NCBI GenBank assembly: GCA_004431415.1 | Contig: QPMI01000594.1 | Location: 9,356-73,355, forward strand | Origin: Cyanophora paradoxa CCMP329 | Taxonomy: Eukaryota > Plantae > Glaucophyta | Reading direction: 5' to 3' | DNA: 64,000 nucleotides | Shown here: positions 1 to 64,000 of the stretch, piece by piece | Layout of the letters: every line of letters starts with the position of its first letter | Numbering within the stretch: position 1 is the first letter of the stretch | Notes under the pieces: generated by a model | What the model was told of the DNA's origin: nothing | Database searches by the model: none | Seen by the model: the letters and a program-made list of their open reading frames with translations, nothing else | Translations under genes and position numbers: made by a program

Positions 1-3000
1 CTTTGGATTTGCAGGCAACGTACACGTACATCCTGACAGGCCTGAAGCCCGGCGAGGTGATTGCGTGCAATGCGATGCTCAACTCCACAGCTGGCGCATC
101 AGATGCATCGGATGCGGACAATTCGGGCACCGGTGGTGAGATGACGCTTGGGCAGACCCTGCTTGCGCCTGCAGCCGCCTTGACAGTGTCCGACGTCAAC
201 AGCACGGCAGTGTTTCTGAACCTGACCGTCCCAGTGACCGAAGGCGTCCAGGTGATCAGAATTCTCGTGTATCGGACGCTGCAGCTGGGAAACTTCACAG
301 TCCTTGCTGGAGACCTCGTTGCCGGCACTGACAAGTTCGTGGATGTGGGTCTGCTACCGCAGACAATGTACACGTACATGGTAGCCTACACGACTCAAGG
401 GGAGAACTCGAATCCGAGCCCGCCAAAACATGCACGCACCGCTCCGTCGGCTTCAGAGCTCCGCTTGATAGCGAACTACGTAACGAACATCACCTTTACA
501 GTCACGTCGCCCGACGCGATCGAGACGCACATCGAGTACACGTACGTTTCCAGGAACGGCACTCTGCTGAGCTTGTGCTCTGGTGCCAATGCGGTCAAGG
601 TGTGCGAGGACACGACTGTTAATCCGGGTTATGCGTACACATACACTGTGAAGTATCGCGGCGCGGGCATTGTGGGGACGCCACTTGATAGCACCGGTGA
701 CATCTACTCATTCAGCGCCGTGTCGACTTTGTTAGACATTGTGGTGGGGCGTCCGCCAAGGCCTGTGCTGGTGGCGGAGATTGTAACGTCAACAAGCGTG
801 AAAATCGGCATCGTATACCCAATGGATGAGAGTCTGGACGAGATTCGAGACGTAATTATCTCGCGCAATGACACCGCAGACACGCCAGACGTCTCGCTGC
901 TGTGGCCATTCCCAGCTTTTGTGTGGGATAGTAGTCGGGCGCCGGGCTCGACAGAAACGTACGTGGCGGTGTTCAGCACAGACGCACTCGACTCGGACCC
1001 GTCGGCGCTTTTGACTGTGACACACCCGGCGCCCAACGCGCCAACAATGTCGCAGCTGCCGGTCGCGAACCCAAACTTTGCAACTTCGCTCCGATTCCGC
1101 ATCATCATGCCCAAGGACGGCACCGTGAAGCTCATGCCCTGGATAACCGGCATCATCATTTACCGCGACGGCACTTTCCTTGAGCGTGTTTCCAGCAGCA
1201 GCGTCCTTGATGGCAGTGCAGTTGATGACTGGTACGACTTTACGGACAACGGACTGCGGCCGAATGGAACTTACACGTACAAGGCACTGGTCGAAACGTC
1301 GCTGATCAACTCGAGCTTCTCGCTTGACCTTACAATGCAGACAGCTCGAGCGGGCCCTCCGAGGATCTCGGATGTGGAGACGGTGAACACGACGGCGCTG
1401 AGCGTGACCGTGATAGACACTCCGTCAACAATGTTCATGCCCGTAAACGTGGTGATTGTCCGGCTCCACAGCTTCAACAGCTCGGGCGACGTGGTAATGA
1501 CTCTAGAAAAGTTGCTGAGCCCGCCAGCGGTCTCTGTGACGTTTATCGTGACTGGCCTATTGCCTGGCGAGCTGTACAATTTCAACGCCGACTTCACAAC
1601 GAAGGGGGAGGAGGAGGGCTTCGCAGGAGCCGACTCGTTTATGAGCAGCCCGTCGAGCGGCCGCACAATCCCAGAGCCGCCCGACCTAGCGCTTGTGTCT
1701 GCGACCAGCTTCAACATCGTTCTTCAGGTCAGCGAACCGAGCTGCGTGCCGGGCGGTTGCAGCGTGGGCGGCGTGACGGGGGTCAAGCTGTACCGCCAGC
1801 CGGTATGGACTGCGAACGGCGAGGAGGCCTCAAAGCTGATTATGTCCTCTTTTAATGGCCCATTTGAGGACCTTGATGTTCTGCCTGGAACAAATTATAC
1901 GTACCACGCAATCTACATGGCTGACATTGATTCCGACGGCAAGAGCTCAGCAAACTCAGGCTCTATCACAGTCGCTACTCCTGCACAGGCCTTGCCTCCA
2001 ACTATCGTCTGGAATCACGGCGCTGGAACGAATTCGACCGCAGTCTGGCTTGCTGTGAATGACGTTCCGAATCCGAACATGCCACAAATCGTGGTTGATC
2101 TTGTGGGAATCCTTGCATGCGATCTCGAAGACATTGGATACAGTTGTACAGACAATGACTACGTTAGCATCGCTAACCTGACGTCGAGTCCTTGGACCTT
2201 CGTGCATTCAGGTCTAATTCAGCGCAAGGAATACAAGTACAAGGCATACTACACAACCCAAAGGGCTGGCTCGACGCTCAGCTCCGCAGCAAGTGGGTGG
2301 ACGGCCCCAGCTGCTCCGACCATTTCAATGACGGGTCGCACACATATGAGCATTTTGCTATCGATTACCGAGAACGGCGCCGGTGGAAACCAGTCAATTA
2401 CGGAAACACAAGTTGAGCGCGCGCCATTCGGCACAGAAGATTGGGCTCCGGTCGCAGACTGCTCTGCAGACGGGACATTACCAAACGGCGAGTGCACCGA
2501 TGATGGCGACGTCATTCCTGCGTCCCGGTATCTGTATAGGGCGCGCTTCCTTGGCTTCGGGGGTGTCGAGGACCGCACTTTGGGCGAGTGGTCGGCGACG
2601 ACCGAGCTCTGGACAGCCCTGCCGCCTCCCGTTCTGACTATGTTGATGGAAGACTCGAACACAATTACCGTGTTCATCGATCTAGAGTTTGTAAGCAAGG
2701 ACTTTGCTGAAAGTTACATGCTGACCTGCAATGACACCAATGAAGCAAGAATTGTGGCCGTTCCGTTACCTGGTCCGGCGACTGTGACTCTCACTCCGCT
2801 GCAGCCTAGCACGGTATACACGTGCTGGGCGATGTTGATCGCGAAGCCGCCCGTGGGCAACTCATCCGCATCATTGGATTTAATGGCGATCACCGACGAC
2901 TCGCCGGCACCGGTGCTGACGACGACATCTGTGAACGCGACCGCCGCCTGGATCGATGTATCCACCCCCCCGCTTATTTCAGAGGTGGTCGTGAGCGGCT

Positions 3001-6000
3001 TCCGCATCTTTCGCTCGCTGAATCCGGTTTCGGGCTGGCAAGAAGCAGCAACGCTGAGCGAGGCCAATGGCGGGATCACGCCGCAGACGATTACGTACAT
3101 TGATGTTGACCTTAGCCCTCAGACGGACTACTACTACAAGGCATTGTACTTCACACCTGCAGCCTCGAAGGAGAGCAGCGAGCCGAAGCAGGCGCGAACA
3201 GGCCCACCGGCACCCGAGCTCGCCCCGAACGCCGCGGAGGCGTACGCAGTGATGTTTGATCTTATCCAGACCGGTCTCAGGACGGACCTTATATTAGCGA
3301 CGAAACTTTACCGCAACGGAACGCTGAGCCAGACCCCGTTCGGCGCGGCTGCCTCATTCGTGGACGACTCCGTCAGCCCCGGAATCACGTACGAGTACAC
3401 TGCACAGTACGAAGGCTCCGTTTACTACAACGGCGCCTCAACTCTGTCAGACTCGGCATTTGCGGTACCGCTCTATGTGACGACGAAGCTGGTTCAAAAG
3501 CCAAGCATCTCCGCGAACAAGATCACAGCGACGACTGTGGAGGTATGCGTAACTTATCCAGCAGACAGCAGCCACCAGGCAATCCTCACGACGGAACTCT
3601 CTATTGTAGCGCACATTCTTTTCACGGGCGCGATCACGAAAACAAATCCAAACCAGGACTGCAAGACGCTCGTGGGTCTGGAGCCCGCAACGACGTCGAA
3701 CATTACGGCGTACTACGCGACAACTGGCGCCAACTCGCCAACCTCTGACGTCCTTCAGGTGACTCAGGCGAGCCCCGCGGCACCCTCACTGTCGGTTTCT
3801 TTCGACCCCGCGTTTCCGAGCGCGACGGTCGTCATGGTGCGGGCCGTCTTTCCGAGCCAACCAAAAGACCCGATCCAGCAGACAAGTCCCGCGGAAGACC
3901 TCTTGCCGGTCGTCACCCACGTCGAGTTGTACCGCGACGGAGACCTCGTGGAGAGCAGAGTCGCAAACATGATCGACAGCAGCTACGTGTTTACAGATTC
4001 CGGACTGCCGCCGGGTACTACGTTCACGTACGAGGCGGCCCTGCTCACGGCCTACGCCAAGTCGGACAACGGGTCTGTGGCAGCGACGACCGTGCTCGCA
4101 GCGGCACCGATGCTGACGGCATCGGGCATCAATATGAACGCATCGGCTGTGGCTGTGAAGGTTGCAAAGCCCCTGCCGGAGCAGGACGCCGCGGTCTCGA
4201 TTCGCATATACTTTGCGACCTCGATCGCGGGCCCATACTCGAAGCTCGCCGAGATTGACAAGTCGGCGGACGTGTACGAATACACGCACATGGGCCTGGA
4301 GTCGGGCACTCAGTACTGGTACATGGCGGACTACACCACGGCTGGGCTCCCGAACTTCAGGGCGGGTGCCGACTCGCCGAACAGCACCGAAGACAGTGCA
4401 TGGACGTCGCCGAACCCGCCCGTCTTGAACTTGGCGTCGTCCGTCGCTGTGCCCCCAAGCGAGACGAGCACCGTGATTCACGTTGCGCCTTTGACGGCAG
4501 ACACCGACATCAGCCAGCTCGTTCTGGCGCGCGCCGATTCAGGGTACACCTGCATTGAAACTTCGTGGAGCGGGACCGCCGGCACCGCAGACTGCACAGA
4601 CGGCAACGGGCTGCTAGCGACGACGTACACGTACAACGCGTACTATGTGGGACAGGAGGGCATGCAGAGCGTGCACGTAAGCATCTCAGTGACCACCCCA
4701 CCCATCAATCCAGTGGTGGTCATCGGGCCATACCCCGCGACGACCACAACGACCAGCATCGAGATCGAGCTGCCGCTTGGCTACGCAGCTAGCAACGGTA
4801 CCGAGCTGTACCGAAATGGCTCCCTCGCTGCCACGCTCTCGACATCATGCGGCGAATGCTCAAATATCAACGTTGATTGCTGCATGCGCTACAACGACAC
4901 GGGGCTTGCAGCCGGCAGCGGGTACAGCTACTCGGCGCTTTTGACCGTGGACAACGGCAATGTGCGCGTTGCGTCGCCAATGTCTCTGTACACGGAGCTG
5001 TGGACTGCGCCGCCAAAGCCTCAGCCATCCGTGTACATCACTACGACAGGTCCATCGGTGACGGTGCAGGTCCCTCTTCCAGCTGGCCTCGGGAGCGTTG
5101 TGGAGGAGACGTGGTGCTGGGAGGAGCAGACGCCCTTGAACCGATTCATGGTTACCGGCCAACAGTTCACTGTCGCAGGCACTGCGACTCCACCTTCAAT
5201 GCCGTACAGCGTCGACTTTGCACTGTCGTACTTCTGGGTGTGCGTGTTTCATGGCAAGGGCAACACGATCAGTGAGACAGGCACAACACAGTCGACCCTG
5301 CCGCCAAGCCGACCGAATCTTTACATCGAGGCTCTGAACTCGACTGCTCTGGAGGCGGTCGTGACAATCAACGACTTGCCAAGCCGCAACCTCACGCAGA
5401 CCGTGGTCATCACGTGCAACGGGACTGCTGCGGCATACAGCCCCATCAAGATTCCGGCTTTGGATTTGCAGGCAACGTACACGTACATCCTGACAGGCCT
5501 GAAGCCCGGCGAGGTGATTGCGTGCAATGCGATGCTCAACTCCACAGCTGGCGCATCAGATGCATCGGATGCGGACAATTCGGGCACCGGTGGTGAGATG
5601 ACGCTTGGGCAGACCCTGCTTGCGCCTGCAGCCGCCTTGACAGTGTCCGACGTCAACAGCACGGCAGTGTTTCTGAACCTGACCGTCCCAGTGACCGAAG
5701 GCGTCCAGGTGATCAGAATTCTCGTGTATCGGACGCTGCAGCTGGGAAACTTCACAGTCCTTGCTGGAGACCTCGTTGCCGGCACTGACAAGTTCGTGGA
5801 TGTGGGTCTGCTACCGCAGACAATGTACACGTACATGGTAGCCTACACGACTCAAGGGGAGAACTCGAATCCGAGCCCGCCAAAACATGCACGCACCGCT
5901 CCGTCGGCTTCAGAGCTCCGCTTGATAGCGAACTACGTAACGAACATCACCTTTACAGTCACGTCGCCCGACGCGATCGAGACGCACATCGAGTACACGT

Positions 6001-9000
6001 ACGTTTCCAGGAACGGCACTCTGCTGAGCTTGTGCTCTGGTGCCAATGCGGTCAAGGTGTGCGAGGACACGACTGTTAATCCGGGTTATGCGTACACATA
6101 CACTGTGAAGTATCGCGGCGCGGGCATTGTGGGGACGCCACTTGATAGCACCGGTGACATCTACTCATTCAGCGCCGTGTCGACTTTGTTAGACATTGTG
6201 GTGGGGCGTCCGCCAAGGCCTGTGCTGGTGGCGGAGATTGTAACGTCAACAAGCGTGAAAATCGGCATCGTATACCCAATGGATGAGAGTCTGGACGAGA
6301 TTCGAGACGTAATTATCTCGCGCAATGACACCGCAGACACGCCAGACGTCTCGCTGCTGTGGCCATTCCCAGCTTTTGTGTGGGATAGTAGTCGGGCGCC
6401 GGGCTCGACAGAAACGTACGTGGCGGTGTTCAGCACAGACGCACTCGACTCGGACCCGTCGGCGCTTTTGACTGTGACACACCCGGCGCCCAACGCGCCA
6501 ACAATGTCGCAGCTGCCGGTCGCGAACCCAAACTTTGCAACTTCGCTCCGATTCCGCATCATCATGCCCAAGGACGGCACCGTGAAGCTCATGCCCTGGA
6601 TAACCGGCATCATCATTTACCGCGACGGCACTTTCCTTGAGCGTGTTTCCAGCAGCAGCGTCCTTGATGGCAGTGCAGTTGATGACTGGTACGACTTTAC
6701 GGACAACGGACTGCGGCCGAATGGAACTTACACGTACAAGGCACTGGTCGAAACGTCGCTGATCAACTCGAGCTTCTCGCTTGACCTTACAATGCAGACA
6801 GCTCGAGCGGGCCCTCCGAGGATCTCGGATGTGGAGACGGTGAACACGACGGCGCTGAGCGTGACCGTGATAGACACTCCGTCAACAATGTTCATGCCCG
6901 TAAACGTGGTGATTGTCCGGCTCCACAGCTTCAACAGCTCGGGCGACGTGGTAATGACTCTAGAAAAGTTGCTGAGCCCGCCAGCGGTCTCTGTGACGTT
7001 TATCGTGACTGGCCTATTGCCTGGCGAGCTGTACAATTTCAACGCCGACTTCACAACGAAGGGGGAGGAGGAGGGCTTCGCAGGAGCCGACTCGTTTATG
7101 AGCAGCCCGTCGAGCGGCCGCACAATCCCAGAGCCGCCCGACCTAGCGCTTGTGTCTGCGACCAGCTTCAACATCGTTCTTCAGGTCAGCGAACCGAGCT
7201 GCGTGCCGGGCGGTTGCAGCGTGGGCGGCGTGACGGGGGTCAAGCTGTACCGCCAGCCGGTATGGACTGCGAACGGCGAGGAGGCCTCAAAGCTGATTAT
7301 GTCCTCTTTTAATGGCCCATTTGAGGACCTTGATGTTCTGCCTGGAACAAATTATACGTACCACGCAATCTACATGGCTGACATTGATTCCGACGGCAAG
7401 AGCTCAGCAAACTCAGGCTCTATCACAGTCGCTACTCCTGCACAGGCCTTGCCTCCAACTATCGTCTGGAATCACGGCGCTGGAACGAATTCGACCGCAG
7501 TCTGGCTTGCTGTGAATGACGTTCCGAATCCGAACATGCCACAAATCGTGGTTGATCTTGTGGGAATCCTTGCATGCGATCTCGAAGACATTGGATACAG
7601 TTGTACAGACAATGACTACGTTAGCATCGCTAACCTGACGTCGAGTCCTTGGACCTTCGTGCATTCAGGTCTAATTCAGCGCAAGGAATACAAGTACAAG
7701 GCATACTACACAACCCAAAGGGCTGGCTCGACGCTCAGCTCCGCAGCAAGTGGGTGGACGGCCCCAGCTGCTCCGACCATTTCAATGACGGGTCGCACAC
7801 ATATGAGCATTTTGCTATCGATTACCGAGAACGGCGCCGGTGGAAACCAGTCAATTACGGAAACACAAGTTGAGCGCGCGCCATTCGGCACAGAAGATTG
7901 GGCTCCGGTCGCAGACTGCTCTGCAGACGGGACATTACCAAACGGCGAGTGCACCGATGATGGCGACGTCATTCCTGCGTCCCGGTATCTGTATAGGGCG
8001 CGCTTCCTTGGCTTCGGGGGTGTCGAGGACCGCACTTTGGGCGAGTGGTCGGCGACGACCGAGCTCTGGACAGCCCTGCCGCCTCCCGTTCTGACTATGT
8101 TGATGGAAGACTCGAACACAATTACCGTGTTCATCGATCTAGAGTTTGTAAGCAAGGACTTTGCTGAAAGTTACATGCTGACCTGCAATGACACCAATGA
8201 AGCAAGAATTGTGGCCGTTCCGTTACCTGGTCCGGCGACTGTGACTCTCACTCCGCTGCAGCCTAGCACGGTATACACGTGCTGGGCGATGTTGATCGCG
8301 AAGCCGCCCGTGGGCAACTCATCCGCATCATTGGATTTAATGGCGATCACCGACGACTCGCCGGCACCGGTGCTGACGACGACATCTGTGAACGCGACCG
8401 CCGCCTGGATCGATGTATCCACCCCCCCGCTTATTTCAGAGGTGGTCGTGAGCGGCTTCCGCATCTTTCGCTCGCTGAATCCGGTTTCGGGCTGGCAAGA
8501 AGCAGCAACGCTGAGCGAGGCCAATGGCGGGATCACGCCGCAGACGATTACGTACATTGATGTTGACCTTAGCCCTCAGACGGACTACTACTACAAGGCA
8601 TTGTACTTCACACCTGCAGCCTCGAAGGAGAGCAGCGAGCCGAAGCAGGCGCGAACAGGCCCACCGGCACCCGAGCTCGCCCCGAACGCCGCGGAGGCGT
8701 ACGCAGTGATGTTTGATCTTATCCAGACCGGTCTCAGGACGGACCTTATATTAGCGACGAAACTTTACCGCAACGGAACGCTGAGCCAGACCCCGTTCGG
8801 CGCGGCTGCCTCATTCGTGGACGACTCCGTCAGCCCCGGAATCACGTACGAGTACACTGCACAGTACGAAGGCTCCGTTTACTACAACGGCGCCTCAACT
8901 CTGTCAGACTCGGCATTTGCGGTACCGCTCTATGTGACGACGAAGCTGGTTCAAAAGCCAAGCATCTCCGCGAACAAGATCACAGCGACGACTGTGGAGG

Positions 9001-10462
9001 TATGCGTAACTTATCCAGCAGACAGCAGCCACCAGGCAATCCTCACGACGGAACTCTCTATTGTAGCGCACATTCTTTTCACGGGCGCGATCACGAAAAC
9101 AAATCCAAACCAGGACTGCAAGACGCTCGTGGGTCTGGAGCCCGCAACGACGTCGAACATTACGGCGTACTACGCGACAACTGGCGCCAACTCGCCAACC
9201 TCTGACGTCCTTCAGGTGACTCAGGCGAGCCCCGCGGCACCCTCACTGTCGGTTTCTTTCGACCCCGCGTTTCCGAGCGCGACGGTCGTCATGGTGCGGG
9301 CCGTCTTTCCGAGCCAACCAAAAGACCCGATCCAGCAGACAAGTCCCGCGGAAGACCTCTTGCCGGTCGTCACCCACGTCGAGTTGTACCGCGACGGAGA
9401 CCTCGTGGAGAGCAGAGTCGCAAACATGATCGACAGCAGCTACGTGTTTACAGATTCCGGACTGCCGCCGGGTACTACGTTCACGTACGAGGCGGCCCTG
9501 CTCACGGCCTACGCCAAGTCGGACAACGGGTCTGTGGCAGCGACGACCGTGCTCGCAGCGGCACCGATGCTGACGGCATCGGGCATCAATATGAACGCAT
9601 CGGCTGTGGCTGTGAAGGTTGCAAAGCCCCTGCCGGAGCAGGACGCCGCGGTCTCGATTCGCATATACTTTGCGACCTCGATCGCGGGCCCATACTCGAA
9701 GCTCGCCGAGATTGACAAGTCGGCGGACGTGTACGAATACACGCACATGGGCCTGGAGTCGGGCACTCAGTACTGGTACATGGCGGACTACACCACGGCT
9801 GGGCTCCCGAACTTCAGGGCGGGTGCCGACTCGCCGAACAGCACCGAAGACAGTGCATGGACGTCGCCGAACCCGCCCGTCTTGAACTTGGCGTCGTCCG
9901 TCGCTGTGCCCCCAAGCGAGACGAGCACCGTGATTCACGTTGCGCCTTTGACGGCAGACACCGACATCAGCCAGCTCGTTCTGGCGCGCGCCGATTCAGG
10001 GTACACCTGCATTGAAACTTCGTGGAGCGGGACCGCCGGCACCGCAGACTGCACAGACGGCAACGGGCTGCTAGCGACGACGTACACGTACAACGCGTAC
10101 TATGTGGGACAGGAGGGCATGCAGAGCGTGCACGTAAGCATCTCAGTGACCACCCCACCCATCAATCCAGTGGTGGTCATCGGGCCATACCCCGCGACGA
10201 CCACAACGACCAGCATCGAGATCGAGCTGCCGCTTGGCTACGCAGCTAGCAACGGTACCGAGCTGTACCGAAATGGCTCCCTCGCTGCCACGCTCTCGAC
10301 ATCATGCGGCGAATGCTCAAATATCAACGTTGATTGCTGCATGCGCTACAACGACACGGGGCTTGCAGCCGGCAGCGGGTACAGCTACTCGGCGCTTTTG
10401 ACCGTGGACAACGGCAATGTGCGCGTTGCGTCGCCAATGTCTCTGTACACGGAGCTGTGGAC
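1..10462 (+). repeat. 5457-bp (1819-codon) in-frame tandem duplication, about 1.9 copies visible
   Basis: Sequence at position 1 recurs at 5458 and identity ends at 5005/10462 (TGGAC|T vs TGGAC|G). Alternative-frame ORFs in the track recur with identical translation at +5457 (e.g. 704 and 6161; 3786 and 9243). Confidence 0.97.
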
Positions 10463-13400
10463 GGCAGCCCTTCGTCGTCAGATGCTCTCTACTTCTGCTG
10501 ATTTCACGGAAATCAAATCCAGCGTGGGCGCCAGCAGTCATCTAGATCCGACTTCCACGTCCAAGAGTCTCCTAATGATCTTGCAGGCGGGACTACTCCT
10601 TCCCGCGCCCCAGCTCGCTCTTGACTCCGATGTGTGCACGCCCGTTGAGTCCTCCACTGTTCGATTCACGGCGTCCGGGTTCTCTTCCAGCGTTCAAGTG
10701 ACGTCGGTTGAGCTTTTCCGCGACGGTGTGCTCGTAGCGACGGCGCCTTCCAGCAGCAGCAGAATCGCAGATGCCACGGCAGCCCCTTCCCGTCGTTACG
10801 TTTACTCTGTGCGCCTCGCGGGACCCCAAGGGGTGGTCTCCTCTCTCTCCGCTCCCCTCTCTGTGAGCACGCCGCCGTCGGCACCCACTCTGTCACTGTC
10901 GTCGCGAACGCGCAACTCGACGAGCATAAGAATCGCGAGGCCCCCCGATGTCGACGACACAAGCATCGTCTCGCTCAAACTCTACCTCGTGCGGAGCTTG
11001 CACGGGACCGGAGCGTCCGACGCAAGTGCCAGCGATCAGCCGATTCTCGTGCCTCTGCAAGCATGGCCCGCTGAGGGCGTCGTATGGACGGACGTCGGTC
11101 TGCAGTCCAGCGTGACGTACCAGTACAGGGGCTTCATCACCAATGCAGACGGGTGGAGCTCGCCTTTCTCCAACGAGATCAGTGCCGAGACCCTCTCGCT
11201 CGCACTGGAAGCGTCAGCAGCGAAACTCAATTCCGTTTACGTGCTCAATCTGAGGACGCCTTTGCTGATCAAGTTCACGTCGCCTGCGGCGGGCGCCGTC
11301 GTCGGGCGCGGGCAGGAGCTCTTCGTGCGGTACAGCTCCGCGTCCACGTCCGCCTCCGACGCGGAGTTGCTCTTCGTCGCCGCCGCATCCTCGACCTCGA
11401 CCGTGAGTGCCTCCGCAAGCCATAGATGCATTCTAGCGATCTTGATTTGAGTAATCGAATGTTTTACACGCATACGCAGTTGCTCTTGTCTGGGCAGAGC
11501 ATCAGCACCGGCGGCGGCCTCTTTCGCGTTTCGATCCCGGCTGCGGCAGATCCGGGCGACTTCTTCATTCGTGTCCGCTCCGCATCGCTCTCGAGCTCCG
11601 CCGACACGCCGACGTTCCGGTCAGTTTTAATCAGCTTTTTCCAAGCGCTTTGATGGCGGAAGCTGACTGAAATTAATCACGTTCGCATCAGAGTTACCGC
11701 CGTGGAGACGCGGGTCGAGACGGTTGAGTACGACCCGGACGCCGTTCCGTCCCTCGCGGACCGCATTCGCTCCGCTCCGGGCTACGCTTCCATCGACCTG
11801 TCTGTTGTGGCGGTCGAGACCGCAGCCTCGGGCGGCGGCTCTGCCCGCTCTCGCCTGCAGGCGGCCACCGTGACGCACACGTTCGCCCTGCCCGCGCCGG
11901 CATCCTCTATGATCGTGAGCCCAATATTTATGCATTCGCTTCATTTCTGCAAACGCATTCATGGAGCGCACTGAGCATGACCCTTCTATCCGGCAGACGT
12001 TCTTGTCGCTGATGCAGACCCTGACGCATGGCGACGCCCTGCTCTCTGGCATTTACTACGTCGAGTCTGGCCTCTCGGCTCGAGCCAACCTCGCCTACGT
12101 GTTCTCTGGTGCGCATGCGCTCCCCTTGCGCTTGATCGAATGCACAAATCGATGCTGACCTGCCGAACAGGGCTGCCCCTGTCTGAGCCGGTGACGGCCA
12201 AGCTCGCTTTCGATCCCGACATCGCGGGCTCCTTCGCGGATCTCGCGAAGCAGATCCAGCGGCTCACCGGGTATCGCCCGAAGCAAACGATCGCCAAACG
12301 CCGCTCGATGCTTCAGTATTCTGAAGAATCGGTGGACGTCTCTTTCGGAGGCAGCACCGGCGCCCTCCGCGCCGCGCAGAAGGCGAGCTATGCTTTATAA
12401 TTATTGCGTTCAACAAATCCAGTCTTAATAACGCAACTTGCGACCCAGGTCGCCTCGTTCGTCTCCAAAGGGGCGCTCCTCCCCTCTGTTTACTCCGTCG
12501 AGTTCGAGCACAACGGCGCGAAAACGTCGGCCCGCCACCCTCTCCTGTCCAAGAGCGCGAGCATGTCTCTCCCCTACGCCGGGATCACGCTCGCTGCGGG
12601 GTCAGGCGCCGCCGACCTGTCGCTGGGCTCTTCCTCTTCTTCCTCCGCCAGCTTCGAGCTCCTGAGCGCCGAGGGCGCCTCCGGATCCACGGGAGTCGCG
12701 GCTGCGCGGAGCGCCGCCAGCGGCGGCGTCACTCTCTTTGCGGCGGCTCCGAATTCGGGCGGGCTGGACGCGCCGATTGCGAGCGTGCCCATCGAAAATC
12801 CCGCTGCAACGGTGCAGTGCGCCGTATCAGACGGCTCGGGCGGCTTGTTTTTGGCATTCGACCCGCCCAACGGTATTTGTTTTTGAAGTCGGAGTCGCTG
12901 CGAGGTTGTTGAAATTCTTGCAGGCGGGTCGTCGCTCGTCCGCTACCTGCACAGCACTCAGCAGACGTCGACACTTCCCGCCTCTAGCCTGCCCCAGCCT
13001 TTCGTCTGCGTCCGGCTGGGGCCGAGCAGCTCGCAGCCCCTCCGCTTGCTTGTCGGATCCCGCGCTCCGGGGCTCTACGTCGTCTCCGTGCAGGCCTCCG
13101 GTGCCCTCGAGGCAAAGGCCGTCGCGCTGCCCGGCACGAGCGGCAAGCCGATCGCGCTCGCGTCCCGCGCGCCCCTCTCGCGCGCCGCGGCGGCCGTGTT
13201 CCTCCAGTCGGACGACGCCGCCAGCGCCACCGGCGGCGAATGCAACTCGGGCGACGGCGGCAGCGACGCCGCGCTGCACATCGTCGACGGGAGCGGCGGC
13301 ATCGCGTCTGTCCCAGCAAAGCTGCGCGGCGTGTGCCCCCGCGCCCTCGCCGTCTCGCCCGACTCGTCCTTTGCCGTCATCCTTTCTACCGACGGCCGGC

Positions 13401-16400
13401 TCTTCCGCGGCTCGCTCCGCTCCCGCGACGGCGCCGCATTCTCAGAGCTCAAGGGCAGCGGCCGTTCGCCGCTGGCTTCGGGCGAATCGATTGCTCGGAT
13501 CGCATTCCTTCAGGTCTTCGACATCTCCATCGATATCAGTTCTTTCAAATTAAATGTACCTAAATCCGATTGCAGAGCCGAGCTTATCTGGTCGCCGCCA
13601 TGCTCGGGCACGCTTCCGGCCCCCGCCTCTGCGTCCTCTCTGCAGCCGACGGCGCGCCGCAAGAGTCGACGCTCCTATCCGTCGGCGACGCGCTGCCAAC
13701 GGTCGCCGCCGCTGCTGCCGCCGCGACTTCGGTCGCTCTGGAGGCGGCGCCCGAGCTGCCCGCCGTTTACGTCGCCTTCGGACGCTACATGGCCCGCTTC
13801 AGAGTGGCCCCAGGTAATCAGTCTTGGACGAAGGCCGCTGCTTGCAATTTAATTTCTTTGCCGTGATTCTGACACCGTAGCGGGCATGTGCAGCGTCGGT
13901 GCAGGTGCTGGGGCCCGGGGGCGGCGAGTTGACAATGCGAATCCGCGCCCCGCTCTCCATCCCCTACGTCACCGGCGGGCTCGTCTCCGGCGTGGAGGTG
14001 CGCCGCTTTTGTTTCAGAGCTATTAGTATTCGGCGCCGGCAAGACAAGCCGCTCTGCAGATAAAGATCCTGAACCCCATGAACCTTCGCACCATCCACAG
14101 CTTCGTGTCCGCTTTGCCAGCGGGCCTCACGAACAGCCGCCGCGTGGCGCGCATCCCGCTGACCCCGCCTACCTTCGGCATCGGAGGTAAGATCCGACAG
14201 CTTCACATGTTTTTGTACCCGCTCAATGTGCATGCGCATTTGCAGGCCACTACGCGGTCCAGGCGTGTGTCTTGGATGAGGCAGATGCCAGCGGCTGCTC
14301 GGAGATCCCTTCCAGTTCCTATTTCGCGATCCAGAGCCCGGACGGTGCGCACGAAAAGATTTAAACAAGCGCTAAAAGACAAGCACGATACGGAGAATTC
14401 TTGACCCGACCCCTGCGCCCCCTTCTAACTAGGATCGGCGGCGGCGGAGCCGAAGGTGGTCCTCTTCAGCGTCCGCGCGCCGGACGGGTCTGTGATCGCG
14501 GTGGGCAAGCTGCTCGCGGCCGTCGACGGCGTCGCGGTCGAGCCGCCCCAGCGCGGCTCTGTCGAGGTGTGACCTCAACAAATAAAATATTTTGATAAGA
14601 ATCCGCCTGGACTAACCGATTTCCCGCTGATGTGGTTTTGCAGTCGGACATCTCTGCCGTCGACGCCACCCGCGTGCCGGCGGCGTACGATTCGGTGCTA
14701 GAGGCGTCCGTGAGCTGGAACGGGGCGGGGAAGAAGGGCGGCCTGGTGTCGGGCCCCGGGCGCGGCCTCCACCTGCTCTTCACCCGCGCCCCGGCCTCGG
14801 GCCGCTGGCTCCTCGTCAACGCAACTGTGCTGGACTCGTCCGGCGTGCGTTTAATTTGAGGTTTTGGGCAAATGAACCTTGCAACTCTTCTCTGAACGGT
14901 TTTGACGCCTTTGCAGGAGGGCGTGTGGTGGGTTCCGGGGCTCGCCGACGCCGCCTCTCCCGCGTTCGCCGCCTCGGCCGCGCTGGGCGAGGAGATCGCC
15001 TGCAGCCGCCTGCGGGTCCCACTTTTCTCGGGATCGCCCGCGGTCGAGCGCGGCTGGCTCGAGCTGCAGGACTTCCGCCTTGCCGCTTTCGCCTCCGCCG
15101 GCGCCAAAATGCAAGCCCGCTCCTACGGCTGCGGCGGGACAGAGAGCTGCCAGCTGCAGCAGAGCTCGGCGGCCGGCGCGGCGCTCGCCGCCTCCTGCGC
15201 CCCCGCAGAGCCGACGTCCGTCGAAGTGCGGGCGGACCTGGACTCGAACGGCGTCGACGCGATCGTCCAGCAGGCGTCCGCGGCCGCAGGCACGGCCGTC
15301 ACCGTCTCGCAGTCGCGCCGCCGGCTGCGCCAGGCCGCCAGCACGCTCTCCCTGTCCCTCGGGGCTGGCCCCACCGCCGGAGCCGTGCGCTTATATATCT
15401 TTGTGTAGCTTCTGCTCGTTGTTCGCAGTGCTGAATGCGGACATTGCAGGCTGCCGTTAGCCTTGTCGACGCTGTAAACGGGGGTTCTTCGTCCGTCTCG
15501 CTGCTCCAGGGCGTCGCCGTCAGTGGGAGCGAGGAAATCACGAACCCTGCGGCGCCAGCGCGTGCGCATTAAATATTCCGAATCGCGTCAACTTCGGCCG
15601 ATCGGCTGATCGCGAGTGCGCAGCCGGCCAGTGGACAGCGGTCGCTTCGGCGCCGATGCAGTTCGAGCACGCCTGCGCCTTCGGGGCGGCCATCTATTTC
15701 GTGAACAGCGGCACTTCATTGCCCGCGATCTCGGTTTCGGGCTTCGACCCCGCAACGGGCGCCTGGAACAGCGGCGTCAGTCTGCCCGATGGCGGATCGT
15801 CTGCAAGCCTGGCCTGCACAGGACCCGTTATTTACGGTATGCTATTTTCTTAAAGCTGAAAGCGAATGTGACGCCGCCGCCCGCAGCGTTCGGCGGGATT
15901 CTCGGGGGCGCTCCGACGTCGCTGCTGCGCTCGTACTCGACTGCGGACGGCGCGTGGACGACAATCGCTCCGGCCTCGGGCTCCGCGCCGCCCCCGCGCA
16001 GCTCCGCCGCCCTTCTCTCCATATCAGACACGCACCTGCTCCTCGCGTGCGTAAATATCGCTCTGCTCTTATTTCCCTTGTTAAAACCTTTTTTGAACAT
16101 CGCTTATCTGGCAACTCGCAGCGGCGGAGTGGGCGGCGGTTCGGCGGCGCTCTCGGACGTCTGGCTCTTCGACGTCGCCACCTCAGAGTGGGCGCAGCTC
16201 GACGCGCCTGCTTCGGGCCCCAGCCCTCTCGCGCGCTACGGCGCCGCGGCGGCCTCGGCTGGCGATGCCGCCTACATCTTCGGAGGGGCAAGCCAGGCCG
16301 GCGCCGATGCGACGTTCTACAATGCGCTGTACTCGTGCGCTTTATCATGATCACTTACTCTTTTAGGGTTTGTCATCGGAATTAGAATGCTGACGTTTTG

Positions 16401-19400
16401 TATGTCTCTTTCGCGTTTACGAAGCTTCGCCGTCGATACGGCGTCCTCGAGCTCTCCGGCGGCGACGCTCGTCTCCGACCCTGCCGCGTCTCCTTCGGCG
16501 CCCTCGCCGCGCGCCTTTGCTCTGATGCAGCTTTCTTCCACGGGAACCTCTTCACGGGTGCGAATCTTTGAAAGAATCAACACGAAATCGGTGGTTTAAA
16601 CTGGTTTTATGTTTAGATTTACATCACGGGAGGCTTCGAGTCAAGTGGGCAGCCCTCGAACCCTTCGGATCTCTTCATTTTCGATATCGGCGCGGCGGTG
16701 TGGGCGAAGGTCGCTCCCACCGGGGCGGGTCCCTCCGGCCTCGCCCGCTCGGGCGTCGCGGCGTACGGAAGCGCGCTGTATTTCTCTGCAGCGGCCGGCG
16801 TCTTTGCGTGGAGCGTCGACGGGGTTGATTCGTTCGCCTCCGGTGCGTCAGCCCTATATATATGTTACCCTCGAGTTCGTTGAAAGTTGAAGTCGGTCGC
16901 AAAGTACGTTCGTCTGACGGCCGGCACGTGCACGCCTGTGCAGCCTCTCAGATGGTGGGGGCCGCGTCGGTGATGCCCGAGGTGGTGTACCCCGTCTCGA
17001 CCTCCGTCATCCTCCTGGGAGGCTCCTCCTCCGCGTCCTGGGTTGCTCCGTCCACGGCATACACCTCTGTTGTCGTCACGGCCTTCCCCGTCGACCGGAG
17101 CCGCGTGATCGTGAGCAACCAATTAAAATTGTCCGTTTCTTTCTAGAACCGCGAGGGATTCAAGCATGGGCGCAGCCTGTGTACAGCGGCGTGAATGTCG
17201 GCACGTGTCGGATGACTTTCCCGGCCAACCTAGACGCCGGCTCCTACAGGGTCCGCCTCGCATCAAAGCGCACTTCGCTTTGGAACCGATGCCTGAGTCT
17301 CGAGGCAGGTCCAGGTCGTCCTGTCCGGGCCGACTGTCCCCGTCCCTCTTCGCCTTCTCAGCGACGCGTTCACCACTGTCACTCGTGCGCTCCTACACGG
17401 TTCTAAACGTTGCGATTGACGCGTGCACGCGCAGCGGAGGACGTTCTGAGCGCGTTGGAGGAGGCGGTGGTTGTGCTGGCGCCGACGACCACGGGCGACG
17501 TGATTCTCGGGGAGCAGCTCTCGGTCGCGTGGGCCACGATGGGGCTGCCGCCCGAGCAGAGCGTCAGCTTGAGCCTCGTGGACACTTCGACTGATGCCGA
17601 GTTTGCAGTGCGTGCTTCTTGATCGGAGGTCGATTTCCAGCGTTCGAATTCTCTAATTTGGTCACGTGCACAATCGGGTTCGACAGATTGCGAGCCTGTC
17701 GACTTCGACCGCGCAGGGGTTCGCCAAATGGCAGGCGGAGGGAATCCCGCCGGGGAGCTACGCGCTTCGCATTTCCGTGGAGGCAGCGAATAAGACCTAC
17801 TCGGCCACCAGCGCTGGCATTGCCCTGAAGCGTGAGCTCAAGCTCTAGATCTGCGATCCGTTAGCGATAAATGCGTTATTTGAACATGTAATTTATACAT
17901 CCGCGCTCGTGTCGCAGCGTACGCGGTCTCGGTGCTCGGTCCGAGCGCGAGCGAGAGCTGGTTCACGGGCGAGGAACGCGCGTTGACAGTGCAAACCACG
18001 GATCCGCGCTCTATCTCGTCATTCGCCACCATATCTCTTCTCAGCTACCCGGACATGACACTCATTAGAGTAATCGCCTGTTTGAATTATTTTAGATTCT
18101 AAATCCGTCGTGAGCTTAAGCTTTGTGGCAGACGATCGCGCCTGCTGTCCCGCTGGCCCCGACAACGTTGCGGCGGCACCTGTCTGCAGCGGCGGGCGAC
18201 TTTGCTTGGAATATCAGTTCTTATATCGAGCCCGGAACCTACGTTCTTCAGGTCGCTCTCTCTCTTCAATCGAAATGAAAACGAAATTCAACCTTGGGCC
18301 GACTTCGCGCATGCGCAGGCCGATGTTCCAGCCGACGTTGCTGGGGGACTTTCCAGCCCCTTCTGTATTGGCGGCTCCTGCAAGCGTGCGAACAACCCGA
18401 ATCAAAATCGCTTTATTGTGCTTAGTTATATAACTGATCGGTTCGCTTGCAATTGGATGCGCAGCTGGCTTCGCATTCGAGTCTCCTTCTGCAGATGTAC
18501 GCGTCACTTAGTTACTCAATTCATGATTAACGAAACTTAGTTTTGCTTTGTTTCGCAGACGCTGTCGCGCCTGGTCGTCGGAATGCCCTTCGCTCTGGAG
18601 TGGTCGAGCACGGGCATCGACGCCTCCTCCATGGTGCAGATCACCATCGTCAACATCGCCACCGGCGCGCGCTCTCCGGTGCGTGGATTTGTTATTCTTT
18701 CCACGGTAGATTCGCTCTCAACGCAATTCGATTTCACTTGGTTCGCCAGATTGCCGTGCGGAAGAACACGGGCTCGTTCGCCTTCATCCCTTCGGCGGCG
18801 GTCGGGACGGGCGCGTTCTTCTTTGAGCTGAGCGCGAGCCTCGACGGCCGCACCGTCAGCTCCGCCAGCCCCAACGTGCTCCTCGAGACGCCGCCGGCCT
18901 ACCTGCTCCTCCGCATCCCCGACGGGCGCACGGCCTACGCCACGGGCGACTCGATGCCGATCCGGTGGGACTCGGGCAACCTCGCGTCCCGCACCGTCGC
19001 GCTGCGCCTCGTTCGGAGCGACGGGACCGTCGTGGTGCGCGGCGCGGATCAAATCGAATGGGATCGCGAAGTGTGAGCGGATCGAGGTTTTCCATGTCGG
19101 CTGACGTCACGCAGGTCATTGCCGAGAACGCTGCGAACACGGGCACCTACGCGTACACGATCGGAGCTGGCGTCAAGTCCGGAGACTACGCCGTCGAGGT
19201 GAAAAAGAAGCCCTTCGAAACGAAACTCAGCTTTGCGACGCGTTTCGCAGGTCGGAGTCGCGAATTGGCGAGTCAGCGGTCGTGGAAAGGTTTTCACGAT
19301 TACCGCCGCGACGGCATCCGTGTCAGTGCTTCCCGTGCCCACATCTCTGCTTCCGGGACAGCAGTACACGTGCGTGCACAAATTGCAGACCGCTCGCAAA

Positions 19401-22400
19401 GCATCCGAGAAAAGTGAGCGCCGCCGCAGGATCCGGTGGGCGGCCGTCGGTCTGGCGGAGGACGCGGCGTCGAAACTGTCAGTAGTTCTGTTGCCTGCAG
19501 GCGCCTCCACTGCACAAGCTTCGGCAACAGTTGTTCAGCAGCTGTCCGTGGGCAGCGGAATGCGTTTGATGGACTGGACAGTCGCTGGCAGTGCGCATGC
19601 GCCCGCAATTCCTCATGATCATGAACACTACAAACCAGTCGAATTAAAATCTCGCCCCCAGCTTCAGGTAGCAGCTACCGCATCGATGTCGAGATGAACG
19701 GCGTGGTGGGATCCAGCAACGCCTTCTCCGTCCTGCCGCGTGCGCTTGCTTTAATTTAAGCTTTAATCTATTGCAATGGCGTTTCTGACGCATGCGCGCG
19801 CACTGCGCAGCGCCCGCGAATCCCGATCCCTGCCTTGGAAGACGGCCAACTGCCATGGCCTCCGTCTTTGAGACCGCTACGTCTGGTTCCGGACCTGCCA
19901 TCGGTATGCCTAGATCTGTCGTTTTTAATCCCGAGGGGACGGCGCACTACTAGTACTACTAACCCAGTGACAGCGTCGTCGAATGGAGTGTACGCCGTCG
20001 AGGCCGGCCGCCCGGCTGTCGTTCTCAGCGCCGAAGGGAGCGCGGCGTGCGACGGCGCGCCCGCCTCGTCCTTCTCGTGGCTCGAAGTCGGCTCGCCCGA
20101 TCCGAAGCGACCCGCGCTCCTTTCATCCTCGGGCGCGCTGAAAACGACCGTCCAGAGGCTGCGCGTTGGGACGACCACGTGCGTTTCAACTGCAGTCTAT
20201 AGCTACACGCTACAATGTAAATCTGATAAAATATTTAATTTCTCTCGTGCAGGATTCAGCTCAGCGTGCGGGACCGACTCGGCCAAGAATCCCGCACCAC
20301 CGTCGCAATCAAAGTGACGAACCGAAAGAGTGAGCGTGAAAAAAAGAAGTGTTGCTGTTGCATAGTCCGCGAATGCGTGTTTTGACCTGCGAATATCGCG
20401 GCAGTCGTCACCGTCGTCGTTTGCCTGGACGCGAGTGCGGAGAGCTTCGCGGCGACCTTCAACGAAACGACCGTCCTCCCGCCGCTCGCGGCCGCTCTCA
20501 GCGAGTTCCTCCAGCGGCCCCTCCCCGTCGCCTCCTTCGCGCAGCTCCGCGCCGTCCTCTGCCCCGAGGGCGGCTCCGCCGCCGTCTCCGCACAGGTCCC
20601 CGCCGTCGTCGGCCGCACCGGATCGGAGATCGCCGCAGAGCTGTCGAGGATGGCCCCGTCCGACTTCCCCAACGGCGCCCTACAAATCGGCGGCGCGCGG
20701 CGGCGCCTGTTCGCCGCCAGCGCTGGCAGCGTTCCCGTCACAAGGCTCTTCGTCTCTGCGACGCCCTCCACCCGTGCGGCCGCGGGCCCCGCGCGCACGC
20801 GTCGACGTTGCTCGCGCTCGCCTGATCGCGGATCTCTAAATCTGCAGTGAACGCACCGCCGTCGACCCCTCAGCTCGCGATCATCCCTGCATCCCGTTAC
20901 TTTTACATTGTTGTGAATCCACAGACGAAGGTTCTTGCTATGCGGGGTTTTCGTTCTTCGTGATGTGTCATCTGGCGGCGCAGCTCGGTGCGGTGCAAAT
21001 CGTCGCGTCGGCTTCAGACACGGCGCCCGGCGTCCTCGCTTCATGGGAGTGGTGCGCGCCAGGTTTCGGAGCGAATCTTAAACTTGCTTGCCTTCATTTA
21101 TTACTTCTTTCATTCGGTGCATTGATATCTGGTTTTCGCAGGTACGTCGAAGGCCAGCAGCAAGCTTCGACAGGCGACAGCCTCTCTCTGAGCCTGAAGG
21201 TCGGGACGTACCGCGTTCACGCCGTCGGTCCGTTCTTTTGAAGAGCGCCCGTCATTCCGCGCCCTTCGCTGCTAACTTCTGTTCGCAGCGCTCGACGACG
21301 AGAACCTCGACAGCATGTCGGAGCCGCTCACTCTCTTTGTCGTCGAGTGCGCGAAATATTAATCTCTATGCAACTGGGAAAGATCTGACGCTATCGTAAA
21401 TATCACAGCGAGTACTCGTGCAACGTGGGGAAGGCAAGCGATGCTCAATTTGCATTGCGATTAGCCTGCATGAACCTAATCGCAACCTGCTTCGCGCAGG
21501 ACTTGGTGCTCGTGCTGGACGCTGCGACGTCGGCCGCCTCCCAGACCCTCGTCAACGATTTCCTCCTGAAATTCCTCCGGCCGTTCTGGATCCAGGGCCC
21601 CGACTCCTTCGTCTCCGTCGTCCGCTACAGCCTCCCGCCCTCGGGCAACGCCAGCGTCGCTCTGCCCAAGTCGGAAGTCAAGGCCGCCTACGACGCGCTG
21701 GCGTCCCGCGCGATCGACGGCAGCGTGAACCCGTCCACGCCGCGGCTGATGGCGCGCGGCGTGGACGCCGGGCGCGCGGCCGCCGAGTCAATGGCGCGCA
21801 AGGGCGTCGTCCGCAGCATCGTGCTCGTCGCGTTCGACGAGCCGCTGGACGGGCGGGAGGCGCTCAACGCATCGGCGCCCGCGCGGCTGCGCAGCAACCT
21901 GTACGCGGTCCCCGCGATCGCCGACGCCTACGCGTTCGAGTCGGGGTTCGACCTCTTCCGAAACATCGTCACTCAGGCAAGCGCAAGCTTTCAAACAACT
22001 CTTTAATTTAATTAAGCTGACGTCGACTGCGCTTGCGCGCGTGCGCAGCCCAACACGACGAACGTGCTGCCGGTCACGCTGGAGCTGCAGGAGGAGGTGC
22101 AGCGCGCCGCTATCAACTTGGCCAAGGCCGTCTGCGAGGGTATGTGCACGTCTTGTGTGACAGACAGCGATCGAAGATCCCAGAATTTGATTTGGGTGCT
22201 CTCAATTGCAGGCCAGGCTCCTCCCGGGGCTGACGACTTCGACGTCGGAAAATCCATCGGGCAGGCAATCACCGTGGCGGTCGCGGCCGCGATCGGCGTG
22301 AGCGCGGCAGGAGCCCTCGGCGGCTCAGGTCTGCTTTTTGTCGCGTTCTCGCCGTTGCGCTCACGTATTCACAACCGCGCACAGTTGGTGCGTCGATGGG

Positions 22401-25400
22401 AGGAGGAGCCGGCGCCTCGGCCGGCGCTGGTGGCGGCGCGTTCGGCATCATCTCCCAAGCTCAGTTCATCAGCGAGACGTCGTTCCTCAGCATGAACCTG
22501 CCGGGGACCTACAACTCCACCTCGACGTCGACGCAGTGGACCATGCTCTACTTTGGGTCCCCGGGCTGGCGCGGCGGAGGCGGCGGCGGCGGTGGCGGCC
22601 CCAACTCTGCCACCACGGGCTCCAGCACGAGGGGCCGACGCCTCCTCGGGCTCAACGCGTTCACGCGCGAGATGGGAGGAGAGATCGCGAGCCCGTTCCT
22701 CGAGGAGAGCATCTTCTACTCCGGCGTCCTAATCGTCGGCGTGACGGTCATCGAGATTATCGTAACGCTGCTCGCCACGCGCGTCTTTCACGTGAAGGAG
22801 ACGCCCAAGCTCTTCTGGTTCCCGAAGCCGCAAGTCGCCGTTATCATCGTGGCCTACGAGGTGCTTGCATCTTAAATTAAACAAACTCCTGATGATTCGA
22901 CTAAATAAAGCAACTGTTTCGCAGGGCTTTGTGCTGGCGAGCGCTGCGACGGCCCGCTTGACCGATACGTTCTGGCGGACGGTGGGCGCCATCCTCTTGG
23001 TCCGGCGATTTCTTTGAGCTCCCTTACGCCTCACGTTTCTCTTTTCTCACCCACCCTCTGCGATTTCGTACTCAGACGGGCATCGCTGGCACGTTCTTCG
23101 TCTTTGCGGTGCTTGTCGTCGTGTATCGTCTCAAGCGAAGCCACATCGAATGGTGGGCTGGCCTTGCCCTGAAGGACTATGTCGCAATTGACTCTGCGCG
23201 CAGGGTGCCGCTCGAGAAGCCGGACTGGCGGCAGCTGTGGGCGATGAGCGGCGAGGACGACTTGGAGCGCCCGGGCGCCTTCAAGGACGAGCTCAACCAG
23301 ATAAAGCACGCGTGCGCGCGCGCTGAGTTACCTAGGCATTCCGTTTAAGCTCTAACTTCGAAGAGGCTGACTCGAGCGCGGGCATCGCATCTCGCATGCG
23401 CAGGCAAGAGGAGCTGCACCGAAAGAGAAACGAGGCAGAGCTCCTGGAAGATGCGGAGAGCAACGCCAAGCAAGTCAGATCGCGCGGCCCCGAGCTGGCG
23501 CAGGCAAAGCTGCCCCACACGGACGCGGGCAAGCAACCGCACAGCCTAGGTGCCGGCCGGCCGCACGCAAACCTGGAGCTCTTCGAGGCAAAGCCGATGG
23601 ACGAGTACAGCCGGACGAAGCGCTGGGCCGGGGCGCGCTGGGCCGCCGCGAAGGATGCCTGGCGGACGGGCCGGAAGAACTTCGCGAGATCAGTGCACCG
23701 CCGCCGCCTCAGCCTCCTTTGGCGGTGGTGCGTGCGCGCCAAGGGACGGGCTGACCGCACTTGAAAATGTGAAAAACGTCAACTGACGTCCGTTTATCTT
23801 CGAAGGATCAACTGGGAGCGCGGAGTGTGGATCGTGAACCCGAACCGCTCCGACAGGCCGCGCACCTTTTGGTCCTGTGCGCTGCTTCATTTTGTAAATG
23901 CTTTCGAAATGCCTTCGTTCCCTGAGACCATTCGACTCTTATGTAAATGTCCTCAGCGCGAAACTTCCGCTGGTGAATTCCTCTATTATAATATATATAA
24001 TTCCTGTGACCTTCTCCTCTCTGACATCTCGCGCGCTCGCGCGCTCCCTCCAAGGACCTTCGACGTGTTCTTCGAGCCGTTCCGGGGCGACAATTTCGGG
24101 CAGTGGTTCGGGGTGCGATCGCGACGACCGTGAATGCGCTTCGAGTCTCCGTTCGCGTGCTAAATTAAACTTGCGATCAGATTTGGGACATTTTCCGAAA
24201 GCTCGCGTCCGGCCTGGTCGTTGGTGGGTCCTTTGTTTTCATTCTTATGATTGTTCTTCTATTCGATCTGCGATTTTTGATGCGATCTCTTTGAAGGCCT
24301 CGTCAACGACCCCAGCCCGGACCCGGCCCTCGGCCCGGCGCTCTTCTTTACAGTCCTCCAGGTCCGCACCCGCCTGTTATCCAAGATCAAGTCGTACGCG
24401 TGGAACTCAAAGTTAACGTTAATGGCTTAATTCGCAGCTCGGGCTCTTGATCGGCATCATAGGCTTCGAGCTTTTCTACGTTATCGCAGCCTGGCCTTTC
24501 CGGTGTGTGATCATGCATATGACTGATTTGGATGAAGAACTTCCTGAAACAAGCAATGACGTCGACGTCTGTTCGCAGCGAGAACATTGAGAACTACCTC
24601 CAGATCCTCCTCGATTCTCTGCAGGTATCACCCTATATATATGTCATATTTTGCGCAATCGCTGGTTTTTCGAACTTGCGCATGCGATCGACGTCGACCG
24701 TCGCAGATCACCGTCTTGAGCCTTCTCTTGGTGGTGCGCTCGCCCGATCGAGAGCGAGCGGTCGAGATCGCCGGCCGCGGCGCCGGCCTCACGCGCACGC
24801 GCCGCACCCCGCGCACTGCGCATGCGCAGGTCGGTATCCACCCCCAGGCGCCCGACGTCGAGCGGCTGGCCCTCGCCGCCTCCTTGATCCAGGTCCGAGA
24901 AACACAATCCCATATAATTAGTTCCTTTCTCTATACCGCCTTTCTCTTTCCTGCCACCTTTAATTTTGGGCTGGTCTTTCCATTCCGTCGGGCCTGACCT
25001 TCGCGATCGGCGCCCGGCAGATCGTGGCGATAATGGTGATCTTCGTCAACCAGATACGCGCCGAGCGCGACATGTTCCTACGCTTCGGCTCCCGGGCGCG
25101 TCGCCCTTTCCCATTATTTCCTTGATTCGAGATGGCAATTTGCTTATTCGGTCGCTCAGGTGAAGCTCGTCTCGCGGGCCGCGTACCGCCGCGCCGTCCT
25201 CGCCGCCCGCGGCCAGGCGGCCCTCGGGAAGTTCGCGCCGTCTTCTCGCGACGGCGAGCTCGAGCTCGAGAGCGGTGGGACCAAGCCGCGGGCGGGGGCG
25301 GACCTGGGCGCCGAAGTACAGCCGAACCTCCTCCACATCCTCTTCAGCGCAGGAGTGCGTTCTATCCGCTTCTTCATCGATCTAATTCTCTGAAATCTAA

Positions 25401-25698
25401 AATCTGAATTCTAACGAAACGCGCCTGCTAGAACGAGGAAGACGAGCTCCAGGAGCTGGCAAGGCAACGGATGCGAGGCGGCGCTGCAGCCGCAGCCGCG
25501 GCCGAACGGGGGTCTGCGTCTGCGCCGGCGCGCGGAGCAACGCGGCCAATCGGACCCCAAAACCCATCGCTAGCCGCGCCACCGCCGCTGGCGTCTGTCC
25601 CATCGCTCCCGGGCGCTCGGCACGCAGGAACACGCACCGACGCCGAGGCCAGCAGATCTAGAAGGCCAAGGGACAGCCCCATCACCGTCTTTTTGTGA
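1..25698 (+). CDS. Giant multi-exon cell-surface/membrane protein (FN3 array, Ig-like, Kelch, PKD-like, vWA-like, multi-pass TM C-terminus); 5'-partial
   Basis: The 3815-aa ORF is open from the window start. It splices in phase at 11402|GTGAGT...CGCAG|11480 (SSTST|LLLSGQ) and continues through many 60-90 nt introns (GT/GC donors, CTGAC/CTAA branch, CAG acceptors). The last exon 25431-25698 reads NEEDELQELARQRM...VFL*. Not every junction was checked. Confidence 0.75.
3..11402 (+). CDS. Intronless giant exon: tandem fibronectin type III-like modules
   Basis: Recurrent ~100-aa modules with YRNG/YRDG, DxGLxPxTxYxY and T-x-P-x-x-P linkers, plus many N-x-S/T sequons; no stop codon for 11.4 kb. Confidence 0.85.
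15623..16842 (+). other. Kelch-repeat beta-propeller exons of the giant protein
   Basis: GG-containing Kelch-type motifs: AFGGILGG..LRSYSTADGAW, SGGVGGG..SDVWLFDVATSEW, YIFGGAS, YITGG..DLFIFDIGAAVW. Confidence 0.75.
21501..21976 (+). other. vWA-like exon of the giant protein (degenerate MIDAS)
   Basis: DLVLVLDAATS...VSVVRYS...RSIVLVAFD pattern; a second VVVCLDAS start occurs at about 20415. Confidence 0.55.
22212..25200 (+). other. Multi-pass transmembrane C-terminal region (TRP-like, fungal Flc/Pkd2-type by resemblance)
   Basis: AVAAAIGVSAAG, GAFGIISQAQFISETSFLSM, TFDVFFEPFRGDNFGQWF and several hydrophobic exons. Family assignment is by recalled resemblance only. Confidence 0.55.
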
Positions 25699-26594
25699 AT
25701 TAGAACTTTTTTTTTTTGGAAGAAGAGCAAACAGCCATATATATACATTATACATTAATTAGAAGCGCAGAGTAGGTTTCCACGTAGCTCAGAATTTATA
25801 ATTGAGGAAGCTTCGTTTGAGCTTCCAGCCTGGCAGAAGACTCTGAGACGCTTGGTGTGAAGGCCGCTGTCAGTCGATTATATTCTTGGATGATCTCGCA
25901 GCACTAATTATAATCTCTTGCTTCTATTTTATTTTCTGCTCCAGCTTCTACTTTGCTTTCTCTATATTCTACTTAACTTTCTCTGTCCCTGTTGTGGATT
26001 TACTACGGGACTTACTAGCGAACGCGTACGCGGTCAGCTCGTGCGGTCAGCAAGTTTAAAAATGAGCGAAGTGATCATGATCATGAACAAAGTGCCGCCG
26101 TGTGGTCAGCTCGTCATGCGCATATCCTTGCCATGATGCGCGTGCACACGTGCCGCCCGGCGGCCGCATGGGGGCGTCGAGCAGGGGGCATCGATCGTCG
26201 GACGCCATGCATAGGGTAAACGTATCATGAGTACGTGCACTAAAACTAGTACCAGTGCCTCCGCGGCCGACCAATTCCGACGGTCGCGAGATCTACTACA
26301 AGCTTAAGGCTAGCTATAGGCTAATTATAAATTCAGAAACGCCGCGCACCAGCGTTAGCCTGCGCGGCCGCGCGCGGGATCTAGATCTACATCTAGATCG
26401 ATATTTCTGAGTCTCTCAGAACTAGTACTAGTCTTGCCAAGTCTTGCTATCAGCGCCAGCGGCCGGCGCGCGCCGGGCCTGGGCCCTAGCCTGGCGCGCA
26501 GTTGCAATCGGCCGGTTCAGTTGCGACGAGCACCTGCGGAGGGGGAGAGAGCTGGGGTGGGGTACGCGTGCCAGCAGTTCGAACGCAGTGCACG

Positions 26595-29500
26595 ATGCCG
26601 GAGGCGCCGGCCGCCGTATGGTGAGGGCGCAGCGATCTGCGAGCTTTTTGGATCCTATAGCGCCCGCTTACGCGTGGCGCAGGCGATCCGCGCCAAAGGC
26701 TGCGGTCCTGCAGCCGCCACCCGAGGAGCAGCGCGCTCCCGCTCCCCAGTCGAAGCTATGGCGCGAACTGAAGGCGGCTGAAGAGCTCCGCCGCCGGCAG
26801 AAGGCGGATGAGACGCGCATCAAGCTGGAGGTCGGCAACCCGGGGCAGGCCCCGGGACTTCGGAGCAGGCGCGCTGATCCGCCGCGCAGGCCCTGGAGCA
26901 CGTGGAGGACGTCGCTCGGCAGAAGCGGATCGCCTCCATCCAACGCCGCAAACAGGAGCTTGAGGAGAGCGAGCGGCGGCCGGCCGCCTCGTCCCGGGCG
27001 CGGCTGCCGACGAGGCAGGCCCGGGCCGGACGCTCGGGCGAGCGCCCTTCGTCCGCTCCCGCGCAGCGCTTCACGGGAGAAAGCGTCCCGTCCGCCGGGC
27101 GCCCTCCGCGCCAGGCAGAGCTGCTGGCCTTGGCGCGCCTCTCGCGCGAGCGGCCGGCGGACGAGCAGCAGCAACCCGCCGAGCGATCGCCCAGCCCGCC
27201 GGCCCGCGGCAGCTCCAGCGACGACAATGACGACGGCGAGGCGGGCGCTCTGTTCCGCCCGCTCGGCTTCGGCGCGCCCCGCAGCGCGGCCCGGCCGGCC
27301 GCAGCGCATCAGCCGCCTCCGCCGCATCTGCAGCCTGCGAAGGAGCCGAAGCCGGTGGTGCTCTCGCCTGCAGAGGAGGCGGTGGTGCGGGGCCCCGCGC
27401 CGCGGCCGCCGCCGCGAGACCCGCCCAAGCCCAAGGAAGCGCCCGCGCGGAGCAAGAGCCCCCCGGGCGGCACGCAGCGAACCAGGGGCGGCTTCCGCAG
27501 CCCTCCTCCGGCGGAGGCGGCGCCCGCGGCGGACGCGGCAGCGGCGGCGAAGCGGAGGCAGGGCGAGCCGGCGGGCGCCGGACCGGAGGAGAGGTCAGCG
27601 AGCCCGCCCAAGCAGCAGGGGCCGTGGCCGGGCGGCAGGGACCCAGAGGAGGTTCGGCGCATCCTTGAGCGGCAGCGCCGGGAGCGGCGGGAGCGGCTGC
27701 AGAAGGAGAAGGAGCGGGAGGAGGCCGCCGCCAAGCAGCGCCACGACGCGCTCAAGCGGTGCGGGGGGTACGCCTGCGCGCCGCGCTCGCCTGAACCCCC
27801 TCCGCAGGATCCAATCGGAGGCCAAATCTGCGTTCCAGAAGGCTGGGCGGAGGCCGTTTCCCCGTACCCCCTCCATGCTCCTCTCCCGGGGGCGGTCCCT
27901 TCCGGACCTTAGCGGCAGCGAGGCGCCCGCCGCAGGCCCGTCGGAGCCCGCCGGAGGGGCCGGGCAGCGGCGGTACCCGGGTCCGGGGGACGCGCCGGCC
28001 TCGCCGCCGGGCCGCACGCGCTCCGCTTCGCCTGCCGCCGTCGCCCCCTCGCCCGGCCGAGGCCCTTCCGTTTCATGGGCCCCGCCCGCCTCCCCCTCCC
28101 GCCCGCCTCTCCACCCCCGAAGACGAGCCGTACCCGCCCTCGCCGCCCCGGGCGCGGGCCCCGCCCACAGCGGCGCCCGCCGTCGATCCCGAAACCATCG
28201 CGCGCATCGCGGCGCGCGAGGCGGCGGAGCGCGTGCGATCCACGCTCATCTCGCAGCTCCAGGCGCGCCCGTCCCGCCCGGCCCCTGGCGTCCCGCCGTC
28301 CTGAGCGCGCGCGCCCCGCAGACCCTCGCGACGGAGCCTACCGGGGAGGGGTACCGGTCCGGCGGCGAGGACCGCGCCCCCGCGCACCAACCGGGCTCGC
28401 CGGGCCGCGGCCCCGCCCCGCCGCCTCCCCCCCCCCCTCGGACGACGCGCTCCGGCGACAAGTCCGCACTACCCCCCTTTCTTCGCCCCCACCCCCCCTT
28501 TCGCATCCGAATCGCCGTACCCAGGTCCGGGTCGAGGCCCTGGTGGAGGCGACCGCGCGGCTCTCGGAGCGTCTCGCGCGCCTTGCCGCCACGCGCTCCG
28601 CCGTACCCCTCCCGCCCACCGGTGCCCCGGCCCGCCCGCCGGACCGCCGGCCCGCCCCCGCCCCCGCTCTGCCGGTCCCTCTGAGGCATGGCTCGCAGCG
28701 CCGGCGGGGAGTCTCCCGCCCGCCTGGGCGGCACCGGACGCGCTGGAGTCCTTCGGGACGATGCGGGCGGGGTCGCCCGAGCCGCCCGGCATCGCCCGGC
28801 TGCGCGAGGCGGCGGCCGCCGGGCTGCTCCGCGACTGGGACGACGAGGAGGAGGACGAGGAGGCGGCGGCGGGAGGGGCCGGGCCGCCCCCGGGTACAGG
28901 GAATCTCTACGAGGCGGCCAAGGCGCGGGCCGAGGCCGAGGCGCGGGAGCGCGCCCGGGCCGAGGAGGCCGCCCGGCGGGCCGCCGCGGCTTCCCTGGGG
29001 GGCGATTCGGAGGATGGGTACGGGGACGACACGTTCGAGGAGGAGGAGGCGGCGGCCGCGGCGGCTGCGGCGGCGGCGGCGGACGGCCCGCGGCGGGGCG
29101 CGCCGGGGCCTTCGGACAGCGTGGTGGCTTCGGAGTCCGGCCTCTGGGGGGCCAGCGCGTCGGCGTCGGTCGCCAGCCCGGCGCCCAGGGGCCGGCGCCC
29201 CGCCGACCTCGCCGTGGCGCCCTCGCCGGCGCCGGACGGCGGCCCGGCCTCCTCCGTCGCCGAGTCCGCCGAGTGGTCCTCCGTCGCCTCGCCCGCGGCC
29301 AAGGCCCCGCGGACCGCGCCCCGTCCCGCCCCGGCCCCGGCCCCGGCCCCGACCCGGCCGCTCCCGCTTCGATTCGGCGCCCCCCCGCCCCCGTCGAGAG
29401 CAGGCGAGCCCTCTACCCCTCCCCTCTCAAGCCCCTTCCACCCCTCATTTTTCGCCGCAGCGAGTCCAGCGTGGCAAGCGAGGTGGCCGAAGAGGCCCTC

Positions 29501-32500
29501 GGCGGCTCCATCGACGAGGCGGAGCAGGTACCCCCGGCTTCTTCCCCCCCCCCCCCGCTTTCGTACCCCGCCCACGCCTCCCGCCCGCAGAAGCGGAGGG
29601 CGCTGGAGGCAGCCAGAGCGGAGGCGGGCCGGCCGGACCCCAACAGCATTCTGAACGCGTACATGCGAAAGCTGCGAACGAAGGCCGCGGCGGCGGCCGC
29701 GGCGGCGGCTGTACCCCCTCCCGCGCCCGCGCCCGCGCCCGCGTCGGCTGCGCCGACGCCGGCCCGGGCCCAGCCGACCGTACCCATCCTGTCCTTCTCC
29801 GAGCTACCCCTCCCCGCGGCGCCCGCCGTACCCCCCATCACCCTCGCCGTGCCCTCGTCGCTCTCCGTCACGCTCGCGTCCCCGCGGGCAGCCCCGGGCC
29901 TCCCGGCGCCGGCGCGTACCCCCCGCGGGCTCTCGGGCTCCGTCGGGGGCGGCTCGAGCCTCCGCCGGCTCGACGCCTCGCTCCTCTCCGCCTCGGGGGC
30001 GGGGGGGTACGCCTACGCCGACGACTTCGAATCCGAGAGCGAAGCCGGCTCGGGCGGGGCCGCGGCCGCGGCGGCGGGCGCCGAGGAGGACGAGGTGGAG
30101 GAGGAGAGCGCGGCCTCTGCGCCCGCCTCCGCCTCCGCCTCCGCATCCGCCCCCGCCTCCGCCTCCGCCTCGCACGAGGGGCCCCTCGCGGCCGGCGGCG
30201 GCCCCTCCTCCTCGGCCCCCGCGCACGCCCCCGCCCCCGCCCCATCCTCCTCCTCTACCGCCCCTCCCCCATCCGCCCAAGCCGCCTCCGCCCCGTACCG
30301 GGCGGTGCTGTTCCCCGGGGGCGCGGCGGGGCGGCCGCGGCTCTCGCCGGACGAGCTCTCGCGGCGCCTCCTCGCCGAGGTCGGCCGCCTCGAGGTGCGT
30401 GTTCGAGGCTGGGGGTGGGCAGTTCTAGTCTAGCTCTAGTGTACCTCTAAGCGAGGAGGCCCGCCCTAGTACCTAGCTCCTCAATCCTAGCTCCCAGCTC
30501 TTAGGTCCGTCGCTTCTAGCCTGCTCTAAGGGAGAGTGCCGCCCTAGTTCCAGCTGTCAGCTCCTAGGTCGGCCGCCTCGAGGTGCGTGTGTGTTCGAGG
30601 CGGGGGCTCTGTGGGGCCCTCGTTAGCGCTCGCCAGAACTAGGGAGAAGGCCGCCCTAGTTCCTAGCTCCTCAACCCTGCCTCCGAAGTGCTCTAGTTCC
30701 TAGCTCGTTCTCTATGTCGAGGCTGCCTAGTTCCTAGCTCCGAGGTCGGCTGCCTCTAGGCCCGCTGCCACGAGCTCTAGTCTTGCACCGGCGCTCTGCT
30801 CCTTCGTCCAGCCAGCGCTCTCCCTCCGGACCCTCGGCGTAGGAGTCTAGCTCCCGCCCCTTCCTAGTCTAGTCTAGTCTAGTCTAGTCTAGTCGAGCTC
30901 TCGGGCCGCCCGCCTCCTATCCTCCGCTCCTTCGTCTGGCATCGTTCGGCTCTCCGGCCCCGGACCCTCGGCGGACGCTCGGCGGACGCTCACCTTCGCG
31001 CGCGCAGGCGGCGGAGGAGTCGCGGCTGCAGCTGGAGGCGCTGGAGGCGGCGCGCGCCGCGACGGCCCTCGGCGTCGGCGAGCGCCTCCTCGCCGCCCAG
31101 GTACCCCCCCCTCCCCCTCCCCCCTTCCTTCCTTCTTCGTTCGTTCTGAGTGCGTCGCCTTCGCTCGTTCGCAGCGGGCGAAGCGGGCCGAGGAGGTGGC
31201 CGACCTCCAGGTCCGAGCCCCGCCCCTTAGAAGGAAAGAATGACTCAGAATGGCTAAGAAGAATAGCCGAGAATGGCTCAGAATGGCTCGCCGCCTTAGG
31301 AGCCGATTGCTCAGAAGAAGAATGGCCCGAGGGAGCCATCCCCCAGCTCCTCCTCCTCCTCCTCCCTTTCTTCTTTTTCTTCTTTCTGACGCGCTTGCCC
31401 CTCGCCCCGCCCCGCCCCCCCCACAGGCGCGGGAGCAGCTGCTGGCGGCCCGGACCGCCGCCGAGGAGGAGGCCCGCGCCGCCCGGGTACACATATCCCC
31501 CCTTCCCCCCCCGCCCTTCCCCCCCCACCCTTCCCCCCTCCTCGCCCACCCACCACCTCCACTGCAGGAGCGGCGGGGGCGGGAGGAGATGGCGCGGGAG
31601 CGGGAGGAGGCGGCCCGCGCCGACCGCGCCCGCCGCGACGCCGAGGTGCGCCGGGCCGGGCCGGGCCAGGCAAGAGTGTTCTAGACGTGGCTAGACGCCG
31701 AGGGGTTTCTCTCCTGTGCAGCTGCTCTTCCTCGCTCTCCCCCTCGCCCCCTCGCTTACTTTGGGGGGCGGCGCAGGAGGCGCGGGCGGCGGAGGCGCGG
31801 CGCTCGCTCGCCGACGAGCACGCGCGCCAGCTCCGCCAGGTCCGCGGGGGGTTGTCTAGGCCTAGCTAGGCATAAAGGTGGCGGGCGCCTTAGGCGGGGG
31901 CGCGCCAAACTCGCGCGCCCATCAAGCTAGCTAGCGCTACCCATCCTATCCGACCCGATCCGGCTCCTCACCTCCGCTACCCCCCCGCCCCTCCTCCTCC
32001 TCCTCCTCCCCTCTGCAGGTGACGGAGCTCTTCGTGGAGCGGCTGGAGGACGCGCGGGAGAAGGCGCGCGTCGCCTGCGCCCTCCACTACGCCGCCGCCG
32101 TCCAGGTGCCCAAGACGCGCTTATGAAGACAGAGACTTCCTGTTCTACACGAGATAAGAGTAGCACGAAAGAGCCTGCTCTTGGCTTATAGGAAGCCCTC
32201 CTCTGCTGTGGGGCGGTCTGCGGTCTGCTGAGCGGGGCCGGGCCGCGCAGACGGACGAGACGATGGCGGCCCCGGCGGCGCCCCCCGCCGCGGCGGCCGC
32301 CGCCGGAACCTCCGGCTCCGCTTCGGCCTCCATGCAGGTACCCCTGTCCCAGACCGGCTCTCCTTCTTCTTCTGATCCGGCTTCAGTACGAGCCGGACTT
32401 CGAATCCGCGGCGGGCGCTTCCGGCCGCGACGGCAGCGTCGCCGAGGAGGTTCGGGGGGTACCGCGGCTTCCCCTTTTTCCTTTCCGATCCTCTTCTCAG

Positions 32501-35500
32501 ATCGACGCGGCGTCGGCGGCCGCGTCCGGGCGGGGGCAGCGCGAGGACGCGGGTTCAATCCCCGAGGAGGCCTCTTTCGCGAGCGCCGCCTCCGGCCCGG
32601 GCCGCGGCGGGCACGCCGCGGCGCCCTCCGAGGGTTCCATTCCGGAGGAGGCGAGTTTTGCGCCAGCCCGTACCCCCCCTTTCCACACTGCTTACCGTTT
32701 TCGGCCGCAGTCGTTCGCAAGCGCCCGCGGCGGGCGCGGCGGGCGCGGCGCCCTCGACCGGACTGACGCCAGCATCGCCGAGGAGGTCCGCGTACCCCTT
32801 CTCATCCACTCCTTATTGCCCTGTACCCACCCCCGCGATCGCTAAGGTGGAGGAGAGCGGGAGCGAGGGGGCCTCCCCCGCCCGCCCCGGCGGGGCCCGC
32901 CCCGCCGCCCATGCCGACCTCGAAACCTCCCAGGCGCGCCGTACCCCGCCCACCGTACCCCCCCGCCCGGTCGTTCGCGTACCCCTGACGGGCCGGACGG
33001 CAGCTGTCGGCGGGGTCGGACGAGTCGACTTCGGACCCGATGGGCCGCGTCGCGGGGGAGGTGCGCCGGGGAGGGCGGGCGGGGGCTCGAAAGAAGAACG
33101 CGTCAGGACGGAATCTCGAAAGGATGGGATCTGACCCTGGCCCCGCCCTGGACTCAAGCTGTAGCTCTAGCTTCTAGCGTCCGACCCCCGCCTCGAGTCC
33201 GACCCGGGCCCCGCCCCATCTGTAGCTCCCCCTCCGACCCCCGCCCTCGTCCGATCTCCTCGGGCAGGTGGTGCGGAAGCTGATGGCGGAGGAGGAGCAG
33301 CGCGCCCGCTACCACGACGCCGTCCTCAAGCTCCGCGAGAAGGCCGCCGAGGCGAGCCTGCCAGCCAGCCAGACCCCTTCCCTTTCTTTGCTCCAGATTA
33401 GAGCTAAATCCTATGCTATCCTTCTAGCCGGACCGCACGCTTCTTCCAGATTCTTCTAGCTAGATAACGCGCTGACGCCCCCTCGAGCGAGCGAGCGATC
33501 GGGCGGGACCCCTTCCCTCCAGCGCCCCCGGAGCTAGGATCGGCGCCGGCTGACCCCCGGCGGCACAGGAGCGGGCCAAGGCGGAGCTCGCGTGGATCGC
33601 CGCGCAGCGCGCCGGGCATCCCGCCCCGCCCGTGCGCGCTCCGCCCCGCCTAAGAGCTGGCAGAGCTGACGTGGCTCGCGGGGTCGCAGGGGAGCCCGCC
33701 GCGGTCGCCGCGGCACGGGGCCGACACGCCGGCGCCGCACGGGGCGCCCCGCCAGAAGCAGCAGCAGCAGGCGAGCCCGCCCGACCTCTCCCAAGCGTTT
33801 TCCACGCCCTTTGCTCCCCGCTGACGACTCGGTTGCAGCGGGGGAAGGGGGCGCCGAGCGAGCGGGAGATCGAGCGGCGCGTGCAGGAGCTGCGCACCCG
33901 TCTCGCCGCCGAGCGCGCCGAGATCGAGCACGTGCGCCCCCAGCTTCTCTTCCCCCTGCCCCCCTTCCTCTTCGAATGCTCTAGGAATTACACGAGAAGA
34001 GAAAAATCCTTTCTCTGTAGTGCAGAACGTCCTCGCCGCGCCTCCTGATCTCTGACGGCGCGCCCCCGGCAGCTGCGGGCAAGCTTCAAGGCCGACAAGT
34101 ACCGCCAGTTCGTCGCCCTGCAGGTAAATGCTTTCCATTCACGCTTCTCTATCTGTTTTACCCTTTCCGTTTACTCGCTCGTTCGCAGGCGCAGCAGCGC
34201 TCGATTCTGGAGGCGCGGCGGGAGGCCGACGCCTTCCGCAAGCGCTCGGGCGGCTCCGGGGCCGGGGCCGTCGCCGGGGCCGGCGAGGGGCGGGAGCGGG
34301 CGCGCGAGCGGAGCGCGGGGCGGCCGGCGCGCGCCGCCTCCGCCTCCGCTTCTATCGTGGACGATGCGCGTGCCGCCCTTCCCCTTCCCTTCCCCCCCGC
34401 AGAGGGCTGGCGCCGCCCCCCCGCGGCCTCCCCCTACCCCCACCCTCCCCGTTTCGCCGCTGCCGTCTCTTTACGGCCTCTTGCTTCGCTCCCTCGCGCC
34501 GCAGGTGGAGGCGGCGGAGGCGAGCCGGCGGTCGCGCTCGGCGCCGGGCGGCCGCGGCGCGCCTCGGCGGGCCCGCCCCGGGGAGGACGAGAGCATCGCC
34601 GAGGCGCGCTCCCCGATTCCCTGCTTCGTCGATTTCCGCTGAATTCCGTGCCCCGCAGGAGAACATTCCCGAGGCTTCCTTCGGCTCCCGCCACACCTCC
34701 GAGGTCCGCCCCAGTGCCCCACACCAGAGAGAAGAAGGGAGGCGGCCTCGCCGGCGCTTGACTAGTCCGGTCTCCGCGACGCCAATCTAGCGACCCCCTC
34801 CCGCCACGGCGCTGACGCCTCTCCCATCGCCCCGGCCTAGCCTCCGCCACCATCGCACCCGGGCGCTATCGCCGCGGCGCTGACGCCCCCCCTCTCGCGC
34901 CGGCAGGTGGCGGACGAGGTGGCGAGCGCGCTGGACTACACCCAGGACTTCGAGGACGAGCCGGCCGAGGCGCGCGCGCCCCCGCCTTCTAGGTTCTAGA
35001 GGCCTCTTGGCTGTGGAGGCCCCTAGGCTGGGCGAGCTCTGCGCTCCTTTCTTCCCCCCGGCCCATCCAACCCTCGGGGAGGCTTTAGATGCGGGTTTTA
35101 AACTCCTAGAGGCTTCTAGGCGCCGCCAGGGCCTCGAAGTCCGGCCAAGACATCGAGGAAGAGCCGGCCGAGGCCCGCCCTCCCCCGCCCCCGCCCTGCG
35201 CCCTGCGGGAACCGGCCCCAGAGGCTTTCAATCTTCCAGAGGCTTCTAGGCGCCGCCGGGGCCCGCCCCGCCTTCTAGATACTTAATCTTGAATCTTCTA
35301 GAGGTCTCCAGAGGCTTTTTATCTTCTAGAGGCTTCTAGAAGACTTCGAGAAGCCTAGCTACATGCTGTCTCCAGAGGCCACTAGGCTACCATCGACGCC
35401 CCTTCGCGCCCCTCCCCCGCCCCGCTCGCCGCGGAGCTGCGGGCCTGACGCCTCTCCCCCCGCCGCAGGTGGACGAGGAGAGCGCGATCGAGGAGGACGT

Positions 35501-38500
35501 CACCGTCCGCTCCGTTGCCCGCTCCATCCGCAGGCGCGCCCTCCGCCCCATCATGGGAGCAAGGGAGAGAGGAAGCTTCCGTTGTTTCTTCTAGACATCT
35601 CTCCGACATCTGTTCTGTCTCGCTGACTCGGGGGGCCCGCCAGCGGGGGGAAGGAGGGCCGCGAGGTGGCGCGCGCCGCGCGGGAGGTGCGCCCCCTCCT
35701 AGAAAGGCCTAGAAGGCCTTCCCTCGAGCCGGGACGCTGAGGCCGCGCCTCGCCTCCGCGCGGCAGCGGCTGGCGGAGGCGGCGGGGGAGGCGACCGTCG
35801 AGGAGGACGGCCGCCTCAGGTCCGCAGGGCTCTCCCGCCCCTCCCCACACCCGCCCCCGCCCCGCCCCCGCCCCAGCGAAGGGATAGCGGAGGGATAGCG
35901 GAGGGATAGGGGAGAGATGGCGGAGAGCCGCGCCCCGCCCCGCCCCGCCCCGCCATGCTGGATAAATCCGCGCTCCTCCTTCCTCCCTCGCGCCCCGCCT
36001 GCGCCCTCCGCCACCTCCTTCCGTCCTCGGGCGCCCGAGCGGGGCGGGATGCGGCCGCAGGGCGATCCGGAGCATGCTGGAGAACATCAAGAAGATGCAG
36101 GGCCAGGTGCGACCGACCGGGCGCCTCTCTCTCATAGCAGCTCCCCGCGTCCGCTGCTGCTGAGGCGGGGCGGGGCGGGGCGGGCGCGGCGGCAGATCGC
36201 GGACGCGAAGACGCTGGAGAAGCGGGAGAGGCTCGTCGCCCAGCAGGTGAGCGAGCGGGAGGCTAGTGCCCGAGGGTAGAAGCAGGACCGAGGCTGGCCG
36301 CCTTAGAGGCTCTTAGACGAAGCCGCCCGGGTCTGGGGCGCCGCTTAGCTTCGGGGTTAGCTTCTTCCGGCCTCCTCCCTCGCTACGGCTCTCCCTCGCT
36401 CCATCCCGCCTACGTGATCTGACGGGGGCGGGCGGGGCCGTGCAGCGGCGGATGGCGGAGGAGCTCCTGGAGCAGAAGCGGGCCCTCGCCGACGCCCGCG
36501 CCCGCGCCCGCGCCCTCCGCCGCCAGGAGCGCCAGGTCCGTCGGCGAACTCTCTTCCTCCTCCTTCGGTCTCTTGGACTAGATTACTTGGAGTGCTCTCT
36601 CGCGCTCGCCCCTCCCCACCACTCGCCTGGGATCTCGAGCCGGGCCGGGCCGAGCCCCGCGCCCCCGATTCCGGCTAGACTAGACTAGACTAGACTAGAT
36701 TCCGAGCCGAGACTAGATTCCTTAGAGTGCTCTCTCGCGCCCTTCCCCCTCTCCCCACCCCTCGGACGCGTCCCCGAGCCTCGCCCCCCCCCGCAGGTGG
36801 CGCGGCTGCTGCAGGAGGCGGCCGCTCTCGACGCCGACATCGCCGCCGTCCGCCCCGCCCCGCCCCCGCCCCGCCCCGCCCCTGCCGCACCCCGTCTCGT
36901 CCGCCTCGCCCCGCCCTGACAGCCGCCTTCTCCTCTCCGCCCCTTCCCCTAGCGTTTCTAGCGCCCAGCATTTCGAGATCTCTTCTCTCCGCCTCGCTGA
37001 CCGCCCCGCAGACGGACCAGAGCACCGCTTCCGTCGAATTCGCCGCGCTCCCGCCCCGCCGCTCCGCCGCCTCTTCCTCCGCCTCCCCCGCCAAGCGCGC
37101 CGCTCTCTCCGCCGCCGCCGCCTCGGCGGCTGCGGCCCAGCGGAGGAAGTCGCCGCCCAAGCCCCGCCGCCGGCCCCGTGCGCGCGCCTTTCAGCGCCTT
37201 AGCTTCCTATCTTCATCTTCTTTCTTAGCGTCGTCTCCTTCTTGCTTCCTAACTTCCTAGCTTCTTCTTTCAGCGCCTCAGCTTCCTATCTTCTTCTTCT
37301 TCTTTCTTAGCTGTTTCTTCAGAGTCGGACGAGGGCAGCACGATCGAGGAGGAGGCCGGCGCCGAGGCGGAGGCCGCCGCGAGGCTCGCCCCCCCCCCCC
37401 CCCCCCCTCCCCCCGCGGTCCCGCTCAAGGCTGTACCCCCCCCGCAGCTCGGAGGCGTCGATCGCCGACGAGGCGCCCGACGACTTCCCCGCCGCGTGCG
37501 CCCCGCCCCCGCCTCGTCCCCTAGACGGACCGCCCTCCGCCCTAGACGCCCTAGACGGACCACATAAGCTGGCACCCCGTCCCCGCTCCGCCCCGCTGAA
37601 GGTCCAGATTCTAGAAGCGGCCCCGCGCCCAGACGCACGCTTGTAGCTCCCGTCCAGATCCTGCTCTAGCTCCCCTATCTATCTGCCCTCGCCCTTGGAT
37701 GGATCCAGGGGCGCCCTGACGCGCCCCTCCCCGCCGCCCTAGACGGACTCCTACTTCACCAGCAGGCCCTGCCCCCCGAGCTTCCGACCCGCCCGCCCGC
37801 CCGCCCGCCTGCCACCAGCTCTAGCTCTCATCCAGCTCTAGCTCCAGCTCCTTTGCAGCAGCTAGGTGGGGGCCTTAAGCTCTCATCCAGCTCTCTAGCT
37901 CCCTTATCTATCTGCCCTCGCCCTTGGATGGATCCAGGGCCGCCCTTCGCCGGCTTCGGGCGCCGCCCTGGCTCTATCTAGCCCTCATCCAGCTCTAGCT
38001 CCCCTTGCCCTTGCCCTGGATCTAGGGCCCCCTCGACGATCTTGACCCGAGCCCTATCTGCTCTAGCTCTCCTTGCCCTTGCCCTTGGATGGACCTCGGG
38101 CCGCCCTGACGCCCTCCTCCACCGCAGCTCGGTGGGGGCCTCTTCGATCGCCGACGAGGCGGGGGCGAGCGGCGCGCCCTCCGAGTCCCGCGGCGCCGGC
38201 GAGATCTCCGACGAGGCGCCCACCGTGGGGAGGAGGTGCGCGCGTTGGATCTGACTGAAACAGGCAGCGAGCTAGGCTAGTCTAGGCTCCACCGCCCGAG
38301 GCGCCCACCGTGGGGAGGAGGTGGAGATTTGAAGATTTGATCTGGGGATTCAATCTGAAGATTCGATCTGAAGATTCGATCTGGATGCTTGTGTCTTATT
38401 CTTTCCTTCGTCAGGTCGGCCTCCAGGGCGTCCGCCGTACCCGAGGAGAGCTTCGCCTCCTCCGCCGCGCCGCCGCCTCCCCGCCGGCCCGGCGCCCGCC

Positions 38501-41500
38501 CCGCCGCCCCCGCGACGCCCTCGGAGGGGGCGGCCTCCGTCCACTACAGCGAAGAGTCCTTCGAGCAGGCCCGCTCTTTCTCATATAATTTTGTTACTGG
38601 GTTTGTTTCTTATTGTTGTTGTTGTCCTCCGAGCAGGTCTCCGATGCTGAGGTCTCCTTTCCTTCTCTTTCCCATTCTTTCTTTCCTTGCTAACCTTGTC
38701 TTCTTCTTCAGGCGAGCTTCGCCCGGCCGGCGGCGGCCCCTTCCCCACCCGCGGCGGCCCCGGCGCCCGCCCCCGCCCCCGCCCCTGCCGCCGCTGCCCC
38801 CGCCAAGAAGCCCGCGCCGGCGCCGGCCGCCGCGCCGCGGCCCGCCCAGGCACCGGCACCAGCGCCGGCGGCCCCCGCGGCCGGCTCAAGCGGGGACAGC
38901 GCGAGCAGCGTGAGCGTCAGCCTCAGCTCCGAGGACGGTGCGTACCCCTGCACCTAGGCCCCCCGCCTCGACCGTACCCCCCTCCTGGCAAACAACGTAC
39001 CCCCTCCCCCGCAGAGGAGCGGTTGGACCGCATCCGGAAGCTGCGCGAGGAGCTCGAGCGGCGGAAGGTCGGCCGCCCCGTTCGCCGCGCTTTCCAGATA
39101 GAACGCGGAGCGCAACGGCGATCTAGATCCGCGGGACTCACTCACTTGGGTTTTAACGAGGCCTTGCTATAAGAACTCTTCGATCCGCTGGCCCCACTCA
39201 CCAACTCACTTCATGGAATTGCGCGGCCCCGCCCGCCCGCTCGCTAGCTCACTCGGGGGCGCAGGAGGAGGCGCGGGCGGTGCACGCCGCCGTCGTCGAG
39301 CGCCAGGCCGCCCTCAAGGTGCCCCCGGCCCCTTGAGCCCTCCCGGCCGGAGGCGTGGGCGCAGGAGAAGCATTAAGAAGAGTACTTCTGTTAAGGCTCT
39401 AGTTTAGGCGCCCCCGGGCCCCCTCCCTTCTCCTTCCCCCTCCTCCTCCTCCCTTCCCCCTTCTTCCTCCCACGCCCGCGCCCTCCCCCCCTTCCCGCTC
39501 CCCCCCCCCCCCCCCCCCCCCCCCCCCGAGGCCTCCACACAGGAGAAGCGGCGGGCGAAGATGGCGAAAGAGGAGGCGGCGCTCCAAATACAGCTCCAGG
39601 TGCGCTCCGCAAGGGTCTCTAGTCTAGGCCCGGGATGTGCACTGGCCCCTAGGGTTTCTAGGAGGGGGCCCGCCTAGCTTCTGGGCCGCTCGGGGCGCCC
39701 CGCGAGGCCCGAGTGGGCCCGGGAGGGGTTCCCAGCGGGGTAGGGCTGCGTCTAGCATCCGTGCTGGCCCGCCTAGCTTCTGGACCGCTTGGGGCGCTGC
39801 CCCAGGCTCTGGGGCTGGCTCTGGGAGAGGCTCGAGGGATCGAGCTCTGCGGCCGGGCGGGCGGGCTGCTTGGGGCGCTGCCCTGGGCTGACCCTCCGGC
39901 CCGCCCCCGCAGGCGGTGGAGGGGATCGTGGCGCGCGAGGCCGGCCGCCTCCGCAAGACGGCCGCCGCCCTCGACTCCTCTCCGGAGGCCGCAACACCGG
40001 AGGAGGAGGACGAGGTCCGCCCCCTTCAGAGGGACCCCACTGGATTTACTTGGACCCTGGGCCCGCTTCCGCCCTTCGGCGTTGTTCCTGAGCGCGGGTC
40101 GCCCCCCCGCGGCAGGGCTCGGCCGCCGCCTCCAGCGCGGGGTCCCCGCCCCAGCCCCAGCCGCAGCAGGCGCAGCCGCAGCCCCATCTCGAGGCCGTGC
40201 GCCCTGTACCCGCCTTCCTTTCCCCCGGCCCGAGGCCCTGACGCCCCCCCCTCCGCAGTCCGCCGCCTCCTCTTCAGGAGGGGACCCCCCCGCGCAGGTG
40301 GGGCCCCGCTCCCTTCCCCCCTTGACCCGCCGCCCCTCTGACTGCTTCCACGCAGCGCCCCGCACCGCCGCCCGAGCGCCGCTCGTCCTTTGAGGATCTC
40401 TCGGACACCGTACGGCGCCGCTCCCAGGCACCTCGCCCTCTTTCTCCTCGTCTCTCCTCCCTTTCTCTCTTCTAAGGCTTTTTCCATAGGGCGGCAAGGG
40501 CGCCTCTGCGGAGATCGCGGCGGCGGCGGCCGCCGCCCTCGCCGCGGGGCCCCAGCCCCCTTCGCCCTCGCCCTCGCCCAAGGCGACCGCGCCTCCCTCC
40601 CCTCAGAAGAACCAGGTCCGCCCCCCTCTGATTGATATGATCCGGTCCGCGCTTCTACGCCCTCAGCCGACTCTTTCTCGCGCCGCTCGGCAGGCCGCGT
40701 CGTCTCCGGCGGCGGCGGGGCGGGCCCGGCGGGGCTCGGAAGAAGGCTCCCAGGAGGAAGGCTCCGAGGAGGCGGCGGGGGAGGGGAGCAGCAGCATCCC
40801 CGAGGAGGAGGACGGGTCCATCGCCGAGGAGTACAGCGAGGTCCGTACCCCCCTAGGGGGAGGGGGGTGAAAGGGGAGGGGGGGGTGGAGGGGGGACTCT
40901 TGACGTGGCTCCGTGTGGGCGGGCGAAGGGCATGGGCACATCTCCCGAAGCTCGCGCCCTGTCTCCTTCTCCTTCTTTAAACTCGGCCCCCGACGCCAGC
41001 CTGACCCGAGCCGCGCGCCCCGCAGCGGTTTGACGACGAGGGGACGCCCGCGCGGCCCGCCGGCCCCGGGTCAGCCGCCCTCCCCCCCCGCCTCCTACCT
41101 CCCTTTCTTCCTTCCTTCCTTCCTTCCTGACTTTGCGTCTCTGGGGCCAGGCCGCGGCGCGCCTCGCCCGGGTCCAGGGCGGGGGGTAGGCCGTCCCCAG
41201 GGGGGGACGAGAGCGCCGTCGCGTCGGAGCTCGAGGGCCCCGGCGAGGGGTACAGGTGCCCGGATCTTAGCGCCCGGGAAGATTTAGATCCGAATCTAGA
41301 CGCAGCTTCGCCCTAGAGGCTGCGAGAGTGGCCCGCGCCGGCCTGCCCTGGCCTCGCCAGAGAGCGGCGTCTACATCTAGGGCCCGGGGGGTGTTCAGAT
41401 CCACATCTAGATGCAATCTAGTTCCTGGGTCTTGCCAAAATCGAAGGCAGAGACCCACCCGCCCGCCCTCTGGCCTCGGGGGTCACCGTTGACCCCCGCG

Positions 41501-43941
41501 CGCAGCGCGAGCTTCGAGCGGGAGGCGAGCGCCGTCCTATCGACGCCCAAGGCCCCCCCCCCGGCCCAGGCCCCGACCCCGCCCTCCCCCGAGTCGCCCC
41601 CGCCCAAGAAGGGAGAGGAGGAGGGGAAGGCCACGCCGCCCTCGCCGGCGAAGGAGGCGCCGGCCCCGGCCAAGGAAGTCAAGGAGGAGGAGGAGGATGG
41701 GGAGGTGGAGGAGGAAGAGGCGAGGGCCCCTTTCTTCCTTCTCCACCCCCCACGATTCCCCCCCCCCCCCCCACACACACACACCGTGACTCACGCGCCC
41801 TCTTCTTTTTCTCCGTCCTCCTTCAGGTACCCGAGGAGGTCGTCTCGTCCGCCGGGTCCCGCTCCGCCGCCGGGGAGGAGGTACCCCCCTCTCGCCTCCC
41901 CAGCGGTACCCCCCACCCTCCCGCTTACCTGAGAGCGGCGTCTGCAGGGGTCGGGCGCCGAGGACGAGTCCGAGTACACTCAGGTGAGCATTCCCGCCGG
42001 AACGTTTGCTGCTCTTCGTCGTGCTCATATGAGCCAGGACTTCGAGCGGTCGGCGGCGGCGCATTCGGCGCGGTCCCCGCAGACCCCCGGGGCCCCCTCC
42101 GAGGTCCGTTCCTTCGCTTCGTCCAAGTTATTCGCTTCCTCTTTAGCTGTCTCACCGCTCCGATCAGCCCGCAAAGTCGCCCAAGACCCCCGGCGCCGCT
42201 TCCGAGGTCCGAACCCGCGCTCCTACCCCCCTCCCGCCGTCCTTTCGTCCGCTTGACGTCACGCTCGCTTCAGGCCTCCGCGGGCGCCGCATCCCCTGCG
42301 CACGCCCCCGCCCCGCCCCAGGCGCGCCGACACCGATTCCCCCCTCCGTCCCCGCCTGATTTTCGGCGCAGGAGCTGTTCCCCGACGCCGGCCCGGCTGC
42401 GGCGGCGCCGCCGCGGCCCGCGCCGGCCGCCCGCGCCTTCGACGAGAGCCAGGACGAGTCCATACAGGTCATCTATTTTAAGACCAGATCGAATCTTATC
42501 AAGAGGTCTGAGGGGGCTTCTTTTTCGCCGCAGGAGTCGATGGAGTCTCTGCCGGCCGAGCCGCCCGTCCGCACCTCTGCCGGCCCCTCCCGCCAGGAGC
42601 TCGCCGAGCGCGTCGCCGCGGTACCCCCTTCCCTCTCTGATTTTGGAGCACGGTTCTGAGGGGTACGCGCGCTTTCGTTCGGCAGGCGCTGGAGGCGCAG
42701 CTCCTCCGCGAGACCGCCACGGGTACCCGGGCCGAATGGGGGGGAGGAAAGGGGGTAGACGCTGACTTTCGGCGCAGTAATGTACGTGAAGGTCTGCGAG
42801 GTGCACCACCCGGAGGCCGTACCCAAGTCCCGCCGCCACGCCGGTTCGAATCCCTCCGGAACGACAAAAGGCGTGGGGATCTCATTTCTCGTACCCCCGC
42901 AGGGTCTTCGGGGCCCTCGTCCCCCGGCGATGCCCCCTCCTCCCCCGCCTCTTCCGTCGCCTCCTCCCTCGCGTCCCCCCCCACCCGCGGCGCCCCGCCC
43001 TCGGCGCCCACCCCGGAGCCCCCCTCCCCGCCCTCGGCGCCCCCCGAGCCCGCGCACCCGTCCCCGGGCCGGGCGGAGGCGAAGGAAGGCGCTTCGTCCG
43101 CCCCCGCGCTGCCCTCGCTCCCCGGGCAGAAGCCCAAGCCCCAGGCCGCGCCCGTATCCCCCGGCATGCCCCAGTCCTCCCTCCTCCGCTCCGCCGTCCG
43201 AACCGACTCCGAACACGCGTCCGCCTTCCTCCGAAACGTGCGCTCGTTGTACCCCTCGCCAGGCCCCTTTCTCCTCCCCCACCTCAACCCGCGCGCCGCA
43301 GCTGCTGGCCGCGCCCGCGCCGGCGGCGGCCGGCGGGGGTACGGTGGCGTCGCGCCTGCGGCAGGCGCTGGAGAGGGGTCTACCCCCCGCGGCCGAGAGC
43401 CTGTCGCCGTTCCTGTCGGACGCCGCGTTCGACGCGGCGCAGCGGCAGACGGCGCGGGAGGAGGAGGAGGGCGGGTCCGGGGCGGACGCCGCCGCGCAGC
43501 GGGCCGCCGACCGCCTTCTCTACGACGCCGCCCGCGCTGCCGTCCTCGAGCTGCTGATCTGAGCGCAGGACGCGGCGGACGAGGAGGAGTGGGCAGACAC
43601 GGCGCTGGACGCGGCCGCAGTCCAGGTCCGGGCCCCACCCCACGCCCCGCGCTCTAGATTGAGCCGCGAGCGCCGAGAAGCTTGAGCCTTTCATGCTCTT
43701 CGATGCGAACCGCTTCTAGATCTTCACCAGCAAGCCGTTCTAACTTTAGCGGCCTTTCCTGCCCGGCCCGGGTGCCGCTCTGCCTAGCGTTCCAACCGAG
43801 CGCTGACGCGGCGCGCGCGCGGGGCAGGCGGAGGTGGCGGATGCTGTGCTGGAGGCGGCCGTGGCGGACACGGCGCGGGCGCTCGCCGCGCTCGCCGCGC
43901 GCCGCCGCGCCCGCCGCGCCATCGGCCGCGCCGGCAGGTAG
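26595..43941 (+). CDS. CEP350: Centrosome-associated protein 350-like (CEP350/CAP350 homolog, C-terminal DUF4378-like), multi-exon
   Basis: Spliced blocks match CEP350 conserved segments in the right order: LSPDELSRRLLAEVGRLE (about 30340); KLMAEEEQRARYHDAVLKLREKAAE|ERAKAELAWIAAQ (33268-33608); RLAAERAEIEH; RRMAEELLEQKRAL (36446); RIRKLREELERRK (39030); EEEWAD..VQ|AEVADAVLEAAVADTARAL. Stop TAG at 43939-43941. The start at ATG 26595 is inferred via an intron at 26621-26682. Confidence 0.8.
30864..30893. repeat. (CTAGT)6 intronic microsatellite
   Basis: Read directly from the sequence. Confidence 0.9.
36675..36699. repeat. (CTAGA)5 intronic microsatellite
   Basis: Read directly from the sequence. 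Confidence 0.9.
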
Positions 43942-44655
43942 CTCGATCGGCGGCCAAGCGGGCGCGCTCGGCGCGGGGTTGGCGCCACTCGCCGCCCGCC
44001 GCCGCGCCCGCCGATCCATCGGCCGACGGCCGCCCCGGCCGCGCAGGTAGCTAGATGCAATGGCTGTGCGCGCGGGTACAATGAAGTTTACACTGAAGGG
44101 GGTACGCTGAAAAGCCTCCAAGCTTGCGCACCGTTGAACTGGAAGCAAAACGGCCAGAAAGGAACGAAGCTCGGATCGATCTTTCTTTGATTGCCTGTGA
44201 AATTATTCCAATTAACACAGAAGAATTGGGTGCGGACGATGCATGGACTTAAAGGCGTCAGTGTCACTGAATGCCATGATCATGATGAGTTTTCTTTCCA
44301 TGCATGCACTCATGAGTCGTGATCAAAAGATTCACAACCTCGGAAAATACTGCTCCCACATACCAAACCCCCGCGCGGGGGGGCCCGTTTAGAGGCCTAA
44401 ACGCATGTCTCGAACTGCGAGTCGTGTTAATCTAGTTATACGAGTGCGAGTTTAAACTCGATTTGAAACTCAGATCTACGCTCCCTTTGCCGCTAGCAGG
44501 GGGTATCCCCAATTGCAAGTCCCCAGGGGGGCCCATGGCTCTGTAACTGTAAGTCGCCACTCACACTTACGGACTCATACGTACGTATACGTAAGTCTGT
44601 AAGCAGTGCTGTTATTTTTAACGTACTGATTATACCGTGACACTTCCTCCCTCAC

Positions 44656-44844
44656 CCTCATATTCGATTCAATGATTCCACGCTTGTACATGTGGGGATG
44701 GATGGGAAGCCATCGCATCTCACGATCACCCTAGGCCTCCTCATTCGATTTCACGCTTGTGGGGATGGAGCCTCGGAGGTGCCCGGGGGGGGCCATATAT
44801 AGCATCTCACCCTCCTCATTCGATTCCACGCTTGTGGGGATGGA
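44656..44844. repeat. Three copies of a ~34-bp unit CCTCCTCATTCGATTYCACGCTTGTGGGGATGGA (period about 75 bp)
   Basis: Copies at 44736-44769 and 44811-44844 differ by 1 nt; an interrupted copy lies at 44656-44702. Confidence 0.8.
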
Positions 44845-45876
44845 TCAGAGGGGCGACCGGACCATCGTCTCTATAGCAAAGGGGTGAGAGAAAAAGAGTG
44901 GGAACAAAGGGAATCGGAAATAAGATATTAATGCAAAGCGCGAGCGCTAGCGAGCGCGGGGGACGGGGGGAGGCGGGGGCCCGCGGCGGCGGACGGCGGC
45001 GCCGCGGCGGGAATTCGAAGGGCGGGGCGCGGCGGGGCGAGGGTCAACGGCGGCGGATCGTCGGACATGTACATGTGCAGCGGCGCGATCGAGGGGCATG
45101 CGCATGGCGCGGCGGAGTGGGGGGACGCGGCGGTGGACGGCGGCGGGACGCATACAACGTATACGCCCGTGGGCCCTTGGCCCCTAGCTAGGCCTGGCCT
45201 CGGGGAGTGCGGGGGCCCGGGGGCGGGGGGTGGGGACGCTGGCCCCCGGCCCTTGGGCCCTGGGTGGTTCCGGCCCGACTCCCGGGGGCCGGGGGCCCGG
45301 GAGTCGGGAGTCGGGACTCCAAAAAATGAGAGTACCCCCATCAGGGTGGGCCCGCCCTCTTTGCCACCCTCACCCCTCCAAAACCACCCCATCCCACCCA
45401 CTCCAGCGCCTTCCCAGCCCTCATTCTTTCCCACTCTCTCGCTACGTCTACCGCCCTTCTCTCCCTCTGGTCTACCTCCCCTTCCATCCAGCAACCGCTA
45501 GGTAGTATCTAACGTCTACTCCAATCGATCTTGCAAAAGATATAGCAGTGATTTGAGACGGGCCCCCAACGCGACGGTCTGCAGAGATAGCTTAATCAGC
45601 AGCTAGGCGTTAATACTGTGTTCTTCCTATCTAAATAGCGGAGAGGTTTCCAGTTCTAGCTAGACGATAAAACTATATAATCGAAGCTGATTGCATATGC
45701 GAGTTTAGGTTCTAGTTAGTCAATAATACTGTGTGGATGATAGCGCCGGTCTTTGAATCACCAACGGGTCACCGCAATTGAGGTTTCTCTTATTTTGTCT
45801 TAAAGAGATCCCTTTCCAATATTGCTATGTGAAGTTGCGTTTGGAACAAGCAAAAAAATTGTGATATATACTTCCA

Positions 45877-48800
45877 ATGGACGTTACCCAGAATAATGCA
45901 GCGACTCGGCGCTTCCGGTTGGCCAGAATCAAAGACCAGATCGAAGCGCTCGCGATATCATTGTATAATCGACGCGTCATACATTGGGCCTTCAAAAATA
46001 AATTGATTAGAATTTCAGCACAAGGCTCGAGAACACGTTTTGCAACGTTGGAAAAGTACGCTTCACTCTTGAACGAACTTGCAAGACTTCCTAGGTCAGC
46101 GCGTCCTGTGTCAGGTCGTCGACTAGAGCTAGCGATTGCTGAGGGCCAGGCCGACATTGTTCGAGGGTTCTCAGAATTACCTGAGGTTGACGGTGGAGAT
46201 GATGTTCAAATCAATGACAGCAATACGACTACAGCGCTTGACGGGCGATATGCGGAGTGGAAATACCAATTGCCTCGCGGTTCTGGCCGCGTAACCTCGA
46301 TGCAAGCCCGATTTGAGAACAACGAACTTTTCAAACAGAACGCAATAGCATTCGTTAGCGCCCAGGTAAATCTTGCAGAGGCGGTAAGAATGGGCATTGC
46401 ACTACAAATCTCTGGATTAGCGGTATACAGAAAGCCAGAGACTGATACAACAATTGCAATCATTATTGAGCATCGCCGTTTCGATCGCATCGAGCCAGGG
46501 GCAAGCATCGAGACTGCTCTGCGCTCACAGCTGGAAGAACTAGACATTCTTGCAACAGAGAAAAGCAGGGATTCCTCAGTTTTCGACACATGGATACATC
46601 TGGTCTTTAAAACTGTGCGATACTTCCGCCGCATGGGTGGTCGTGGACGTAGGTTCACACTCCCGCGGTGGCTTGTGGAGAAGCAGGCACTCATCAATAT
46701 CGATGCTCCGAACAATGAATGCTTCAAGTATGCTGTACTTGCAGCTCAGCACGCGCTACGACCGGGCCAGGATTCACGTAGTGCTTGTCATTATCGACCG
46801 TATGAGAGCTCTTTGGACTGCACTATGCTCACATTTCCCACCCCGCTAGATTCAAAGGTTTTCAAAAAGTTCGAGCAGGCTAACAACGTAAACCTATGTA
46901 TTTATACGACAGCATTAGATGAACAGGACATTGTACCAATCCATATCAGCGCAGCAAAAGACGCAATACCAATCTTGTATGTACCTGCAGGCAGCGACAA
47001 TGATGTAGGGCATTATCTCTGGATCAAGAACATCTCACGTCTGTTTGGAAAACATGATTCTCCCGCCAAACACTATTGTCTTGCGTGTCAAACAGGTTTT
47101 AGCTCAGGTGCTGCGTTTGAAAATCATCTTAAATATGACCGTTGCCTCGATCGAGACGAGCATGCGAGAGATGTTCTGCCGAAAAAAGGAGCCCACATCC
47201 AGAAGTTTATTAACTATGAGTACTCAATCCGGCAACGTCTGGTCGGATATGCTGATTCAGAGACGATTACAATGCCAATTCCCTGCATTAGTGGAAAGAC
47301 CGAAAAGAAAGGTGTGCATGTGATTGCTTCAGTCGGCTGTCTGGTTGTATCTTCGAAAGGTGAACAGTTTTGTTTCAAATACATGGGTTCGGAGAGCGAG
47401 GACTGCGCTGAGAAGTTCGTGCAATGGTTGGACGAAATGGAACCACAATTTCGAGAGCTCTTGCGAGAGACTGCACCAATCCAGATTACTCAGGAAGAGG
47501 AGCAGCGTTTTCAAACGACGACCGAGTGCTACATGTGCAAGAACACGTTCAAGGATGCGAAAGACAAGCACCGTGATCACTGCCACGAATCTGGCCGATA
47601 TTTCGGGGCTGCCTGCAGAGCTTGCAATCGACGCCGCGCGAAATCAGCTGCTGTTCCATTATTCTGGCACAACGGTCGAGGATTTGACTTCCACCTGCTC
47701 GTACGTGCTCTAGCATCTGGCTATAACCGTCGTTTAGCAGCTTGGAAGGAGTTTCAAGCGCATGTCGAAAGCGAGTTTGAAAGCAAGTACGGTGGACGTG
47801 AGATGACCCCAGAGCAGAAAAAGAAGGCGAAGAAGGGGCTCGAACGCCGACTCCGCCCACAGAGTCTCCTTTCGATAAAATTCGATCAGGTCTTTCAGAA
47901 TAGCGAGCGAATTTCGCAGTTCAAGTATGGAATTTACGTTCTACGGGACTCGGCTCAGCACTTGAATGCGAGCTTGGACGACCTTGCAAAGGCTCTGCCC
48001 GCGGAAAAGAAGAAGATCACGCGCTCGCTGTATCTGGACGAGACTCGGTTCAAGCTGATGACTAGCAAAGGGATTTACCCTTATGATTACATGACGAGCT
48101 GGGCTCGCTTTCAGGAGTCTAAACTGCCTGCACGTCGTTATTTCAAAAATCAGCTTAAACAGAAGAAATGCACGAAAGATGAGTACGCACATGCGAAGGC
48201 TGTTTGGCGAGAGCTCGGCTGCAGAACGCTATCAGGCTATACAATGGAGTATATGATGACAGATATCGCGTTACTAGCTGACGTGTTTGAAAACTATCGT
48301 GATACGTGTATTGAAACGTATGGCCTAGATCCTAGCTATTTTATGTCATCGCCGGGATTTGCTTGGCAGGCAGCACTTAAGCACACTGGAGTGAAGCTCG
48401 AGCTCTTTCACGAGGGCAGCAGGATATGCACAGATTTATAGAATCCGGGATCAGGGGCGGAATCTCAATGATCTCAAAACGCTACGCACGAGCTGAGAAC
48501 AAATATTTGAGCATAAAGTTCAACAAGTACACCCACGCTGTTGAGCCTACAGTCTCACAGTCTACATGCATGTCTAACTACTACCGAACACACAAGGAAT
48601 CGTGGCTCATGTACCTCGATGCAAACAACTTGTACGGCGTCGCAATGAAGCGCAAGCTACCCACAGGAGATTTCCGCTGGGATAAACTAGATCAAGACGT
48701 TGATGTAATGCAGTACGTTGCAAGCCTTGACGCGGATGGAGCTCGTGGCTATGCTCTCGAAGTCGATATGTACATGCCTGAGCATCTCCATGACGAGTTC

Positions 48801-49934
48801 TCAGACTATCCGCTGGCCCCTGAACGGATGTGTGTGTCCAAGGAACACCTATCAAAGCGACAACAGGATATGATTAACGACGAGAAGCTTACCTCAGTTG
48901 AACGAACTCCAAAGCTCGTTCCGAATCTGCTTCCAAAAAAGAATTATGTTGTTGATGGACGCTTGCTTCAGCTCTATACGTCACTGGGAATGATAGTAAC
49001 CAACATCCATCGGGTCCTATCGTACGAACAAAGCGCATGGCTAGGGCGTTTCATAGATCTCAATACTCAAAAACGTAAAGAATCGCAGTTCACATACCAG
49101 AAGGACCTTTACAAGTTGATGAACAACAGTGTCTTCGGAAAGACGATGGAGAACGTGAGAAAGCACTGCTTTTCAGAGCTTGTGACTTCGGGAGACCGTC
49201 TGGTGAAGATCAACAGCGAACCAAATCGGTTGAAGCAGGTGGTGATGTACGAAGAGAACCTTGTATTCGTTTCCAAGCGCAAAAGTGAGTACAATCTGAA
49301 CAAACCTATCTACTGCGGGTTCGTCATCCTCGAACTTTCCAAGCTGCACATGTACCGCTTTTACTACCAGGTGCTCAAGCCGCTTTGGGGCCAGCGGCTG
49401 ACACTATTAGGTACGGATACTGACAGTCTCATCATCGAGGTTCGCACCAAAGATATCTATGCTGATTTACGCTCAATCAAGCATGAGCTGGATGTTAGCG
49501 ACTACCCAGAGACACATCGATTCTTCGATGGCATGACAGCCGATGAGGTTCGAGCTCTACGATCGATGGGGAAAACTCCGGGATTATTCAAGGATGAGCT
49601 CCATGGTCTGCAAATGACAGAGTGGATCGCTAACCGGCCGAAATCTTATTATTATTCGCGTGAAGATTCCACGGACAAGCAGGTATGCAAGGGTATTCAA
49701 AAGACGTACTACAACAGACTCACAAGGGATGTATTCTTCCGGTGCGTCTGTCCTAAAGAGGGAGAAAAGCAATCGTATGACATCAAAGGAATTCTCGGTT
49801 TCCGCTCGAAACTACATGAGATTTATTTACAACGAACCTCGCGTCAGGCTCTTCATCCCCTTGATACCAAACGCTTCCTCGAGACTGACGGGATCAACAC
49901 CCGAGCGATTGGACATTATAAAAATCGCGCCTGA
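45877..49934 (+). CDS. polB: Protein-primed family B DNA polymerase (Polinton type), split by one frameshift near 48418
   Basis: Exo motifs YADSE, WHNGRGFD and YMMTDIALL; pol motifs YLDANNLYG, YKLMNNSVFGK and GTDTDS; EndoVII-like CxxC..DHCH..ACxxCN insert. ORFs 45877-48441 and 48426-49934 join as KLELFHEG/.QDMHRFIESGIRGG. Confidence 0.95.
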
Positions 49935-49943
49935 TTTACAAAG

Positions 49944-50846
49944 ATGTACCAGATTACTGCGCCACCGGGTGTCTGGCAAATTGACGTATTATTTATTGGG
50001 AGATTTCGCTTGTTTGCAGGAGTCGAGATTGCAACCCGCTTTGCTGTCGTGCGCAAGCTCGAGACCTTTAAGCAGCTTCCAAAAATGATTGCACAGCTGC
50101 CTGGAATCTGGGGTTTTTCTGGAGACAACGGTTTTAACACAGCAGCGATTCGGGCAATGGCTGCAGAGAACTCGTTAAAAATGCACACTGATGTGGCTAA
50201 GGATGATCACATTTCAAAAGGAAACAAGCTGGGAATTATTGACAGGTTTGCGCGGACATTGCGAGCGTTGATCCAGGCAGACACCGAAGCACGTGGCTCA
50301 CCGCATTTTCTGTCACGTTTGCCGGCAATTATTAAGGCGTACAATGAAACAGCCCACAGCTCTTTCGGCGGAGAGCACTCCCCAACATGGATGCGGGAAA
50401 ACTCGCAGGTTGCCGAGCAGTTGCATCAAGTGCGACAGCGACAGAACGATATCGAACGAGAGAATGCTAACTTGCCTAGACCAGGAACCGAAGTGCAAGT
50501 CCTGGAGCCGAAGCCAAGCGTGTTTGCAAAGGGTGTGGCGAAACCAAGCAAAGAGACGTATGTTGTTGCTGGCGCTGATAGAAATCGCATAAGGCTTATC
50601 ACTAAACAAGGCGTGGAGATTTCTAGACGCGTTAAACCATCGGAAATACGTCAGCCGCGTGAGCGTGCGCCTCAAACACGAATCGAAAAAGAAGAAGCGC
50701 AAATGCGACAGCAGAGGCAATTGAGGCGTGAGGGATTGATCGAAATGAAAAAATACAGCGGCCAGAGCCGGCAGTATCGAGAGCTCAAGAAGCTCGAAGT
50801 GGATGCTGAGCCTAAGCTGCGAGCGGGCGCTAAGCCACTTCTTTAG
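49944..50846 (+). CDS. Retroviral-like (rve) integrase
   Basis: WQID, FSGDNG, GIIDRFARTLR, YNETAHSSFG..SP: a Polinton-type integrase core followed by an SH3-like segment. Confidence 0.88.
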   Translation: MYQITAPPGVWQIDVLFIGRFRLFAGVEIATRFAVVRKLETFKQLPKMIAQLPGIWGFSGDNGFNTAAIRAMAAENSLKMHTDVAKDDHISKGNKLGIIDRFARTLRALIQADTEARGSPHFLSRLPAIIKAYNETAHSSFGGEHSPTWMRENSQVAEQLHQVRQRQNDIERENANLPRPGTEVQVLEPKPSVFAKGVAKPSKETYVVAGADRNRIRLITKQGVEISRRVKPSEIRQPRERAPQTRIEKEEAQMRQQRQLRREGLIEMKKYSGQSRQYRELKKLEVDAEPKLRAGAKPLL

Positions 50847-51138
50847 CAAGGCATCTGCGTGCAATGTATGCTTTATGATATTCCCGGATCCGATCAGGAT
50901 TCTCAACCCGATACTTCGCTGTAATAGCAAGCTGTTTCAAACGGTATGTTTCATTTGTATGACGAAGCTTTCGATTACGCTCGGCATTTTTCCTTCTGCG
51001 TTCTGCTAGAATATCTGGGGTAATCTCGATCGGTTTTGGTCCCTTCTTCTTCGGTTCATATGGCTCCATTGTCAACAGTCTCACTTTGGGCGGACGCCCA
51101 CGACCACGCTTTACAGCAGTACAATCTGCAGAACTCAT
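50830..51138 (-). CDS. Small basic AT-hook protein
   Basis: KRGRGRPPK motif plus a basic helical tail; first ATG at 51138. Confidence 0.65.
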   Translation of the reverse strand: MSSADCTAVKRGRGRPPKVRLLTMEPYEPKKKGPKPIEITPDILAERRRKNAERNRKLRHTNETYRLKQLAITAKYRVENPDRIREYHKAYIARRCLAKEVA

Positions 51139-51214
51139 TATTCGCTTATCTCTCAATAATAAGAGGCATAAATCCTTTAAGACAAATTAGCGCGACTTTT
51201 GGACCTTAAAGATA

Positions 51215-51778
51215 ATGCAATCTGTAGATGTAACGAAAAAGAAGATGGAGGTCGTCATTTCTGATGTACCAGAGGGTGCTGCGTTGATTCCGTTAATGGG
51301 CATTCGCAATCGACGCAAAGTCATCGTCGCCTACGCTCTTGTGTCACAGGATGATGCTGAGCGTGTGCTCGGGTTCCGCTGGAGTTTGAAAAAGGGATAT
51401 GTCAGAGCCAAGATCAATGGAAAAACCGTGTATTTGCATAATTTCATTGTTGGGAGACTTGAGAATGGGTTGACCGTTGATCATATTAATAATAACAAAC
51501 TTGATAATAGACGCAAAAATTTGCGGCTTGCAACAGCTCGTCAGCAGAATCTTAACCGTGGTCAGCTGCGAAACAACACATCGGGTTTCATTGGTGTTTA
51601 CTTCGATCAGCGAGATGGTAAATGGAAGGCAGAATATCATCTAAATGGCCGCAAAAAGACCATCGGTCGGTTTCAAACAGCAGAGGCTGCAGCTCATGCA
51701 CGCGATGCATATGCCTTAGAACACACCAGCGAAGAGGACAAGCCATTCTTGCGGCTGAACTTCCCAGTTACCGTTTAA
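51215..51778 (+). CDS. HNH endonuclease with C-terminal AP2 DNA-binding domain
   Basis: VDHINNNKLDNRRKNLR (HNH); TSGFIGVYFD..KWKAEY..IGRFQTAEAAAHARD (AP2). Confidence 0.92.
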   Translation: MQSVDVTKKKMEVVISDVPEGAALIPLMGIRNRRKVIVAYALVSQDDAERVLGFRWSLKKGYVRAKINGKTVYLHNFIVGRLENGLTVDHINNNKLDNRRKNLRLATARQQNLNRGQLRNNTSGFIGVYFDQRDGKWKAEYHLNGRKKTIGRFQTAEAAAHARDAYALEHTSEEDKPFLRLNFPVTV

Positions 51779-51811
51779 ATGAACGTCTTAAATGGCGTCA
51801 TTATTTTTTAA

Positions 51812-52195
51812 ATGGAACTCGAATTCGAAACGTTAGAGGAAGAGTTGGATCTTCAAAATCCATGGCCTGGTAGGACTCAACTCTCACCAAGTCACTGCAT
51901 CAGCTTCGGCATTTTCAAGGGCGCAAGCTATCTGTGGATCGCATCAGCACGTCCAGAATATACCGCTTGGTTGCTCAGACAGTCTTGGCTACCGGCTTTT
52001 GATCGCGCTGCTTTTTTACGCGCACAAAGCGCAATAGAGCCGAAGTCGTTCCAGAAGCTTTGTCAACAGAATAGACGCGGTCCGCGGTCGCGGCTTCATA
52101 AACAAGGACCTGAAACGAATGATTCAATTCAACGAAAAGACGCATTAGATCTGCTCGAGTCGCTCCGCCATTGTATTCGTCAAAAACGCAGTTGA
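51812..52195 (+). CDS. Small protein with FGxxKG...PxYxxWL motif (DUF3820-like)
   Basis: ISFGIFKGASYLWIASARPEYTAWLL; ATG in an AT-rich context; 3' part overlaps the ATPase on the opposite strand. Confidence 0.55.
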   Translation: MELEFETLEEELDLQNPWPGRTQLSPSHCISFGIFKGASYLWIASARPEYTAWLLRQSWLPAFDRAAFLRAQSAIEPKSFQKLCQQNRRGPRSRLHKQGPETNDSIQRKDALDLLESLRHCIRQKRS

Positions 52196-52679
52196 ACTCT
52201 TTGACATTCGAGAGGATCGACGAAAAGCATACATATTCGCAATTACGCCGAATCGTAGGACTGATTCCACAAAGACGTTGAGTGGTTATAAAAAGGCTGA
52301 TGTTATAATGACGCCCACTAGTAAAAAGCTTTTGCATTAATCGGTCGCTGTGGACGTTCACAAGGTCATTATCGAGCAAATCATCTAGAACGATTGCAAT
52401 CTTGCGCTCATCTTTCTTGCGTCGTCTTTCTTTTTGTCGCTCTAGAAGACGCTCAACCAAAACTGAATCCCATTCTTCCTGGATATTGCTTGAGTGAGTC
52501 GTGTCGTTCCACTGTTCTGTAAATGCTGTTGTGCTGAAGACGTAAATATCGTCTAGCTGCGGAGCTACTGCATTTAATACATGTTTAACGTAGGTGCTTT
52601 TGCCCGAGTTGGTGGGGCCGACAAACAAGAACCGTTTAGGCAGTTTTATTTCTGTAGGATCAAACAGTTTGATATCCAT
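51975..52679 (-). CDS. A32-like genome packaging ATPase (element 1)
   Basis: Walker A GPTNSGKS, Walker B IVLDD, GRHYNISLFITTQ, IRRNCEY. Confidence 0.93.
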   Translation of the reverse strand: MDIKLFDPTEIKLPKRFLFVGPTNSGKSTYVKHVLNAVAPQLDDIYVFSTTAFTEQWNDTTHSSNIQEEWDSVLVERLLERQKERRRKKDERKIAIVLDDLLDNDLVNVHSDRLMQKLFTSGRHYNISLFITTQRLCGISPTIRRNCEYVCFSSILSNVKEFNCVFDEYNGGATRADLMRLFVELNHSFQVLVYEAATADRVYSVDKASGTTSALLRFVRVKKQRDQKPVAKTV

Positions 52680-53870
52680 CTAGAAGTTACTTACCTTTAG
52701 AGTTGACATTTGATACGAGTTAATTACGAGAACATTGTGGCGCAGGACGTGGAAGTCGACAACTGCTGGCGCTGCGTTTGTGCAGCCGGTTACAGTTAGC
52801 GAGCAGTAGCTGCTGCTGGAATTAAAGAAGTCTGTGTAGCCGAGGACAGCGTTATGCAGTGAGTCTTTGCCAGATTTCGAAAGCACAATCCCATAGACAT
52901 TTCCGTCCTCGAAGCCAAGGGCTGAATTACCAGTGGTTGCACCGCGGTATTGAGTTGGAATGTGATAGCACGATGATACAAACCCAGAGATTGGCTTATT
53001 GCTGATGTCGAGAGTTCGGTTGTTGTGCATGATCTCAAACGAATCGATTTTCAGCGCATTTCCGTTGCCAGCAAATGAATTGTGATTGCGAGTGCCCAGG
53101 TGATTCGCATTACGCACTGTCATCAGGATCGCGTGCACAAGGCCGCTGACGTTGGCAAGGGAGATTTCGACTGCATTCCCCGCGTCGTCAGTCTTTAACT
53201 GCCTCGAGCGCTTTGAAATAATCTCGGTGAAAGGAATTCGAATACCACCGCTCTCGTTTGCAGATTTAAGCATAGACTCAGCCTCTTCGCTAGGGATATT
53301 CACGAACTGGCAAACCAGGGCACAATCCGTTAGAGTTGCAACAGCACTAGCGACAGTTCCAACCACGCCAGCCGAACGGAAGTCAATTTCGACGGTTGGC
53401 ATGTCAGCCAGTGCGAGCAGCGGGAAGTACGAATTGTCCCAGAGCTGGGAGGGGATCTTTAGTACGTACTCGCGACTCGCATCGAGAATCTCAAGAGCCG
53501 CGTCCTTTCCAAAGCCGTAGCTGCTAGCAAAAGCCTGGGCGGATGCAACGCTATTATCGATGAGCGCGTTCACAGTAAGCCAGTCTCCGGGGATCACCAT
53601 CTTGAAGGATCCATGGACAAAGCGCACGTTTTCAATAAATGCACCTGCGCCATTCGGCAGCACTGAGGCAGCCGCTCCGCCAGCGACGCTGACCTTAAAG
53701 TATAGCGAGACACCGTTTAGAAGCTGCTTGCGCGGAAGGTCGAAAGCGGCAGTCTGCGCAAAGCCGTACGAGTTGCCTCGCGGACGGATCGTTTCAAGGA
53801 AAGGCTTGAACTTGGGGCTGACACCGACAGTGAACACATATTGAAAAACGAATTTAAATCCCTCGTTCAT
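52680..53870 (-). CDS. Double jelly-roll major capsid protein (element 1); N-terminus overlaps a hairpin
   Basis: About 400-aa beta-rich protein next to the ATPase. It aligns by eye with the 57742 protein (FDLPR/FKLPR, IPGDWL/VPSDFL, YFPLLAL/YLPLGAL, ISLANVSGLV/INLSQISGLV, GYTDFFNSSSS/GYVDLTNSSSS). Confidence 0.8.
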   Translation of the reverse strand: MNEGFKFVFQYVFTVGVSPKFKPFLETIRPRGNSYGFAQTAAFDLPRKQLLNGVSLYFKVSVAGGAAASVLPNGAGAFIENVRFVHGSFKMVIPGDWLTVNALIDNSVASAQAFASSYGFGKDAALEILDASREYVLKIPSQLWDNSYFPLLALADMPTVEIDFRSAGVVGTVASAVATLTDCALVCQFVNIPSEEAESMLKSANESGGIRIPFTEIISKRSRQLKTDDAGNAVEISLANVSGLVHAILMTVRNANHLGTRNHNSFAGNGNALKIDSFEIMHNNRTLDISNKPISGFVSSCYHIPTQYRGATTGNSALGFEDGNVYGIVLSKSGKDSLHNAVLGYTDFFNSSSSYCSLTVTGCTNAAPAVVDFHVLRHNVLVINSYQMSTLKVSNF

Positions 53871-53929
53871 CTCGATCGCTTCGCGATCTCGATTCACTCT
53901 GGATTTAAATTCGTTTTTCAATATGTGTT
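53833..53929. repeat. Perfect 29-bp inverted repeat with 39-nt loop
   Basis: AACACATATTGAAAAACGAATTTAAATCC (53833-53861) and its exact reverse complement (53901-53929). Confidence 0.95.
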
Positions 53930-54250
53930 AATTTAACTACTAAAATACATATTTATCGATTAATTTCTTTAACTTTTTATGCAAACTTTGTATAAATTAA
54001 TGCAAACTTTGTATTAAAAATGATAAACGCGTTTAATTTAATGCATATTCACGATTGATTCGATCGATATTATATCGATATATTATGTTCTTTGTCGATT
54101 ACATATATAACTTCGATTGATTAACATTAAACTACTTAAAGAACGATATAATCGCGATTAATTCGCATAAATTCGCATAAATTCGCATAAACTCGATATA
54201 TCTCTCTGGTATTGAAGTAGACCACCGCCCATTCTGTATCGAAAAACGCA

Positions 54251-54716
54251 AAAAGTGTCACAGAGTTGCATCATGTCCAATTAAACAATCGATGGAATTG
54301 CGGATTTACATTTTTGCACCGAAAAAGTGTCACAGAGTTGCATTATGTCCAATTAAACAATCGATCAGATTGCGGGATTTTCTATTGGAATATATCGGAA
54401 CTGCATCACGTCCAATTAAACAATCGATGGAATTGCGGATTTACATTTTTGCACCGAAAAAGTGTCACAGAGTTGCATCATGTCCAATTAAACAATCGAT
54501 GGAATTGCGGATTTACATTTTTGCACCGAAAAAGTGTCACAGAGTTGCATTATGTCCAATTAAACAATCGATCAGATTGCGGGATTTTCTATTGGAATAT
54601 ATCGGAACTGCATCACGTCCAATTAAACAATCGATGGAATTGCGGATTTACATTTTTGCACCGAAAAAGTGTCACAGAGTTGCATGGTCTCCAATTGAAC
54701 AATCGATTAGATTGCA
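54251..54716. repeat. Higher-order tandem array (72-63-72)x2 plus a degenerate seventh core
   Basis: Core TGCAT(C/T)A(T/C)GTCCAATTAAACAATCGAT at 54267, 54339, 54402, 54474, 54546, 54609 and 54681. Confidence 0.95.
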
Positions 54717-54828
54717 TATGTTCTATAAAACAGAATAATTGAGATCAAGTGTGACAGGTAGTATTCAAATGATATTCAGTAAGAGATAGTTTTGTTTTTG
54801 AGAAAGTCAGTAAGAGGGGTGGAATGTC

Positions 54829-55264
54829 TGTGACGCCTGTGACGGCTGTGACGCCTGTTTTCAGAAGTCTGTCATTTTTGAAAATTTTAAAAAGTTTGAA
54901 AGTAGGTGTCACAGGCGTCACAGGCGTCACACTCAATTAAATTAGGTGTCACAGCGAAATTGCAGACCATTTCCAGTAAGACAACTTCGCATTTTCGGAA
55001 AGGTGGATTAATGGATAGTGTTTTGTAGGTGTCAGAGGTGTCACAAGACGGATTTCAGTAAGACAAGAATATATTTTTGAATATCTCAGTAAGAGAAAGA
55101 GATTCCATTTTTAATTGGGTGTGACGCCTGTGACGGCTGTGACGGCTGTTTTAAGAAGTCTGTCATTTTTGAAAATTTTAAAAAGTTTGAAAGTAGGCGT
55201 CACAGGCGTCACAGGCGTCACAGTCAATTAAAGAGGCGTCACAGTCAATTAAATAGGTGTCACA
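54829..55264. promoter_or_regulatory. Putative replication origin: duplicated inverted 9-bp iteron clusters flanking an AT-rich core
   Basis: (TGTGACGSC)x3, an AT tract TTTTTGAAAATTTTAAAAAGTTTGAAA, then (GGYGTCACA)x3; present at 54829 and again at 55120 (period 291). The function is inferred. Confidence 0.6.
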
Positions 55265-55421
55265 CCCGATTATCTGACCATTTTCAGTAAGACCATCTGA
55301 AATTCTGAATTTCTCAGTGTCAACTAACTCGGAAATCGCAATACTCTATGTTTCTCCGATTTCTCCAACCCTGAAAACACACCTGTTATTCTCTCATCTA
55401 TCTCATGAGATACTCTCGTTT

Positions 55422-55441
55422 CGCCAAAAATTGACAAACGA
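55422..55441 (+). promoter_or_regulatory. Putative early promoter motif CGCCAAAAATTGACAAACGA (near copies at about 61093 and 61534)
   Basis: 18/20 identical to CGCCAAAAAATGACAAGCGA at 61534-61553; contains AAAATTGA. Confidence 0.5.
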
Positions 55442-55466
55442 TTTCCCATCATGCTGTAAAGGAAAC

Positions 55467-55733
55467 ATGCCGATTAACCAGCAATATCACAATTTCCATG
55501 GGACTTACATCTTGATTGTGAAAAGAATACAAGATCATTATGAGATCTTTCAAGAGATGGGATTGCGAATTACAAGGAGATCAACTCTTTGTAGATTCTT
55601 GAAAAAGAATGGTGCTAAATGGGATAAGACAATTCGCCGATGGTATACAGAAGATCGAAAGAGTCCCATTCTTAATATTTTCGAGACAGATGGGGAGTTC
55701 TTCTATCAGGATCGGTTTAATCATTACCAATAG
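55467..55733 (+). CDS. Small protein with DUF5710-like motif
   Basis: LKKNGAKWDKTIRRWY; first in-frame ATG at 55467, downstream of AAAATTGA. Confidence 0.6.
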   Translation: MPINQQYHNFHGTYILIVKRIQDHYEIFQEMGLRITRRSTLCRFLKKNGAKWDKTIRRWYTEDRKSPILNIFETDGEFFYQDRFNHYQ

Positions 55734-56649
55734 CCAAGAACTCTAACTGGAATGAGTTGTCAATTCCATTCATATCTACAAGATCACCATAATAATCGCG
55801 AAACTCAACTGTTAACTCTCTAATCACAAGGTTTCGATCGGTTATTTTTATGTATTCACTGTGCTCTCCACTGTGATAAACATACTGTCCAATATCTTTA
55901 CTTAATTGCAATCTGAGAATCGCTCCTTGATTCTGTGGTTGAGATTGTGGGACAATATTGTGGTTTGTAGCAAATGGGGAGAGTTCTTTAATGTGCATGT
56001 ATAAATACTGTTCTGCATTCATATCTGTCATCTTGGAAGCTTCTAACTTGTAGTTTAAGCGAGATGCCTCGAATTCATATCCTGTGAATGTGATTCCCCA
56101 TTGGGGATGGTTTGGGGTGATTGGTATTCCTGCGAAATAAAGGAAATTCTCGGGGGCATATAAAGACCTTGCAGACTCTGGGAAATCGTAAATCTGTTCA
56201 GTGGAAGCCACCCACTCCACTGAACTCACACCAAGAAGTTTACCCAATCTCTGTGTAGATGCAACCATATCGAATTGAACATTACTGTAAAACTCCAATT
56301 TGTAGGAGGTAGGGTTGTAGTAGACCTTGAATGCATATGTGAGATTGTTGCTCCCAGTAAATGTGAAATTCAGACCATAATTATATGGAGTGGTGACCCC
56401 GAAATGACCTTGATTTATGTAACCACTTGGGAGAAGGAAGACCTGCTTGGTTTCAGAGATGCCTTGGTAGTAGAATCTGACAAGAAGGTGGTCTGTTCCA
56501 ATGGAGTTATAGATGCTGTTGGGGATCTCTGCATACAAAACTCGACATTCTCTTGGTTTGGTCACTGGGGTTGTGAGTGAAACTTTGTAGGAGTTTTCTA
56601 TTTGTCCATCTGATCGGTCTCTGCTATCTATATTGACCAGCCGAATCAT
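55717..56649 (-). CDS. Minor capsid (penton-like) protein A
   Basis: N-terminal IDSRDR...AEIPNS; C-terminal YLYMHIKEL...LTVEFRDYYGDLVDMNGIDNSFQLEF, typical of PLV/NCLDV single jelly-roll pentons. Confidence 0.8.
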   Translation of the reverse strand: MIRLVNIDSRDRSDGQIENSYKVSLTTPVTKPRECRVLYAEIPNSIYNSIGTDHLLVRFYYQGISETKQVFLLPSGYINQGHFGVTTPYNYGLNFTFTGSNNLTYAFKVYYNPTSYKLEFYSNVQFDMVASTQRLGKLLGVSSVEWVASTEQIYDFPESARSLYAPENFLYFAGIPITPNHPQWGITFTGYEFEASRLNYKLEASKMTDMNAEQYLYMHIKELSPFATNHNIVPQSQPQNQGAILRLQLSKDIGQYVYHSGEHSEYIKITDRNLVIRELTVEFRDYYGDLVDMNGIDNSFQLEFLAIGND

Positions 56650-56677
56650 TTTAATATATGTTTATAGATAAAAGAAG

Positions 56678-57687
56678 ATGCCTGTGGATTACATTGAAGT
56701 GAGCTCTTTCAATACAATTTCGGGAGATGGACCTACTTCGAGTTTTATTGCTCGCCTCCCAGCACATATGAATTTGTAAGAGCAGTAAGACTGGTCTCAG
56801 CAGAATTCTATAACAGCATCCCCATGGTGAGTGGTGAAACCAAAGTAGGAGATGTGACAATAGATAATGCATTCTACCTTTATTGGTCTGAATATCTTTC
56901 TGGTGCAGGAAGCACTGGTATTCCAACTGATCGACCTGCTGCTGATTATGAATCATGGAAACACATTGTGATAAGTCGCAGCACACCCATTCAAAACCAC
57001 CAACAACTGGTGAATGTAATTAACTCCAAACTTGCATTGAGAGAACCAGCAGTAGCTATTCGTTGCAAATGGGATGATACACTGAAACGAGTTATATTCC
57101 ATTCAACCATACCGTTTTACCTGGCTTTCTCAACCGCAATTAACCCAACCCAGGCACAGATTCAGAGGTTTTTGAGTTCTGCTCGACTGCTTGGTCTTGA
57201 TCCTGGGAGATATGGTAACACACCAATCCAATCACAGGTGTACAATACTCTTACTGATGGTATCTTCACTGGGTCGATGGTGCATGGTATTATATCTTCA
57301 TTTGAACCCGAGAAGACCAGGGATAGTGTCCTATTTGTGAGAGTAAAGGAGCTGGGTGATCTTGTGCAATGTGGTGATGGTCTCCTCACTGGATATTTCC
57401 ACAAAATCGTGGTTCCTGATAAAGATTATGGTGAGCATGTCGTTTATAATTCGACAGAAGCCCATCCGATTTATAAATACTATAACAAGAATCTGGGACT
57501 TTCCACATTTTCGGTTGACATTGTGAATGCAGTTAATGAACCAATTGATTTCGAGGGTCAACCTGTGCACCTCACCTTCGAAATTCGATATGGTGATGAA
57601 CCTGCTGGTGATCCTGTGTACGAATACTTCAAGAGGAGAATGGCGGAAACCCATCCATCTTATCCTGTAATTGCGAATTTTGCGTAA
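56678..57687 (+). CDS. Minor capsid (penton-like) protein B; frameshift near 56760
   Basis: ATG 56678 MPVDYIEVSS..RLP joins STYEFVRAVRLVSAEFYNSIP in the frame of ORF 56824; C-terminal LFVRVKEL...FSVDIVN..EPIDFEGQPVHLTFEI parallels protein A. Confidence 0.72.
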
Positions 57688-57741
57688 AATCAAGGATCAT
57701 TGGTGAATTTTTTATGTTGCAGTATAATAAAAGAGATAATC

Positions 57742-59115
57742 ATGGATATTACTTCGACCCTCCAACGTCTTTCTCTGAAAGAAGCTCTAACAACCCCGGA
57801 AGAAGCCAAGGCGTTCTTCTTGGACAACTCTCTCATGCTTGGTCTTGAATCCAAGTCGAAGCCAGTTCTTGTTGTTGTGAACCCAAGCAACACTTTCGAG
57901 AATAATGCTGGAAATCGCATTTCTTTCAAGCTCCCTCGCTACAATTTCTGTGGAAAACTCGAACTTGCGTTTGACCTTCCAGCTGTCACTTTTGCTGGTG
58001 ATACCGACCTTGTTCGCAATGGATACGTTCGCCCAGTTGGTGCTCTTGTCTCTCGACTTGAAATCACCTATGGATCTTACACCTTCCATGTGCCTTCTGA
58101 TTTCCTTGCTCATTTCCCTCTTATCTATTACAGTGAGGATCAACTCGCCAAGAAGAAGCGTTCAATGGGAATGGTTCATGGTATCCCTGCCCATGGAACC
58201 AACCGACTTGGTGGGTCATTTTTCACTGAAATCCCAGTCCCATGGCTAAACCACTACCTACCTCTTGGTGCTCTCTCAGGAGAAATGGTGGTAACTGTCT
58301 GGTTCAAGGATGCTGGAAAGGGTTATGTTGAGACTTCTTATGGTGGTCGTGCTCTTCCTGTTGTTGGTGGAACAGCTGCTGATAAGACAGAGGATGATGG
58401 ACTTGGTGCTACTGCTAATGCTACTCTTGCCCATGTTGGTCAACAAATCACCACTTTTGGAATTGGTGCAACAACAACCCCCGAAATTAAAGTCACTTCT
58501 CCTCGTCTTTACATGCATGCTATTAATGTTTCTGATGAACTGTTTGCTACTGTCATTGAGAAGGTGAAGACCACTGGTATGGCTATTCCTGCTCTGGATA
58601 TTGGTTTTGTTGACAGTGTCAATTTTTCTGCAAAAGGAAATGCTCAACCAAATCGTATTAACCTGTCACAGATCTCTGGTCTTGTCTATGGTCTTCTTGT
58701 TTCAGTTCGTGATGCCGCAGGTATTGATGGTTTCAATGGTTCCCACAGTGTCCTAAAAACGCATGCTAACTCAAAAGACATCACTTTCACTGTTGAAATT
58801 AATGGTCAACGTCTCTATGCTACTGAGCCAATTCCTCTCCTCAAAGGTGCCGAATTAATTGCGGATGCCTTCAAGTGCTCGAATATGGACAAGGTTGCAG
58901 ACAAATATGTCCTCAGTGGTCTACCATTCTGTGTTGATGGAGAGAAAGCGATTCGCAACATTGCCCAGTCTGGCTATGTTGATCTCACGAACTCCTCCTC
59001 CTCTTTCCTCACTCTATACATGCCTTCTGACCAGACAATCACTGTTAATGTTCGTGCTCTCATGCACAGTTTCATTATAGTCGATAAGGACGGCCTGAGG
59101 CGAATCAATCTGTAA
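57742..59115 (+). CDS. Double jelly-roll major capsid protein (element 2)
   Basis: 457-aa intact ORF from ATG 57742 between the pentons and the ATPase; strong codon bias; homologous to MCP1. Confidence 0.82.
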   Translation: MDITSTLQRLSLKEALTTPEEAKAFFLDNSLMLGLESKSKPVLVVVNPSNTFENNAGNRISFKLPRYNFCGKLELAFDLPAVTFAGDTDLVRNGYVRPVGALVSRLEITYGSYTFHVPSDFLAHFPLIYYSEDQLAKKKRSMGMVHGIPAHGTNRLGGSFFTEIPVPWLNHYLPLGALSGEMVVTVWFKDAGKGYVETSYGGRALPVVGGTAADKTEDDGLGATANATLAHVGQQITTFGIGATTTPEIKVTSPRLYMHAINVSDELFATVIEKVKTTGMAIPALDIGFVDSVNFSAKGNAQPNRINLSQISGLVYGLLVSVRDAAGIDGFNGSHSVLKTHANSKDITFTVEINGQRLYATEPIPLLKGAELIADAFKCSNMDKVADKYVLSGLPFCVDGEKAIRNIAQSGYVDLTNSSSSFLTLYMPSDQTITVNVRALMHSFIIVDKDGLRRINL

Positions 59116-59177
59116 AACCATTATCAGTAACGTTTCGTTATTTTTATCTATCTTTAATAAGAAAGATCTACAAAGCC

Positions 59178-59959
59178 ATGAACGATTTAGAAGAATTTGT
59201 TGCATCTGAGATGATAACCCCACCATTTCGTGCTCTTTTCATAGGAAAGTCTGCAACAGGCAAGTCAGAATGTGTGAAATATTGGTTGAAACAGCTGCAT
59301 GATGCGAAAAAGATTGATACTGTTCTTGTTGTGAGTGGGACGTCCTTCAATCATTTCTGGGATGCAGTTGCAACATTGCAACTCGGGAAATGGGATGCTG
59401 CTTACATTTCCAAATTACTGGATGAAAGGCAGGAGAAAATCGAAAAAGGGAACCTGTCAATCACCTGTGTGTGGTCTTAGATGATCTAATAGACAACGAA
59501 ATCATTGATTTGACCCGAGACAAAATCGTGGGATCTCTTTATTCCAGAGGTCGCCATTCGAAAATCTCGATTATCTGCATCACACAGAAGCTGAGGAAGG
59601 TTTCTTCAACAATTCGAGTAAATTCGGATTATGCTGTGTTCCTGAGTGCTGCAAATCGCAAAGAACTCGAAGCCATTGAAGAGGAGTACAATATCATGCG
59701 AAACAAGGACGATTTCTATAAGATGTTTGAGGAGTATGTACACTCCTACCAATATATTGTGTGGTCTTCTGCGAATTATTCGGTGAACTATTATGTTGAT
59801 AAAGCGGATCTGGTCAAAGATTTCGCATTTCCTCGGTTCCACAGGAAGCCCAAAAAGAAAGAAGATGAACTACCATCTCCACAGAAAGAGGAAGCACCCA
59901 AGGAGGTAAAGAGTGGTGTTCATTCAAACAAACTGATGCGATATAAGAGAGGATTGTAA
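59178..59959 (+). CDS. A32-like packaging ATPase (element 2); frameshift near 59450
   Basis: GKSATGKS in ORF 59178; VVLDD, RGRHSKISIICITQ and IRVNSDY in ORF 59471; the break is at GAAAAAGGG. Confidence 0.9.
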
Positions 59960-59987
59960 AATAATCTCTGCTTCTTATAAATATACA

Positions 59988-60722
59988 ATGCCTTCGAAAC
60001 GCAAAGTTGGTGTTCCTGCTGGTGCTATGTCATATTCTGCATCCTCTGGAACCGGTTCTATTAACACAGATCCCATGAAATTCAATGGTGTCAATGAAGT
60101 GAAAGCATCACAGCAACAGGAAGATCCCCTCAATGCTGCTTACGAAGAATCTCCCGATGATAAAGCGCCCCAGGCATCCACCAGTGATCAATTGAATATT
60201 TCGCCCGAAGCCACAAAGATGAAGGCAGTTGGTGAAGGTGCTCGTCGAATAATTGGTGCTGCTGATGATAAAGGACTTGGTCTGCAAGATCTCTCACTTG
60301 CCCGCAAAGGTGAAGGTGTCTCCAAGGAATCCGACAAGGTAATTCAATCCATGGCTGGTGAGGTGACCTACAAGACAGCACCAACTCAAAACATCCACCG
60401 AATTCCCAAAGCCCAATGGGACGAAATGACTGCGAAACTTAAAGATCTGGAAGCGAAATCGAGTGCACTTGAACAGTATGTCTCTGAGAAGAAAGAGAGA
60501 GCGAAATTAAAGGAGATGCTGCGAAAGGAGGTGTATAGAATGGGAATCACTGGTCTTCCAGATAAGCAGTTCATTGGTAAGAAAGAGACTCAAATTGATG
60601 AGCAGGCAGTTGATGAGATGAAGACCAAAACCCAGAAGGGAACCATTGAACCTGGTGCTACCAAATCAGAGGTCGATAAAGGTGTTGCCCCAACAGTATA
60701 TAAACGACGAGTTTGGCTATAA
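59988..60722 (+). CDS. Hypothetical viral protein (244 aa, charged, coiled-coil)
   Basis: Intact ORF, codon usage like its neighbours, AT-rich leader. Confidence 0.75.
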   Translation: MPSKRKVGVPAGAMSYSASSGTGSINTDPMKFNGVNEVKASQQQEDPLNAAYEESPDDKAPQASTSDQLNISPEATKMKAVGEGARRIIGAADDKGLGLQDLSLARKGEGVSKESDKVIQSMAGEVTYKTAPTQNIHRIPKAQWDEMTAKLKDLEAKSSALEQYVSEKKERAKLKEMLRKEVYRMGITGLPDKQFIGKKETQIDEQAVDEMKTKTQKGTIEPGATKSEVDKGVAPTVYKRRVWL

Positions 60723-60749
60723 TTATCTCGCTTTAAGAGAGAGAGCATC

Positions 60750-60983
60750 ATGGATTTCTTGCGAAAAATCATTGAAATGTTTAATCTCCACATTGTGAGC
60801 AATTGTCACAGTGGTTGCTGTGATACAAAAGTCGAAATCGAATTCTCTGACAATGAAAGTCATGGATCTGGCGGTAGGCGATTATCCACAGACTCGGTGG
60901 ATTTCGAGGAGCATATTAAAACAGAGACAGTGAGGCGACGCTCTGTATCTTTCACAGATCCGAAATTAAATCTCGGTTATTAA
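60750..60983 (+). CDS. Small hypothetical viral protein with CHSGCC motif
   Basis: 77-aa ORF tiling between neighbours; amphipathic N-terminus followed by a Cys cluster. Confidence 0.55.
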   Translation: MDFLRKIIEMFNLHIVSNCHSGCCDTKVEIEFSDNESHGSGGRRLSTDSVDFEEHIKTETVRRRSVSFTDPKLNLGY

Positions 60984-61184
60984 TATCGAATGCTCAGTCT
61001 CTCTGAGATCTATGCTATCCTTGAAAGGAAATCCGCTGAATATGCAACAGAAGACGCAATAAAAAAGCGTAGACAGGAACTGGTCTCGATCTGCAAAAAA
61101 TGACAAGGGATTTAAGGGTAAGGTGTGTTTGATTGGTGAACCCGGACAAATTATTTTCTCGTCCAAATATAAGGAACATATCAA

Positions 61185-61411
61185 ATGGAAACTGAATCTG
61201 TGGTCGAATTCGAACTTGCAATGAGCGAAATGGATCCCAATGAGAGGAAAAGGTTGTATGACCGCTTGTATTTCCAGAAACGCTATCAAGATGAGGAATT
61301 TCGTGAATTATATCGTAAAAGGCACTGGAACGATATTATCGCAGGAAAGCTGCTGAGATGGATCCCAATAATCCAGTTAAACGCCCAGTAGGTCGTCCCA
61401 GGAAATACTGA
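61185..61411 (+). CDS. Small AT-hook protein (element 2); frameshift near 61320
   Basis: YFQKRYQDEEFRELYRK continues in a shifted frame as ALERYYRRKAAEMDPNNPVKRPVGRPRKY*. Confidence 0.62.
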
Positions 61412-61603
61412 ACGCCCCAAAGTCCCAGATATCCGCTGAATCCTTTTTGTTACCATGATCAATCGACTTTTCGATGGATCATTACCATATATCGAGCGCC
61501 AATCGGAAAACCCAAAGGTATTTAAAGGTTAGCCGCCAAAAAATGACAAGCGACCGGAGAAATTAATTTCTCCATTAAGGATAAGAAGCCCCCGATTGTT
61601 GAA

Positions 61604-63950
61604 ATGAACGCTGCCGCCAAGAAATCCCTGAAACGCCTTGTTGAATGGCTTCGTGAAGACGATGTCCTGTCTGAGAATATCGTAATTCCTGTTGATCCTG
61701 ATACCAAGAGACCGCTTTTCGCTCATAAAGACGGAACCTGGTCTTGGGATAAATTCGATGAAGCCCTGAAATCCGGTAAGTATACTGCTTGGGGGATTCT
61801 CGCTCGTAATATCCTGGTAATTGACTTCGACCAAGAGGAGGATTTCGCCAAATTCGAGGAGCAATTCCCTGATGATTTCGGTGGTGTTAATCCTCTTGCT
61901 AAAACCAAAAAAGGATATCATGCATTCTTTGCCCGACCTGTTGAATTCGACACCTGTAAGATTTGGGATAAAGCAGGTGCATTCAAAGGAAACCCCAAGA
62001 TCGACTGCAAAACGATTGCATCCACTGGGACTGCTGGGGTAATTAATATTTGTCCCAGTCCCAACAAAACATGGATCAGAGAGCCATGGGCATCTGAGTG
62101 TGAGTTAAATGAACCTACTGCTGAGTTGCAAAAGTGGATTGTTGACAACTACGAATTCCCCAAAGGTGCACATTCTTATTTTGAGAGGTGCGCTGAGGAG
62201 AATTTGCAGAAACATATTCTTTCTAAACTGGAAGAATTCGGTTTCATCTTGCCCACAATCATCAATGAGACCAAGATGGGATACAATTTCACTGCTGAGA
62301 ACAAAGGTCTGATCTGTCCCTGCTGCAAGGGAAGCCATGACTCGAACAATTGGTATATTGTTCAAGGAAGGAGAAGGACAAATATATTGTTTCGAGTTAC
62401 AGTGCAAACTGCAAAAAGCGAAGCATCACAGTTCGTGTGAAGGAAGAGACAGATGTGAAGATCGAAAATCTGATTGATCGGTCTGCTGGATCTGATGGTG
62501 CCCATTATGATGTTGCACAGGTTGCCTATCTTGTTCTGCAAGACAAATACAAGTATTCCAACAAGACCTGGTTCAAGTTCAATGATGTATGTGGGATTTG
62601 GGAGATGGATGAAACTGGGAAGCGAATCTTTCTCTGTTTGAGCTGCAAGGTCTGTCCAGTTTATCTTCAACGTTCTGTTCAACTCGCACAGAGAGCACTT
62701 CGTGATGAAGAGAACCGCAATTCCTTGGAGGAAAGGTCAAAGATTCTGCTGGGAATTGCTAAGAGCCTCAAACAGACTACATACAGAACTGCACTTATGT
62801 CTGATCTTTCAGTTCTGTTCAGTGACAAGACCTTTTTCGAGAGACTTGATACTGTTCCCAACATCATTGGATTTACAAATGGTGTGTTTGACCTGAACTC
62901 CATGACTTTTCGAAAGGGACTCCCAGATGATATGGTGAGTAAGACTGTTGGCTACGATTACACCACAGAAATTGACCAAGAGAAAGTTGCGAAGATTAAA
63001 TCCATCTATGCAGATCTGATCGAATCTGATGAAAACCGCGAATTTATGATGGGATTAATTGCCTATGCCCTGAGTGGTTTGACAGAAAATCAGAGATACA
63101 CTTGCTGGACTGGGAATTGGAGCAAATGGGAAATCACTGCTCCAAGAGTTGTGTGAAAGACACATTTGGTGAGTATATGGGTCACTGGACATGACATATT
63201 GGACTAAACCCAAGAAGAGTTCGTCAGAGGCTTCCCCAGAACTCGCTTGCATTCTTGGTAAACGATTGTTTTCAGTAATGAAGCAGAAGATGGTGATATG
63301 CTTCAACTGAACAAAATCAAACAGGACTGGTGGGAATGAGATGAAGGTTCGAGCTTCTTTTCAAAGATCTCTTTACATTCATTCCCATGTTCCAGTTGTT
63401 CTTGTCCACAAATGACAACTTGGGAATCAGTAAACCAGATGCAGCAATTCAAAGGCGAATTATCTACTACCGATTCGAAAATGTCTTCAAGGTCGATCCT
63501 CAGCCTTGAGAAGAAGCAGACACCACTCTCATGGCCTAATGAAGAATGATGACGATTATAAAATGGCGCATATGTCCATTCTCCTGGAAATGTGGAGAAC
63601 CCATTCTCTCAATGAATTCGTCACCAAAACCACCCCAGATTGTTGATCAAGGTGTTGAATATTTCAATGAGATGAAAGATTGGAGAATGGATTCGTGAGA
63701 GTTATGAACTCACCAAGAGTCAAGGGATTTCGCCACAAGTGAGTCCATTATCAGTCACTTTAAGATTGAATCACATGGGCAAATCTGATAGAAAATCACA
63801 GAATGCACTATCTTGAAGAGACTTCGCGAAGTCTTTAATGTGAAGCTGAGAGAAAGCAGTCAATGGTGTTCTTGCTCGTGGCTATTTGGGATCAAAAAGA
63901 AGCATAGTCGCAAGGGTGGATGACAGTGATGTTGAAGGTGGGATGAGTAA
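61604..63950 (+). CDS. Primase-polymerase / Zn-binding / D5-like SF3 helicase fusion; multiple frameshifts, end approximate
   Basis: PrimPol motifs LVIDFD and KTKKGYHAFF; CPCC..H; D5_N IGFTNGVFDL..FRKGLPDDMVSKTVGYDY; shifted-frame Walker A GANGKS (about 63120), ASPELA, SNEAE and TGGNEM. Confidence 0.88.
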
Positions 63951-64000
63951 ACAAAACAGAATCGATTCTAATACTGATTGAAATTTCTATTTTTAAAAAA

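What the first reader, a model, noticed from the sequence alone, without database searches (positions are those of the whole stretch)
45500..64000. Two related Polinton-like viruses with different replication systems fused back-to-back at one host locus
Seen: two MCP genes that align with each other, two A32 ATPases (each directly downstream of its MCP) and two AT-hook proteins. One module has pPolB plus rve integrase and is GC-balanced; the other has PrimPol-D5 helicase plus two pentons and is AT-rich. Known: PLVs swap replication modules, and endogenous virophages/PLVs cluster and nest. Inference: either element 2 inserted at the 5' end of the element 1 capsid gene (virus-in-virus targeting), or this is one chimeric dual-capsid element. 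In the visible part, element 1 has no penton and element 2 has no integrase, so complementation is possible.
Basis: partly seen in the sequence, partly recalled or inferred. Interest (0 to 1): 0.85.

Follow-up and report, generated by a model that had tools for sequence, protein, structure and literature searches.

The report
Hairpin-ended virus nested inside another's capsid
A small virus-like element with hairpin ends and no detectable integrase interrupts the capsid gene of a second Polinton-like virus, likely by a chance insertion; both occur separately at many other places in the host alga's DNA, so this is likely known virus-in-virus nesting, not one two-capsid virus.

Summary
The gene inventory is right, and both capsid genes are double jelly-roll. 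These are two independent multi-copy Polinton-like virus (PLV) families, very likely in the glaucophyte Cyanophora paradoxa.

Element 1 (E1, about 45320-53833; pPolB + rve) is cut near codon 26 of its capsid gene by element 2 (E2). In 4 of 4 runs, E1 contigs pass this point uninterrupted and E2's tip joins other flanks. E2 is nearly whole: a 95-nt imperfect terminal hairpin, a 1.4-kb terminal repeat whose inverted partner starts at 64000, PrimPol-D5, about 11.6 kb, and no detectable integrase.

A dual-capsid chimera, capsid-gene targeting and penton complementation are unsupported. No listed contig bridges the junction, so an assembly chimera stays possible (about 15%). Nesting, terminal palindromes, integrase-less PLVs and this capsid protein are all in print. 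The residue of interest is E2: small, hairpin-ended, integrated at many sites without its own integrase, with depth varying 3-4-fold between runs while E1's is steady.

The parts
45320..53833 (.). Element 1 (E1): visible left part of a Polinton-type PLV (pPolB + rve), multi-copy
   Evidence: Left end inferred from a low-depth X3 contig ending at 45349 and an X15 contig covering 45320-45747 with another flank
45320..45747 (.). Likely left terminal inverted repeat of E1 (about 430 bp)
   Evidence: X15 contig matches 45320-45747 with unlike sequence on both sides; raised depth in bin 45335-46001; inferred from one contig
45877..49934 (+). Protein-primed DNA polymerase B with an endonuclease-VII-like Zn domain; one frameshift near 48413-48441 that majority contigs lack
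49944..50846 (+). rve-type (DDE-like) integrase; lacks the ~60 N-terminal residues that four of five homologs have
50830..51138 (-). AT-hook protein of E1
51215..51778 (+). HNH-AP2 endonuclease; optional insert (about 3x flank depth versus 20-27x for pPolB; one contig skips it)
51975..52679 (-). A32 packaging ATPase of E1
   Evidence: Pox_A32 E 4e-11
52680..53833 (-). E1 major capsid protein, cut by E2 near codon 26
53834..64000 (.). Element 2 (E2): PLV with PrimPol-D5 and no detectable integrase; about 11.6 kb once the right repeat is added
53834..53928 (.). Terminal imperfect palindrome of E2: 28-bp perfect stem, three internal loops, 3-nt apex; end defined to within 1 nt (53833/53834)
   Evidence: (z -9.6)
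53834..55244 (.). Left terminal inverted repeat of E2 (about 1.41 kb), with 207-bp tandem units (54250-54707) and inverted arrays of 9-bp repeats (54829-54941, 55120-55232)
   Evidence: joint 55244-64000 on opposite strands in X1, X3, X5
55467..55733 (+). Small ORF, 88 aa, weak DUF5710 match below cut-off
55717..56649 (-). Predicted penton (minor capsid) 1
56698..57687 (+). Likely penton 2; 5' end uncertain, indel at 56677
   Evidence: weak
57742..59115 (+). E2 major capsid protein, double jelly-roll
59178..59959 (+). A32 packaging ATPase of E2, split by a frameshift near 59450-59480
59988..60722 (+). 244-aa ORF with no family; charged, likely coiled-coil
61186..61410 (+). AT-hook protein of E2, split by an indel at 61316
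61604..63950 (+). PrimPol-D5 (SF3) primase-helicase, broken by several indels of this copy or assembly; end approximate

Best explanation
One copy of a multi-copy, hairpin-ended Polinton-like virus (E2) interrupts the capsid gene of one copy of a second multi-copy Polinton-like virus (E1), likely through an untargeted insertion in the host alga's genome.

Shown: both families exist apart from each other; the break lies at E2's own terminus; this E1 capsid gene has lost its 5' end.

Inferred for E1: it replicates by protein-primed pPolB and integrates with its own rve integrase.

Inferred for E2: it replicates as a linear genome with hairpin ends, using its PrimPol-D5 and the repeat arrays in its terminal repeat as origin. 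It packages DNA with its own A32 ATPase, capsid and pentons. It integrates with an rve integrase supplied in trans, more likely from a sibling sharing its terminal repeat than from E1. This E1 copy likely cannot make capsid, while the intact copies elsewhere can.
For: Intact E1: E1 capsid contigs of two subtypes run through 53833 into non-E2 sequence in 4 of 4 runs. They continue unbranched for 1251 nt (X1) and 1465 nt (X2, X5). Read by hand in the capsid frame, those loose ends are open and end in ELYLSPGL, matching IYLSPGL in an intact relative (PMC10120064 Table S2 row 24).

Solo E2: its tip joins unlike flanks in X2, X3 and X5, one at single-copy-like depth 70. Its right repeat begins at 64000.

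Independence: depth over host flank is 20/27/20x for E1 pPolB and 31/35/9x for E2 D5 in X1/X3/X5 (rough, contig depth is not copy number). The junction falls on E2's terminus with at most 1 nt shared. E1 and E2 share no DNA similarity, and tblastx finds only the ATPase.

Helper available: glaucophyte PLVs tabulated in PMC12220804 Table S6 carry 85 rve and 0 tyrosine-recombinase hits (columns counted by me).
Against: None of the 32 contig pieces shown (153 more not shown) bridges the junction, and no joint is listed. The tool warns that contigs drop rare variants, and a short single-copy link between two deep paths is what short-read assemblers prune (my own knowledge).

The right junction, any target-site duplication and the rest of E1 lie outside the window.

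E2's end lacks the CA-3' typical of retroviral integrase substrates (recalled). The apparent end varies by 0, 1 and 4 nt among the few flanks shown.

Pfam also misses E1's own rve, so a very divergent integrase in E2 could be missed. The only large unassigned ORF is 244 aa.
Confidence: 0.75

Rival explanations
1. The junction is an assembly or library chimera between two high-copy elements near a poorly polished end, and does not exist in cells.
For: No bridging contig is listed in four runs. Indels against majority contigs are dense in 63.06-64.0 kb: 20 gaps in 795 nt for X1 and 26 in 1025 nt for X5.
Against: The break sits on E2's natural terminus, the same one seen at other flanks. There is no overlap longer than 1 nt for an assembler to join on, and the whole opened palindrome is present. 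The host-E1 join is consistent with X3's low-depth contig 45027-45349.
Confidence: 0.15
2. E2 targets the capsid gene of E1 as a virus-in-virus parasite and uses E1's integrase.
For: The insertion hits the 5' part of the capsid gene. E1 has an rve and E2 has none detectable.
Against: E2 tips join several other flanks, and no joint from E2's tip to another part of visible E1 is listed. Both E1 capsid subtypes are uninterrupted in 4 of 4 runs. The two terminal repeats share only chance 8-12-nt words.
Confidence: 0.06
3. The 18-kb stretch is one chimeric dual-capsid, dual-replicase element that moves as a unit, each half complementing the other.
For: The capsids are related. 'Hybrid' two-capsid elements and tandem elements with different replicases are reported (PMC12220804 passage; 10.64898/2026.10.13.758929 section 13).
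Against: E2 is bounded by its own repeats. The E2:E1 depth ratio changes about threefold between runs. MCP1 is cut here. No high-depth junction contig is seen.
Confidence: 0.04

Closest known systems
Cyanophora paradoxa endogenous PLVs catalogued by Bellas et al. 2023 (PMC10120064; passages and supplement rows seen) and re-tabulated in PMC12220804 (passages and Table S6 row)
   Same: 366 MCP hits in two groups in that alga. Table S2 row 23 shows a protein that reads, by eye, the same as the window's MCP1 frame including the hairpin-derived start (HHpred 96.9% to an ascovirus MCP). Another row appears to be P0006, 60% identical to MCP2. Glaucophyte PLVs have rve, pPolB, D5, HNH and no protease hits.
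   Different: In the passages and rows I saw, the nesting, the false N-terminus, E2's hairpin and its lack of an integrase are not described. Dataset S1 genome maps may be images I could not read.
Halocafeteria seosinensis nested PLVs and virophages with terminal palindromes (bioRxiv 10.64898/2026.07.28.741278; sections 7 and 8 read)
   Same: 5 PLVs and 9 virophages are embedded in other viral elements. Terminal palindromes occur in elements with non-pPolB replication, and hairpin priming is proposed.
   Different: There the palindromes go with particular rve integrases and the figured one is 52 nt. E2's is 95 nt with ordered internal mismatches, and E2 has no detectable integrase.
Maverick/Polinton elements (pPolB + rve + TIR; definition from passages of PMC11296320 and PMC12220804)
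   Same: E1 has pPolB, rve, A32, a double jelly-roll capsid and a likely terminal repeat.
   Different: The capsid is of a divergent type (only 2 relatives among 1.84 billion representatives for MCP2). No protease or penton in the visible part. Target-site duplication untestable.
Ca_PLV1, an integrated PLV without a known integrase (PMC11296320 passages)
   Same: Integrated with no detectable integration gene; trans supply proposed.
   Different: Insect host, one described integrated element. E2 is multi-copy in an alga and has hairpin ends.
Poxvirus-type hairpin telomeres (recalled; reference title on flip/flop mismatches seen in PMC11296320)
   Same: Imperfectly paired AT-rich terminal hairpin, tandem repeats inside the terminal repeat, D5-type primase-helicase, A32 ATPase, NCLDV-like capsid fold.
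   Different: E2 is 11.6 kb, integrated, and has no PolB, resolvase or transcription genes. Closed ends and flip/flop isomers are not shown.

Membership tests
Polinton-like virus (E2) | Double jelly-roll major capsid protein | tested here: met
   AlphaFold model (pLDDT 55.8, pTM 0.61) matches PBCV-1 capsid at E 1e-14, TM about 0.55
Polinton-like virus (E2) | A32 packaging ATPase and minor capsid protein | tested here: met
   Pox_A32 E 4e-8; penton 1 by Atlas only
Polinton-like virus (E2) | Terminal inverted repeats | tested here: met
   joint 55244-64000 on opposite strands in 3 of 4 runs (the three DNA-like ones), 38-42 nt on the short side; raised depth over 54.0-55.3 kb
Polinton-like virus (E2) | Integrase (rve or tyrosine recombinase), usual but not universal | tested here: not met
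   rve profile on 478 six-frame peptides hits only E1's gene, next best E 1.2; Pfam on 80 E2 frames of 50 aa or more gives no integrase
Polinton-like virus (E2) | Length 14-40 kb | tested here: not met
   10.17 kb visible plus a 1.41-kb right repeat gives about 11.6 kb; range from PMC12220804
Maverick/Polinton (E1) | pPolB plus rve integrase | tested here: met
   both supported by motifs and weak profile hits only
Maverick/Polinton (E1) | Double jelly-roll capsid and A32 ATPase | tested here: met
   aligns with MCP2; published HHpred 96.9%; Pox_A32 E 4e-11; MCP1 itself not folded
Maverick/Polinton (E1) | TIRs and 5-6 bp target-site duplication | tested here: inconclusive
   left repeat inferred from one contig; right end outside the window
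Maverick/Polinton (E1) | Maturation protease and penton | not testable with these tools
   absent from the visible part; rest of E1 not held; no genome available
Virophage (Maveriviricetes) | Virophage-type capsid and cysteine protease | tested here: not met
   NCLDV capsids outrank mavirus (rank 45); no protease among E2 frames
Nested insertion | Reads across both junctions and matching target-site duplication | tested here: inconclusive
   empty-site E1 and solo E2 shown; no bridging contig listed; right junction outside the window

The most novel reading that the evidence does not exclude
E2 is a minimal (about 11.6 kb) integrase-free virus with poxvirus-like covalently closed hairpin telomeres that is actively replicating outside the chromosomes in some cultures of a glaucophyte. 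It enters the genome through opened hairpin ends using a helper's integrase or host repair. Hints: its internal depth is about 31-35x the flank in X1 and X3 but 9x in X5 while E1 is steady, and tip depth rises less than internal depth (50x versus 39x). This would be a culturable test system for hairpin-primed PLV replication.
Probability: 0.25. Interest if true: 0.7.

Novelty: new member of a known kind. Interest (0 to 1): 0.4.

Why it matters
The nesting itself is a known outcome in genomes with hundreds of PLVs. One practical point: a catalogued capsid sequence of this group appears to carry a false N-terminus read from another virus's hairpin.

E2 matters more. Hairpin priming of PLV replication and integration without an encoded integrase have each been proposed but, in the passages I read, not tested. 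E2 combines both in a cultured alga, at high and sample-variable depth, so both could be tested with long reads and simple gels.

Tried and rejected
Genome and relatives: no whole genome is held. The MCP1 protein search found nothing. Locus scans with MCP2, MCP1, the capsid alignment and E1's ATPase found no relatives in viral or metagenome contigs. The hairpin stem has no match in viral contigs. The two loci found with the rve alignment (L001, L002; 16% GC) share only the integrase and were dropped.

Structure and families: single-sequence folding of MCP2 failed (pLDDT 32). Pfam, PHROGs and PDB sequence searches do not detect the capsids.

Reads: no RNA holder listed. X15 covers 12 of 30 bins thinly and is not used as evidence of expression. 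No flip/flop or head-to-head joint is listed, which contigs cannot exclude.

Earlier findings: three look-ups returned nothing.

Readings rejected: that the hairpin is a fold-back artefact, since its arms differ in an ordered way and contigs cover it at high depth. That MCP1 starts at the ATG in the hairpin, since intact copies have a different, homologous 5' end.

Literature: searches listed no paper describing this nesting or E2's ends. Subscription journals, bioRxiv supplements and figure images were not visible. 10.64898/2026.06.19.733378 and 10.1101/2025.10.09.676808 were searched by terms only, with no mention of hairpins or of this host in the former.

Full report
Observation. The ORF list, Pfam and PHROGs scans and frame translations confirm two gene modules meeting at 53.83 kb. 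Left (E1): pPolB, an rve-like integrase, an AT-hook protein, an HNH-AP2 endonuclease, an A32 ATPase and a capsid gene on the minus strand. Right (E2): two penton-like genes, a capsid gene, an A32 ATPase, a 244-aa orphan, an AT-hook protein and a PrimPol-D5 helicase. GC is 47.9% and 41.0% against 72.9% in the host flank. The capsids align at 22% (E 2e-11). A model of MCP2 from a four-sequence alignment (pLDDT 55.8) matches PBCV-1, iridovirus and other NCLDV capsids (best E 1e-14 in PDB; 1e-17 in BFVD), so the double jelly-roll test is met. Support for the pPolB, the rve and penton 2 is weaker: motifs, sub-threshold profiles and unnamed homologs.

Host. MCP2 has only 2 relatives among 1.84 billion representatives. 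The closer (60%) is a Cyanophora paradoxa protein. Bellas et al. 2023 (PMC10120064; I saw passages and supplement rows) list 366 capsid hits in that alga. Their Table S2 row 23 shows a protein that reads, by eye, the same as the window's MCP1 frame. The host is therefore very likely this glaucophyte, and the capsid was already catalogued.

The junction. At 53834-53928 lies an imperfect palindrome with a 28-bp perfect stem and three internal loops (z -9.6). The first 13 residues of the MCP1 ORF are read from it. Contigs of four runs laid on 53731-54010 show E1 capsid contigs of two subtypes passing 53833 (or 53831) into other sequence in 4 of 4 runs. They run on unbranched for 1251 nt in X1 and 1465 nt in X2 and X5. 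Read by hand, these continuations keep the capsid frame open and match the N-terminus of an intact relative in Table S2 row 24, placing the cut near codon 26. The same call shows E2's tip joined to unlike flanks in X2, X3 and X5, one on a 570-nt contig of depth 70. So both the empty site and solo E2 insertions exist. Against this reading: none of the 32 pieces shown (153 not shown) bridges the window's own junction, and no joint is listed. The tool warns that contigs drop rare variants.

Extent and independence. On 44001-64000, X1, X3 and X5 each have a contig joining 64000 to 55244 on the opposite strand. E2's right terminal repeat therefore starts where the window ends, the repeat is about 1.41 kb, and E2 is about 11.6 kb with its whole interior visible. 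An rve profile over 478 six-frame peptides hits only E1's gene, and Pfam on 80 E2 frames finds no integrase or recombinase, with the caveat that Pfam misses E1's rve too. Relative to the host flank, contig depth is 20/27/20x for E1 pPolB and 31/35/9x for E2 D5 in X1/X3/X5. These are rough figures, not copy numbers, but they show two multi-copy families that vary separately. E1's left end is near 45320, with a repeat of about 430 bp inferred from one contig. The E1 and E2 repeats are unrelated. Many frameshifts of the window (48413, 56677, 61316, 63112-63767) are absent from majority contigs, so they are errors or lesions of this copy, not features of the families.

Mechanism. Shown: two families, an interrupted capsid gene, a break at E2's terminus. 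Inferred: E2 inserted here without sequence targeting. It replicates from hairpin ends with its own primase-helicase, makes its own particle, and depends on an integrase in trans. A sibling sharing its repeat is the likelier donor. A related contig diverges after 55419 in X5 and X15, and hairpin variants exist. In X5 tip depth exceeds twice the depth of this E2 interior. Glaucophyte PLVs hold 85 rve and no tyrosine-recombinase hits in PMC12220804 Table S6. Host repair of opened hairpins is an alternative, given ends that appear to differ by 0, 1 and 4 nt among the few flanks shown. I put nesting at 0.75, an assembly or library chimera at 0.15, capsid-gene targeting at 0.06 and a dual-capsid unit at 0.04.

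Comparison with what is known. Nested PLVs and virophages, and terminal palindromes tied to non-pPolB replication, are reported in Halocafeteria (10.64898/2026.07.28.741278, sections 7-8 read). Tandem elements with different replicases are in 10.64898/2026.10.13.758929 (section 13 and passages). Two-capsid hybrids are mentioned in PMC12220804 (passage). An integrated PLV with no integrase is in PMC11296320 (passages). PMC8502044 mentions adintovirus-like polymerase and integrase variants in this alga (passage). PMC8547959 reports no sequence-specific integration for Cafeteria virophages (passage). I found no description of this nesting or of E2's ends in searches. Unseen supplements and figure images may bear on that.

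Verdict. The more striking readings are not supported. E2, a sub-12-kb hairpin-ended, integrase-free and sample-variable element, is the part worth following. Novelty: new member of a known kind. Interest 0.4.

Noticed in passing
window 50597-51962: The AT-hook/HNH-AP2 block of E1 has about 3x flank depth in X1, X3 and X5 versus 20-27x for pPolB, and an X1 contig skips 51238-51802: an optional, homing-endonuclease-like insert.
   Followed up: partly
window 1-10462: A giant host ORF (over 3800 aa, fibronectin-III-like repeats by eye) contains an exact 5457-bp tandem duplication, with no mismatch over the first 5005 bases: a very recent duplication or an assembly artefact.
   Followed up: partly
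window 53834-53928: All unpaired positions of the hairpin are pyrimidines on the top strand. Other copies have different tips made of short C/G-rich repeats (loose ends at 53864, 53899, 53901), reminiscent of parvovirus terminal 'ears' (recalled).
   Followed up: partly
window 54250-55264: E2's terminal repeat holds 207/135-bp tandem units and two inverted arrays of a 9-bp repeat: candidate origin or protein-binding sites.
   Followed up: no
window 55419: Contigs in X5 and X15 share E2's left end to 55419 and then diverge for 159-255+ nt: another E2-family element with different genes, a candidate integrase donor.
   Followed up: no
window 55245-64000: CpG observed/expected is 0.62 in E2's interior versus 1.10 in E1 and 1.01 in the host flank.
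   Followed up: no
window 44050-45320: A single-copy stretch of about 50% GC (44050-44930) with a 34-bp direct repeat, and a GC-rich hairpin at 45274-45315 just outside E1's inferred end.
   Followed up: no
L001 5991-7094; L002 6530-7654: Two 16%-GC contigs from giant-virus bins carry an rve homolog next to a large ORF, with no capsid match.
   Followed up: partly
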